Shown one piece after another: positions 1 through 64,000 of a DNA stretch of 64,000 nt. Below the pieces are notes generated by a model. That model was given only the letters and a program-made list of their open reading frames with translations, made no database searches and was not told where the DNA came from. Location of the stretch: NCBI GenBank assembly GCA_973895155.1, contig OZ316899.1:3555455-3619454 (forward strand), read 5' to 3'. Positions within the stretch are counted from its first letter, which is position 1. Every line of letters begins with the position of its first letter. A program made the position numbers and the translations under genes. Source of the stretch: Marsupella aquatica (Eukaryota > Plantae > Marchantiophyta).

Positions 1-155
1 CTGAATTCCCCCTTATTGCCTAATGATGTCCTACCCATAATGATTACCTAAATACTGTTGTTATGCTAATAATAGCGGCCTAAGACACTCCTAACGTGCG
101 TGCTGAGCGCAGTTAGACCGAATCACTCATTAACTGCCGTACCGGCGGCGTCACA
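1..155 (-). repeat. 3' LTR of gypsy copy 1 (only its first 155 bp are in the window)
   Basis: Near-identical to 21493-21647 and 48644-48798; all three end at ...GGCGTCACA. Confidence 0.92.
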
Positions 156-3100
156 TAGCTCCCTGCTTAATTGTGAAGCATCCTCGCGAACATCACTCTC
201 GGCGTCGTCATCTTGATGGTGGTACTTTTTTACACGATCGTAGCTGATTCGCGTGGGGAGTAAATCGCCGGCATACGTCGCAAGCTCCAAAGATCCGTTA
301 CGGTAGATCTGATTGACAAGGAAGGGCCCTAACCACCGGGTATGAAGCTTCCCTGGAAACTGCATGTACCTACTATCGTACAGAAGGACTAGATCGCCTG
401 CCACGACGTCGACCCTCCGTAGTCCTTTGTCGTGCTGCTTCTTCGAAGTTGCCTGTTTCTTCACGGCGTGTCGAGCTGCTAGTAGCCGTGCTTCTTCTAG
501 GGCTTCAATCTGATAAGCTCGGTCTGACAAACTTTTAGGTTCGGGTAAGCGATCCCGAATGCTGACTCGTGGAGTGTGTACTTCAAACTCGACGGGTACC
601 AACGAATGTTGGCCGAACACGAGAAAGTACGGGCTGTGACTCGTAGTAGTTTTGTAAGCGAGATTATACGAGTACACCGCTGCGTACAACTTATCATCCC
701 AATCCGTTTTGTGCGCCGCTACCGTCTTGTTGAGGATTTTCCCAATGATACCATTGGCTCTCTCTGTCATCCCGTTGGCCTTAGGATGATACGGGGTAGT
801 CTTGCGATGCTTGACTAGGTAACGCTCCATAAGCTGGGCTACGGTGTCATTGAGGAAGTGGGTTCCACGGTCGCTTACCAATTCTAAGGGTGGGCCGAAC
901 CGGGTGAAAATCTGTTCATATAAGAACCTGGCGCTGGTTGCGGCGTCGTCCTTCACCGTAGCCCGTGCTTCGACCCACTTGGTGGAGTAATCAATAGCTA
1001 GCAGGATGTACCTGCATCTTTGTCTTCGGGTAACGGGAGTAAATGGCCCGATATAATCAATACCCCACTTTTCAAACGGTGCTAATGGAAGTACGGACGT
1101 GAGAGGGTGATGATGAGCTCGTCTCGGGGCCCCAGCCCGCTGACACAGGTCACAGCTCTTGATGAAGCGTTGTACATCCCGATGCAACGTAGGCCACCAA
1201 TATCCGGAGTCCAGAATCTTTCGGGCTGTTGTGATAGCCGTGAAATGGCCTCCAACTTCTTCTTCATGCAAGGCCCGCATCACGATAAGCGTCTCCTTAT
1301 ACTCCAAGCAGCGTCGTAACTTCCCATTAACTCCTTCCTTATGTAGGTGACCCTGTACCATGACGTAAGGCTCGGCTTTCCGTAGAAACACAGCGGCGGC
1401 TTCCTGATTGATGCCGTCAGGGATGCGGCCTGTCAAGAGGAAGGTGATAATTGAGCCGTACCACGTTGGCGTCCCCGCCCCTACGTGGAACAACTCCTCA
1501 TCCGGAAAAATATCATCAATTGGCTGATCAACTGGTACGCCGTCCAGCCTTGAAAAGAAGTCGGCATTGAGGTGTGCCTTTCCGGGCCGAACCCGAACTT
1601 CGTAGTTAAATTCCTGGAGAAGTAGCACCCACCGGGCTATCCATACCGTTACGTCCGCTTTGTTGACCATGTACTTCAGGCTATCATGATCCGTGTGGAA
1701 TATGACCTTGTAGCCTAGCAGATAGTGTCGGAACTTTTTACACGAGTAGATTATTCCCAGAGCTTCTCGATCAGTGGGGGAATAATTCTTTTCGGCTGTG
1801 AATAATTGACGGCTAGCGAAGTAGATGGGGTGGTCGCGTCCGTTCTCATCAAGCTGACTGAGCACGGATCCAATACAGAACCCTGACACATCGACATACA
1901 CGTGGAACTCCTTATTCCAGTCCGGAGTGACCATGATAGGTGCGGTGGTGAGTCTTTTACGGAGTTCTTCGAAAGCAATCCGTCTCCTGGGTGTCTCCTC
2001 GATCACCGCATCCTTTTTCATCATCTCAGTCAAGGGCAGCGCTATTTTAGCAAAGTCTTTAATAAACCGACGGTAATACCCTACACAGCCCAAGAAGGAT
2101 CGTACCACTTTTTGATCTACGGGAAACACCACCGCCATCCAGGCCGCGACCTTCTCTTGGTCCACCTCGATACCCCATTTGGACACACAATGCCCGAGTA
2201 ATACTCCCTCCTCTACCCTGAAAAAAAATTTAGCGGGATGTAGTTTGAGGTTAACCTCTCGGCATCGTTGGAACGTACATCTTAGGTGTTCGGGGTGCAT
2301 GGCGATAGTTCCAAAGATGGCAAAGTCGTCGATAAATATCTCTAGAAATTCCCGTAGGAAGTCATGGAAGATATTCATCATGAGTTGCTGAAACATGGCC
2401 GGAGCGTTACACAATCCGAACGGCATTCTCCGAAATGCGAAAGTCCCCCATTCCGTAGTGAACGTTGTTTTGAGCTGATCCGAGAGGCGAATCCAGATTT
2501 GGTTATAACCCGAATACCCGTCAAGGAATGTATAAATTTCATTTCGGGCTACCATATCTAGAACCATATCCGTGAATGGTAACGGGTAATGGTTTTTTCG
2601 GGTTGCATCGTTCAGCTTACGATAGTCCTGACAAATCCGGATCTTAGGTTTTCCGTCCGTTCCTCCTTTTTTCGGTACAATGACAATGGGAGAGACCCAG
2701 TCGCTGGCCATTACCGGGTAGATGATATTTGCGGCAAGGAGATGATCAATTTCCTCCTTCACTAAGATGGAGTACCTTGGGTTCATGCGACGTTGTCGTT
2801 GCCGTACTGCATGGGCCCCCAAATTCAAATCGATCGTGTGTTCTCCTAACTCGGGGGAGACTCCTGTTAAATCGTGATGGCTCCATGCAAACACATCTTC
2901 ATATTCCTTGAGCAAAGCTTGGATGGATTTTTCAGCCTCCCCTGTCAGAGCGTGGCCCAGGTTAAAAGATTTGTCCATCCCAATGGTGTACTTCCGGTAG
3001 TGCTCCTTCCTGATGACTTCAACCTGGTTTCGCAGGCCCGGGTCCAGGCTCGCATCAAGCTCAGCTAACCGAACTCCTCCGTACATGGGTGGAACCGGGA

Positions 3101-6100
3101 TTGGTCTCGGGATTGGAGTTACTTCCTCCAATTGCGGAATGGACGGATCCCATGAGACTCATTTCTTATGTCTCGGTCTCGAGTTTTCGGCCTCGGGCGG
3201 TTGTTGGGCTGGTTCATGGTCACGAGGCTCTGCAACGGTAGAAGCAGCCTCGGCTCCCTGCTTAGCTGGAGCCGTGTCCTCCGTCTCGACGAGTTGTTCA
3301 TGCGTTTCCTCATCCCCGACAGTAGATGTGCTTGGGGTGGACTCAATGGCAGCCCTCGGGTAATTTAGGAGATGTGTTTCGCGGGTTGCTTCAACTCCGA
3401 AGACATCTTCCTCGGATAGGGACGAGATGAGTTCAATCATATTGAGTTCCTCTTCCTCCAAGGTCTCCGAATCATATTCCTCGGGTCCTTGTGGGGTTTC
3501 TCCCTGATAATCGTCCATTGCCCATGATACCCGTACGGTGGGTGTCCCGAACCGTAGCTCCTTCTTTCCCCAATCCGTGACCACACGGCCACCGTACAGC
3601 CACGGCCTGCCTAGGAGGACCGGATAAGAGGAGGGCCGAACCGGCCTCATGACTAGGAAGTTGAGATAGAACTCCACCCCTCCTACCAGAGTGAGTACCC
3701 GTGTAAGCATGCCCAATGGAAGTACCCTTGCCCCGTTTGCTAATCTGATAGCTCGGGCTGTGGGTTGATACGTGAGGTATCCTAACTTGACTGACGTCTC
3801 TTCCGTCATGATGTTGATTACCGCTCCTCCGTCTACGAGAACCATCCTGATGGTACAATTATTAATTTCAATCGAGATGTTCGGCGCTCCCAGGTCCTCG
3901 CATATCATGTTGCAATCCGCGGTCCCAACTCGGGGTAGTCGTCTCCGTCGTCGACCCGTAAGCAACTCCCTCAGTTGCCGTCTGTACTGTGGATTGTTTT
4001 GCAGCAGTTGTCCTACCGTTGCTGTAACCGGGCAACTCTTCACGTCCTCCTTAATATCATAGTCCTCCTTCTTTTCTTCCTTCGGCTGCTGCTTGGCTTC
4101 CTCTTGCTTATCTTGCTTTTCTTGCTCTTGTCGCCGGGCTGTCTCGGCTGCTTTGATGTCCTTATCGATTGCCTTCTGGTATTCTCGAGCTTCGTAGGCC
4201 TCCAGCTGTTTCTTTACCAATTCTTCGATGCGGGGGAAAAATAGCTTCGGGTCGTCCCGTTGGTAGTCATCGTCCTTCTCCGGGGGTATATCTATCGCTG
4301 GCTGCACCGGAGTAGTATCTTGCTTTTTCCTGCGTTTCTCCTCGTGCTTCTCTTCCTTCCGTTCAGCTCTTGTTGACACACGATAGCACTCAGCCTCGTC
4401 AGATGGATTAGGGTGTTCCGCCACGTCCACCAGATTCACCCACTTGGTATTGTCATCCTGCCATTCCACTGCAATCATTTGGACGACCGCATCACTCGTG
4501 GTCGGTCCGCCCTGGGCTGGTCTTGCTGCATTTGTTCGAGCGGCCATGACCAATGGACAGTTGGCCGTGGAATGAGCTTCCGTTTTGCAGAATTGACAAA
4601 GTGGCGTGCCACGGCCATCCCCCTGGCGTCTTGGTTTGGTGCATTCCCTCGCAAAGTGTCCTGGCTTTTCACAGTTATAACAAACCGGGGATCGCCAAAT
4701 CCCTGGCTTAGGAGGGATGCTCGGGTTACTGATAACCTGGAAACTCCGGCCATTGTTTGGGTAGGGGTACGCAGTTCTACCCGCTAAATTATGCGGACCT
4801 ACCGTTGAAATCTGGTACACGGAATCAGGAGGGTCCTCAAAGAAATACTCCATGGACTCCGATTCGGGACCCGGGTTGTCAACATCATCCAGCTTTACTT
4901 GGTGAACTCGGTTCTTCCACCTTAGGCATTCCTGCACCACATGGCCGGATTGGAAGCACTTTGAACACCACGCATGGGCTCGAATCTCAGATGGCTTCTT
5001 CTTCTCCACCGGCTTTTCTGCAAGATGTACTGACAGTGCTTTGAGTCGATCCATGATTTCGTTCAGCTTGTCTGCTTCGGCAGCCTTTGGATCTGGTATC
5101 GTTCTTCGCGCCCGGGGTTTGATCTTCCCCTCCTTCTTCACTCGTCTCTTCTTCTTTTTGCTCCGGCTTTCGCTCTCTGAGTCACTTCCTGATGAACTAG
5201 AGGTAGAGGATCCGATGCTTGAAGCTGAATCCGAACTGGATTCTGTCTCCGAGCTGGACGAGGTCGAACGATGTTTCTTCTTCTTCTTGCGTTTCTTCTT
5301 CCTCTCGTCGTCCAATTCGGAGTCACTGTCACTGAAGGTCTCGTACTTACCCTTCTTGCGGCGTGCTCGCTGGCTCCATCGGGAGTTATAGATGGACTCC
5401 CGGTAAGTTTTGGCGCACGCTATGGCCGCCTGCATTGAAATTGGATTATTCTGGCGTACCCAGAATTGCATATTCGTGGGCAAACCATGAAGGAACCATG
5501 TGAGCTGGAGCGCGTCTCCCGGCCTAGGCCGGATCTTGGCCGCAAGTTTCTGAAACTTCTGAATGAACTTCCGTAGGGACTCCTTCTTTCCCATGCGAAG
5601 TTGGCCAATCTTTAATAGAGAACGCTGTTCTGATCCAATGGCACGAAACTCTTGCAGCAATGCAGCTTGGAATTGTGCCCATGTCGTCCCGGGTGGCAAC
5701 GAGTTGTACCATGGACGAGCTTCTCCCCGCATCACTCCCGGGAGGACGGTTAGCTTAATGGCGTCTTCCCCATTAGCTTTAGCAGTGGCTTCAAACTCAT
5801 CCAACCATTCATCCAGATCATCCCCATGACGCCCCTTGAAAGGTCGATAATGAAATTGCGATCGTTGCGATATTTGTGGAGGACCTTGAGCAGCGCGGGC
5901 CATCGGTGGAGCGGCTGCCATAGGTGGTGGTGGAGGTGGCGGAGGAACCGCAGCAGGACCGGTCGAACCGGACCCCAAAGGTCCCGGGGGTATGTTCATA
6001 TGTCAGGGCGATTGCGAGCCCTCCGAGCCCAAAGAATCGGAACTTGTCGTGGTTGCACTTTCTCGTTTGCTGGTCAATCTCCTCAAGTAAGCTGCTTGAG

Positions 6101-6116
6101 AACGAGTGACGGGCAT
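123..6116 (-). pseudogene. Single-frame gag-pol polyprotein (~2000 aa) with two premature TGA stops
   Basis: One frame from ATG 6116 (MPVTRSQ). CCHC knuckles (CYNCEKPGHFAREC), protease VLVDGG, RT FIDD, RNase H VYVD, integrase HHCC / IDY / SDRG / TERAN and GPF. Stops at 6003-6005 and 3159-3161 are CGA in copy 2. Confidence 0.95.
156..168 (-). promoter_or_regulatory. Polypurine tract (AAGCAGGGAGCTA) immediately before the LTR TG
   Basis: Minus strand reads AAGCAGGGAGCTA|TGTGACG; the same junction occurs at 48799-48811. Confidence 0.75.
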
Positions 6117-6209
6117 TTACTCATATAAATGCAATGGTTAGTACTACGTCCTGATGTATCCTGCCTAGGTGAATACGCACATGTCTCCCCTCTACGATAT
6201 GTAGAGTGC

Positions 6210-6227
6210 CCCGTCCATCTAGCGCCA
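6210..6227 (-). promoter_or_regulatory. Putative primer-binding site (TGGCGCTAGATGG...)
   Basis: TGG-initiated motif 12 nt downstream of the 5' LTR end at 6240; cognate tRNA not identified. Confidence 0.5.
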
Positions 6228-6239
6228 AAACAAAGGCTA

Positions 6240-8168
6240 TGTCACGTCGTCGGCTTCGGCCTTAACTTAGACTTCAGCTTAGACGGGCACATCCCTCGTA
6301 AATCTGAGGGTTCGGGCAGGGAGGGAAGCGCGTAATGCACCTAATTCACGTAAACTAGCGCTAAGTGCGCCTACTGTTAGATACGGACATCTCCTAGGTA
6401 TGGTTTGTGTTCCGTCGCCGGAACATACCTTAGTCGATAACAGGATCGACCCCGGCTTAAGGACTTCTAAGCCTTCGTGTTGTCCGCCTTCGATCCGGAT
6501 TCCATGATACAGGTCCTCAACCCGTGCTCGCAACCACATCCCCGCAAGCTGCACCTCGTGCACGATTCGGGTAGTGCGTTCGGCCCGGCATTGTCACCTA
6601 TACACGAGATTCACACACACATACACGCGCACAAGCATACAATCTCGATTTACACGAAGGAAATAATGGGAAAGGATTTTACTACATAGGGGACATGTGC
6701 GTACACTTGGTTGACCCGATAGCTCCGGAATGAACAGGTTCAAGGCCGAGAGAGTATACTACAACAGAGCCCGGCTCCGCACTCGCCCGGCGAGCTTAGT
6801 CCTACCCCCTCCCCTTGGTACTCTTTCACTCCCAGAGGCCGGGACTCCCCGCACATACCACGGATGTCCAACTCTGAGACTAAAAACCCCCCTGCCTCTA
6901 CCGAGGGGTGCACTAAATACTAAGGGCCGAGGGACGGGGTGTCCTCTTGCCGAAGATTCGCTGACTAAGGTCCTAACTAAGCTGACAGTCAGGCCGGAAA
7001 ACGACTGTGTCTTATTAGAAGATCCTAATCTACGCAGGCTGGACAGCATGGCAGCGCTGCTGTACCTAAGGCAGGTGCCTGTCCCAAGAGCCTGACTAAG
7101 CTAGTCCTAATGCCTGGCACGCTTGCCAGAGCCGCCCGAATGGGAGCGGCCATCCCGCTGCCTTCGAAGCCTGTCATTGTCCGCCTTGAGGAGCTGGACC
7201 TGGTCTAGCAGAGATTCGTTCTCTCGCCTCGCCGCGTCCGTCTCCTCTACTGCCTCCTGACATGCCTCCTCCAGCTGCTGGGCGTTGCTCGTCAGTTTAC
7301 CCGCTAGTTGGTCCTGCCGCTCGGCCTCGGTTTGGAGCCACGCCACCTCGGCCTGCAGCGTGGCTATCTCCGCAGTGTCCCGCTGGGCCCGTTCTTCGGC
7401 CTCCTCCAGGTCCTTCTGCCAGATGACAGTTTGATTCTTCAAACTGTCAATCTGGTTCCGGAGTCGTGCAATCTCGGCCTCGTTCCCAGCTTTGGCCTAC
7501 TCGGCTAGGGCGGTAAGGGCGTGCGCCTTTGCTAACAAATCATCGGCGGCTGCAACCTTGGGTCGTAGTTGCAGAAGCTCAGCCTCTTGAGCTGCAACTT
7601 CGTTCTTTAAGTAGATGGACTCCACCCGGTACCGCTCTATCCTCTGAAGGGCCTCTGACTGGGCCCGACCTGCCTTTACTGCGGCAACTAACTCTTGATT
7701 GAAGAAACAGACTACCTTCCGGGCCATGAACTCCCCGGTATCCCGGGCAATTTGATGAGAGAAATCTCCCAGAAGCCCGTTCAGAAATGTACCCGGTACA
7801 AAGAGTTCCGGGTGGTCCAGGTTGTGCCTGTCCGGAGTTGGGCACGGGCATATGTCAACACGCGCGGGGGCCGGGGCAGTGACGTCCAGCCCTGGGGACG
7901 TAATGTTGGAAGGGGCTGGAGTGTCCTCCTGCAGCAATGTCCGGTTCTCCGGAATAGCCACCGGTGGGTCTTTGGGAGACCCGGGCTCGGGTAAGACCTC
8001 CACCGTACCGACTTCTGTACTTAGCCCGGCCTGTTGGATCGCATCAACGGTTGTGAAAACTGACCCATCCGATACCTCCTCGGTTACGACTACAGCTACT
8101 TGTGGAGGTGGGGTGGGTGAAGCTGGCGTGTCCGCTGGACTTCGGGCCTCGGGTTGGGGCCGTCTCTC
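6240..8168 (-). repeat. 5' LTR of gypsy copy 1, 3' portion (left of the MULE A insertion)
   Basis: Starts TGTCACG on +; about 7420-8168 matches about 45956-46695 of copy 2, where it is contiguous with the 19557-21647 sequence. Confidence 0.88.
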
Positions 8169-8843
8169 TGGGGAATTTACAAACGACAGCAAACAGATAA
8201 CAGTAACAGGAAACAGATTCTGGTACCAGTTAAAAGGAGCTGTTACCAATGAACAGTGTTTGGGTGGTCGTGAACAGTTATCTTAAAAAAAGGTCTCAAA
8301 ATCTCCATTTGAAAGTACAAGAATAGAAAACAAAACCACCAAACCCTCGTGATAAATAAAAGAACAACAAGGAAACAATTTTTTGAAACATAAAAGATGG
8401 CTGCCAATTGAGATACACAAAATCCAAGACAAATACAAGTAGAAAAGAAAGGCCGGAAAAAACATTCGCATATATTATCGCAAAATAGAAAACGCGCTCG
8501 GCTTAAGTGATACAAAATGCAGTTATCAACATCAACAATCTGGCCTAAAAATCCCATCCATGAAGTCACGGTCGACACCGTCGGAGGTTTTCGACTAATA
8601 CATGAATAGCGCTCGGCGCTAGCCAAAAACTAACTAGAAAACTAGTCGTTTCTTGGAGACAAGATGCGTCCAAACCCAGACAACATAGTCAAGATCCATT
8701 CCCTCCCACAAAATCCGTTGTCGTTTCAATAGCGCCCGGCGCTAGCCAAAACCTAAATAGTAGACAACCGGGAAAACTCTAACGCCAGAGCTGAGGTCGA
8801 CTTCAATGCCACAAAATCCGGAAAACTTTAGCAGCGCCCGGCG

Positions 8844-9275
8844 CTAGCTTAAAGCGATCAGCAAAACGAAATTGAAGCCAAGACCACGCAAACGAACGTA
8901 TCCCTCTGAAGGTCCTCGACGAACAGCCCTCGTAAAATGTTCATTAGGAATATTACTGTCCTTAAAATCAACTCGCCCAAACATTTCTTGTACTCTTCGA
9001 TCGATTGGGAGTACCCGATCAACAAGAACTCTCGGGTGAGACGAAAACCGACTAGAGAATGGAGGCGCAGGGGAATCGACAATCCAAGGGATGTTCTTCT
9101 CTCCAGGACTAATAGCCTCATCATACGGGAGAGCATGACGGTTCCGAAAAGTGGAAGTTTCAGTTTCTTCAGTCTCCATCCGCGATTCAAAAGAGCTGAA
9201 ATGGCTCTCTTCCGGACGCACACGAGAAGGATGAAAAGTTGCCTCCCAATCCATTGGCTCATACTGACTCGCCAT
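8844..9275 (-). CDS. Uncharacterised cargo ORF of MULE A (143 aa or first exon)
   Basis: ATG-initiated ORF (MASQYEPMDWE...). No recognisable domain; no counterpart seen in element B. Confidence 0.35.
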   Translation of the reverse strand: MASQYEPMDWEATFHPSRVRPEESHFSSFESRMETEETETSTFRNRHALPYDEAISPGEKNIPWIVDSPAPPFSSRFSSHPRVLVDRVLPIDRRVQEMFGRVDFKDSNIPNEHFTRAVRRGPSEGYVRLRGLGFNFVLLIALS

Positions 9276-9419
9276 GTTTCAAAGATCCCAATCTAATATG
9301 TAACCTCTCCTCCCGTAAGAACGTCGTCCGCGAGTGCTATAACCGACAAAGGTCAAAGAAAGGTCCACGAAGACTAAGACGCCAGATAAACGTCCGCGTA
9401 CACTACCATTCCAAAATGA

Positions 9420-9780
9420 CCATCAAACTATCATCGTCCCGTTCTATTGCCTCCCGAAACTATCTTCGCCTTGGTAACAGGTATCGTCCCGTTCTATCGC
9501 CCTGCTCTAACGTCCCATTATATCGTCTTCCCAAAACAAAGTCTTTCCAAACGAACTATCATCCCGTTCTATCGTCACGTTCTATCGTCCTCCCGAAACA
9601 AAGTCTCCCCTCCCGTTCTATCGTCCCGTTCTATCGTCCTCCCGAAACTATCATCGTCCTCAACTATCGACGTCCCCAACTCTCGTCGTCCCGAACAAAC
9701 CTAAACTGAAACTATAGTCGTCCCTTCCGCCCGGTCCCTAAACTATGGAATCATCGTCCCGAAACTATGGTCCCCAACGG
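9420..9780. repeat. Degenerate tandem array of CTATCGTCC(C/T) / CGTCCCG motifs
   Basis: Many short variants (ctatcatcgtcccgttctat, atcgtcctcccgaaacta) packed in ~360 bp upstream of the 8844-9275 ORF. Confidence 0.8.
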
Positions 9781-10047
9781 CTTTCCGATGACTGACTAAA
9801 GAACACAATCCAAATGGCAGTTGGTATCCAATGACGATGACCGTTGACAGGAAACGACAAAGACTAAACGGCCATTTAGAGATTCCATTTGGCGAGCGCC
9901 AGGCGCTTGTAAAGAACAGAAGTCAAAAGTAATCAACAAGTAGAGAGAAATCAACAATTTCAAAGGACCCTCAGCAGAGGGAAATAATACACTTGTTACA
10001 AGCGCCGGGCGCTGCTAAAAGATTTAGCCTCAACTACCCACTACTTC

Positions 10048-13000
10048 TCACGGTTCCGAAGATTCTGAGTCGGAACCAGAATCTGTACTCTGGGATCTGT
10101 CCGTGGACACAGCCTCATCATCTACGTACTGGCTGCGGGAGAAGTCATCAACATAAGGATGTTTAATGAACTTTCGGTCAACACCCCTTCGTAATCGAAG
10201 ACCTTTGTTTTCCCAACAAAGTGTCCTTGCACTTTCTGCTTTCCTTGCGGCTTTCTCTGCATAGGAGGGAAGAACAAACGGTTTTTCCGGTGTTTCTACG
10301 TTGTGTCTCACGATCTTCCTCCACAGTTTGAATCGTCTCCTTGCATTCCACTCTGACCTGATATAACAAAGTCCATTTTGTAAGGCGCCTTTCCCCAAAA
10401 CAACAAAAGAAATGTTATGAATTGACGGGAATGGAGAAAGAAGCTTACGAGTTTATGAACATTACTCAGAAGAGTCACCACTATCGGTTTCATCTGCAGC
10501 TGCACGACGCTCTCCCTTTTCCTCCTCGGAGTTTCTTGTACCTTGTTCCTCTCCACCTTCACTCGATTCATCATCAGAATCAAAATTGAGAACCGACCGA
10601 AGCTTATCTCTCTTTTTTCTGTCGGCAGTAGGAACAGGTGGAGGTAACACTGCAATCTCTTTGGGAGACAACAAATCCATGAAAACCTTTGAAGCGGTTT
10701 CAATAAATTCTTTCCGGTGTTCTATCCCGAGTACAAATCGTCCAGAGAAGTCGCCAGCAATGTAAGAGCTTCCAGCCCCAGCAGTCCAATCCATAAAAAT
10801 ATCACGAGGCCGTGTGACAAGCTCTATAACAGATTGCATAAAACCCACAGACAGACGAGCATTTCCAGCAAACTCCATTTGCAGGAATGGATCTGATTTG
10901 AGCGAAGAGAGTCCGATCAAATTGGTAACCGAAGGGTCCTCACTGATGGACAGCGGCCAAAATTTGGGGTCTTTGGGAATTTTACATTTCCCATTAATTC
11001 GGCCAAATATGTCGAGCTTGAGGGTAAACATCTCTCGGTCTGTCTTTGCCGCATACATCGGGTCAGACATCACAACATTATGTGAGCATATACACTGAAA
11101 TTTCCTTGACTCCTGACAGGCAGCAATGACTTGCGACATGGGATCGTACTCCCCATTGTGTAGAATTACAAGGAACCCATCATCTGATAAAAATGGATCC
11201 ATGGATTTGAAAAAAGATCTAGCCATTGAGTGATCTGGAATGTTCCATTTAGGAACCTTCTTATCAATGATAGATGGTTTGAACCCGGTCGGTAGGTAAA
11301 TGAAGCCGGCATCCACTCCAAACGATCTTACTTTTCCCCCCCGAACAACTCCCTTCTCTTTAAATCCCAACTTAACGAGGTCTTTTCCCCATTTCTCCAC
11401 ATCACTAACCCACTCGGGCTTCTCCTCCTTGTTGAACGTCGAGTCAAAAAATTCAGAAAGGCTTGTCTCAACCATGCGATGGCGAGACACAGTTGTTTTG
11501 AAGTTTCCAACTTCACGTTGGAAACCAGAAGCTATAACACTCTCCCTTAAAGATTGTCCACCTTCGACAACTCTCTTTCGTTTCTTCCTGGTACTCGTGG
11601 CGTCGATAGGAACTATAACCTTCCCTTTGTCGACTGGAGTAATGGGGTCCGATCGAGCTCCCGTGTTTGCCTCAGAAACTTCAGGTGTAGCATCCTTTTT
11701 CGTATCTCCCGTTCCCACCGTATTAGACTTCCTCCCTCCTAAAATATAACCAGGTCGTAGTTAGAATAAGTACTTTTAAAGTATTGAAAGAAGCTAGCGC
11801 CTGGCGCTAACCAAATGCAATTCACTTAAGTCGCAACCGAAGCCTAATAACCAAGAAAGAGAATACCCTCAACAGAATATTTTTTGCCAGCGCCTGGCGC
11901 TGGCAAAATCATGGATAGCAATACTTACTCTTCTTTCCAGATTTAGTAGACTCACTCGGTGCTGCTAGCTCCGCTTTGGCTTTCGCGCGAGGTTTGCGAC
12001 TCCGGTCCACATGCACAACAGTTGTTTCACAGATAGTTTGCAAGTTTGTGGCAGACTTGTCTACATCGTCAAGTAGACCCTGCTTCATGTCGGACACAAG
12101 TTTTGCTGGCATCTGAGACTTTGAAAGCTTATGGAAGGCATCTTTTTCCCTTTGATCAAAAGGAGAATCCCATCTATCTGTATCTAGATACCAGGGGCAG
12201 TGAGTTCTCTCCCATTCTGTCATTGGTCTCGGAGGAAATATGCCCTCCGTGGGGTACATAGAGTACAAATCAGCCAAGGCATCATCTTCACTTATTGAAA
12301 TCCACTTCATAAAAGCTGCAGGATATGCCCAGAAGTAATCAGGTTTGGTTACCTCCATGTGCATGTAGAACCTATACACAAACCTCTTCGCTCGCTTCTG
12401 GTTTCTCTGGGTGTAATCTTCTTTGTCAGGGTACTTTGAAGGCCACATAGTGTGAAAGAACTTATTCTTCACGGAATCACCAAATCTCTTGAATTCATTT
12501 GTAACAAACTGAACTAGATCATCAAACGAACTACAATTCCACTCTTCCAATCTATTCGCGGGCATGGTTTGCTCAACTTCACGTAGACATGAATGTAACA
12601 TGCCAGCAGCAATTCCCTCCACACTATTCCAAGTGATCCAAGTGTGGCACCATTGTTTGACTGGATCATCGTTAACACTTGCTGGGTGAAAAAACTGTCT
12701 CCGCAGCTCAGAATTGCAATGTGCCACAAGTAAAGTGCTTTGTAACTTTGGGTCTATAGCAGAAACAGCGGTGAACAATCGTGCGCGGTCCATCGTACAT
12801 ACAACGGTGTCAGGCTTCTTCTCTCTCTTGTTTCTCTCTGTGACAGCATACATTTCTGCACATGTACTGAGGAAATCTTCAAATTCAGGACTTAATAAGG
12901 GCGTAATTTTTGAAGACTTCACTGCCCAATCTTTGGTTGCGTCTTTCATCATGGCCGCATGCCGTTTTGAAATCTCGTCCGCCGACCATGGACTCCCTTG

Positions 13001-14155
13001 AGCCTCCGCTGCCTCCATGTTGAGTTTGAATTGATGCGAGTACAACTTTATCTTATTCTCACAAAGAATGTAAACAAGTGCTTCTTGTGGCATCTTCTTC
13101 GTATACCATGACCCCTTCCGAGTTTTCAGCCGAATGCTTTCAAACTTCTTGAAATTACCCGGGTCAATCAGTTTACTGTAATACTCAAGGTCATGCGCCA
13201 GAATTCGTTTGATTCTGTCCGCATCCAGGATCCAGGAAGGCTCTACAACTGCTTGGCCAAGCCTACACGAACAAACGTTGAGAGTAAGAGTCAATGAAAA
13301 ACAATTCATGTATAAGCAGCGCCGAGCGGTAGTAAATACAGCACTCGCAAGATTTAAGGAAAGAACTGGAAATCATGAGAACTTACTGATTCACGGTGTG
13401 CATAGCTGCCTCAATTTCAATGAGAGATCCCTTGTCTCCTTTAAATATTGTACAGAGCACACAAGGATGATATTTTGGATTGTCCGGGTTCTCCTCTGTT
13501 ACAAGCGTCTAGGAGTACAGCCTGTGATTTCCATCGAATACAGAGAACATCTTATCCTTCAAGACGAGAAAATCCGGGTCAGCCTCGCATTCAGCCTCAA
13601 ACTTCTCGTTCTCCAATTGCCATATTGGATCCCATGAATCACGAATGTCCTGGGTACAAGTCAGAACAATTCCGTTCTCATCCGTTGGCTGCACATAGAA
13701 ACGCATCCCTATCGAAGAGTTGTAACCCATACTACGAAAAGAGTCTTTCAGCTTCTCGATGGAAGAGCTGTCTTTCTGCAGAGTACGAACCACCTCCATG
13801 TGAACCAATCGACACAGAGGGATTCGAGGCGGCTCCTTGTCAAATCCACGAGAATCCTTTCCAAAAGACATGACATGTTTTGAAATGAGATTAGTCTCAG
13901 CAAGCGCGCAATCCACAACATCCTGGATCGCAATTGTGTCTACGTTGTCCATCTTTCTTCACAAAGGATTTGGACCCAAAACACCGCTGACAGAAGTGAG
14001 CGGCAACAACTTTGAGGAACGAGTTACACGACGTGTATAGACTGAACCAGTAAACGAAGACTGCGAAGATTCAGAATAAGCTCGCTCCTGGTCAGGAACC
14101 GCACTATACCCTCTGGAAGAAGAGGGGAAATCAATACCTCCATCGTCTTCCTTCT
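10048..14155 (-). pseudogene. Spliced ~1200-aa gene: ParB/Srx-like domain + helical domain + beta-class N4C/N6A methyltransferase-like domain; two nonsense transitions in exon 1
   Basis: Exons ~14155-13387, 13262-11929, 11738-10466, 10357-10048 are joined in frame by GT-AG introns. VFDGNHRL (ParB-like), VDAGFIYLPTG (motif IV position) and DIFMDWTAGAGSS...GRFVLGIE (motif I/II). Stops at 13959-13961 (TGA) and 13509-13511 (TAG; W in element B). Confidence 0.8.
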
Positions 14156-15107
14156 AGAAGCGTACGAACTATCGTACAATGAAATTATGGAACTATAATC
14201 ATCTCTGAACGTGTAATATATTCTAGCGGGAGGATGACATAACCTAGAGGAAAGCCATTAGCTCTGATGTTTGGCGGTTTCCAACGTCTGTATACGGAAG
14301 GTTTAATTACCAAAATCAAATGGTAGAAGATGCGTAACACACACGGAAGTCATAAGTTACCGTTGAATGTTACCGTTAAAGACATTTCCTAACATCATAT
14401 CAATACTAGCGCCGAGCGCTAGCATTAATGATGACCATCAAGGTGAACAATTTAGAGTATGCTTATAATAGCGCCCGACGCTAGTATAAACTGGAAGAAA
14501 TTAAGAGGTCTTTTTTGAAGGAGCTATGACATAAATTTCGGCCTTTCCACCCCCATATTTTATTAAAGTATCCTTCAGTACATCGTTTACGGAGAAATAT
14601 TTCTCAAATGTAATACTAGCGCCCGGCGCTAGTATAAATGTTCATTTATCATCCATAATCCATCAAAACCATCCTTTGAAGGCACCATTTATTCCCAATT
14701 ACCACCTGGTATGTGGTCATAATGTTCATTTTCAGGGAATTTATTCTATACTAGCGCCGGGCGCTAGTTTGGAATGTCGAGATTTCAGACACATTTTTAG
14801 TGGCGTATTTTAGTTAGCGCCAGGCGCTACTAAAATTTGACAATACCTTGTCATATCTTATGGTCTGTTTAAGTAAGGTTGGTGATCTTTTTAGCAATAT
14901 GTTTGTGTCTGACATCCGGACTTCTTGGGGAAAAAATGACAAAAATCATTTATGGTGCCAACGGATCCTCCATCGTCAATGTTTTATGTCGTATACAAAC
15001 GGATCGGTTAACGTCAAATTCCCAGGTTCGACAGATATAAGCTGAACAATACCATGAACTTTTCTTCTTTCAAACGCTATAGCCCTCGGTTTTTGTTTTT
15101 GTTCACC

Positions 15108-18100
15108 ATGTCTCGGTCTATCGTTCTTTCTCAATTCGGTTCTGAAGATATTGTGACTATCCCCGTCCCCATGGAAGATACATACAAGCAGGTCCGGGAG
15201 AGGTATCTCTGCGGGAGATTTGATTTGAAGATGAATGACATTGAGGCCATTGTTCGAGAGCTCGAATCCATTGATGATATCGAGGATGCTGCAACGTTCA
15301 ATGTCGATGACGGTGAACGGTTTTGGCATCTATACGCAGGGATCTCATACTCGGTTCGTTTAAGACAGCATGCAGGACTGTCCAGTTTCCCGCCAGTTCC
15401 ATGTGATGTGGTTGAGATTTCTTCAAGTGAGGATGGAGATCGTACTCTAAGTCCACCGTCGAAGAAGAAAAGCCCGCTCCCTGCTGTCGTGAAAGCTGAG
15501 ACTCCGGGAAGCTCTAAGCAGTTGGAGGTCGTGTACCGGCGCAGTGCGATGGATACGTTACTCAAATCAACTGGTCATAGTGAGTTGTCACGGTTCATAT
15601 CAGCGGGTGATTTCAGGCATGAACAAGTGTCCTGTCTGCCAACTAAGTACAATGGTAACGTCGTGTTTGAGTTGCCGCCCATTGATAAGATGCTCTCTAA
15701 AGGCTCTAGGCTTAGGGACATGGATCGTGCCAAAGATTGTTACATTTGGACACGCATATTTCCAACAACTGCAACTGTTCATCGTAAAAACCTTTGGCAG
15801 TTTGGGAAGGTTACCTGTACGGGATTCATTGAATGCAGGAACAAGTCCTGCGACTATTTCCAAAGGAAGAAGAAGGCAAATGCTAAGGCATGGCAGGGTA
15901 CTCCAAAGCTCAGTGGTCAGTATGCTGTGGGATCTTTCATCGAAGAGGGAGGTGTTGTTTGTCATTACTACGAACAGATTCCTTTTTGTGTGAAGTACTG
16001 CCCTGCCCGTTTGTTTTACATGTACCCCCAAGTATTACTTGATGCGGAAACATGTAGTCATATGTCCCGCCTGGAAATTCATATAGGTGAGCACAACCAT
16101 CCAGGTAGAAAAACCTTATGTAGGAGTGCGGAGAAGATAGCTGAGGATCTAATTAAAAAAAACATGAAGCCAATCCTCTGTCAAAACTGGCAGGGATCTT
16201 GAATTCTGCTACAGGGTCCTTAGTGAAATCTCTCTGCGAACATGTTGACGACATGGTCGATATCGAAGAAACTGAAATATGGAAGTCTCTGATGGTCCTT
16301 TCCACTCCGCAGAAGTTTGCATCTCTTTGTCGGAGCGTTAGGATAGACCAAAAAGGTCGGGGTGAATTAGATTTTCTCTCGCAAATGCAGAGGAGGATTC
16401 ATGTGTCGTTTCTCCAGAGGTATTTGCTTCCAGGTCAGGGATGTCAGAACGATAGGCCTCACATCTTTAAAATGACCGTGAAAGGTCACGGTTCCGGTGT
16501 GGATCTTTTGAGGCAGATGCAACCGGGTGGAAGACTCAAAGGAGCCTGGGTAAGTTTCGATGTGATGCAGCGTGTCACCACGGATTGGTTTACTTTCAGC
16601 GCACACGTCTACGACCACAATTTCCGTGCACTGTGTACAATTTTCACATGCGAGTTGAAAGGTGAAGACACTTAGTCTTTTGAAAAGGCATGGAGAGTGA
16701 TGATTGAGGTTTGCAAAGAAAATGAACTTCAGGAGGTTGTCATCCAAGGATTTATGGCCGACAATGCACAAGCTGGATGGAATGCAGTGCGAAATGTTTT
16801 TTTTGGTGGACACCCGGACCCGGAGAGGGAGCGCTCTGATGCATTTCACTTTTATCAATCTTTTCATCGTCATTCCAAGGAAGGAGTACTGGAAGAATGT
16901 CAATCGGAGCATAAGAGACTTTGGGAGAAACTGAGAAATGCTCCATCATTTGTGGCAGCATACCGGGTGTCCCGAGAGATTGTTGTGTGGTGGCAATCAG
17001 GAAACTGTGTCCCGGAAAGCTGAAGATGCTGCAAAGCTGGATATCTTGGTGGGTTGTTCGATGGCGCCAGTGGGGCAATTTTATTCGAGTGGTAAGGCAT
17101 CCATCTATCTAGACTGTAATGTTCATCAACTTCATATTAGCGCCAGGCGCTGGTTATTTTCTCCATACACGTCAAAACAAGTAGTACAAGAAATTGAAGC
17201 CAATATGTAGTTAGAATTCAGTATTAAACATTGAAATTGTATTTCAGGCCTGTTCTACATATTTATGTTGCCAGCGCCGGGCGCTGGTAATAGAATACTA
17301 CTTACGGTTGACATTTTTGTATGGCAGAGCAAAAGCGCTGAGGAAGGTGCCTTGATCCCCAACTGTATAGGGTCAGAATCAAGACATGCATCCATGAAAG
17401 CCTCGGCTACAAAGAAAAAGGTCGGTCTTTATGAAGCTTGCGAAGTTGACCAAAACCGTGCTCTGTCTCAAGTTGCCGGATACAGTGCATACCGTAAAGG
17501 CTTGAACCGGGGGAAGGGGCCAACTATATGGGAATTGGCGTTCCGTTCCGCCGATCAAGCAGGTTCGCCAAGATTGTTTGAAGAAGCGACTAATATGCTT
17601 CTATCTAACGCAACAGAATTCGATTTGGAAAGAAGTACTCCCCTGAATGGAGATATAATGACGAAGTCAATGAAGAGGAAGGGACATGCAATTGGGACTG
17701 TCTCTCCACAAGATTCCCATCGGCATGACACCGTTCTAATAACCACACCAAATACTCGTGGTTTGAAAAGGAAGAACCTGAACAGAACTGATTTTTCTTC
17801 TATTCCCTCAAGTTCTGATCATCCTGTCACAAAGGCGGTGAATCTCTCAGGTATGGTCACATCAGAGAGTGATACTGATTCACTGGACTATACTCCTCAA
17901 ACAACCCGAACAACAAGATCCTCAAAACCTCCGTTCAGTGCCCCAGTAGCACTTCAGAATAAACTTCCACGCACGATTGTGCTAGAGAAGGATGTCCCTC
18001 CGGGGCAGTGGCAGTTGCGACGGACATCGAAGTATGGAGCAGGTCCGCAATGCAATGGTACACTGAATGGGAGTTCGGATCGCGATGAGTGTCAAAATTG

Positions 18101-18857
18101 TATCAAGAAGGTTGGCTTCCATTCGTCTGAAGGTGTTGTCGGAATTGTCGTGAAGGGCCATCGTCTCTTCAGGGGCGAACCCATCTCCGAAATGATTTGG
18201 TTTTGCCCGAACCAAGCGTGTTACAAGAGTCATCCGCGTTGTGGTGTTCAGAAGCTTCCTCCTTTTCCTGACATTTTGCCTGTTCTGAAGGGTACGAGCC
18301 TGTCTCCTTCTGAAATTACATTCCTGGAAGAGCAAGGACTTGTCTTAGCGCGAACAATAGGATTGAGTCGATCTGCGCCATCTGCTTTTGACCTCAGGAT
18401 AAATGTTAACGTGTTCCCAGAAACAATAAGGTTTTTGGAGCCGAATCTCCGACTTGGTAGTCGGAATGGGAGGAACTCAAGGCCTCGGTCTAATCTCACT
18501 GTGGGTCACACGAAGCGAATGGAGTCTGCACGACAAGAAGTGATGAGTTTGGATGGGGAATGGAATGTTCAGACCGGAAATGCTTTTGGAAAGCAATTTT
18601 GAATTCGAACCCATGAGAACCATCGATCACCAAGCACATACTTCATCCAAATCTGTATCTTCCCCGCTTGCTCTTGTGAAGACTTCTTCCTCCGACATTC
18701 GCGTGGCAAGTCGTACATGCCTTGCAAACATCTATACTGGGTGTACATAAATGTTTTCAAACTTGAGATTGAGGAGTCGACTCTTTGTAGCCAACCTATT
18801 TTGACTTTAGGCGAAGTCAGGCTTGTGCTGGAGAGGCAGAACTTGAATGGCTTATGA
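15108..18857 (+). pseudogene. MULE transposase of element A (WRKY/GCM1-like Zn finger, MULE catalytic domain, long spacer, SWIM finger), disrupted
   Basis: C..C...CPA...HIGEHNHP; WVSFDVMQRV / GFMADNAQAGWNAVRNVF / FHFYQ; intron 17092-17327; PACSCEDF...CKHLYWV at ~18660-18745. Frameshifts and stops near 16200, 17021 and 18600. Confidence 0.88.
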
Positions 18858-19547
18858 GAGAGATTGAAACTGCCCAATAGGTCGTCGTTCAATATAACGG
18901 TTATTCCCTATTTTGTCTTTTTCCAACGGATATTTTAGTTGTTTTATTGAGACTTTGTTGGTTAGCGTCGGGCGCTGGTTCTAGGAAACCGGATATTCAT
19001 TGCTTCATTATGTACGTGCATTGTGGAAGAATGACCTCTTGTTTTATTTAAAATGTGTAAGTTGATTAAATTGTCTACTGTCTTCAAAGCCTCGAGGATG
19101 TGATTTGTCATTTGTTTGTGACGTTACAAGGTCCATTTAATCAACTCCTTTAGATTGGGTTCATTTGGACTCCACGATTGACATGTGCTATGGTGGGTCC
19201 CACTCTAAGGGTCACTATTTGGCGATGAAAATAGATTGATTTGCATGAATGTTTCTTTAGGCACACTCCTAATACCATGTTTTTTATCTTCTACAATAAA
19301 TTGTTGTGTAAATGGAGGATTGATAGTACACTTCATCCATCGGATGGCACAAAATAATTGTTTGTTTTAAACTTTATTGCCCCCCCAAAAATTATGCCAT
19401 TAGAGTGGTGGATATGCACGTTATGGTTTAGGCAAAACTGGTAACAGGGACAAGCTTACTGGTAACAGGTACAATTTCCCTGTTAATAGAAAATAAACCC
19501 CTGGTAACAGGTTTTCTGTTTTCTATTTTCTGTCATGGCTATCATAC

Positions 19548-21647
19548 CCGTCTCTCCAAGGCCAGAAAAACCCACCTAGCTGGGACCAGCTTTGTAACGT
19601 TGACACGGGGAAGGGTTCATCGATCAAACCGAGCGTACCACTCAAGAATGACCTCGATGTGGCTAGCAAAATACGCCTTCCCGCCAATGTACAGCGTCTT
19701 CCTTTGCCGCTCCATCTCTTCATGGAATTTCTTAGCGAAGTACAACGCCCACTTCCTAGGTCGATAGTTCTCGACCTGGATAACCTGGGCGGCGAAGATC
19801 TCCCCCTGGGTTCCATCATGTGGAGGGCGTACCTCTGGAACTCCAGTCGCTCAGCTATCTCGGGGATGAGGCAGGTCCTCATCACAAACCCGTTGTCCAC
19901 TGCTCCTTCCGAGGGAAAACTTGAGGATTGGTACTTGGCTCCCTTGCCCCCGGGAGCCCGTGATTCGACTCGATGGTCACCTTCGGGTAATCCAAAGATC
20001 ATCCTGAGCCGTTCTTCCGTGAGGGACATATTCCTTCCCCGCAGCCAAGTATGCTGACGTGTATCATCATAATTCTTGACGAATTCTGTCATGTCCTCCC
20101 CGTAGTACCTGCAAGTGTTCCAGGGCAGAGCGGCGAGGTGCTCGAATCCCTGAGTCTTCAGGTACACCGCATGCTTGGGATGGAGGATGTTCTTATGCAC
20201 GTTTTCCCCCATGCGGTGCATTGTTACCTTGGCCACGGCTACCTGGAACCACGGTCACGGCTACCTTGGCCACGGCTACCTGGTAACCTGGATGCAGTGG
20301 CGGGTTCCTTCCTCTTCTTCCCCCGTGACTGGCTCGGGGAAGGTGACACCTCCCCATCCTCTCGATCGGGCATAGGTAGTACTACCGCCGTTAGTATTGG
20401 TCCCAGGGCGGCCACGGTCACCGTGTTGTCTGCTGGAGCCGCTCCTTGGGTCCGAGCATGGGGAGGGGACGATGCAGTGTCAGCCCCCTGAGTGTTTACT
20501 CCTCTGGGCCACCTGAGCAAGGGTGGGGTAGCCTCGTCATCATTGCTAAGGTCCACAGCGTTGATGACGGAGCGTACTTGTACTGCTGGCGGGGCGATCG
20601 GCGGTGGGGGTTGGCTAGGCTGAGGCTGAGACTGAAGCTGAGCCTGAAGCTGAGCCTGAGCCTGAGTCTGCATTGGTACGGGTACGGGTATGGGGTCCAC
20701 TGGGCTGGCGCCGGTGGTTGCGGGTCTAGTTCCCATGAAGCTCTACAGGTGCTGGTAGAAGTTCTTCAAAGCAAGTGCGGACGACCTTGTCGAACGGGTA
20801 GTGGTGGACTCGCTGTTGATGATAGCCCAAACCTGAGCAGGGATGTGGTCGAAGTGATGTCGTTGCAAGTTGATCATACCCGGGATATTGAAGACCTCGT
20901 CCGGAAGCCGAAGCAATGCTTCCCAGAAACCGATATATTTGTCTCCGTTGAAGAAGTACCCAGATACCTCTGCTGGTCGGTAAAGCTCGCTCTGAGACGG
21001 GTAGTAAAAATTAAGGATGTAGTGGTGTCGTCCTGCTAGGCGGGATGGCTCTCTCGTACTCGCGTTTGATTTCGTATCGGCGCGGGTTGGCGTGTTTCAA
21101 TAAGTCGGCCAAGTGCCTTCCGGTAGATAGGAACTGCGTCCAGAATCGAATAGCCGAGCTGGAGAGGATCGTGTGCAACATTCAGAGGAGATAGTAGTGG
21201 CGACTTAGAGCGAACGAGAGAGCTGGGGTCGAAGCTGGCGCGTGGACTGATGGACTGGTGCACTCCAAAGGGTCGGCTCCCTTTTTATACCTTGAGGGCT
21301 TGCCGATCCCTCGACATCTCCTCGACGCCCATAGGCTGAACCGCTCACGCTTGTGGTGTACCGGCCACTCCGCCAGTCTGAGTCAGCGCATGTCAATGGC
21401 CGCTTCCTTAAGTTTGTTATACGGACCCGAGGGAGGGGCCCCTCCACGCTCGTAACCCGGGTGTGCGAATAGCGACCCATCGCCAGTCCGAACCTGAATT
21501 CCCCCTTATTGCCTAATGATGTCCTACCCATAATGATTACCTAAATACTGTTGTTATGCTAATAATAGCGGCCTAAGACACTCCTAACGCGCGTGCTGAA
21601 CGTAGTTAGACCGAATCACTCATTAACTGCCGTACCGGCGGCGTCAC
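19548..21647 (-). repeat. 5' LTR of gypsy copy 1, 5' portion (right of the MULE A insertion)
   Basis: Matches about 46687-48798 and 1-155; ends CGTCACA exactly at the junction with the Sola sequence. Confidence 0.9.
21281..21291 (-). promoter_or_regulatory. Candidate LTR TATA box (GTATAAAAAGG) ~100 bp upstream of the LTR-ORF ATG
   Basis: + strand CCTTTTTATAC, conserved in copy 2 near 48431-48441. Confidence 0.45.
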
Positions 21648-23920
21648 AATGCACAAGCTCTGTTGGAGGCTTTTTTGACTCAAAATGCAGAGCCCATGCC
21701 TCATATGCCTTATGGAGGGGCACATGGGACAGACTCTATTGAGTACCATCTTCCAACGTGTTACAAGAAGCTAGAGATTCTGGAAGATGTGAGAACAAAG
21801 ATGAAGGAAGAAGGGCTTCCTCCTATCACAGAGAATACTCTCTACAAGATCTGGAGCAACTCATTTGCAAACTTCAGTTTTCATAAAGATGGTGCATTTG
21901 CCAAGTGTACTCTTTGTTGTGAATACAAAGACAGTTTGATGCGAGAAAGAAGGAAAAAAGAACGTGCTGAAATTGAAGAAAAACAAGCGCAACATCTTCG
22001 TGAGAAAATGTCACATAGATATGTTTACTACGCTCATCGAGTAATGGCCAAACAACACCCAAGAGAATATCTTTGCATTATTCACAACAAGATGGATCAA
22101 GCAAAGACATGGATTCCAAAAATGGTTAGTACTCCTAAATCTCTTTCGGGTCATGGAATGCCGCTACCTATTGCTCTCACAGGGATGTTGACTCACGGGA
22201 GGGATCCAGGAGTTTATGCACACTTTAGTGCCATTGGCCTTTGGCCAGGAGATGCTGATTTCACGGTGACATCCTTGGCTAAGTGTCTTCGAGACCTTGA
22301 AGAGTACAATGGAGACAAGAGAGGTGACGTGTTGGATGGCCTTCATTGGGAACCTCAAAGACCTTTCTTTCAAGCCCTACTTGACTTTGAAGCATTTTTC
22401 ACGGGTTATTTGGAACCAAAGAATATACTGGTGAATAGGTATGTTGGTTCTGAAGATGGAGCTGAGAGTCGGACTGAGACCGTCCCAAACCAGCAAGATG
22501 AGGATGATGGAGAAGACATGCATGGAGAGCAAGGCAATCCATTCATTTGTTCAAGCCCTTGCCAAGGCACCTAACATTGCAGATGGATAATTCAGCAAAG
22601 GACAACAAAAACCAGATTGTCATGGCATTCTGTAGCGAACTTGTGAGTAGAGTATTTGAAACTGTTCAAATGTCTTTTCTAATGGTTGGTCATACGCACG
22701 AAGATGTTAATGCACTCTTTTCAAAGGTATCATATCAAGTTCAGCACAAAGAAGTTGCAACCCTCCTTGCTCTTATGGCAGAGGTATGGGAATGCGAGAG
22801 CATTCATCCTGTTCCCATATTGATACAAGAAGTTGCATCTTACAAAGAATATCTTCAAACTTTCAAGGTGAAAGATATTCAAGGTCACTCAAAACCTGTA
22901 TCATTTCTTTTCTCTATGAAAGATAATGTACCAATATTTTAGTATAAGTCCCATGTAAAGCAAGCTTGGGCTCTAGTTGGTGGAAGGTGCATTTGGGCAA
23001 TAGATCTGACAACAAATTCTCTTCTTTTACCTAGTGGAGAGCCCTTAGCTAAATCCATTGGAGAGATACACAAAAATCTGAAGAGATTATCCCATTTCTT
23101 AACAAGTACCTTGATTTTTGAGAAGGAGTTGCACTGATGAGACATCTATAGCATATAAGGAAAGATTTCCTCTTGTGAAATATTGGGAGAGAATTGTGGA
23201 GTTGGTGACAAATGGCCTCGCACTAGAAGGGGAGGGAAGTACTCAATTTCCCTTGAAAAACAGATTTTGGCCTAAGACTAACCACGGCACTGGTTACAAG
23301 GTCAACCAACCGGAACAAAGTGGTCCTCCAAGTGAAGATGAGGAGAATGAAGAGATGATGGCTCTTCAAAATGAGGTCTTGGAAGAGATGGAAGATCAAG
23401 CAGCACCATTTCTTGGATCTCGAGCTGAGAGAGAACAAGGACGATGGATTCCTTTACAGGATATTTGTGAAGGAAAATTTGTATTTCTTTGACCCGAGGA
23501 TGACTGGGAGAATAAAAATGGTGGAGGTCATTTCTGGTCAGTGAGAGCTTTGGGTTTGGTGGACCCAAAGCATGAAGTCCCAACAACATCTTCAACAAAC
23601 CCTTCTCTACCTCGACAATACGCTCCAATGTTCCCAGTTGAATGGTGGAGGCCTAAACACTCTAAACTTGATGTGACTAAGAGTGCGCGGTATCTAAATT
23701 GTTTCATGTCCACTAAGACATGGGAACGAGATCCAGGGTTTGGTGAGAATACTCAACATTGGCAGTATGCAAATTCTACAATGTATGGTCTTAAATCTGG
23801 AATGAAAGGAGAAAACATGGGCAGACAGAGGTTTGAAGATCCCTCGAAATGTTCTACAAACTGTCCAAAATTATCTTCAAAGGATGGACAAGTAGACTTA
23901 GTTGTTAGAAGCTATAATAA
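21648..23920 (+). pseudogene. Sola-like transposase fragment, frameshifted
   Basis: ORF pieces 21663-22574, 22547-22942, 23118-23492, 23541-23924. Confidence 0.75.
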
Positions 23921-24140
23921 TTAAATAGATAGTTACTTGTTTTTATAGAACTAAGATAGTCATTCTTCAAACATAGTAATTTACGTACTAGCTATTTACT
24001 ATTCTAATAGTTTTAATGTGATACTATCTTCTCATTTTCTAAACTTTTGATCATTATGAATATGAATGTTTGCTTTTTCTACATAATTAAAAATATTTTT
24101 CTATTCATTCCTTTCTTTAAAATGATTATAATAAGAGTTG

Positions 24141-24480
24141 GTAGGCAAACGTACACTTTTAAGGCCAAACGTACATTTTGCTGCACTAAAAGCTACACTT
24201 TCTAGACCAAATGCACTTAAATGTACACTTTTTAAGCCAAATGTATGCATTTTTCACTCAAATGTACACTTTCTAGGCCAAATGTACTCAAATGTACACT
24301 TTTAAAGCCAAATGTACCTATTTTGATGTTCAAATTTACACTTTTCATTGTCCAAATGTACACTCTTTAGGCCAATTGTACACTTTTCTATCCCCAAATG
24401 TACACTTTTTATTGGCCAAATGTACACTTTTTCAAGCCCAAAACTACACTTTTCATTGCCCAAATGTACATAAATCAAAT
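24141..24480. repeat. Subterminal tandem array of the Sola-like element (~22-bp unit GGCCAAATGTACACTTTT..)
   Basis: Roughly a dozen AAATGTACA(C)TTT copies; inverted copy at ~44390-44725. Confidence 0.9.
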
Positions 24481-24511
24481 AATAATACACTTTTAATGAA
24501 TAGGTTGATAT

Positions 24512-27061
24512 TGGGTACATCCATCTATTGTTCACTAGACCACAGATGTCTAGTTCATGAACCAGATGAATCAACAGATGGGTCATGACATCAAAGAATC
24601 TTGGTGGGAAATGAATTTCCATAAGGCAGAGTGTGAATGCAACATCCATCATCACAGAGTCGTATTGTGAGGGATCCCAAACCTTGGCACAGATGGTACG
24701 CCACACATTGCTCACTTTGGCTATGGCCAATGGAACACCTTCATCAAGTAATCCCATTGTTGCTAATGGAAGGATTTGTTGCATGAGGTGATGGAAATCG
24801 TGAGATTTCAGCCCTGATAACTTCTTCTTAACTGTGACACATTTAGCCAAAGAACTGTTGAAACTAGTGGGCCCTTTAAAGGTCAACAATACCTCTAAGA
24901 ACTTAGTCTTCTCTGTCTTACTGAGGCAGTATGGGGCTAGCGGCATGATCTTTGGATCATTTTTTGGATCTGGATTTGGAACCAGCCACAGGTGTTCCCG
25001 CACGTCCATGACTTTCATGTCTTCTCGAACAGAAGGAGTATCCTTTGTCCCCAAAATAGTGTGCACAATATTGTGTGCAAGATTCTTCTCACAGTGCATG
25101 TGATCCAAACAATGGTTGATGAGAAGTTTCTGCATTGGACGCCCAGTTCAGTACAAACTAAGTTAGAATAAGAAATGTTACTCTTTGCTACTTAACATTA
25201 ATACACACTGAGGGATTCAGTATGGGAAACCAGATACTTACACTCCAGTACGACAGCTTTTATAATCCAGTAACCCTCTTCACTCCATTCTTCTTTATTG
25301 GAGAGTCTTCATCATCGAGCGCATTCCCTGGTTTCTTCTCCACATATTTAGCGACCTTTTCTCCCCAACATTTCCTATCAGAGCTGGACACTCTACACGG
25401 TGCAGCTCGTGCCTCTACCTCACCATTAAAGTATTTTGCCACTTCCTCTTTGTGAAAATAGTGCCTCTGTGGTAACCAGCGACGATCGCCAGCAAACAGT
25501 AACTTGCCCAACTGCTTTGAACCATGTGCCACACAATTTGGCCCACAAACCACACATCCTTTGTACCCTGTATGTTGTTGGCCAGAGACTAATCCATATG
25601 CAAGATAATCATTGATTGTCCACAATACTAAAGCCCTTAGCTTGAACTGTTGCTGCAATCCTAGCCTTGGTAGAACATCAAAACAATCTACTCCTTCTGA
25701 CCATAATGTCTCAAGATCATCCACAAGTGGAGCCATGTATACATCAAATTGTTCCTCGCTTACAGACACAGGACCTGGAATTAGAAGAGCCAGCATGACA
25801 AAGAACTTCTTTGTGGAAAGCCAAGGAGGGATATTATAATTCAACAGCAGGATTGGCCATGTAGACCAGGCAGTAGAATTATTCCCAAATGGATTTACCC
25901 CATCAAGTGCCAATCCCATTCGCACATTCCTTGGCTCAGCAGCAAAAGCAGGGTCGATCTCTGTGTCCACATGTTTCCATGCCTTTGAATTTGCTGGATG
26001 TCGGACCATGTTGTCCTTGCTCTTGTTCTCATGATGCCAAGTCATTAGCTTAGATGTACCCTTAGTGGCATACAATCTCTTCAATCGAGGGATTATAGGG
26101 AAATATCTCAAGATCTTCACACGCTGTAAAGAATTCCCCACTAACTTCATCTTTGGCTGATTACACTTGGAACAATTGTCCAACTCTGCAGTCTCATTTC
26201 TAAATAACATACATCCATTCTCACAGACTGGGATTCTCTCATAGTCTAAACCCAATTTTCTCAGTAATTGTTTTGCAGCATATAGGTTTTTAGGGAGAGT
26301 GTGCTCTGTTGGCATTCCATGCTCAGTCAACAAAGACAGCATGGCATTCACTCCCGTGTTCGAGAACCTATTGTTGTGACATATGTTTAAAAACAACAAC
26401 ATGAAGGAAACTACATCTGTCTTACTGCCTGGAAATAAGGGTTTCATGGCTTCTTCTAAAGACCCTTGCAGAGGGACAGGATTTATAGGATGCCCTGCTG
26501 TAGGTGTGTCCTCAGCCCTGGTCTCAGCAGAGGGTGGATCTGCCTCATTCTCATCATTTTGAAACATTGAATCTATATCAAAAGGAGGATCATTATCCAC
26601 ATATTTGTCAGACTCTTCATAAGCTCTTGCCAATGTCTCCTGAAGTAAAACTCTGACCTGCTCTTCAACATCTATTGATGGCTGGCCTCAGTGGAATGCC
26701 TCTCGAGACATTCTTGCCCTCAGTGCCTCTGGACCAGAGTTATGGATGTAATTGGATCTCCACTCCTCATCGGAAGAGTCTTCACCCTCTCCTACCCACA
26801 CTCGACAAGCAGGGTAGCGGCCATATTTAAGAAGATGTTGTTGACTGGTCTTTCAAGTAGTCTTAACAATCCCTTTGCATTCCATGCAAGAGCAATACAT
26901 TCTATGATTAACACTACCAGAGCAAGCTGTCTGTTCCGAGCCCATAAGTTATCATCACGACGCTGTATTCAACGTGGATGGGAAAGAGGTAAACTTCTCA
27001 GGTTGTCCGCCTCTGTTGTATATGCAGTGTTATGTGACCCAGTCTGGCTAGAAGAAGCCAT
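24512..27061 (-). pseudogene. CACTA TnpD transposase (Transposase_21/DUF4218 type), truncated by the Sola insertion
   Basis: CSCMEC...HLLKYG...W; LPKNLYAAK, VCENGCMLF, RYFPIIPRLKRLY, RHPANSKAW, PRNVRMGLALDGVNPF, WTINDY, GLKSHDFH, THLLIHL...RWMYPI. Confidence 0.93.
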
Positions 27062-28033
27062 GATTGCAGCACTACCTAATCAAAAACACAGTTGCACATC
27101 TTTCTTCTATGACATCTTGCAGAGCATATGAATTGTTCTAGACAACTCCAAAACCCTTCCATATCATCTTCTAGAGCGTCATGTGAAGCAAATGTGTGCA
27201 CAAGTGAAGAATTAGACATACATTTGAGAAACTGGACTCCAACTGAGGTAAAGGCAGCTCCCACTCTAGCCCCCATTGCCAATAGAATAGTTCATGCATG
27301 CCAACAACAGGTAAACAGATGACATATTAGCAACTTGATCAGAAATTATTTACTTGGGTACATTACCTAATCTCATTTCATATTGTAAGTGGCATTGGGT
27401 ATTTGAAGGAGACCTGAATTGTACAAATCAAAATGACAAAAGTTTACAAAACCAAATAAAGTCCTACCTCAACCAGATTTAGGGCAAGGGTGTTCACAGT
27501 AGTCAGCAATCTCAGACCCTTCAAAACAGTGAGTACAATAACAAACATGAATCATAATGTCCAACAATCCCCTCCTTCATTCTTTGTCTTTTGAATTCAT
27601 TTGTTGAAATGATCCTCTTCATCAAGGCAGTTTGTTGTGGGCAGATACTAGAATAGATTCCAGATCACAACATTTCATCATCCCCACACAAATCAGGATA
27701 CATATGGACAAGGGCCTCAAAGGGTTTCATGTAATGTACATATTTAATTAAACATATAGTGTTTTTGTGCAGTAGTAAGAATGAAATAACACTTAGTCTT
27801 CAAAATTATCAAAAATGAGAAAGTTTGAGAAAGTTTGAGAAAGTTCAGAGACCCGGGTTGAGAGCGTTCTTAAGGCTGTGGGTTTAGAAAGGCAGTACTA
27901 CAATACTTGAAAGACATTAAGTGAAGTTTGCCTTCTTATGGCCAGATCCCTGAAAAGGGACAACAAAAATTTTAAGACCTCGGGTGGATTTTAGGTCTTG
28001 CTCAGGTCAGTGTGATATTTTTTAGTTTTTTTG

Positions 28034-28540
28034 TTATGTATCTCCATTCAAGCTCTTCACCTGTTTGCCACTGACACTCTTAACAGTCATCATACAATCA
28101 GAATTGATACTGGTCTTTCTCCACGAAGTGTTGCTCTACTCTAGGGCAAACAGTCTCAACCCCTGGTCCCAAGACTGGCTCATCATGGTGGGACATTATA
28201 CAGGCACACCTCCTCTGCAGCCTATTGTATCCACCCCGCCTATATATATCCCCTGGACGCACTCGACATTTTGGGCAAAAGTCCTCACAACTATGGATAC
28301 AGGCAGAGTAGCATATCTGCTCTGGTTGTACCACTCCATAACTGCCACAATACAAAAACCTATGGGCAAGGGTGGAGCATCCAGAGTAATGGGCTGACTG
28401 TATGTGTCTCTATGTACAGGCAAAACTTCCCATTGCACAGCAGAACTGGCAGGGACCAACCTCATTCCACTTAGCTTCAGACGTAGCCTCTCAGCTCTGC
28501 CTTCAAGGTCAGCTCCCAAGCTGTTGCGCGTCCTTGGCAT
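28034..28540 (-). pseudogene. Uncharacterised 169-codon reading frame inside the CACTA element
   Basis: One frame from ATG 28540 (MPRTRNSLG...) with two internal stops consistent with C>T/G>A changes. Confidence 0.35.
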
Positions 28541-28619
28541 CACTGTAACAAATACAAGAAGCAATAGCTTATCCAACCCAAACGCTTCAATGAATTTCAT
28601 GCAATAATTTAGCATTCAA

Positions 28620-28900
28620 CTATTTCATATAATCACACAGTTTAGTCCATTAGACAGTGTAGTCCACTTCATACAATCAGACAATTTAGTTCCTTTTCAT
28701 ACAATCAAACAGTTTAGTCCATTTCATACAATCATCCTACTTTAGTCCAATTTAGCTTAGTCCATTGAATCCAACTTGACACAGTACTCCATTTTCATCC
28801 AACCAAAAACTCAGGTGCTCCACTGTACCCCTTTAGTCCATTTTTTAATGTCTAGTATACTTCCATAAGTCATTAGCCCATTTTAAGTTCAGTATACTTT
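28620..28900. repeat. Degenerate repeats of TTTAGTCCA / TTCATACAATCA
   Basis: ~30-bp unit cagtttagtccatttcatacaatca seen 3-4 times plus partial copies. Confidence 0.6.
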
Positions 28901-28944
28901 GTACTATGCACTATTTTCTACACAACTGAAGGCTTAATTATGAT

Positions 28945-29663
28945 CTATTTGAAATCATGTGATGGCACCTCAGAACCCTCTGGAATGACATGGTGATTGG
29001 AGTACACCATACGCCATGGACCAATATCCCACGTTTCTCTACCCTTCACCCCTCTCTTGAGGTGTTTTTCTGCCTTTGGTCCCTCATCCCTGCACCACGC
29101 ACGAGGGCACCTACGACACTGGATAAATTCCCAGATGCCATCCCGATACTCCTTGCAAACATCACAATAATGCCTTGGGCATATCAGAGCAACGGGATGT
29201 GCATCTAAGTTCTCTGCATACCCCAAGAGAGGCAACTCCCTTGCCCTCAGTATGGTCCGCAGACAACCCACATGATAGAAAGAAAAGCAATCATCTTGTG
29301 CACATTGAACCACAAGGGGCTCATCTGTAGTGGGCTTTAGGGTTTGGCCAAGTAGTCCACAAGCAAAGCAACGACCTCGGTTCTGCTGGCAGAGTTCATA
29401 GAGCCACTCCTTGGCCCAATCATGCCCTCTAGAAATGGCAATGCGTGTGCACTTAGACCCATGGCCATCAGGCTCCTTGGGATCCTGCCCATCAACTAAG
29501 TAATGGAAATGACGATTGCAAGGCCCATCGCAAAACAAAACAATACCTCCCTCATCACATTCAAAACAACAAGGGGGATCCATGCAAAGGTGCTCTTTAT
29601 GGGCAAACTTTGGATCCAGCCAAGCAGCAGCAGCCCATGCCATGCCTGATGTGATGTGTGGAT
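28945..29663 (-). CDS. EDM2/NSD-type tandem PHD-like zinc-finger cassette (exon) within the CACTA element
   Basis: CFECDEGGIVLFCDGPCNRHFH...RCFACGLLG...VQCAQDDCFSFYHVGC...ICPRHYCDVC...QCRRCPRAW follows the Cys/His pattern of the EDM2 PHD region. Preceded by a tgtgcag acceptor. Confidence 0.78.
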
Positions 29664-30779
29664 CTGCACAATTACCTTAAATATTACAAGAAGTCTATGG
29701 AGAAGGGCAACAAACAAGTACAAAGATGGTATGCGTAGTGTACTTACCGTAATCTGAGGTTTAAGTACACTTCAGAAGATGTCCTGTCCAACTCAGTCTC
29801 ACGGAGTAGAAGCAATGTCAAAAATAACTTGGCTCTGGTTTATGTGTGTTCTGCGCAGAGAGCAAAAAGTTACGCATACTTGGTAAATGTAGTGATCAAT
29901 CAAGGAATTACCAATGCTGCCTCTAAATTCCTATGTACTCAATTTCTATTAGAGGTGTTGAGAAACAAACAGAATACGAGAGATTGAGTAGAAGAGCAAA
30001 CATGGCTCAATGCAATGGCTCAGGTGGACCCTCAACAACAACTCTTACTTTGGTTCATTTAACTCCATGCAGAGCCGGGCTGGGGCTGCCCTTGTTTTTC
30101 AGTGATGGATCAACAAAGACATGTTATATTTGATGGGATCAACAGGCAGACAAGGTAATTTTGAATAGCAGAAATTAATCCAAAAAAGTTTGCAATTCAA
30201 ACACATCCTACAAATCACTCATAGCATCTCTTCTAAAGACAATGGGGGTTTCTTAGATAAACTCTTTATCTCTCAACATAGAGATCATAACAAAATACAC
30301 AAGCAAACAGGTAGAAAAATGTGCAACCATTACAATTGCTCGAGACTTCCAAGAAGGTGAAATTTTCCCCAAAGTTCCAATAAATCTCAACAACAAACCA
30401 ATAACGACAGTAGACACGCGACAATAATGCAAGCAAAATTGGAGCAAGCCCACCTCCACTGGACCCTTTGTGACGCCAATGACATGGTCCTTATTTTGTA
30501 ATCTGATTAAGTAGGTTGCTGTATGCAAGGAGTAGCTATTGATATTACATAACAATTAGCAAGATGGCAAGAATAAGGGCAATCATGGCGTTAAGAGTAG
30601 GGAAATAAAAGCTATGTCGCAGGTGGTCGGTGACCATATCTCTTTCAATATGTCACCAAATCCGGATCTGTAAAGAGCATTGGAAAGATCTGGTCAAGGC
30701 GAGTAAAATCGATATAAAACACTCGGGAAACAGAGGTGTATTAAGAAAGATACGGCCTGATTAGTGTGACGGGTTAACT

Positions 30780-31173
30780 TGTGGCCGGAATTAGCGGATT
30801 CGGCTTCAGTTTCGGGTTAACCCAAGCTCGACCACGGCTTAGCTTATGTGAGCACGGCTTCAGCTTAGCTCAGGTCAGCACGGCTTCAGCTTAGCTTAGG
30901 TAAGCACGGCTTCAGCTTATCTCAGGTAAGAACGGCTTCAGCTTAGCTCAGGTCAGCACGGCTTCAGCTTAGCTTAGGTCAACACGGCTTCAGCTTAGCT
31001 CAGGTTAGCATAGGTAAGCTCGGATTCGGGCTCAGCTTAGGCTAGGTTAGCGGATAGCGGATAGCGGATAGCGGCCTAACCCGAGACCACGGGTTAGCTC
31101 TACTCGGGTTAGATAGGATAGCTAGGTTAGCCAAACTCGGGTTAGCTATGTAACTCGGGTTAGCGCAGCAGTG
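30780..31173. repeat. CACTA subterminal repeats (CACGGCTTCAGCTTAGCT x6, GGATAGC x3-4, CTCGGGTTAG)
   Basis: Directly visible tandem units next to the CACTG terminus. Confidence 0.88.
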
Positions 31174-31176
31174 AGT

Positions 31177-32712
31177 ACCCCCTCTCGGTTGCGGGGGCAT
31201 AACTCTCTATGTATTTGACCAAATCGGCTATAATTGACCTCGTTGGAAAGAGGAGCTCAAGCCGCTTCCAACGCTGCTATCCACGCAGAAAATGGTTAAA
31301 TAGAGAAATCAGGAGAGGAGGCACAAGCTTGCGAAAACCATGGAGGAGGGCCGAATCCGAAGTACATAGCCAATTCGAGATAGAAATAAAGTTGCGAGTT
31401 AGGGTTCAATAGTTAGAGATAGTGGCGGCTCTGTTAGGGCTGGGATGGGGCTCCAGCAGCGTAGTACCCAGCCATTTGGGCTCAGTATGAGAGTATATAG
31501 AGCAGCCCCCCGGTAGAGATGGGGGGGGACTTCAGTTGTGTGATCTCACTTAGACTGAGTAGCGGGGAGGAGCTCTGTGCAAGCAAGGCTGGACTTGGAC
31601 GCTGCGTGTTGGGGAGAGCTTGGTTGTGCTATTACTCAGGGAGTAATCAGCCAAGCTTCACAGCAACGGGTTGCTAGGTTTGCGAGCTGGATTGTGGCTC
31701 TTTCTAGTGGGCAGCACAACTGGGTTCTTTTCCCCCGATACAGAGCCTTGGTGATAGGTGATGTATTGGTGATTGTAAACTGTGGGAGGATTTCAATTCG
31801 ATTTGCGGTGGGCACATTAGGGAGGCTGAGGTACTGATTAAGGGGCAGCAGGAGGAGCATTTACAGTTCAGTCTGGCAAGGCTACGTGATCCATGGGGAG
31901 TCCCGGCCTTTGTCTGGTGGAGAGCACTAAGGGATCTATGGCCAGAGCTGAGCTTGCAGGGCAAGCGTGAGGCCGGGCCTCATTGCAGTCTGGGATAGAT
32001 CGCCGTTAGGCCTGGTACCAGCTTTGAAGTCGAGTCAACTATGCATGCGTAACTTGACGTTCTGAATTGGAGGTGTGAGATCTGTATGTGCCCCCAAGAA
32101 TGATCAAGTGTTCTCAGTGAACTATTGTGCACATCTTTGAATCTAATTGAGTTTTCCTCTCAGGCCTCATTTCTCTCGTGGATGTGTGTGTGTGTGAGGC
32201 AATCTGAGTGTATGATGGAACTAGCAGCGCCACTGAGAGGTGTACCGGGTGCATTGAAGTGGGCTGGGTGAGGACTGTCATAGCTCTGATTGTTGAGAGT
32301 GGAATGGCAGAGTGGTGGGGCAATGGCTTAGAAGTCCCTAAGCCGGGAATCAGTCAGGAGTCACTGGTTTATGGGTACATTCCGACGGCGGAATAGAAAC
32401 ATACCTATGACAGTAAGCATATGTATAGACCTATGCGCACCGTAGCGCTAGGCCCTGTGTGTACGGGCCCGATATGAAGACCCCTTCTCACCAGAACTAT
32501 CATGAGCGCAGATCTGATCCCCAACCTCGGTTCCTTGGGATTGAGCTTGGGTGATGTGTGATAGAGTCTTGCTATGATAGTCTGGTGTTAAGGGCATAAA
32601 CTGGTGTTTACCGGCATTCACAACATCCCTTCGTGATCCTCAGGTACAAGGAGATGGTTTTGGCACCCATAGTGACGTTTTTGGTGTTAAGACCCATGTC
32701 AATCGCGTGACA
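31177..32712 (+). mobile_element. Fragment (3' part) of an LTR related to the gypsy copy 1 LTR, in opposite orientation
   Basis: Ends ...CGCGTGACA at 32712. The reverse complement shares blocks with 6355-6480 (CTAGCGCTA..TGCGC.TA; TAGGTATG..TTCCG.CG.CGGAA; CCCGGCTTA.GGACTTCTAAGCC) and 6885-6925. Confidence 0.55.
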
Positions 32713-34156
32713 CCCTTGTTAGGTAGCACCACTACCAAACAGAGGTCCAATCTTCCTTAGAATCCTCAAAATTGATGCAAGCGTAAATGCAGGCAGGAAT
32801 GCAGCTCCAATCGCACCTCGGCAACAAGAGTCAAAACTATCATGGATCTCCTCACAATGAGCAAACCTTAGCAGTCACACAGTATTTAGTGGCTACTTTG
32901 AGAAAACATTAAAAAAAGTCAATGCTCGCAGGTGAAGGAGTAGGATAGAAGGCAAATATATCAATTCTTTCCCTAAGCTTGAGCAAGCAATTCGTCGGAA
33001 AAGCAACAGAGACCTACCGCTACATAGGAAATTAGATGTTGTCAAACAGAGCTTGGTCTTCAATTCAAAAGAGACCGGGGATAGACAGGACTACAACTTT
33101 TTGTGAGGGGGGGGGGGGGCACTGACCACAACAGATTCAAGATTAGCACAACTAACCTTGTAGGTTGTTGCAACTCCAATGTCCACCTCCAATTGGCTCA
33201 ATGTTCAATTTGCAGGAAACGAGTTTACTGCACGACATTGCATAGTAAGCGCAGTATACCAAAAGACAAAACTTGGACCATGGCCAGACAATGACATAAA
33301 CAAATCAGTGAACATTATACAGGGACTGTGAATCCCAAGCCAACAAAGCAACAATCCCAACCCTACAAAGATCAACAACATTCCAGCAGCTCAGGTCTGG
33401 TACAAAATGCTGGTATCTTTGTTTTTCATGATTGAAGAGCAAATTCCAGCAAACAAGGACTCGGAAATGAGAGACAGCAAAGTACCTGATAGCAAGGTAC
33501 CCGAGGTAGAACATTTAGGTAGGGGTCAGAAATAGGGACACACTTACACAAGCTCGATGTACATAACTGAATGGTAAATGAGGTTGGGACTAATACTAGG
33601 AGGCTTTTCACGGTGACAGCAAACAGCAAACAGCAAATAGTAAAGCTCATAACAACAAATGTCTGCACCAAAAAAATCTTCCCTAAATCTACATCTCTCG
33701 CAAAATGAAATTGAAACCTCTAAAATCCGTTATTTTGAAACACATCATAATACTAGCGCCCAACGCTAAAGTCTTGAAACAGTCCAGAAAACCTGAAACC
33801 TCATTTGAAACATCTATATGCAAAAGTATGCCCAAAAACAACTGTATACTAGCACCTGACGCTAGTATATAGACCTCAATAACAAACCTAAAAAACAAAG
33901 ATCAATTAAAGACCATCAGATGCCAATTGATGAAAAAATGGGAAGGGGGGCAGTTGCATTCTAATATCACCAAATTATAATACACCCCAAGTTAAGATTC
34001 TCCTCTTCACAAAGGAAAGTATAGTAAAAAACTATGTGGACAGTCCGTCTCACTTTATAAACACCCATCAATATTACATGTGTTCACAATAGCGCCAAGC
34101 GCTATTTAGTAAAATAGCCAATATCTCTATGTAAAAACTACTCTTTTAAAGTTTGG

Positions 34157-37100
34157 CTAGCCATTAGATTCTGAATTAGTCGTATCTAGTTTTGATTCTT
34201 CTTCACTACTTTGTGATCTATCAGTAGACTCAGCTTCGTCGTCTACATACTTTCTCGGGACGATGTCATCAACATAGCGGTTCCTCAAAAACTTCCTATC
34301 CAAGCCCCTTTTGAGCCTTAGGCCTTTGATTTCCCAAGTCAGCATTCTCACAGAATCTGCCTTTCAAGCAGCCTTTTCTGCATAAGAATGCAAGACAAAT
34401 GGCTTCTCCGGGGTTTCTATTGCATTCCTAGCGACTTTCCTCCGTAGTTGAAAGCACTTCCAAAGGTTCCACTCAGACCTGGAAAGTTGAATCCGATATC
34501 TTTAGTCGGATCCGGGAAAATGGTGGAATTTTGTAGACACTAACGTCACCCTTAAAAAGAAAAAAAAGACAGGGAAGCTGAAGATCATTACTCAGAAGAC
34601 TCTTCACTATCCTCAGATTTAGAAGACCCAAGGTTCACCACTTTCTTGGAGGCACCATCATCTTTGGACTGTTGAGTACCATCGCCTCCATCATTGTCCT
34701 CGTCAGAATCAAAATTCAGAACAACACGGAGTCTGTCCTGCTTCTTACTCCCCACCTGCCGGTGCGGAGGTGTGGACGTGGAGGCCTCTTTGTTCTCGAG
34801 AAGTCCAAAGAAAACTTTTGTGGCAGTGTCAAGAAACTCTTTACAATTTTCAATCCCGACTACAAACCTCCCACAATGATCTCCAGCAACAAACGTACTT
34901 CCGGCCCCAACAGTCCAGTCCATGACAATATCCCCAGGGAGGGTAATTAATTCTTAAATTGAGTGCATGAAACCCATAGGCAACCTTGAATTCCCAGCAA
35001 ACGCAAGCTCAGGTAGAGGATCATTTTTTGGCACGGGAAAACCAATGAGATTGGTTATCGAAGGATCCTCTGTATGTGAAAGAGGGCAAAATTTGGGATC
35101 CTTCGGGGCCCTACCTTTGGATGAAACACGCCCAAAAACATTGAGAGTAAGCGTAAAAATCTGCACATCGAATAATGTTTTGTTCAAAATAAACATCAGA
35201 TACTACATCGAGAATACGGAAACCATTCATGAAGAGGATATGCCACACTAGCGCCTGGCGCTAGCGTCACCGTCAATCTCCGAAGGAGGACACAAAACAG
35301 AAACTCTGGAATAGCGCCAGGCGCTATTATACATACCTGCATATCCGAGCGAGGCCTATACATTGGAGTGCCCATCACAACATTGTGTGTCAAGATACAC
35401 TGAAATTTCTGTGAATCTTGACAAGCTGCAATGATTTCAGAGACTTGGTCATAGTCGCCCCTGTGCAAAATCGCTAGCAATCCATCATCTACGAGGAAAG
35501 GATCCATTGTTCTGAAGAAGGCACTTGGAATCGTATAATCTTGAAGGTTCCATTTAGGAACCTTCCTATCCACAAGTGTTGGTTTCAACCCAGTCGGAAG
35601 ATATATGAAACCAGCATCAACTCCAAAAGCTCTTTCCTTTCCCCCTCGGACAACCCCTTTTGCTTGATCCCCAGACTTCACCAGCTCTTTCCCCCAACAT
35701 TCAATATAATTTGAAACCCAGTCCGGCTTTTCTCCCTTGTTAAACAGGGAATCAAGACATTCTGTAACACTTGACTCCACAAAACAATGTCGAGTACACT
35801 TTTGTTTGAAATTCCCCACATCTCTCTGCAATCCAGTAGACACAACCAAATCTCGGGAAGAAGATCCGAGCCTATCATCAAGTGGTCCTCTCTTTTTCTT
35901 CTTCTTCATACCTGTCGCGTCCACTGGAACCACTGCCTTTACACTCTTCCCAGGGGTTCCCGGATCTGGTGTATTTTCTGCACCAATGTTAGCTTCAGAG
36001 GCCTGAGGAGTAGCGTCATCTTTTACATCAGCAGTGGCATCCGACTTCCTTCCCCCTGAAAGACAGAGATACGTTACTCAACGGAACTAGTTCTCATAAT
36101 AGCCCTCGGCGCTAGTATCAATTGGGGAAAAATATGTCATATGAACAAGAGCGGGAATCCCTTACTGAATCCTATGAGGCATACTTACGTTTTTTAAGAG
36201 ATCGAGTTGATTCACTGGGAGCTACAGATTCATTCTTGGCCTCCACTCTTGGCTTTTGGCTCCGATCAACATGCACGACAATTGTCTCGCATTTCTTCTG
36301 CAGCTCAGTTGTTGAAACGTCCACTTCAATCGCTAGACCCTGCTTCATTTCCGAGACATACCTTGCTGGGATTTGCGACTTTTGCAACTTCATGAAAGTG
36401 TCTTTCTCCACCTCGTCAAAAGGTAGATCCCATTTGTCAATGTCTAAATACCACGGGCAATGAAGTCTCTCCCACCCTGACAAGGCGTGGGGTGGAAACT
36501 TTCCCTCAACTGGGTACATCAAATATAGATCAACAAGATGGTCACCATCTTTTATCATCACCCACTTTTGAAATGCGCCTGGGTAAGCCCACAAAACCTC
36601 AGGAGATTGCAACTCCATCCACATGTAGAAACGGTAAACGTATCGTTTGGCTCATTTTCGGTTTCGCTCAGTGTAGTCCTCCTTGTCTGCGTACTTTGAT
36701 GGCCACATTATGTTGAAAAATTTAGCCTTGACAAGGTCTCCAAATGATTCGAATTCTTCAATAATGGACTTCATGAGAAAATCCAGGGACTCACAACCAG
36801 ACTTCACAAGAGGTCTGGTTTAGGGTTTAGGGTTTAGGGTCATCTGGCATGCGATCCAAAACCTGCTCGAGTGAGGTGAGGATCAATCCAGTAGCAATTT
36901 CCTCCACTGAATTCCAGATATGCCAGGTATGGCACCACTATTTTACAGGATTGTCGTTCACACTAGCCAGATGAAAGAACTGTTTCCAAATCTTCGGAGT
37001 ACAATGGGCGACAAGAAGTGTGCACCTTAACTTTGGATCCAGATAAGTCACTGCAGTAAACAAGCGAGCGCGATCCATAGTGCAAACAACTGTATCGGGT

Positions 37101-38392
37101 TTCTTTTCTCTTTTGTTCTTCTCTGTCATGGGAAACATTTCGGCACAGATGGCCAAGTAGTCACCAAAATCAGGGTGCAACAATGGAGTGATCTTTGTTA
37201 CTTTGATAGCCCAATCTTTTGTCGCTTCCTTCATCATAGCTTCATGCCTCTTTTGCATCTCCTCTTTGGACCACAGAGTCCCTTGGGCGGCTGCAAAATC
37301 CAATTCCACTTTGAACTGGTTTGTGTAAGATTTAATCTTGTTCTCACACAAAATGTAGATGAGCGCGTCTTGTGGCATCTTGTGTGTATACCAAGAACCC
37401 TTGCAAGTCTTCTTTCGAATGGCTTCAAACTTTGCATAACTCGTAGCATCAATGAGGGGTTTGTAGTGCTCTAGGTCATGTGATAAAAGACAAGAGATTC
37501 TGTCGGCATCAAGAATCCAAGATGGCTCGACCACAACTTGTCCCAACCTACGTCAAAATTTAAATGGAAACTAGCAGCACCGGGTGCTAGTAAAACACCA
37601 AATATAATATTACATCAAAAATCCATCTTGAACTAGTACATCATATTAAATGAGGTTGTCCTGAACAATGACTTACTGGTTGACAACGTGCATGGCAGCC
37701 TCAAGCTCCATGAGGGAACCTTTATCTCCATTGAAAACAATGCAAGTCACACGAGGGTGGTACTTAATGTTGTCCGGATGCTCTGCTGTCACAATCAACC
37801 ACAAATACAAACGGTGATTTCCATCGAAGACACAAAACATCTTGTCTTTCAAAACTCTGAAATCAGGATCAGCGTCACACTCTTCCTCAAACTTTTCATT
37901 CTCGGCAACCCAGATTGGGTCCCAAGAGGCTCTAATCTCATTAGTGCAAATTTGTGGAACCCCATCCGCATTCGTTGGCTGTACATAAAATGGCATGCCC
38001 ATGCGCAAATTGTATCCAGAAATCCGGAATGACTCATTCAATTTGTCGATGGAGGCGCTCTGCTTCTGCAACGTCCGCACCACTTCCATATGAATCAGTC
38101 AACATAGAGGAATTTGTGGAGGCTCCTTCTCCAATCCTCTGAAATCTTTGCTAAAGGACAAGACATGATTGGATATGTAATCGTCCATTGAAAGTCCAGC
38201 AACACCAAAATCAACCCGTGCAACTTCCTCAGTCGTGTCCATTCTCCCCTTTCTTGATTGCATGGTTGGAAGAGTTGAGCCAATGTCTGAATGTGAATGA
38301 GACGCAGCCGACCGAGTCACGCGACGGGTGTACACAGATTCTGAAAAAGAGGACTGTGAGGACTCGGAATGACCGGCATGACTATCTCCCAT
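34157..38392 (-). pseudogene. ParB/Srx-like + methyltransferase-like gene of element B, decayed
   Basis: Exons ~38392-37677, 37547-36189, 36055-35337, 35160-34592, 34478-34157. VFDGNHRL, GVDAGFIYLPTG and DIVMDWTVGAGST are conserved with A. Several stops and frameshifts. Confidence 0.82.
36817..36840. repeat. Interstitial telomeric repeat GG(TTTAGGG)3T inserted in coding sequence
   Basis: Directly visible; shifts the frame of exon 2 in element B relative to A. Confidence 0.85.
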
Positions 38393-39299
38393 CCTTGTAT
38401 TACCCCACTGAGAGATGGTGATGGTGTTGAGCAGAACGTTGGACAGTTTCGTACAACTCTCCCAAAGCCCCTGAGCCAGTATGAAGTAACAGACTCAAGT
38501 ACAGAATGTCACGTTTGAACAGGTTGCTCCTAGAGAATTACGTATCTCCCACGAATGCCAAGTCCCCACAGAGGGTTAAGAGATGGAGTCTCTAGCACAT
38601 TAGAGTGCTGCTCCACGGTAACACCAACAGAGCCGAACACTTGGAAGATTACCATTGGACCAGCAACCGTCTTATACTTTGGCAGCGTGACCAGCAATCT
38701 TCAATGTTACCGTTAAAATATGACCGTTGATTGATTTGGCCTTATTGATAGCGCCAAGAGCTAGCAAAAACAACTCTATATTACCCGATTTAAACTACTA
38801 ATCGACCATATATGTGTTTTTACACAATTCAAATGGATTTCCAGCCTTGAGGGATGAAATGGACCGTTTTATCCATAAACGTTTATTAGCGCTTGACGCT
38901 ATCATAAATGACATCCGATTTGAAGCTAATCGTCACGCGAACGTAATACAAACTCATCCATATCCAGAAATATTTTCAAAATTCCACTGGTATCAGAAGG
39001 ATAATTTTGAGCATTCCAATGATAACGCCGAGCTCTAATAGGGAACGTGTCACGGGTAAGACCCCTCCATCGGAAACTACAAGCATTTTCAAGACTTGCA
39101 AACGATATTTGGTACAAAGATTGACTCATTCCCATAAGACAAAACATTGAAAAACACGAACTGACTCATGCAAACTTTGTCAAGGGGATGTCTAAGAGTT
39201 CGGAACTCCATTTACGAGCATCAGATTTACTCCACCAAGTCTAGAAACATCAAGTGTACACTTCAGGATTTTTTAAAAAACTGGGGAGTAACCTCCCAC

Positions 39300-39910
39300 T
39301 ACATTCCGAGACTACCATGTTGGCAAAAGATTGACAACCATTACTACCAAAACTGCAACAACTGGTCGTGGCTATCAACATCAGACTCCACCAAATGGAG
39401 TTGGCTATCTACTCAGGACTACTTTGTTCTGTAGGATCACACGACTGTTGCGTAGCCGAGTTAAGTTAATCTTCCCACCACCTTGGCTTGTATGCGTTCG
39501 AATCGTCGTTGGAATTGCTAGAACCAATGCCCCAGCAAAACCCACCCCGACTGCAAGAGGAGTTGTCGTTGGACCCCAAGCCATTGTGGGTCCCTACGTC
39601 GTCGTCTGTATCCTCGGCTTCACTAGAAGAACTTGTGCCATGACCAGGTGACTGGTGCAAAGTAGAAAGCTTTGCCTTTGACAACAAAGATTTCTGCACG
39701 GAGGGTTGAACTTCTGCTTTAGATTGAGGAGCACCATCTAGTGCGGATACAATTGCCCGCTCTTCGCGATCACTTTCCCCTTCGCCAAGATCAGGATTGT
39801 TGAATGAGCTGGAGGCTTTGCGAGAGACTTCTCTGCAACACCCTCTCCATCATTGTCGCTTTGAAATGTAACCTTCGCCTTCCCCCTTTGCTCGTGGTGG
39901 AGCCATGAAA
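39300..39910 (-). pseudogene. Low-complexity basic ORF remnant specific to element B (MAPPRAKG...)
   Basis: ORF pieces 39850-39905, 39738-39938 and 39466-39699; may be upstream exon(s) or separate cargo. Confidence 0.3.
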
Positions 39911-40573
39911 ACTCTAACGAATGACTCTGAAAGATCAAGACTGAAACAAAAGTTTCTCGGATGAAACTGGAGACGGGAGCGCAAGAAAAGTTTTGAGAAT
40001 GAAAAACTCCAAATGATGGGAGGCAGACTTGCCGGCCTGGTTTTGGGGGATAGAGGTGAGAATGTTTGGACCCCGGATGGACGTCTCAGATGTAATGGTT
40101 TCCGATCATGGGATAGATGTCCGAGATGCGTCGGTAGATTTTTGAGATCTCTTGATTGTGAAAACTTTAATGCACACGTGTGTATTTGGACGGCGTCATA
40201 GATTTCCTGTCTGTTGTTAGAGTTATAACGTATGAGCAGTGAAGATAGCGCCAAGCGCTATTATTACAATCGGAGCTTTTCCTCTCCTCCTCACCAGGCG
40301 ATACTGTATTTGGTCTAGAGTCATGCTTCCAATGTTAAGTTGTTCTTCGTTCACAAAAGTAGCGTCTGACGCTATTAAACTACTGACCAATCAGTTGGTT
40401 CAATATAGCCGTTGAATAACGACAACTCAATTGATTTACATCGTCCAAACGCTTAACATATCTTTCTTTGTCATTATTCAATGTTTGTTTATAATGTCGT
40501 TATTAACCTCGTACATCAAACAAGCCTTAAACCGATTGGCAAAGTGAGACATCAATTATTCTCTTCCGCTGAA

Positions 40574-43283
40574 ATGGGACGATCGATCGTAGTTACACGC
40601 AAGGACACGCAGGATGTTATCACGGTTATCGTTTCCCCTGAATCTCAGTCAAGGAGAGTTTTGGATGAATACTTGGGGTTAAGATTTGATGTTTCAAAAG
40701 AGTGTATTCTTTCTATTTCCCTCCTCCCTAAGGATTTGAAGGGAAATACCATCTTCTATGATGTCGTTGATGGACTCAGGTTTTGGACGATGTATCCTGA
40801 TAAAGTATACGAGGTCTTTGTTTTGGAAGATTTTGAAGCATCGGCAGATATATGTCCTATTTCCGGTGGTGTTGATGTTGTCAATCTCTCAGACACTTTG
40901 GAAGACGAGGGGAAAAATTCTCCCCTTTCCTTTGATGTCCCAAAAAGGATCCCAATGGATCCCTTGGTTGTGAAGATGGAGATTTGAGATGTTCCAATTG
41001 TATATCGGCAAAGTGCAATGGATACTATCCTAAAATCAAAGGGGCATAGCAAGTTATCTCGTTTCATTAGGGAGAACAATTTCATGCATCAGACAGTTCC
41101 CAACCTCCCGATGACATACAATGGGAATGTAGTGTTTGAGTTGCCTCTAGTCCAGTCGATTGCATGAATTTGAAAGGGGAACGACTGAAGGACACGGACC
41201 GCGGGAAGGATTGCTATTTGCGCGTCCAATAACATGTGGAACTCGAACATACATTACTCTGATATAATTCTATGCATGACGTCAAAACTCACCCATGACC
41301 CCTCTAATGAACCACCAGGCTGCATTTTCTGGAGAAGATCGATCCCAGATCCTTCGCCTTTCACAGTCATCTTGAAGATGTGAGCACTTTCGTCTTGACA
41401 TCCTTGGCCTGGAAGAAAATACCTATGAAGAAAGGGAAGTCTCACACACTTTTGCATCCGCACCAAATATTTGAGCTCACCTTAGTTTACCTTTTTGGTC
41501 CGTTACCAATGTTTTGTAATAGCTCCCGACGCTAATATGGAAAATGAGTACTCGGAGTCCAATGTCTTGTTACAGTATAGTAGCGCCAAGCGCTAGTGTG
41601 AACAAGGAGACTTTTGCAACTACAAACATGACATTGATGCAAGAGATTTAATAGCGCCAGGGGCTACTAATAGTTAGAGTCCATATAGCATAAATACAAA
41701 CTACACTTGTCGTGAATTACTGTAGTTGCTAAATATATTTATTCGTTTCCTATGACAGAGCAAGAGTGCTGAAGAGGCAGGTATGATTCCAAATTGTACT
41801 GGTTTGGAATTGGTCCATGCAGGCATGAAGGCGTGGCAAATGAAGAAGCGGGTTGGCCTCATGGAGGGATGCAAAACTGACCAAAACCGAGCTGTATGTC
41901 AGATTGTAGCTTATACTGCATGTGGTCAAGGATTACATTGGGGAACTGGACCCACTATCTTTGAGCTGGCTTTCAGATCTGCGAACATGACAGGGTCTCC
42001 ACGTCTATTTGAAGAAGCGACCAATCTCCTTCTTTCCAACGCAGCTGAATTTGATTTGGAAAGAACTGTTCCATTGAATGGAGACGTCATCACTCGATCG
42101 GTGAAAGGAAAAGGTAATGCAAGTGGGAATGTCTCGGCACAAGACTCTCACAAGCATGATACTATCCTTCTGACTTCACCAAATACAAGGGGTTTGAAGA
42201 GGAGAAACCTCCATTTTACAGACTCCGAGAAGATGTCTTCCATACCTTCTGCTGGTGGAAGTGGCGTCGTTAATTTGTCTCAAACTGAGAGTGAAGATTC
42301 TGAGGAGGTCGTCATCCTTGAGACACCCTCATGTCGAACGACAAGATCTTTTATTCCTCCCGTCAGACATCAAGCTGAGGCCGCGCCTGAGGAATCTCTT
42401 CTCCCGATGGAAACTGACATAGCTCTAGGTCTATGGCAGCTCCGACGAACTGCAAAACATGGTCTTGGTCCAGCTTGTAATGGGACGCTCGGTTGGAGAG
42501 GAAGCCGCGATGAATGTCAAAATCGAGTAAAGAAGGTTTTCCAAATCCAGAAGGAGTTATCACAATAAATTTGTAAGAGGATGTAGACTTTTTAGAGGAG
42601 AACCTCATCCGGACCAGATATGGTTTTGCCCAAACAACAAATGTCACAAAAGTTGGCCAAGAAGAGGTGTTTCAAACATTCCCAATATACCACCCGTTCT
42701 CCCCATTGCAAGAGGGACCAATCTCTAGGAGGGCAAGATCCAATTCTTGAGAAAACAAGGTCTAATTGGGACAGGAGAGGTAAGGAAAGGTCAGGAGCCA
42801 GCCCCGTTTGAGTTACGCATCGATGTGAATTTGTTCCAAGAGATGATCAATTGAGCGGACCCAATTTTCAGATGTGGCTCTAGGAATGGAAGGAAGTGCT
42901 CGCAAAGAGTATGCGTGAATCTAACTCAAACACATTACAAGAAGATTGAAGCATCCGAAATAGAAGTAATGAGACTCGTATGAGAGAGAGATGTCACGAG
43001 TGGGAATGCGTGGGGAAAGCAGTATTGTATCAGAACACATGAACATGAGAGGACTGTTGCCTCTTATTGGGTGCAGATTTGTTGTTTCCCTTGCTGTTCA
43101 TGTGAGGATTTCTATCGGAGGCACATTTATAGGAAACCTTACATGCCTTGCAAACATCTATATTGGGTATTCAGGACTGTGTTGAAGTTGAGTCTTCATG
43201 ATTTGACACTATCTAGTCAACCAGTTCTGATATTGGGCGAAGTCCGTTACCTTCTTGATCGACAAAATGGAACAAACATGTAG
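40574..43283 (+). pseudogene. MULE transposase of element B with internal deletions and an inverted segment
   Basis: MGRSIVV and YRQSAMDTILKS...YNGNVVFELP match A. ~41225-41510 encodes FLHRYFLPGQGCQ...WVSFDVMHR on the minus strand. The exon from 41759 (SKSAEE...) and the SWIM motif CSCEDF...CKHLYWV are conserved. Confidence 0.88.
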
Positions 43284-44358
43284 TCAATTTAGTGACATTC
43301 AACTGCTTTAATTGGCATTTGTCTTTTCTAATGGGCAGAAGATGTACCCGTTTCTTATTCAAAAATATGTAGTGTCTGTTGCTAGCCAAAATTCGCAATA
43401 GATAGCAAACATATTGACTGTTAAATAAAGCGCGTTTTCTTATAATGACCTCTATATTGCCTGTTATTTATCATTGAATGGTGGGCCCCATTATGTTAGC
43501 ATTTCAGTGAGCGCTTATATGGTTGTTGTTTTTTAACATGGAGCCTTTTTTGTCAACTTTGAATAACCTAGAAAACTCGTACAAGTTCTTGTATGAGTAA
43601 TTGAATTCCTCGTATGAGTAAATTTTTGCTCATACGAGCAGAAAATTTGCTCGTAACAGCAAATCTATTTACTATTTGTTGTCACGGTGGTTATACCCAA
43701 TACTAGGCGCATTGGAAAGGGAGAACTTCAATTTACGATTGTAAGGGGCAACATCTAGCAAAGGGGAAGCAAAAGTGCTAAACTTGCACCATGGCAAAGG
43801 GGACATGAAGCACAAAATCAAAGCATGACCGACAGGGGGAAGAAGCACAGTAGGTGGACAGAGAATGCACAACTATCCAAGATACCTCAGAGACAAAGCG
43901 TATTGCAATGCAAATGTAATGGTAGCAGGTAAAGGCAGTGGTGTTGCAGCAACTCCCTTCGTAGCTCTAGCCAAAGGCGCAGAGCAAAACTCTCGTTCAC
44001 GTTGCAGCTCCAACTTGCAGGACGGTTAGCATTGCCCAAGTGCGCGCAGCTTGAGCTACCTTTCACCTGGTTCTTCCCTATAGATGACAACCCGCGGCCA
44101 AAGCTAGTCCCAAACGCAAATGCCTCCCTATTCACAGTGCACAGCTTTGAATCAGTCCCACCGTCCTCACCGATTAGTCCCACCTTGCAAATGGCTTGCG
44201 GATGGAATGCAGAGACTAAGCGCAAGAGACCGGGCCACACTCCATCCACACTGCAAAGATGGGAAGCAACACACACAACCTTCAAGAAACATAGGCGTAG
44301 CGGTCCTCAACTCCTTCACCCTAAAATGCAGCAGTGACCTCGTAGCGACCTCATAGAT

Positions 44359-45958
44359 CAGCCTATTCATTAAAAGTGTATTATTATTTGATTTATGTAC
44401 ATTTGGGCAATGAAAAGTGTACTTTTGGGCTTGGAAAAGTGTACATTTGGCCAATAAAAAGTGTACATTTGGGGCTAGAAAAGTGTACAATTGGCCTAAA
44501 GAGTGTACATTTGGACAATGAAAAGTGTAAATTTGAACATCAAAATAGGTACATTTGGCTTTAAAAGTGTACATTTGAGTACATTTGACCTAGAAAGTGT
44601 ACATTTGAGTGAAAAATGCATACATTTGGCTTAAAAAGTGTACATTTAAGTGCATTTGGTCTAGAAAGTGTAGCTTTTAGTGCAACAAAGTGTACATTTG
44701 GCCTAAAAAGTGTACATTTGCCTACCAACTCTTATTATAATCATTTTAAAGAAAGGAATGAATAGAAAAATATTTTTAATTATGTAGAAAAAGCAAACAT
44801 TCATATTCATAATGATCAAAAGTTTAGAAAATGAGGAGATAGTATCACATTAAAACTATTAGAATAGTAAATAACTAGTACGTAAATTACTATGTTTGAA
44901 GAGTGACTATCTTAGTTACATAAAAACTAGTAACTATCTATTTAATTATTATAGCTTCTAACAACTAAGTCTACTTGTCCATCCTTTGAAGATAATTTTG
45001 GACAGTTTGTAGAACATTTTGAGGGATCTTCAAACCTCTGTCCGCCATGTTTTCTTCTTTCATTCCAGATTTAAAACCATACATTGCAGAATTTGCATAC
45101 TGCCAATGTTGAGTATTCTCACCAAACCCTGGATCTTGTTCCCATGTCTCAGTGGACAGGAAACAATTTAGATACCGCGCACTCTCAGTCACATCAAGTT
45201 TAGAGTGTTTAGGCCTCCACCATTCAACTGGGAACATTGGAGCATATTGTTGAGGTAGAGAAGGGTTTGTTGAAGATGTTGTTGGGACTTCATGCTTTGG
45301 GTCCACCAAACCCAAAGCTCTCACCAACCAGAAATGACCTCCACCATTTTTATTCTCCCAGTCATCCTCGGGTCAAAGAAATACAAATTTTCCTTCACAA
45401 ATATCCTGTAAAGGAATCCATCGTCCTTGTTCTCTCTCAGCTCGAGATCCAAGAAATGGTGCTGCTTGATCTTCCATCTCTTCCAAGACCTCATTTTGAA
45501 GAGCCGTCATCTCTTCATTCTCCTCATCTTCACTTGGAGGACCACTTTGTTCCGGTTGGTTGACCTTGTAACCAGTGCCGTGGTTAGTCTTAGGCCAAAA
45601 TCTGTTTTTCAAGGGAAATTGAGTACTTCCCTCCCCTTCTAGTGCGAGGCCATTTGTCAACAACTCCACAATTCTCTCCCAATATTTCACAAGAGGAAAT
45701 CTTTCCTTATATGCTATAGATGTCTCATCAGTGCAACTCCTTCTCAAAAATCAAGGTACTTGTTAAGAAATGGGATAATCTCTTCAGATTTTTGTGTATC
45801 TCTCCAATGGATTTAGCTAAGGGCTCTCCACTAGGTAAAAGAAGAGAATTTGTTGTCAGATCTGTTGCCCAAATGCACCTTCCACCAACTGGAGCCCAAG
45901 CTTGCTTTACATGGGACTTATACTGAAATATTGGTACATTATCTCTCATAGAGAAAAG
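44359..45958 (-). mobile_element. Second copy of the Sola-like element (3' end), inverted relative to copy 1
   Basis: Reverse complement of ~22896-24507 at very high identity; terminus CAGCC at 44359, preceded by AGAT. Confidence 0.88.
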
Positions 45959-47069
45959 ATGACAGTTTGATTCTTCAAACTGTCAATCTGGTTCCGGAGT
46001 CGTGCAATCTCGGCCTCGTTCCCAGCTTTGGCCTGCTCGGCTAGGGCGGTAAGGGCGTGCGCCTTTGCTAACAAATCATCAGCGGCTGCAACCTTGGGTC
46101 GTAGTTGCAGAAGCTCAACCTCTTGAGCCGCAACTTTGTTCTTTAAGTAGACGGACTCCACCCGGTACCGCTCTATCCTCTGAAGGGCCTCTGACTGGGC
46201 CCGACCTGCCTTTACTGTGGCAACTAACTCCTGATTGAAGAAACAGGCTACCTTCTGGGCCATGAACTCCCCGGTATCCCGGGCAATTTGATGAGAGAAA
46301 TCTCCCAGAAGCCCGTTCAGAAATGTACCCGGTACAAAGAGTTCCAGGTTGTGCCTGTCCGGAGTTGGGCACGGGCAGATGTCAACACGCGCGGGGGCCG
46401 GGGCAGTGACGTCCAGCCCTGGGGACGTAATGTTGGAAGGGGCTGGAGTGTCCTCCTGCAGCAATGTTCGGTTCTCCGGAATAGCCACCGGTGGGTCTTT
46501 GGGAGACCCGCCCTCGGGTAAGACCTCCGCCGTACCGACTTCTGTACTTAGCCCGGCCTGTTGGATCGCATCAACGGTTGCGACAACCGACCCATCCGGT
46601 ACCTCCTCGGTTACGACTACAGCTACTTGTGGAGGTGGGGTGGGTGAAGCTGGCGTGTCCGCTGGACTTCGGGCCTCGGGTTGGGGCCGTCTCTCCAAGG
46701 CCGGAAAAACCCACCTAGCTGGGACCAGCTTTGTAACGTTGACACGGGGAAGGGTTCGTCGATCAAACCGAGCGTACCACTCAAGAATGATCTCGATGTG
46801 GCTAGCGAAATACGCCTTCCCGCCAATGTATAGCGTCTTCCTTCGCCGCTCCATCTCTTCATGGAATTTCTTAGCGAAGTACGACGCCCACTTCCTAGGT
46901 CGATAGTTCTCAACCTGGATAACCTGGGCGGCGGAGATCTCCCCCCGGGGTTCCATCATGTGGAGGGCATACCTCTGGAACTCCAGTCGCTCAGCTATCT
47001 CGGGGATGAGGCAGGTCCTCATCACAAACCCGTTGTCCACTGCTCCTTCCGAGGGAAAACTTGAGGATT

Positions 47070-47100
47070 GGTTTAGGGTTTAAACCCTAAACCCTAAACC
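47070..47100. repeat. Head-to-head telomeric repeat insertion GGTTTAGGGTTT-AAACCCTAAACCCTAAACC
   Basis: 26 bp (47073-47098) replace the 9 bp ACTTGGCTC present in LTR copy 1 (19933-19941). Confidence 0.9.
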
Positions 47101-48765
47101 TTGCCCCCGGGAGCCCGTGATTCGACTCGATGGTCACCTTCGGGTAATCCAAAGATCATCCTGAGCCGTTCTTCCGTGAGGGACATATTCCTTCCCCGCA
47201 CCCGAGTATGCTGACGTGTATCATCATAATTCTTGACGAATTCTGTCATGTCCTCCCCGTAGTACCTGCAAGTGTTCCAGGGCAGAGCGGCGAGGTGCTC
47301 GAATCCCTAAGTCTTCAGGTACACCGCATGCTTGGGATGGAGGATGTTCTTATGCACGTTTTCCCCCATGCGGTGCATTGTTACCTTGGCCACGGCTACC
47401 TGGAACCACGGCCACGGCTACCTTGGCCACGGCTACCTAGTAACCTGGATGCAGTGGCGAGTTCCTTCCTCTTCTTCCCCCGTGACTGGCTCGGGGAAGG
47501 TGACACCTCCCCATCCTCTCGATCGGGCATAGGTAGTACTACCGCCGTTAGTATTGGTCCCAGGGCGGCCACGGTCACCGTGTTGTCTGCTGGAGCCGCT
47601 CCTTGGGTCCGAGCATGGGGAGGGGATGATGCAGTGTCGGCCCCCTGAGTGTTTACTCCTCTGGGCCGCTTGAGCAAGGGTGGGGTAGCCTCGTCATCGT
47701 CGCTAAGGTCCACAGCGTTGATGATGGAGCGTACTTGTATTGCTGGCGGGGCGATCGGCGGTGGGGGTTGGCTAGGCTGAGGCTGAGACTGAAGCTGAGC
47801 CTGAAGCTGAGCCTGAGTCTACGTTGGTACGGGTACGGGTATGGGGTCCACTGGGCTGGCGCCGGTGGTTGCGGGTCTAGTTCCCATGAAGCTCTGCAGG
47901 TGCTGGTAGAAGTTCTCCGAAGCAAGTGCGGACGACCTTGTCGAACAGGTAGTGGTGGACTCGCTGTTGATGATAGCCCGAACCTGAGCAGGGATGTGGT
48001 CGAAGTGATGTCGTTGCAAGTCGATCGTACCCGGGATATTGAAGACCTCGTCCGGAAGCCGAAGCAATGCTTCCCAGAAACCGATATATTTGTCTCCGTT
48101 GAAGAAGTAGCCAGATACCTCTGCTGGTCGGTAAAGCTTGCTCTGAGACGGGTAGTCAAAGTTAAGGATGTAGTGGTGTCGTCCTGCTAGGCGGATGGCT
48201 CTCTCGTACTCGCGTTCGATTTTGTATCGGTGCGGGTTGGCGTGTTTCAATGAGTCGGCCAAGTGCCTTCTGGTAGATAGGAACTGCGTCCAGAATCGAA
48301 TGGCCAAGCTGGAGAGGATCGTGTGCAACATTCAGAGGAGATAGTAGTGGCGACTTAGAGCGAACGAGAGAGCTGGGGTCGAAGCTGGCGCGTGGACTGA
48401 TGGACTGGTGCACTCCAAAGGGTCGGCTCCCTTTTTATACCTTGAGGGCTTGCCGATCCCCCGACATCTCCTCGACGCCCATAGGCTGAACCGCTCACGC
48501 TTGTGGTGTACCGGCCACTCCGCCGGTCTGAGTCAGCGCGTGTCAGTGGCCGCTTCCTTAAGTTCGTTATACGGACCCAAGGGAGGGGCCCCTCCACGCT
48601 CGTAACCCGGGTGTGCGAATAGCGACCCGTCGCCAGTCCGAACCTGAATTCCCCCTTATTGCCTAATGATGTCCTACCCATAATGATTACCTAAATACTG
48701 TCGTTATGCTAACAATAGCGGCCTAAGACACTCCTAACGCGCGTGCTGAGCGCAGTTAGACCGAA

Positions 48766-51700
48766 TCACTCATTAACCGCTGTACCGGCGGCGTCACATA
48801 GCTCCCTGCTTAATTGTGAAGCGTCCTCGCGAACATCACTCACGGCGTCGTCATCTTGATGGTGGTACTTTTTTACACGATCGTAGCTGATTCGCGTGGG
48901 GAGTAAATCGCCGGCATACGTTGCAAGCTCCAAAGATCCGTTACGGTAGATCTGATTGACAAGGAAGGGCCCTAACCACCGGGTATGAAGCTTCCCTGGA
49001 AACTGCATGTACCTACTATCGTACAGAAGGACTAGATCGCCTGCCACGACGTCGACCCTCCGTAGTCCTTTGTCGTGCTGCTTCTTCGAAGTTGCCCGTT
49101 TCTTCACGACGTGTCGAGCTGCTAGTAGCCGTGCTTCTTCTAGGGCTTCAATCTGATAAGCTCGGTCTGACAAACTTTCAGGTTCGGGTAAGCGATCCCG
49201 AATGCTGACTCGTGGAGTGTGTACTTCAAACTCGACGGGTACCAACGAATGTTGGCCGAACACGAGAAAGTACGGGCTGTGACTCGTAGTACTTTTGTAA
49301 GCGAGATTATACGAGTACACCGCTGCGTACAACTTATCATCCCAATCCATTTTGTGCGCCGCTACCGTCTTGTTGAGGATTTTCCCAATGATACCATTGG
49401 CTCTCTCTGTCATCCCGTTGGCCTTAGGATGATACGGGGTAGTCTTGCGGTGCTTGACTAGGTAACGCTCCGTAAGCTGGGCTACGGTGTCATTGAGGAA
49501 GTGGGTTCCACGGTCGCTTACCAATTCTAAGGGTGAGCCAAATCGGGTGAAAATCTGTTCATATAAGAACCTGGCGCTGGTTGCGGCGTCGTCCTTCACC
49601 GTAGCCCGTGCTTCGACCCACTTGGTGGAGTAATCAATAGCTAGCAGGATGTACCTGCATCTTTGTCTTCGGGTAATGGGAGTAAATGGCCCGATTAAAT
49701 CAATACCCCACTTTTCGAACGGTGCTAATGGAAGTACGGACGTGAGAGGGTGATGATGAGCTCATCTCGGGGCCCCAGCCCGTTGACACAGGTCACAGCC
49801 CTTGATGAAGCGTTGTACATCCCGATGCAACGTAGGCCACCAATATCCGGAGTCCAGAATCTTTTGGGCTGATGTGATAGCCGCGAAATGGCCTCCAGCT
49901 TCTTCTTCATGCAAGGCCCGCATCACGATAAGCGTCTCCTTATACTCCAAGCAGCGTCGTAACTTCCCATTAACTCCTTCCTTATGTAGGTGACCCTGTA
50001 CCATGACGTAAGGCCCGGCTTTCCGTAGAAACACAGCGGCGGCTTCCTGATTGATGCCGTCAGGGATGCGACCTGTCAAGAGGAAGGTGATAATTGAGCC
50101 GTACCACGTTGGCGTCCCCGCCCCTACGTGGAACAACTCCTCATCCGGAAAAATATCATCAATTGGCTGATCGACTGGTACGCCGTCCAGCCTTGAAAAG
50201 AAGTCGGCATTGAGGTGTGCCTTTCCGGGCCGAACCCGAACTTCGTAGTTAAATTCCTGGAGAAGTAGCACCCACCGGGCTATCCGTCCCGTCACGTCCA
50301 CTTTGTTGACCATGTACTTCAGGCTATCATGATCCGTGTGGAATATGACCTTGTAGCCTAGCAGATAGTGTCGGAACTTTTTACACGAGTAGATTATTCC
50401 CAGGCTTCTCAATCAGTGGGGGAATAATTCTTTTCGGCTGTGAATAATTGATGGCTAGCAAAGTAGATGGGGTGGTCGCGTCCGTTCTCATCAAGCTGAC
50501 TGAGCACGGATCCAATACAGAACCCTGACACATCGACATACACGTGGAACTCCTTATTCCAGTCCGGAGTGACCATGATAGGTGCGGTGGTGAGTCTTTT
50601 ACGGAGTTCTTCGAAAGCAATCCGTCTCCTGGGTGTCTCCTCGATCACCGCATCCTTTTTCATCATCTCAGTCAAGGGCAGCGCTATTTTAGCAAAGTCT
50701 TTAATAAACCGATGGTAATACCCTACACAGCCCAAGAAGGATCGTACCACTTTTTGATCTACGGGAAACACCACCGCCATCCAGGCCACGACCTTCTCTT
50801 GGTCCACCTCGATACCCCGTTTGGACACACAATGCCCGAGTAATACTCCCTCCTCTACCCTGAAAAAACATTTAGCGGGATGTAGTTTAAGGTTAACCTC
50901 TCGGCATCGTTGGAACGTACGTCTTAGGTGTTCGGGGTGCATGGCGACAGTTCCAAAGATGGCAAAGTCGTCGATAAATATCTCTAGAAATTCCCGTAGG
51001 AAGTCATGGAAGATATTCATCATGAGTCGCTGAAACATGGCCGGAGCGTTACACAATCCGAACGGCATTCTCCGAAATGCGAAAGTCCCCCATTCCGTAG
51101 TGAACGTTGTTTTGAGCTGATCCGAGAGGCGAATCCAGATTTGGTTATAACCCAAATACCCGTCAAGGAATGTATAAATTTCATTTTGGGCTACCATATC
51201 TAGAACCATATCCGTGAATGGTAACGGGTAATGGTCTTTTCGGGTTGCGTCGTTCAGCTTACGATAGTCCTGACAAATCCGGATCTTAGGTTTTCCGTCC
51301 GTTCCTCCTTTTTTCGGTACAATGACGATGGGAGAGACCCAGTCGCTGGCCATTACCGGGTAGATGATATCTGCGGCGAGGAGATGATCAATTTCCTCCT
51401 TCACTAAGATGGAGTACCTTGGGTTCATGCGATGTTGTCGTTGCCGTACTGCATGGGCCCCCAGATTCAAATCGATCGTGTGTTCTCCTAACTCGGGGGA
51501 GACTCCTGTTAAATCGTGATGGCTCCATGCAAACACATCTTCATATTCCTTGAGCAAAGCTTGGATGGATTTTTCAGCCTCCCCTGTCAGAGCGTGGCCC
51601 AGGTTAAAAGATTTGTCCATCCCAATGGTGTACTTCCGGTAGTGCTCCTTCCTGATGACTTCAACCTGGTTTCGCAGGCTCGGGTCCAGGCTCGCATCAA

Positions 51701-54700
51701 GCTCAGCTAACCAAACTCCTCCGTACATGGGTGGAACCGGGATTGGTCTCGGGATTGGAGTTACTTCCTCCAATTGCGGAATGGACGGATCCCATGAGAC
51801 TCGTTTCTTATGTCTCGGTCTCGAGTTTTCGGCCTCGGGCGGTTGTTGGGCTGGTTCGTGGTCACGAGGCTCTGTAACGGTAGAAGCAGCCTCGGCTCCC
51901 TGCTTAGCTGGAGCCGTGTCCTCCGTCTCGACGAGTTGTTCATGCGTTTCCTCATCCCCGACAGTAGATGTGCTTGGGGTGGACTCAATGGCAGCCCTCG
52001 GGTAATTTAGGAGATATGTTTCGTGGGTTGCTTCAACTCCGAAGACATCTTCCTCGGACAGGGACGAGATGAGTTCAATCATATTGAGTTCCTCTTCCTC
52101 TGAGGTCTCCGAATCATATTCCTTGGGTCCTTGTGGGGTTTCTCCATGATAATCGTCCATTGCCCATGATACCCGTATGGTGGGTGTCCCGAACCGTAGC
52201 TCCTTCTTTCCCCAATCCGTGACCACACGGCCACCGTACAACCACGGTCTGCCTAGGAGGACCGGATAAGAGGAGAGCCGAACCGGCCTCATGACTAGGA
52301 AGTTGAGATAGAACTCCACCCCTCCTACCAGAGTGAGTACCCGTGTAAGCGTGCCCAATGGAAGTACCCTTGCCCCGTTTGCTAATCTGATAGCTCGGGC
52401 TGTGGGTTGATACGTGAGGTATCCTAACTTGACTGACGTCTCTTCCGTCATGATGTTGACTCCCGCTCCTCCGTCTACGAGAACCATCCTGATGGTACAA
52501 TTATTAATTTCAATCGAGATGTCCGGCGCTCCCAGGTCCTCGCATATCATGTTGCAATCCGCGGTCCCAACTTGGGGTAGTCGTCTCCGTCGTCGACCCG
52601 TAAGCAACTCCCTCAGTTGCCGTCTGTACTATGGATTGTTTTGCAGCAGTTGTCCTACCGTTGCTGTAACCGGGCAACTCTTCACGTCCTCCTTAATATC
52701 ATAGTCCTCCTTCTTTTCTTCCTTCGGCTGCTACTTGGCTTCCTCTTGCTTATCTTGCTTTTCTTGCTCCTGTCGCCAGGCTGTCTCGGCTGCTTTGATG
52801 TCCTTATCGATTGCCTTCTGGTATTCCCGAGCTTCGTAGGCCTCCAGCTGTTTCTTTACCAATTCTTCGATGCGGGGGAAAAATAGCTTCGGGTCGTCCC
52901 GTCGGTAGTCATCGTCCTTCTCCGGGGGTATATCTATCGCTGGCTGCACCGGAGTAGTATCTTGCTTTTTCCTGCGTTTCTCCTCCTGCTTCTCTTCCTT
53001 CCGTTCAGCTCTTGTTGACACACGATAGCACTCAGCCTCGTCAGATGGATTAGGGTGTTCCGCCACGTCCACCAGATTCACCCACTCGGTATTGTCATCC
53101 TGCCATTCCACCGCAATCATTTGGACGACCGCATCACTCGTGGTCGGTCCGCCCTGGGCTGGTCTTGCTGCATTTGTTCGAGCGGCCATGACCAATGGAC
53201 AGTTGGCCGAGGAATGAGCTTCCGTTTTGCAGACTTGACAAAGTGGCGTGCCACGGCCATCCCCCTGGCGTCTTGGTTTGGTGCATTCCCTCGCAAAGTG
53301 TCCTGGCTTTTCACAGTTATAACAAACCGGGGATCGCCAAATCCCTGGCTTAGGAGGGATGCTCGGGTTACTGATAACCTGGAAACTCCGGCCATTGTTT
53401 GGGTAGGGGTACGCAGTTCTACCCGCTAAATTACGCGGACCTACCGTTGAAATCTGGTACACGGAATCAGGAGGGTCCTCAAAGAAATACTCCGTGGACT
53501 CCGATTCGGGACCCGGGTTGTCAACATCATCCAGCTCTACTTGGTGAACTCGGTTCTTCCACCTTGGGCATTCCTGCACCACATGGCCGGATTGGAAGCA
53601 CTTTGAACACCACGCATGGGCTTGAATCTCAGATGGCTTCTTCTTCTCCACCCGCTTTTCCGCAAGATGTACTGACAGTGCTTTGAGTCAATCCGTGATT
53701 TCGTTCAGCTTGTCTACTTCGGCAGCCTTTGGATCTGGTATCGTTCTTCACGCCCGGGGTTTGATCTTCCCCTCCTTCTTCACTCATCTCTTCTTCTTTT
53801 TGCTCTGGCTTTCGCTCTCCGAGTCACTTCCTGATGAACTGGAGGTAGAGGATCCGATCCTTGAAGCTGAATCCGAACTGGATTCTATCTCCGAGCTGGA
53901 CGAGGTCGAACGATGTTTCTTCTTCTTCTTGCGTTTCTTCTTCCTCTCGTCGTCCAATTTGGAGTCACTGTCACTGAAGATCTCGTACTTACCCTTCTTG
54001 CGGCGTGCTCGCTGGCTCCGCCGGGAGTTATAGGTGGACTCTCGGTAAGTTTTGGCGCACGCTATGGCCGCCTGCATTGAAATTGGATTATTCTGGCGTA
54101 CCCAGAATTGCATATTCGTGGGCAAACCATGAAGGAACCATGTGAGCTGGAGCGCGTCTCCCGGCCTGGGCCGGATCTTGGCCGCAAGTTTCTGAAACTT
54201 CTGAATGAACTTCCTCAGGGACTCCTTCTTTCCCATGCGAAGCTGGCCAATCTTTAATAGAGAACGCTGTTCTGATCCAATGGCACGAAACTCCTGCAGC
54301 AATGCAGCTTTGGAATTGTGCCCATGTCATCCCGGGTGGCAACGAGTTGTACCATGGACGAGCTTCTCCCCGCATCACTCCCGGGAGGACGGTTAGCTTA
54401 ATGGCGCCTTCCCCATTAGCTTTAGCAGTGGCTTCAAACTCATCCAACCATTCATCCGGATCATCCCCATGACGCCCCTTGAAAGGTCGATAATGAAATC
54501 GCGATCGTTGCGATATTTGCGGAGGAGCTTGAGCAACGCGGGCCATCGGTGGAGCGGCTGCCATAGGTGGTGGTGGAGGTGGCGGTGGTGGTGGTGGTGG
54601 CGGAGGAACCGCAGCAGGACCGGTCGAACCGGACCCCAAAGGTCCCGGGGGTATGTTCATACGTCGGGGCGATTGCGAGTCCTCCGAGCCCAAAGAATTG

Positions 54701-54777
54701 AAACTTGTCGTGGTTGCACTTTCTCGTTCGCTGGTCAATCTCCTCAAGTAAGCTGCTTGAGAACGAGTGACGGGCAT
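48766..54777 (-). pseudogene. gag-pol of gypsy copy 2, with frameshifts and stops
   Basis: ORF pieces 54088-54777, 53784-54302, 52731-53651, 50409-52607, 49762-50412, 48766-49599 carry the same motifs as copy 1. Confidence 0.95.
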
Positions 54778-54975
54778 TTACTCATATAAATGCGATGGTT
54801 AGTACTACATCCTAATGTATCCTGCCTAGGTGAATACGCACATGTCTCCCCTCTACGATATGTAGAGTGCCCCCTCTGTCAGCTCACTTTATTTTCTACG
54901 CGAGTGTCGTGCAGATGTTTGACATATTTCTCCTTGTCTTCTAGGAGTTCGCTCTATTTATTTCCGTTTTGACAG

Positions 54976-55773
54976 GCTTCGGATTGAAACTCCAACGGTC
55001 GCAAAACTTGAGAATATTTTGGCGACTGTGGATTCATGGTCTTTTGAATTGCAACCAGTCAAAGGCAACTACCGTTTGATCGTGAGGGGAGTTAAAACAG
55101 AAAATGGACGAAGAAACTTTGTGAGTTTTGGCACTCTCGCAGACTGTACGAGATTTGCGTCCCTAAAGGACAACCCATCTCTTCTGCTAACATTGGAGTC
55201 TAAGAGTTCTTGGAATTTCAAGCAGATGGTTGCTCCACTTCATGGGTTTTGCTCAGCACATTGTCTTGAACCTTACAACCAGGACACAAATGTTGTCTCA
55301 TGCGATTTCTTTGATCCTTTGGCGGATAGATGGGTCTCACCTGATCGGGTCTTTACGGCTGATGAAATAATTCTGGGGCTTGGACGGGTCTCCTATGTCA
55401 TGAAGCAGTCGGAATATTTTATCTCTTGGACACGAGAGGTGGATCACAAATGCGGATGAAGATCCCAGACGATGACTAGAGGAGAAAGATGACTATTTCT
55501 CTGAATGTTGTGTTCATGAAACATTTCACTGAGACAAAGGTGGAGGAATGGATTCGAGGGCATCCAGTAATCCAAGACTTGGTACGCCCAAAGAAGAAAG
55601 AAGCTGGTGGAAAAGAGATTGACGATGATGATGGGGAGGGAAAGGATGAGGATGACTCCTCCGACGATGACTCCTCCGCCTCTGGAGAGAGCAAGTCCCA
55701 TGAAACTATATCAGTCTATGAGTCAGAAAATGAGGATGACGGAGAGGAGGGAAGTGTCCAAGAAGAGAGCTAG
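54976..55773 (+). pseudogene. Unidentified gene fragment (exon after a ttttgacag acceptor) with an acidic C-terminal tail
   Basis: ORFs 55019-55459 and 55489-55773 are protein-like and separated by a frameshift; no domain recognised. Confidence 0.45.
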
Positions 55774-55799
55774 AAGACTTTTCAGAATCAGGCGGGGTC

Positions 55800-56099
55800 T
55801 GTCGTGCGCATACACATCGCTACACAACATACATCGCTTGTCACATACATCCAAACATAGTCACACTGCCACATTACAAACACAAGAGAATGAAATACAA
55901 GTGGAACTCATGTCCACACATGTCCAAAACTCATAATCTCAATACAATCGGCACAATGATCCCGGTCAACAATACCCCATCGATCCCGCACCAATCCGAT
56001 CACACACGTATGTCAAGCCAATGCACCTTGCACTACTCAAGGAATCCACGTTACACAATCGGAGCTCATACTCATGTCCACACATGTCCAAAACCCACA
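55800..56099 (-). repeat. Probable 300-bp 3' LTR of the DNMT-gypsy
   Basis: TG...CA boundaries; minus strand AGGGGGCGAT (PPT) directly before TGTGGG. No matching 5' LTR was found in the window. Confidence 0.5.
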
Positions 56100-56277
56100 A
56101 TCGCCCCCCTAGCTGGGAGTAAGGTCCCCTACCTCTAGCTAGCCATGAGTTCTACAAGGTTGATATACACCTTTTTAGGTGTGAAGATCAGGAGGTCGGG
56201 TGCAAGTGAGCCCCATCAATCACCTACCTACAATCCATATCTGCCAAGAGAACACAAATGATAACTAGTCAGCTTCA

Positions 56278-56415
56278 CCGACACTGAGGACACAACCATG
56301 ATCCACTAGGAATCACCTGCAATGGTGGTGTCAAACATGACATGTGCCATCCTCTAGAACACTTATCACAAATCAACATAGTAGCTTCTCCCTCAGCAGA
56401 TCCACACAACATACA
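56278..56415 (-). CDS. PHD finger at the C-terminus of integrase
   Basis: CMLCGSAEGEATMLICDKCSRGWHMSCLTPPLQVIPSGSWLCPQC gives the C4HC3 pattern. Confidence 0.9.
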
Positions 56416-59394
56416 TTTCAAGCCAGCATGAACATGTGCCAAGCTTGGATCTACTGTACCATTAATGTTGGGAAGGTGACATGGTGCACAGTTGCGCACA
56501 TGATCCTTCCAAACCATACCATCGCGTCCCTCCAACATTAGGACACCAGAAGGCAACAATTCACGCACACGTAAGATTGTCCGACTTGTGGTCACATCAA
56601 GTGTTGTGGGTGTTGTCTGCTGCAAATAAACATAATCACCAGGATGAAATCGTCGAATGCTTGCATGGTAACCTCCTCCACGAATAGTGGCATACCTCAA
56701 AGTACACAATATTGGGCAATGGCAAGGTTGTCAAAAGCCATGGGCATCACTCTCTGAAATACCCGTGCTCTCTCTGAACACACCTTGACCCAAACATCAG
56801 GATCATCCAACTTCACAACTGGTGCAGCATCACGACAAATAGCTGCTGGCAAATCTGGCTCTCTACCATAGAGCAAAAAGTAAGGTGAGAAGGATGCAAG
56901 TGATGTTTGCCGACTGAAACGGTAGCCCATAGCTAACCAAGGTAGTTGGAGATCCCAATCTCCCAGATGACCAACCTGCAAGCCATACTTACGCAATCCT
57001 CTCTTCACAATTTGCACAACTCTCTCAGCTAATCCATCTGCCTCAGGATGATCACGAGAGGTAGTACGATGATCAATCAGAGCTTGTTCACACAAACTCT
57101 CAAACTCTCCATGGAACTTAGTTCCCTGATCAGTCAACACCTCAGCTGGTGCTCCAAAATGACTGAGTACATGATCCAAAAATGTAGCAGCAACTCCTCC
57201 ACTGGCTTTATCTGGCAACGCCACTAGCTCAATCCACTTGGAGAAGTGCTCCACCATGACCAAAACATACCGATTATGACGTTGGGTAAGAGGTAATGGA
57301 CCAGCAAAATCCAAACTCCAACGATATCCCAAACCCATGATCGGCGACAAGTGCAATTGGGGAGTGGGAGCATTAAATGATGCTCTCACTCTATCACATA
57401 CCACACACTTAGCTATCAACTGCTGGACATGAATGTGCATACCACGCCACCAATACTGTGTCTACAGCAAGCTATAAGTGCGCTTCACACCAAAGTGACC
57501 CAACTCCTCATGTGCATGTCGCACCAAATGTACTCGTTGTGATGGTTTTGGTACCACCAACACCCTACCATCATGTAGTACTCTCAAAAGATGGTTTCCC
57601 TCCCATCGAAAACTCTTGGCTCTCTGTAGAACCCTGTCACGTTCTTTGGCATCAACATTGCCAACAATAGAACCACTGCGCAAATATTCCAACACTCTCA
57701 CATCATTGTGAATATCTTGCTATCCAGCAGTTACCTCACCAACATCCACATCTGAAGACTCATCATCCACTCCATCCAATGAGGTAGAGTCCACAGATCC
57801 ACTGTATGCTGGCACCCAACAAAGAAAGGCAGATGCATGCCATCCTGGCACCATCTCCTTATCTGACTCATCATGCCATCTGGCTCCAGTCTCATCTTAC
57901 TGACTGGTACGTGGATTGTGGCTTAATCCATCTGCATCCAAGTTCACTTTTCCGGGCCTATGCACCACCTAGAAATCATATTCCTATAACAACAATGCCC
58001 ATCATGCAAGCTTCCCTGTAAGCTTGTCAGACTCCATTAACCACTTAAGAGGCTGATGATCAGTGATCAAGGTGAAGGGGTTACCAAACAAGTAGCAACA
58101 AAAATGTGCAAAAGCCCACACTGCTGCCAAACACTCTCCCTCATAAGAGCTATACTTAGCCTCTGCTGAATTGTTTGATCTACTGGCATAAGCCACAACA
58201 AACTCATTCCCCTCATCATCCTTTTGAGTCAGCACTGCTTCAAGTCCTACTCCACTCCAATCAGTGTGTAGCTGAAATGGTCTGCCTGAAATGGGTCTTT
58301 TCAAAATAGGGGATGATGCCAACCTTTGCTTCAACTCTTGAAAGGCATGCTCCTGGTCATCACCCCAAATCCATTCCTGATCCAACTTAGTGAGTATGGT
58401 CAAAGGTTTAGCAAGCTGGCTAAATCCTTTAACATACCTCCTGTAGTAGCTCGCCAATCCCAAGAATGCACGAACTCTACTCACATCAGTAGGACAAGGA
58501 ATCTGTGTAATGGCCTCCACTTTAGTCTGCTGTACACCCAATCCCCCTGGGTATATAGTGTGGCCCAAATACTCAAATCTGGTCTTGGAAGAACTTACAC
58601 TTGCTAGGATAGAGCTTCAACCCATGTGCTCTCAATCTCTCCAACACAGTCTGCAAGTGCTGCTGATGTTCTTCCACATTAGAATAATAGACCAAAATAT
58701 CATCAATATAACATCTGACAAAATCCAAACCTGCAAGGATTCGATCCATGACTCTCTGGAACTCAGCTGGTGCATTCTTCAACCCAAATGGTAAGAATAA
58801 CCACTGATACAAACGATCTTTGCCATAAGAATCAATCCCCCAAAATGCTGTCTTGGACCTGTCAGCATGCCTAATTGGAAGCTGATGGTACCTTGCCCTC
58901 AGATCCAATGAACTGAAAACCTTTGCATGCCCCATAGCATCAAAGATCTCCTCAGGTGTGGGCATGGCATATCTATCAGATTTTGTCTAGCGATTAATGG
59001 GTCTGTAATCACCACACATGCGCCTATCTGTGTAATTGCCATGCACATCCTTCTTGGCTGGCATCACTGTGGTAGATGCATACTCCCCATATGAAATCTC
59101 CACCAATCCAGCCTCCAACAAATCTTGAGTTCTGCTTTGAATCAAAGCTCTCTCCATGTCACTATAACGGTATGGCCTACAAAAGATTGGCGCATCACTA
59201 GCCAATTCAATCTGAATACCAGGACCCTTTAATGCCCCCAAATCTTTCATGCTAAATGCAAAACAATTCCAGTAACTTTTCAGGAATCGATGCATGCGAC
59301 GTCTCTCCTCCCCTATCAACTTAGGGCCAAGCTGTGGTTCCCAACTCTCCACCAAATCCCTAATATCTCTTTGTAGGGTAGAAGAGATAGCCAA
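56416..59394 (-). pseudogene. RT-RNase H-integrase of the DNMT-gypsy, with stops and frameshifts
   Basis: ORF pieces 58987-59394, 58573-58965, 58002-58568, 57462-57701, 56697-57440, 56275-56709. Confidence 0.92.
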
Positions 59395-59439
59395 TGATTG
59401 CTATTTAGCAATAGATTGAGCAATCCCTTCCTGCTCAAC

Positions 59440-60545
59440 AATCTGTCCAGCCTTGGCCAATCCTGCCATAGGTCCATGGATTGTCTGCTCGCCCCCAGCT
59501 GTGGTCAGTACTGTCTTAGTGGACCGCAAGCTCACCAAGGGACAATCAGTAATTCCAGCAGAGCGCATCCACAACTGTTCAGCTACTCCCAAGCTGATAA
59601 TCAAAGTCAAACAATTCAGGTCCATTGCTTGACCAAGAACCTGGCGCCGCAAACCCTCTGACACAGAGGCAACTGCAGTGGTGCCAGTCAAAAATCCCAT
59701 AGCATGCTCTCTCTCATCAGCAGTAGGTTCCACTAACTACTGGAGAGTTGTGTTCCACACAAGTCTAGGGCCACCTGCTTTGAATGCATATGAAGTAGAG
59801 TGGCTTACAAGAGTGGGTAATGCACAACGTGGGCACCCAACTGCATTGACCATTGCCAATGGAGGTCTATCAGGTTGGGTCACACCCTATGCACGACGCC
59901 CTGGATCCAAAATATCATCCACCACTAAGGCTGGTGAGCGTGGAATGCTATCAAATGCGCGCTTCAACACCTCACATGGGATCAAATTAGTCCACCACAA
60001 GCATGGACGATGTGCACGAGAACCCACACGTGCAACATCCAATAACACAGCAGGTCCAATCCAAGACCTCACCTGGTGAACACTGGCAAAAATCCGACTA
60101 CGATCATCACCTAACAATGGCACATTCTCCAAAATGTATGTTGGAGACTATGTCTGATGTAGTTGGAGATGACGCAGCACCCGTAACATCTCCCAAAACA
60201 ATGCAGAGCGTGGATCATGAAGTCCATGCCCAACGCCAGCTCTAGATTGGCCCTGACATGGCCAACTAGCAATCACCAAATCAATGGGGCCAACACGATG
60301 CAGATGATCTGCCCCCAGCAATGAAATATCAGCAGGTAGTGCATGCTAATAACCACGAACAACATCCACTGGCAGTAACTGTGGATATCTATCCACCAAC
60401 ATAGCCACATGTCACAATGAGACCCTCCATGCTGTCTCATCTGACTCCACATACAAATAACGACGCATAGGAATTCCTGCCTGAAGAACAACAGCCAATC
60501 CAGTGCTAATCCCACCAAAAAGATCCAACAAACAAATACCCTCTG
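59440..60545 (-). pseudogene. C5-cytosine DNA methyltransferase domain (DNMT3/DRM-like) inside pol, in frame with RT
   Basis: Motif I LDLFGGIS, II YVESD, IV GPIDLVIASWPCQG (60253-60261 = PCQ), GLHDPRSALF, VI ILENV, VIII RAHRPCLWWTN, IX-X EREHAMGF...RRQVLGQAMD. One frame with internal stops. Confidence 0.92.
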
Positions 60546-60899
60546 GTGGATACTGCCAAGCAATAGGAGTGGTATCCAATGGTGAAAGAGTCACAGGTCC
60601 ATCTGCAAGAGACTGCTCTACTCTTGACTGTCGTGTAAAAGCATGACGCCATGCATCATGTACCAATCGTGCTGCTGTCTTTGGCAAGGCCTGTGCAGTG
60701 CCCCACACTGGTGGCACAACACTGCCAATAGGTAATCCTCGCATGATGTGCTCCTTATGAGACTCCTCCAATGGTGGAACATCTGCTGGATGCGCATTAC
60801 CCTCAATCAAATCATCAGGTCCAGCAATTAGACCACTGAATGCTGCCAAAGACAATGGTGTGGATTTAGGGCCTCCCAGGTCTATATGACACTGATTCC

Positions 60900-63330
60900 T
60901 CCCAAAAATCAAGAATAAATCCCATGGGGTAGAGCACTGTACATCCCACCAACACATCATATGACTCTGCCTTAGTCAGAATAGCTCACGCCTGTATCTG
61001 TGAGCTATCTGTGGTATGACCTTCTTGAATCCTCAAATCAAGAGGTCTCCTGGTAATGTGCTGTGTAGGTGTAGGTCCCCCCAATGAAGTCTGAATGGGA
61101 AAGGGACAATCCTCCAAATCCTCTGGACGCAATCCCAATCCACGTATGGCAGACTTTCCCAACATCAAGGGCTGAGCACCAGTATCCAGTAACACCCTCT
61201 CTGGCTGGTATACTACTCCAGAAGGCCCAACTAACCGGAAGATACCACTCCAATTATCCAATGATACAACACTAGGTTTAAACCTAGTCCTCTCAAATGC
61301 AGGGCGTGCTGGTAAATCCACCAACCTTGCTGCTGCTGCATGCCATGTCTCACTAGTAGCAGTAGGTGGCATGGTCTTCACTGCATCAACACTGCAAGTT
61401 GCTTCTGCATGGGAAGCAACCACTAGAGTGTCCTCACAAAGTGTAGCTGTCAATCTGAACACTTTTGCAGGACCAACTCCCAAGTTTAGCATGTTTGTCG
61501 CTGAAAATAATGGGCGCGTACCATGGCAGTAGCTGCCCCAGCAAGGTACCTGTCATCCCTGCTGCATCACTACCTGATTGTGCCAACTTACCCACATCAG
61601 GGTTTGTCCGAACCGGGTTCATAGAGGCAGTCTGAACTGTCTTTGACAATGTAAAAGACTGAGGAAGCTTTGTCTGCCGACGTGCATCCCCCCTTTGTGG
61701 ATCTAACTCCACTATTGCTCCTCGGGGCTCAAGAGCTTTGGCTGCCCCACGTGTCAAAGCTGTTGATGCATCAATATGTGCAGTGCCACACATGAATCCC
61801 ATGGTGGCAAGGTCTCCATCAGCTCCATAAGATGTGGAAGGACCATGGGATGTGGAAGGTCCATAGGATGTTGATGCCCCATCACCAGAAGTAGGTCTCA
61901 CCTGGGAACTAGCCATGGCAGCTAGCTATTGCTCCAATTGAGCAATCTTAGCATCCTTTGGATCTATGGTTACAGTAGGGGCAGCATCACCTCCCTGTCT
62001 CCCTGCATGTGGCATGCCACGACCACGTCCACCGCCTCTACCTCCTCCTCCTCTTCCCTAATCATGTGTACGGGATCCTCCTCTCCGTAACTCAGGATGG
62101 AGTGAGAAACACCTATCCTTGGTGTGTCCAGGAGCTCCACAGTGATCATACTGTCACTGATCAAGCGCTGATGCTCCCCCTGATCCTCTATGATCTGGGC
62201 AATATCTCTGTGCATGATCCCCACCACAGGTCCAACATCCTGACTACTGTCCAGCATAAGAGGGCACAGGTCTCTGGCTGGTAGACTCTCGTGCAGTAGG
62301 CTTCTCCCTCTGGCTCTTCCGTGTAGTAGGCTGTGGTGTGGATGTGGATGCAGCCTTTGGTGCTTCCTTGGCAAATCTGGAAGTCACCACCTTCTCATTC
62401 ACCATATTGAGCTCAATGCGCTCAGAAAGTGTAAAAACAACTGCTAATGTGGGATCTGCATCCCTAAGCAGAGTGACATCTCTCACTCTGCGTCGCAATT
62501 CTCTGTCCAGAATTGCATACCAAAACTGGACTGCCTGAGCCTCTGTCACTCCCTTGGTGACAGTGATCAATCTGCGCATACGAGTGTATGCCTCACGTAG
62601 ACTCTCTCCAGTCTTGCGTTGGAACTCCTGAAGACCCTTCAACTTATCAATTCTTACACCCTGATAGTTCTGCTTCAGTACCTCAAAGAATTCCACCACA
62701 GGGTTAAATGCTGGCGCAACTCCAATTCCTGTCACAATCACACCGGCAGGAGTAGCGGTGGATGTTGCTGGAGTGCTACTGGTGGATGGTGTGCCACTCT
62801 GGCTAGTGCTGCTAGAAGAAGCAGCAGCTGTGGCAATGGGTTGGGCAACCGCACTAGTGCCATAGGTGATGGACACTAGGCGACCAATGCTGCCTCCATG
62901 CCTCAATCTCAATTAAATGAGCCTTCCGAAACTCATGGTAGGCATCCATGGGTGGCCCCTCCAAATGCTGAAATAATCCCTTCCATGCCATGAAAGGGGT
63001 AAACAATGTGGCGTTATGCAATGTCTGCATATCGCACCACGTATCAAACTCCTGGATGAAGTCATCCAGATCAATCGTGCTAACTGCACCAAAGTATCGT
63101 CGTGGGCCCTTTGTAGCCCCTTACATCTCGTCCATATTCCACAACAAAGGTGCAACCACCTGATGATGAGGAGAACTGGTCACTGAGTCCTCATCAGAAT
63201 CACTGTCTAAAGCTGCACTGCTGACTGCTACCAATGCCGCTGGCCGAAACTGTGCCCCACTCCGAGTGAAACCGGTCCGTCGTCCATCGGGTAATCCAGT
63301 AGCACCAGAAGAATCCGTGGTGGCCAACCC
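60900..63330 (-). pseudogene. gag and aspartic protease of the DNMT-gypsy
   Basis: ORF pieces 63121-63327, 62244-62912, 60986-61492 (ERVLLDTGAQ). Confidence 0.85.
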
Positions 63331-64000
63331 TAACCTAATCTATATGCTAACCCTAAGGGCAAACTATCCCTGTCAGCACCACAAGCACTCACCATGGTGT
63401 GTTGGGCATCACTCCAACATCACCAGGAGAGAAATACACAGCACACTAGAATGTCCAGTTGCAAACCCGGATCACTCCTATGGAATCAAGCGCCCACACC
63501 GAACCAACATGGTGCATAAATAGGAAACAAGTGTGGAGAGGATCCAATCAACAAGAATAGTCAAACACTAACTCTCCACACCAAGAGTGATCACACATTG
63601 ATCAAACAAATATTCATAATGTTCAATGAAAGGCCTTCATAATAGGCTTCATGATGTCCCAATGTTATAGATGAGAAACCATGCACAATTGGTTCAATCT
63701 GTGTATTTAGATGAACTCAGATTTATCAAAAACCTCTAAAGAGCCTCTGATTTGGCCCGAAACAAGGCTCTAAGCAAACCGGAAAGTGTATAAAGCCCCC
63801 TGGCGCTTGAATCTAAACAACAAGTTGTGAAAACTTGTGTGTACACAAGGTGGGATGAGAACTTGTCAGTAAGCGCTTGCGGCTGGGAATAGCCCCGGGA
63901 TGGGTGACCTCGACCTCGCGCCTGCTTGCGCTCGTGATGGATGACTTTGCGCTCGCGGTTGGGAGCACTTTCGGGATGGGTGACCTCACGCGTCGCCTTA

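Follow-up and report, generated by a model that had tools for sequence, protein, structure and literature searches.

Two related transposable elements, designated A and B, lie in the window, by which we mean the whole 64-kb stretch of Marsupella aquatica DNA that was analysed. Element A (8169-19547; 11,379 bp) is a defective full-length copy whose host site is an LTR-like part of a Ty3/Gypsy element, and its bounds are exactly those proposed in an earlier note on this DNA, with the 9-bp target site duplication (TSD) CCGTCTCTC on both sides (8160-8168 and 19548-19556). A paralogous Gypsy copy retains the empty, uninserted target site, where this sequence is present once (46687-46695). In the paralogue the left flank of A (7421-8168, matching 45957-46695) directly meets its right flank (19548-21648, matching 46687-48798), with an overlap of exactly 9 bp; this proves independently that A was inserted. 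Element B (33601-43687; 10,087 bp) is an older, decayed copy from a diverged subfamily. Its 9-bp TSD, AATACTAGG (33592-33600 and 43688-43696), had been recognized in the earlier note, but the bounds given there (33599-43696) took in part of the duplications. The terminal inverted repeats (TIRs) are indeed weak, as had been described: all four ends of A and B share a subterminal 19-nt block, GACAGCAAACAG-N-AAACAG, located 13-16 nt from the tip. In A the left block is GACAGCAAACAGATAACAG (8185-8203, plus strand) and the right block, in reverse complement, is GACAGAAAATAGAAAACAG (19516-19534, minus strand).

The transposase gene of A runs along the plus strand from 15054 to 18854, with an intron at about 17080-17300, and encodes a Cys/His-rich N-terminal domain, a DDE-like core and a C-terminal SWIM-like CxCxnCxH motif. 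It is damaged by a frameshift near 16160 and by stops at 16673-16675 and 18600-18602. From the remnant in B (40574-43268, plus strand) the catalytic core, equivalent to 15746-17297 of A, is gone except for an inverted fragment (41233-41502). The transposase matched none of the Pfam or NCBIfam models, so the former label of "MULE transposase" lacks profile-level support and has the 9-bp duplication and the motifs as its basis.

The accessory gene and its product

Divergently from the transposase, a spliced accessory (cargo) gene occupies the minus strand of A (10048-14120). Its exons, with approximate limits, encode a Ser-rich N-terminus followed by a ParB/Srx-like domain with the motif FDGNHR (14120-13381), an all-alpha middle domain (13289-11918), a beta-class methyltransferase (MTase)-like domain (11736-10462) and a conserved C-terminal exon (10398-10048); in-frame stops are found at 13959-13961 and 13509-13511. 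The remnant in B (34178-38413, minus strand) is collinear with the gene of A at 57-67% amino-acid identity and is frameshifted; its MTase-like domain is interrupted by an additional intron, which carries palindromes at 35250 and 35313. The GTAAGT...YAG introns are conserved between A and B, and the spliced, divergent arrangement reported previously is confirmed.

In full-length members of the family the accessory protein has about 1,200-1,300 aa and joins a ParB/Srx-like N-domain to an all-alpha domain that is specific to the family (about 400 aa) and to a third domain resembling beta-class amino-methyltransferases. The FDGNHR motif was invariant in the ParB/Srx-like domains of the cargo proteins compared. 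Pfam and PDB sequence searches with this domain returned no match; its AlphaFold model (pLDDT 90.5) is most similar in the PDB to ParB, Noc, PadC and sulfiredoxin, with Foldseek E values of 0.1-2, so that the model weakly suggests a ParB/Srx fold. By itself, the domain is not a reader of palindromes. The MTase-like domain matches the fold of CcrM, M.BceJIV and M1.HpyAVI, with a permuted motif order and a conserved AdoMet loop, D-x3-G-x-G-(S/T)(S/T), and its Pfam score of 21.8 lies below the gathering threshold of 26.7. The catalytic (D/N/S)PP(Y/F/W) loop was absent from every member examined (A, B, P0001, three Riccia proteins, L001, L005 and L006). In all of these strand beta4 is followed by a loop of the form [L/M/F]-P-[T/S/N/H]-[G/N], from which both the polar residue contacting the amino group of the target and the stacking aromatic residue are missing. 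For the ParB+MTase-like cargo of the previous description, the MTase-like part has the fold and the AdoMet loop without the catalytic loop, and the ParB part is weakly supported.

Both A and B are pseudogenes, so neither copy is functional now. Their coding DNA is 65-72% identical; the non-coding DNA is unalignable, yet a 13-mer palindrome within it is the same in both. In each of the eight segments tested, synonymous differences are saturated (pS 0.69-0.94) and pN lies between 0.20 and 0.32. This combination of synonymous saturation and low amino-acid change indicates that the genes and the palindrome have been kept by selection. A and B are long-diverged, defective members of a Mutator-like cut-and-paste family. 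That the copies are strongly diverged was correctly noted before; the earlier account needs the correction that both are defective and B is without the transposase core.

Palindromes in A, B and their liverwort relatives

The window was searched for the palindrome AGCGCC-N-GGCGCT, counted at up to one and up to two mismatches. With at most one mismatch there were 21 matches (15 in A, 6 in B) against 0.05 expected in the window, and zero outside A and B; with at most two, A holds 16 and B 14. The earlier count of 14-16 per copy and the confinement of the motif to the two elements (21/21 matches) are both reproduced. Coding sequence makes up 64% of A and contains 0/16 of its palindromes (chance about 7e-8). 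Three palindromes lie 102-123 bp apart in the left subterminal region (8608, 8731 and 8833; 8608-8845), two are 3' of the cargo gene (9895 and 10001; 9895-10013), two are in the cargo intron that separates the MTase-like exon from the middle exon (11796 and 11889; 11796-11901), and the intron separating the ParB-like exon from the middle one holds a degenerate copy with two mismatches (13318-13330). Five occupy the divergent intergenic region, a bidirectional promoter (14408, 14470, 14618, 14753 and 14816; 14408-14828), two the transposase intron (17139 and 17273; 17139-17285) and one lies 3' of the transposase (18964-18976). The 14 palindromes of B (33755-41665), six with at most one mismatch and eight with two, fall in non-coding slots of the same kinds and have decayed mostly by C>T/G>A transitions. 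The flanking bases show a symmetric consensus and little hairpin-type covariation, a pattern in favour of a reader that acts as a dimer.

Wherever the source of a homologue is named, it is a liverwort (Riccia, Calypogeia). The three-part design of the earlier note, namely a transposase, a divergent cargo gene and palindromes of the element's own, is real and is conserved in Riccia sorocarpa and Calypogeia fissa, with the head-to-head layout present in three full elements (Riccia L003 and L004, Calypogeia L011). L003 has a 9-bp TSD and a TIR; its conserved terminal block is GTAACATATCAGCCATCAGCAA. Every lineage is distinguished by a different CpG-containing palindrome, uniform within the lineage and placed in the same non-coding slots across lineages: CGGCGGA-N-TCCGCCG (18 copies against 0.00 expected), TAGCGA-NN-TCGCTA (23 against 0.03), CTAACGA-NN-TCGTTAG (20 against 0.00 in 7.2 kb), CTAACGG-NN-CCGTTAG and TCTCGGAGAG-N-CTCTCCGAGA. 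Full-length members carry 15-30 palindromes, often arrayed at intervals of about 95-135 bp, and no non-coding segment is free of them: they occupy the subterminal region at either end, the promoter that the two genes share, the introns of each gene and the 3' ends; the transposase intron bears them in A, B, L007, L008 and L011. All copies lay inside the elements and zero in the flanks checked. Two elements weigh against self-recognition: L004 contains two palindrome types, and L009 combines a cargo-like gene with repeats that are all degenerate. Cargo proteins are closest between elements that share a palindrome (L001/L006, 59-68%; A/B, 56-65%), a co-variation that with 8-10 loci is inseparable from shared ancestry.

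The conserved design together with palindromes that differ between lineages suggests that the element encodes a protein recognising its own copies. The palindromes would be sites for a dimeric, sequence-specific protein, of which the accessory protein is the most likely candidate because the termini, the presumed substrate of the transposase, bear a different, non-palindromic motif. The Cys/His-rich N-domain of the transposase and the target-recognition region of the MTase-like domain are equally possible readers.

Possible, though unlikely, is that the palindromes are binding sites of the transposase, which, from subterminal and internal positions, would enhance synapsis or transposition as the subterminal motifs of TNPA or Ac do, with the accessory protein unrelated to them. 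Palindrome clusters in both subterminal regions of every element agree with this, as does the conservation of a Cys/His-rich domain typical of DNA-binding modules; the separate terminal blocks of A/B and L003 are nevertheless a more natural transposase site, and many palindromes sit deep inside the element, within the promoter and the introns of the two genes, at positions that end recognition does not need. In L007 and L008 palindromes surround the transposase gene and a cargo gene was not detected on the sequence available, but L007 is 5'-truncated and L008 a short contig, so this absence is uninformative.

We regard as somewhat less probable an accessory protein with active DNA methyltransferase function (N4-cytosine or N6-adenine), which would be targeted to the palindromes and write a 'self' mark there. 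The amino-MTase fold, permuted motifs and AdoMet loop speak for it, as do the CpG in all palindromes and the centre of the L003 palindrome, which is GANTC, the CcrM site. In the liverwort Marchantia a 4mC enzyme bearing a TSPPY motif is active (bioRxiv 10.1101/2021.02.12.428880), and algal accessory proteins have been the subject of the same proposal (PMC12477816). Set against this are the sub-threshold Pfam score and the loss of the catalytic loop in every member, which makes methyl marking doubtful and self-marking by methylation the least likely part of the earlier proposal. Least probable of all, nucleic-acid structures (RNA hairpins in introns/UTRs, DNA cruciforms) or host-factor sites would fit perfect inverted repeats, some of 25-27 nt (such as 11882-11908 and 14747-14771), many in transcribed introns, but not one sequence common to all copies of a lineage beyond mere self-complementarity, flank covariation weak and limited to positions 7 and 11 (p=0.03, 0.006), intergenic and subterminal copies on both sides of both genes, or a palindrome that differs between the closely related L003 and L004 in one host genome, a change with which a conserved host factor does not fit.

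Known systems and a proposed role

The precedent for such logic is the anti-silencing system VANDAL21/VANC of Arabidopsis (Hosaka et al. 2017, PMC5735166). It resembles the liverwort family in being Mutator-type with poor TIRs, in encoding an accessory protein next to the transposase, in accumulating short motifs, often as tandem repeats, in its own non-coding DNA, and in varying both motif and protein between related families. The lineage-specific palindromes in the elements' own non-coding slots match the VANC pattern with which the earlier note drew its comparison. The VANC motif is short and asymmetric whereas the liverwort motif is a CpG-containing palindrome, and the liverwort protein is a ParB/Srx-like, all-alpha and MTase-like fusion, whose likeness to VANC is one of design and not of protein sequence.

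The system is undescribed only in part, for a self-binding ParB+methylase was put forward for algal transposons in 2025. Ectocarpus Sola1-1_Ec32 (PMC12477816) encodes a ParB-like + N4/N6 DNA-methyltransferase accessory protein, and PAG2/PAG3 belong to red-algal Plavaka and Chondrus Mutator elements (bioRxiv 10.1101/2025.02.11.637652); in their authors' proposal, the transposon that encodes the protein is also what it binds and modifies. The likeness lies in a giant DNA transposon that carries both of these prokaryote-type domains and transcribes them opposite to the transposase, and in red algae inverted-repeat arrays adjoin the ParB gene. The algal systems differ in superfamily (Sola1, EnSpm/Plavaka) and host kingdom, red algae have separate genes with ParB fused to a 2OG oxygenase and MTase to SET, and the passages on these systems report neither catalytic-loop loss nor lineage-by-lineage palindrome turnover. 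Basidiomycete KDZ/Plavaka elements with TET/JBP genes (Iyer et al. 2014, as cited in PMC12477816 and the Bostrychia preprint) likewise pair a DNA transposon with a DNA-modification-type gene, of another enzyme class and transposase superfamily, and a dedicated dispersed target motif is not reported in those accounts. Bacterial ParB-parS/Noc and phage/plasmid ParB-MTase fusions (PMC4738411, PMC5512222) share the ParB/Srx N-domain with GxxR, multicopy palindromic sites and ParB fused or linked to beta-class amino-MTases; in the liverwort protein CTPase boxes I and III and a parS-reading HTH are not demonstrated, its gene is a eukaryotic, intron-containing transposon gene, and the catalytic MTase loop is lost.

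We consider it roughly an even bet that the element-encoded accessory protein binds the element's own palindromes in an anti-silencing role, a transposition-complex role or both, with methyl transfer unlikely given the loss of the catalytic loop; the MTase-like domain would more probably be an AdoMet-binding or DNA-reading module. Dense binding over the element would mark 'self' copies and might aid assembly of the transposition complex. By analogy with VANC, its most likely purpose would be anti-silencing, in which the promoter and body of the element stay accessible.

Target sites and surroundings of elements A and B

Both transposon copies in the window are flanked by 9-bp target-site duplications. 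Element A occupies 8169-19547, between copies of CCGTCTCTC at 8160-8168 and 19548-19556, and these duplication positions reproduce the limits originally proposed for it. Element B was likewise correctly recognized as a duplication-flanked insertion; its limits had to be revised, as its duplication (AATACTAGG, 33592-33600 and 43688-43696) places the element at 33601-43687. Comparison of the window with itself revealed that the flanks of A (7421-8168 and 19548-21648) are joined in a second copy of the surrounding repeat (45957-46695 and 46687-48798), where the target of A is present as a single 9-mer, exactly the 9 bp that the two matches have in common. Because the flanks are contiguous there with this overlap, A is a proven insertion. 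The repeat that hosts it is a Ty3/Gypsy retroelement with gag, RT, RNase H and integrase. The terminal inverted repeats (TIRs) are weak, as the earlier note had described them: there is little inversion at the termini, and a 19-nt subterminal block, GACAGCAAACAG-N-AAACAG, recurs at each end of both elements, 13-16 nt from the tip.

The surroundings are rich in other repeats. The minus-strand Gypsy retroelement is present in two copies of approximately 96-98% identity (1-6215 versus 48644-54876, and 7421-8168 plus 19548-21648 versus 45957-48798); its ORFs, both on the minus strand, are gag/zinc-knuckle (3159-5999) and RT-RNaseH-integrase (123-3131), and A is located in the LTR-like segment of one copy. 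A CACTA/EnSpm-type transposase occupies 24302-26633 on the minus strand (Transposase_21, E=5.6e-66, plus DUF4218), and the 1.6-kb segment adjoining it (22906-24509) recurs inverted at 45959-44357 with 97.8% identity, beside the second Gypsy copy. At 28945-29643 and 56697-57440 (minus) there are ORFs that encode an NSD-type PHD finger (E=1.9e-8) and the integrase core of another retroelement. The Gypsy copies and A have a CpG o/e of approximately 0.9, B one of 0.67, and values of only 0.33-0.38 mark the CACTA region and 56000-64000, a contrast which suggests that neighbouring repeats differ greatly in age or methylation history. An Rfam search of the entire window returned no families.

Genes, decay and liverwort relatives

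The transposase gene lies on the plus strand; the N-terminal part of its product is rich in Cys and His, the core is DDE-like, and a CxCxnCxH string lies close to the end. The accessory (cargo) gene is transcribed divergently from the minus strand and is spliced, as had been proposed, with a GTAAGT...YAG intron between its middle and C-terminal parts in A and in B. Three-frame reading showed that the cargo starts with a Ser-rich N-terminus, followed by a domain with FDGNHR at its end; an exon of ~440 aa comes next, then one that is methyltransferase (MTase)-like, and the last is short and conserved. B, the related locus L001 and the Logan protein P0001 agree in the position of a further intron, which interrupts the MTase-like domain after ...D(I/M)Q; it carries palindromes in B (35197-35330) and L001 (3560-3790), and in P0001 it is at the C-terminus. 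Its absence from A (11040-11100) reflects either loss in A or gain elsewhere.

Both copies are defective. The cargo gene of A is broken by in-frame stops at 13959-13961 and 13509-13511. Judged against an intact Riccia ORF, the transposase gene of A shifts frame near 16160 and is interrupted by stops at 16673-16675 and again at 18600-18602. In B the frame shifts several times, and the transposase core is gone save for one inverted fragment. In all eight segments tested between A and B, pS was saturated (0.69-0.94) and non-synonymous divergence was 0.20-0.32; these coding comparisons show that the two lineages split long ago and that purifying selection has acted on both genes during most of the time since.

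Word-based protein searches with the window ORFs retrieved only one or two relatives. A profile of the cargo middle domain, in contrast, matched 144 cluster representatives, 20 of which were looked up; the 16 with a source name all came from Riccia sorocarpa or Calypogeia fissa. A transposase profile matched only liverwort and environmental proteins. When loci of the relatives were taken with 10-kb flanks, transposase and cargo genes were found head to head in two Riccia loci (L003 and L004) and one Calypogeia locus (L011), and L003 is bounded by a 9-bp duplication, CCTTGATCC, and TIRs.

The transposase had been called Mutator-like (MULE). The duplications of A, B and L003, at 9 bp, fall within the 9-11 bp of such elements, and terminal repeats are present, if weak (the 19-nt block of A and B; an identical block of 22 nt in L003). 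In MULE transposases a DDE triad occurs together with [C/D]xxH and, for the glutamate, ES-x-(N/H)-xx-K; the strings FDV..., GFMAD..., DAFH and SESRHASMK, picked out by eye, may correspond to these. Pfam and NCBIfam searches of the window transposase pieces, the 511-aa Riccia ORF and homologues of 690-874 aa gave no MULE, Transposase_mut, IS256 or FAR1 match at E up to 1-10; the weak Pfam matches were SWIM (E=0.11-0.59) and a spurious Fer4 arising from Cys clusters. The CxCxnCxH string resembles a C-terminal SWIM zinc finger, and three Riccia homologues are labelled 'SWIM-type domain-containing' in UniRef. Comparison of the transposase with PDB sequences returned nothing meaningful. The duplications, TIRs and motif strings thus agree with the label and the profiles do not; on these sequence features we retain 'MULE' provisionally.

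Lineage-private palindromes in non-coding DNA

At up to one mismatch, the palindrome AGCGCC-N-GGCGCT has 21 matches in the window against 0.05 expected, with 15 in A, 6 in B and none elsewhere, which bears out its reported confinement to the two elements; the counts at up to two mismatches are 16 for A and 14 for B. None of the 16 copies in A falls in coding DNA, though 64% of A is coding (chance ~7e-8). Five of them lie in the divergent intergenic region. The others are found in the left subterminal region, in two introns of the cargo gene and one of the transposase gene, and 3' of either gene; those of B occupy slots of the same kinds. A stretch of A that lies after the left subterminal palindromes and before the end of the cargo gene (9432-9640) also holds eight copies of a TATCGTCCCGTTC-like direct repeat of 13-bp period. 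Almost all decay of the B palindromes is of the C>T/G>A kind and affects CG or CNG positions. The non-coding DNA of A and B cannot be aligned, yet the 13-mer is identical in both, which shows that the palindrome was maintained by selection. A search of metagenomes for pairs of A-type palindromes at a spacing of 80-110 bp retrieved 66 contigs, all of 50-78% G+C and none with the cargo or transposase gene, and these were set aside as unrelated bacterial DNA.

Each related locus carries a palindrome of its own. That of L003 is CGGCGGA-N-TCCGCCG (18 copies at up to one mismatch versus 0.00 expected; 1544-15098, inside the 1102-16028 element), and that of L011 is TAGCGA-NN-TCGCTA (23 copies versus 0.03 expected; 2984-14902). 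In these loci of 21-24 kb, palindromes with up to one mismatch are confined to the element, and the flanks have none. L005 has CTAACGA-NN-TCGTTAG (20 copies in 7.2 kb), L001 and L006 share CTAACGG-NN-CCGTTAG, and L007 and L008 share TCTCGGAGAG-N-CTCTCCGAGA. In L004, CAGCGG-NNN-CCGCTG is found in both subterminal regions and CGGCGA-NNN-TCGCCG only in the divergent intergenic region, so that this one Riccia element bears two palindrome types (sites at 2631-4255, 8510-9355 and 14354-15148). The slots in L003 and L011 are those seen in A, namely subterminal, intergenic, the introns of both genes and 3' ends, and their intergenic copies form tandem arrays with a period of ~95-106 bp. Altogether at least seven different private palindromes were found, always in the same non-coding slots. 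The Calypogeia locus L007 was considered as a cargo-less member; it is 5'-truncated and has its own palindrome, and does not constitute a counter-example. The closest cargo proteins belong to elements with a common palindrome, a relation in which identity tables drawn up for each domain cannot separate co-evolution from ancestry. At its centre the L003 palindrome reads GANTC, unlike the palindromes of the other lineages; this is the site recognized by CcrM, the enzyme whose structure best matches the MTase-like domain.

The cargo protein as candidate reader

The family combines a conserved architecture with private palindromes, and both are under selection. Because the sequence, and not symmetry alone, is uniform within a lineage, and covariation in the flanks is weak, the palindromes would be sites for a dimeric reader encoded by the element. 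Such a reader could be the transposase, the other protein that the elements encode; since the termini carry a different, non-palindromic motif, the cargo protein is the most likely candidate.

A model of the Riccia cargo protein P0150 (residues 150-745) reached a pLDDT of 90.5 and a pTM of 0.74. Its top 10 PDB matches comprise five distinct entries, four of ParB/Noc type and the fifth (two matches) sulfiredoxin, with weak E values (0.1-2); PadC ranked 15th. Among the best matches were ParB-CDP, Noc and Pnob8 ParB-N, and TM (target) was 0.3-0.58. The region has no Pfam ParBc profile match and no PDB sequence match. A GxxR-type motif, F-x-x-[FLW]-DGNH[RQ], was present in 10 of the 10 scanned copies in which the motif search found it (nine DGNHR; DGNHQ in L003), and together with the modelled fold it points to a putative N-domain of ParB/Srx type. 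The next ~400 residues of the model form a confident all-alpha middle domain, for which the ~440-aa exon gave no Pfam match and the PDB no convincing one.

That the cargo instead writes true methyl marks on the palindromes draws on its C-terminal domain. PDB sequence and profile matches to DpnA/M1.HpyAVI and CcrM, and Foldseek matches to CcrM, M.BceJIV, M1.HpyAVI and MboIIA, identify a beta-class fold with permuted motif order, the catalytic half preceding the AdoMet half; scores of 21.8 bits and, for the Riccia protein P0101, 18.2 missed the PF01555 gathering cut-off of 26.7. AdoMet motif I (DPFxGSGTT-type) is retained as MDWTAGAGSS in A, IDFAGGWGAT in Riccia and LDCNIGVGNT in L001. Catalytic motif IV, (D/N/S)PP(Y/F/W) after strand beta4, is absent in all nine aligned members and replaced by [L/M/F]-P-[T/S/N/H]-[G/N], its position being fixed by the CcrM profile alignment and by strand 958-964 of the P0150 model, which is followed by LPTG. 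In amino-MTases, loss of this motif removes the residue contacting the target amino group and the stacking aromatic residue. Loss of the loop from these sequences makes methyl transfer doubtful, and with it the self-marking by methylation that the earlier note envisaged. Of the ParB-MTase cargo, then, the beta-class fold stands and the ParB/Srx-like fold stands weakly, without a ParB profile match or a catalytic loop. Finally, the symmetry of the palindromes might suggest nucleic-acid structure or host-factor sites; hairpins were rejected as the main explanation, as complementarity at flanking positions was only marginal relative to shuffles.

Dense occupancy by the cargo protein would mark the element's own copies, most plausibly against silencing, by analogy with VANC. 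L005 (32-5810) offers a hint: the centres of 19 exact palindromes are CG in 7, TG in 8 and CA in 4, so that 12 of the 19 have lost the central, unconstrained CpG, and none has lost a CpG of the arms, which indicates that the arms are constrained or protected. Such a pattern is expected if only the palindrome centre is free for 5mC deamination. As a tentative and rather improbable model in its full form, a self-recognition protein would join a clamp-like ParB/Srx domain to a new all-alpha domain that reads DNA and to a methyltransferase without catalytic activity; as a dimer it would load onto lineage-private CpG palindromes throughout the element and shield them from host 5mC/H3K27-type silencing. 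Reader and sites would co-evolve rapidly, each subfamily rescuing only its own copies, in an independent land-plant counterpart of VANC made from prokaryotic parts.

To our knowledge, very few transposon-encoded factors that recognize their own DNA exist, and VANC alone has been characterized by experiment. VANC is the anti-silencing factor of VANDAL (PMC5735166). As in VANDAL, an accessory protein lies beside a motif that has built up in the element's own non-coding DNA and differs between related families; here the cargo is the presumed reader. Of the first interpretation, the conserved three-part layout and the VANC-like motif pattern survive; methyl marking is doubtful, and the MULE label is provisional. 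In two reports from 2025, accessory genes with ParB-like and MTase domains are described for Ectocarpus Sola1 (PMC12477816) and red-algal Plavaka/Mutator elements (bioRxiv 10.1101/2025.02.11.637652), and self-binding is already proposed for them there as a hypothesis. These proteins resemble the liverwort cargo in pairing ParB-like and N4/N6-MTase-like domains and in a gene opposite the transposase, a likeness of domain pair. The system is therefore undescribed only in part, its central idea having been proposed there. In our literature searches on these subjects we came across no account of this liverwort family or its conserved middle domain, of the missing catalytic loop, or of palindromes that turn over from lineage to lineage while their non-coding slots stay fixed.

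The liverwort family adds comparative evidence that had been missing, namely one architecture across Riccia and Calypogeia with at least seven palindromes and purifying selection. Loss of the catalytic loop shifts the expected mechanism from the writing of marks to binding or shielding. Sequenced liverworts hold candidate full-length copies, to judge by a full-length annotated cargo gene model in Riccia (P0150) and the intact 511-aa transposase ORF of L003, and the good genetics of liverworts makes the self-recognition idea directly testable. Reader and site pairs of this kind could serve as orthogonal DNA-targeting modules.

Follow-up and report, generated by a model that had tools for sequence, protein, structure and literature searches.

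DNMT3-type methyltransferase domains precede a conserved stop codon in Gypsy retrotransposons of liverworts and mosses

The window, a 64,000-nucleotide stretch of DNA from the liverwort Marsupella aquatica, contains at positions 55800-63135 of the minus strand a decayed Gypsy element with the order gag-PR-DNMT-RT-RH-IN-PHD. This element belongs, as a dead copy, to a high-copy Gypsy family from liverworts and mosses, whose members carry a cytosine methyltransferase domain followed by a conserved in-frame stop codon. We are close to certain of the joint picture provided by the domain order, the family-wide presence of the methyltransferase, the purifying selection acting on it, the conserved stop with its sequence context, and the split repeats and target duplications of the relatives. 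The features of the window copy are as follows.

61530-63135 (minus strand): decayed gag that encodes zinc knuckles, with stops and a frameshift near 62880; tblastn match to Marchantia Mp4g09160 (P0004)
60876-61552 (minus strand): aspartic protease region with LDTGA, here frameshifted relative to both gag and DNMT; sub-threshold Pfam match to Asp_protease_2, E 0.0016
59611-60570 (minus strand): DNMT3-type C5 cytosine methyltransferase domain with five stops; motifs, Pfam and PDB matches
59395-59403 (minus strand): conserved in-frame amber stop with CAR-YYA at the end of ORF1, a predicted readthrough site; comparison of loci
58576-59400 (minus strand): reverse transcriptase in the DNMT frame, with one decay stop at 58989; Pfam RVT_1, E 6.7e-28
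58002-58577 (minus strand): C-terminal part of RT and RNase H; Pfam RT_RNaseH_2, E 2e-32
56700-57719 (minus strand): integrase with H2C2 zinc finger and DDE core; Pfam Integrase_H2C2 and rve
56275-56430 (minus strand): C-terminal PHD finger and ORF2 stop; Pfam PHD, E 4.7e-12
56101-56112 (minus strand): polypurine tract identical to that of relatives; comparison with relatives
55800-56100 (minus strand): segment 'B' of the 3' end, with CA as its last bases at the insertion boundary; similarity to the B ends of relatives, fall in depth and loose ends of variable sequence at 55800

In its gag-PR-RT-RH-IN order and DDE integrase, the element agrees with Ty3/Gypsy. The window copy has a single B segment only, and its 5' 'A' end probably lies just outside the window. 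It had been regarded as dead in the sequence-only reading that preceded this work, and it indeed contains five stops in the DNMT domain (60414, 60348, 60150, 59889 and 59739), a cysteine in motif VIII, and other stops and frameshifts elsewhere.

All main C5 methyltransferase motifs named in that reading, including PCQ and ENV, are found in 59611-60570 (minus strand), and they follow the canonical order. In a translation with X at the stops, motif I (LFGGI) is located at ~60522-60508, motif IV (PCQ) at 60261-60253, motif VI (ENV) at 60129-60121, motif VIII (HRPC) at 60012-60001 and motif X (GQAMD) at 59634-59620. The reported exchange in motif VIII is also present, with the second arginine replaced by cysteine; arginine is found at this position in 43 of 59 alignments of relatives. 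Among the relatives, the catalytic cysteine is retained in 61 of 63 alignments and the glutamate in 59 of 61. The region matches Pfam DNA_methylase with an E-value of 4.5e-10, and its top PDB sequence matches are DNMT3A (E 3.8e-9). For the naturally open DNMT of a relative (L116), an AlphaFold model (mean pLDDT 87) was obtained, for which DNMT3A/3B rank first in a structure comparison (TM 0.73, E 4e-19). Judged by its own sequence and by the predicted fold of this relative, the window domain is of the DNMT3 type. The original description as 'DNMT3/DRM-like' thus holds in its first half, while a DRM identity was rejected because the catalytic motifs are not permuted. The DNMT domain and the start of RT share one frame in the window copy, as had been claimed, though a stop at 59401-59403 intervenes. 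The protease is in a different frame owing to a frameshift near 60878, and in P0003, a protein that is 84% identical, protease and DNMT form a single open frame.

Several lines of evidence bear on whether the domain belongs to the family as a whole. Summed contig depth, which is not equivalent to copy number, is even from 55800 to ~63100 in runs X1-X3, with the DNMT bins equalling those of gag, RT and IN, and in run X1 the element lies ~100-fold above its flank. At the insertion boundary at 55800, the depth drops and loose ends with variable flanks appear. The same domain order recurs across 80 metagenome loci wherever the loci are long enough. For the DNMT domain, the 17 between-family pairs, out of 28 pairs, that allowed an estimate of dS show dN/dS values of 0.10-0.25, and 10 pairs are saturated; one pair of close copies gives 0.98, as expected under neutral decay. 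The scenario that the sequence-only reading had named as fatal to its proposal, a separate nested insertion of the DNMT segment, or a passenger in this single copy, could draw on one X1 contig that skips 59471-60762, although this contig has a depth of only 296, compared with ~230,000, and just 23 letters on one side. It is refuted by the even depth, the constant position of the domain in relatives, the broadly congruent DNMT and RT trees and the signature of purifying selection, and retains next to no probability. We conclude that the DNMT is an integral domain of the family that is subject to purifying selection.

The proposed extension of DNMT-carrying retrotransposons to land plants holds through named proteins from Marchantia polymorpha, M. 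paleacea, Riccia sorocarpa, Calypogeia fissa and Sphagnum, the best of which are 64-69% identical. One family member, P0108, is labelled as a protein from a bacterial MAG and probably represents plant DNA in a metagenome bin. In the viral contigs searched, C5 methyltransferase matches reached only 24-41% identity. A DNMT profile search recovered 577 clusters at E-values up to 1e-30, which may include host and DIRS enzymes. Among 141 new representatives, the DNMT follows RNase H or precedes the integrase in 91, follows the protease or precedes RT in 12, and is accompanied by no other domain in 38. Two further proteins were noticed: P0244 (44 members), a weak match to the DNMT profile, carries an RT of a Copia-type family, and in P0237 a C5 DNMT is accompanied by a DAM domain.

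Phylogenies were calculated for a selection of several hundred matches, comprising 76 DNMT and 50 RT rows (quick IQ-TREE runs with LG+G4, SH-aLRT support only, midpoint roots), leaving out P0388 and L156 with their short RT matches and containing no plant DNMT3, DRM or Klebsormidium rows. Gypsy-borne DNMTs form a single group in the DNMT tree (SH-aLRT 98), and the RT tree is split by DNMT position (SH-aLRT 94 and 92). The stop-bearing elements, comprising the window, Marchantia and Sphagnum-type copies, constitute one RT clade (SH-aLRT 99), outside which fall single-ORF DNMT-RT forms from Closterium and some other relatives. These patterns would fit an old acquisition of the DNMT that was rearranged later. 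Because roots as well as Klebsormidium and plant DNMT3 rows are absent, we claim neither a donor nor an order of events.

DNMT3-carrying Gypsy elements with DIRS-like repeats have already been published for Klebsormidium (PMC5890265). As described there, KnitGypsy-Dnmt3 of Klebsormidium nitens (de Mendoza et al., 2018) resembles the window family in being a Gypsy element whose DNMT3-type domain is non-rearranged and subject to purifying selection and, according to a figure legend, in having DIRS-like repeats, as seen in the relatives of the window copy (PMC5890265). However, its authors place the DNMT in the ORF of RT and RNase H and its acquisition in the K. nitens lineage, whereas the DNMT of the window family ends ORF1 before the stop, and the family is found in both liverworts and mosses and has kin in Closterium, Mesostigma and Cymbomonas. 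This comparison relies on the published description of the Klebsormidium elements; no Klebsormidium protein was present among the named matches or the 30 proteins looked up. Two other groups of elements share features with the window family. Gypsy-7a_cRei of Chlamydomonas is a PHD-bearing algal Gypsy element for which, unlike for the window family, no DNMT is listed (10.1101/2022.06.16.496473). EpiLTRs are likewise LTR elements with DNMT cargo, but their DNMTs are described as sister to DNMT4 and accompanied by DAM and a chromodomain (10.64898/2026.05.21.726589).

The TAG at 59401-59403 (minus strand), the sixth stop of the region, divides DNMT from RT. Decay as its origin was ruled out, since related loci keep an in-frame stop at the same place. 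The end of DNMT and the start of RT are both spanned by 43 of the 80 loci, and 42 of these 43 retain an in-frame TAG or TAA (L089 has TAC), positioned 18-25 codons ahead of the RT query start. The stop is followed by CAR-YY in 41 of the 42 stop-keeping loci, compared with 6 of the 503 decay stops located within domains; CARYYA follows none of the 503. The window stop displays the full TMV-type UAG-CAR-YYA context, and CAR-YYA also follows an in-frame stop in L116, L117, L145, L147 and L150. The loci are redundant and fall into six lineages at <80% nucleotide identity, the window included, a count that merges L119, which is separated only by an insertion. The stop is kept in all six lineages and a perfect CARYYA in four (window, L116, L145/L150 and L147); the Sphagnum-type lineage, the largest with 38 loci, mostly has CAACCC, matching five of the six bases of the consensus, and L151 reads TAG TAG CCA at this site. 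The linkers measure 264, 318, 321, 360, 432 and 441 nt, each a multiple of three; a linker frameshift is present in 8 loci, and in the 35 others the linker length is likewise divisible by three. In L145, 1369 open codons, TAG CAG TTA and 1047 open codons succeed one another, leaving one stop in 2417 codons, and the first methionine of ORF2 lies 117 codons in. Consistently, full-length ORF1 proteins of the clade end 70-163 residues past motif X. P0003 and P0035 end at the same residue, and the evidence that the stop of the window copy is conserved consists of these two proteins and the more distant loci. The early end of P0218 was considered as a further readthrough stop and rejected in favor of a frameshift.

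As the stop and the CAR-YYA context are conserved, ORF1 would comprise Gag-PR-DNMT, and Pol is likely made by readthrough of the conserved stop. The earlier placement of the DNMT within a Gypsy pol region thus stands as regards its carriage by a Gypsy element but not as regards pol, because the domain closes ORF1. Gao et al. 2003 is said to concern gag-pol recoding. In MuLV-type readthrough, the stop lies before the protease. It is described as requiring a pseudoknot (PMC3542737), whereas in the window family five lineages were examined and no strong RNA structure was detected downstream of the stop (z -0.95 to -1.62). Both the stop and the six bases after it, as seen in the window and in three further lineages, agree with type I readthrough as known from tobacco mosaic virus, for which UAG-CAR-YYA is the defining motif (PMC3542737) and has been reported to be functional in plants (PMC5397192); here, this context sits between Gag-PR-DNMT and RT. 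Alternatively, ORF2 could be expressed by splicing or separate initiation, with the DNMT still ending ORF1. Pyrimidine-rich tracts with AG are located past the stop of the Sphagnum-type, L116 and window lineages, and some GenBank gene models fuse DNMT to RT (P0009, P0024), but these models join the two at differing places. Similarly, reinitiation could use the ATG that follows the stop in most Sphagnum-type copies, but no such ATG exists in L116, L145 or the window. Neither process requires that the frame or CAR-YY be retained across unalignable linkers, and we consider this alternative unlikely overall, although splicing or reinitiation may occur, most of all among Sphagnum-type copies.

Sphagnum-type relatives lack LTRs of the ordinary kind. 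These copies consist of A (339 bp, starting with TG), the internal region, the polypurine tract and B (114 bp, ending in CA), and some continue past B, through two bases, into a second A and then another B. Rather than two complete flanking LTRs, the relatives thus show an A-internal-B or A-internal-B-A-B arrangement, and a DIRS-like A1...B1-A2-B2 layout is found in L097, L102, L109/L126, L119 and L120. Among 12 loci with both ends, nine, representing eight separate insertions, have an exact 4-bp target duplication, two have one mismatch and one has lost its 5' end. The relatives hence combine TG...CA ends, a polypurine tract and a short target duplication, of which the window copy has the polypurine tract and the CA end. 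The A1...B1-A2-B2 layout and a DNMT3 passenger are common to the window family and to DIRS/PAT-like elements with their split direct repeats, such as SymbioDIRS-Dnmt3, but the latter group uses a tyrosine recombinase, whereas the window family encodes a DDE integrase and has TG...CA ends together with 4-bp target duplications.

The B-A junction, which is also present in L145, is a near-palindrome of both ends. In the simplest model, a linear cDNA with permuted LTRs (B-A) would have its ends joined, after which the integrase would open an internal junction. The A2-B2 joints are ragged in places and primer-site bases are retained in L087/L138, which would fit ligated cDNA ends. On the other hand, B precedes the 5' A in none of 24 copies, a finding that counts against the symmetric version of this model. 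On balance, we give integration via an internal att-like junction of joined or circular cDNA an even chance. In 13 of the 24 copies, the primer site is complementary to part of A with at most one mismatch, and in 17 of 24 the complementary sequence in A lies 29-32 nt past a TATA-like box, suggesting that Sphagnum-type relatives may self-prime; no convincing match was obtained in the corresponding test of L145. The same arrangement of primer site and complementary sequence is described for the self-priming Tcn1 and Tf1-sushi chromoviruses (PMC6317226). These carry a chromodomain in place of the PHD finger of the window family, and the main text of the chromovirus survey mentions neither 'PHD' nor 'methyltransferase' (PMC6317226). 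A distant relative of ~31% identity (L156, L157 and L158) has a head-to-head end junction of its own.

What purpose could the methyltransferase serve? In the explanation we favor, if by a modest balance of probability for the whole, ORF1 encodes Gag-PR-DNMT, and readthrough of its stop would add RT-RNase H-integrase-PHD. The DNMT would be packaged at Gag-like levels alongside the RNA, be present during reverse transcription and methylate the element's own cDNA ahead of integration. The domain is likely to be catalytically active. The cDNA would be its likeliest target because a Gag-fused DNMT would be present at reverse transcription, and we rate this part of the proposal as evenly poised. Methylation of cDNA has been proposed for DIRS elements by de Mendoza et al., who report that the Symbiodinium retrotransposon DNMT3 (SymbioDIRS-Dnmt3) conducts de novo CG methylation in yeast and that the Klebsormidium Gypsy DNMT showed no activity there, a result the authors call inconclusive (PMC5890265). 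Within the window, CpG depletion and mutation context do not single out the element. Its CpG o/e is 0.30, as against 0.95 in a neighboring DNMT-less Gypsy element, but this depletion is no sign of self-methylation because a CACTA element in the window is equally depleted (0.25). CpG context accounts for 5 of the 20 T>C/A>G differences listed, compared with a background of 36%.

The principal alternative, which we regard as rather improbable, is that the DNMT acts after integration, with the integrase PHD reading histone H3 and the DNMT marking the new insertion or nearby chromatin, thereby tempering harm to the host or shaping the insertion site. DNMT and PHD co-occur in most complete elements, and the best PDB matches of the window PHD are the fingers of CHD4, DPF3, KDM5B and ATXR5. 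Several of these read unmethylated H3K4, like the ADD domain of DNMT3. In this clade, however, the DNMT resides on ORF1, apart from the integrase-PHD, so that the two would be linked only in the minority readthrough product, until protease cleavage. Finally, the domain may have been kept for DNA or RNA binding (for instance, to the att-like junction) or for RNA methylation rather than for 5mC formation in DNA. Such a role would be in line with the inactivity of the Klebsormidium enzyme in yeast and with the frequent replacement of PCQ by ECQ in motif IV among the 141 distant representatives. It is very unlikely given that the motifs for SAM binding and catalysis hardly vary within the window's clade and that the modelled L116 domain matches DNMT3A/3B.

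The window also contains several other elements. An ORF weakly similar to N4/N6 DNA methyltransferases at 10462-11760 (minus strand; second copy at ~35196-36077, minus strand) matches Pfam N6_N4_Mtase (E 2e-4), DpnA (E 7e-4) and, in Atlas, bacterial N6_N4 clusters (0.93); no clear catalytic motif was seen in it. Liverworts have a 4mC methyltransferase. The ORF is part of a multi-ORF unit, possibly a large DNA transposon, with two copies (10086-18818 and 34207-43244) that are 65-75% identical. The DNMT-less Gypsy is young, with 97.5% identical copies at 1-6215 and 48644-54876, no CpG depletion (o/e ~0.95) and, in the first copy, one in-frame stop near 3159-3161 between the gag-PR and RT-IN frames. 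A 1.6-kb inverted repeat (22906-24509 and 44357-45959; 98% identity) has arms 20 kb apart and 22-bp subterminal repeats, a CACTA transposase (Transposase_21, DUF4218) is located at 24302-26687, and an ORF at 28945-29676 (minus strand), situated amid transposon sequence, encodes an NSD-like PHD finger (E 2e-8).

A literature search, which reached few subscription papers, returned no report that places DNMT-bearing Gypsy elements in bryophytes or other land plants, nor one that describes the conserved stop, and later papers citing the Klebsormidium work apply the term 'streptophyte' to DNMT3-Gypsy elements and, in the passages concerned, name no land plants. Our findings thus extend DNMT-carrying retrotransposons from algae to land plants, including Marchantia polymorpha, with the caution that bryophyte DNMT3 counts include transposon ORFs. 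The conserved stop predicts that the methyltransferase is made at the level of the coat protein and Pol at a fraction thereof. M. polymorpha offers many annotated copies with an open ORF1 and good genetics, making it possible to test the question posed by de Mendoza et al. of why an element should carry its own silencing enzyme. It is tempting to speculate, though we consider so broad a reading doubtful, that these elements represent an old, undescribed Gypsy branch of the green lineage, abundant in bryophytes, in which Gag-fused DNMT3 fills the particles, a leaky stop rations RT and integrase, priming is tRNA-free, cDNA ends are joined, integration proceeds by cutting an internal att junction that is possibly marked, and new copies arrive pre-methylated. 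If so, de novo DNA methylation would have a mobile source in land plants.
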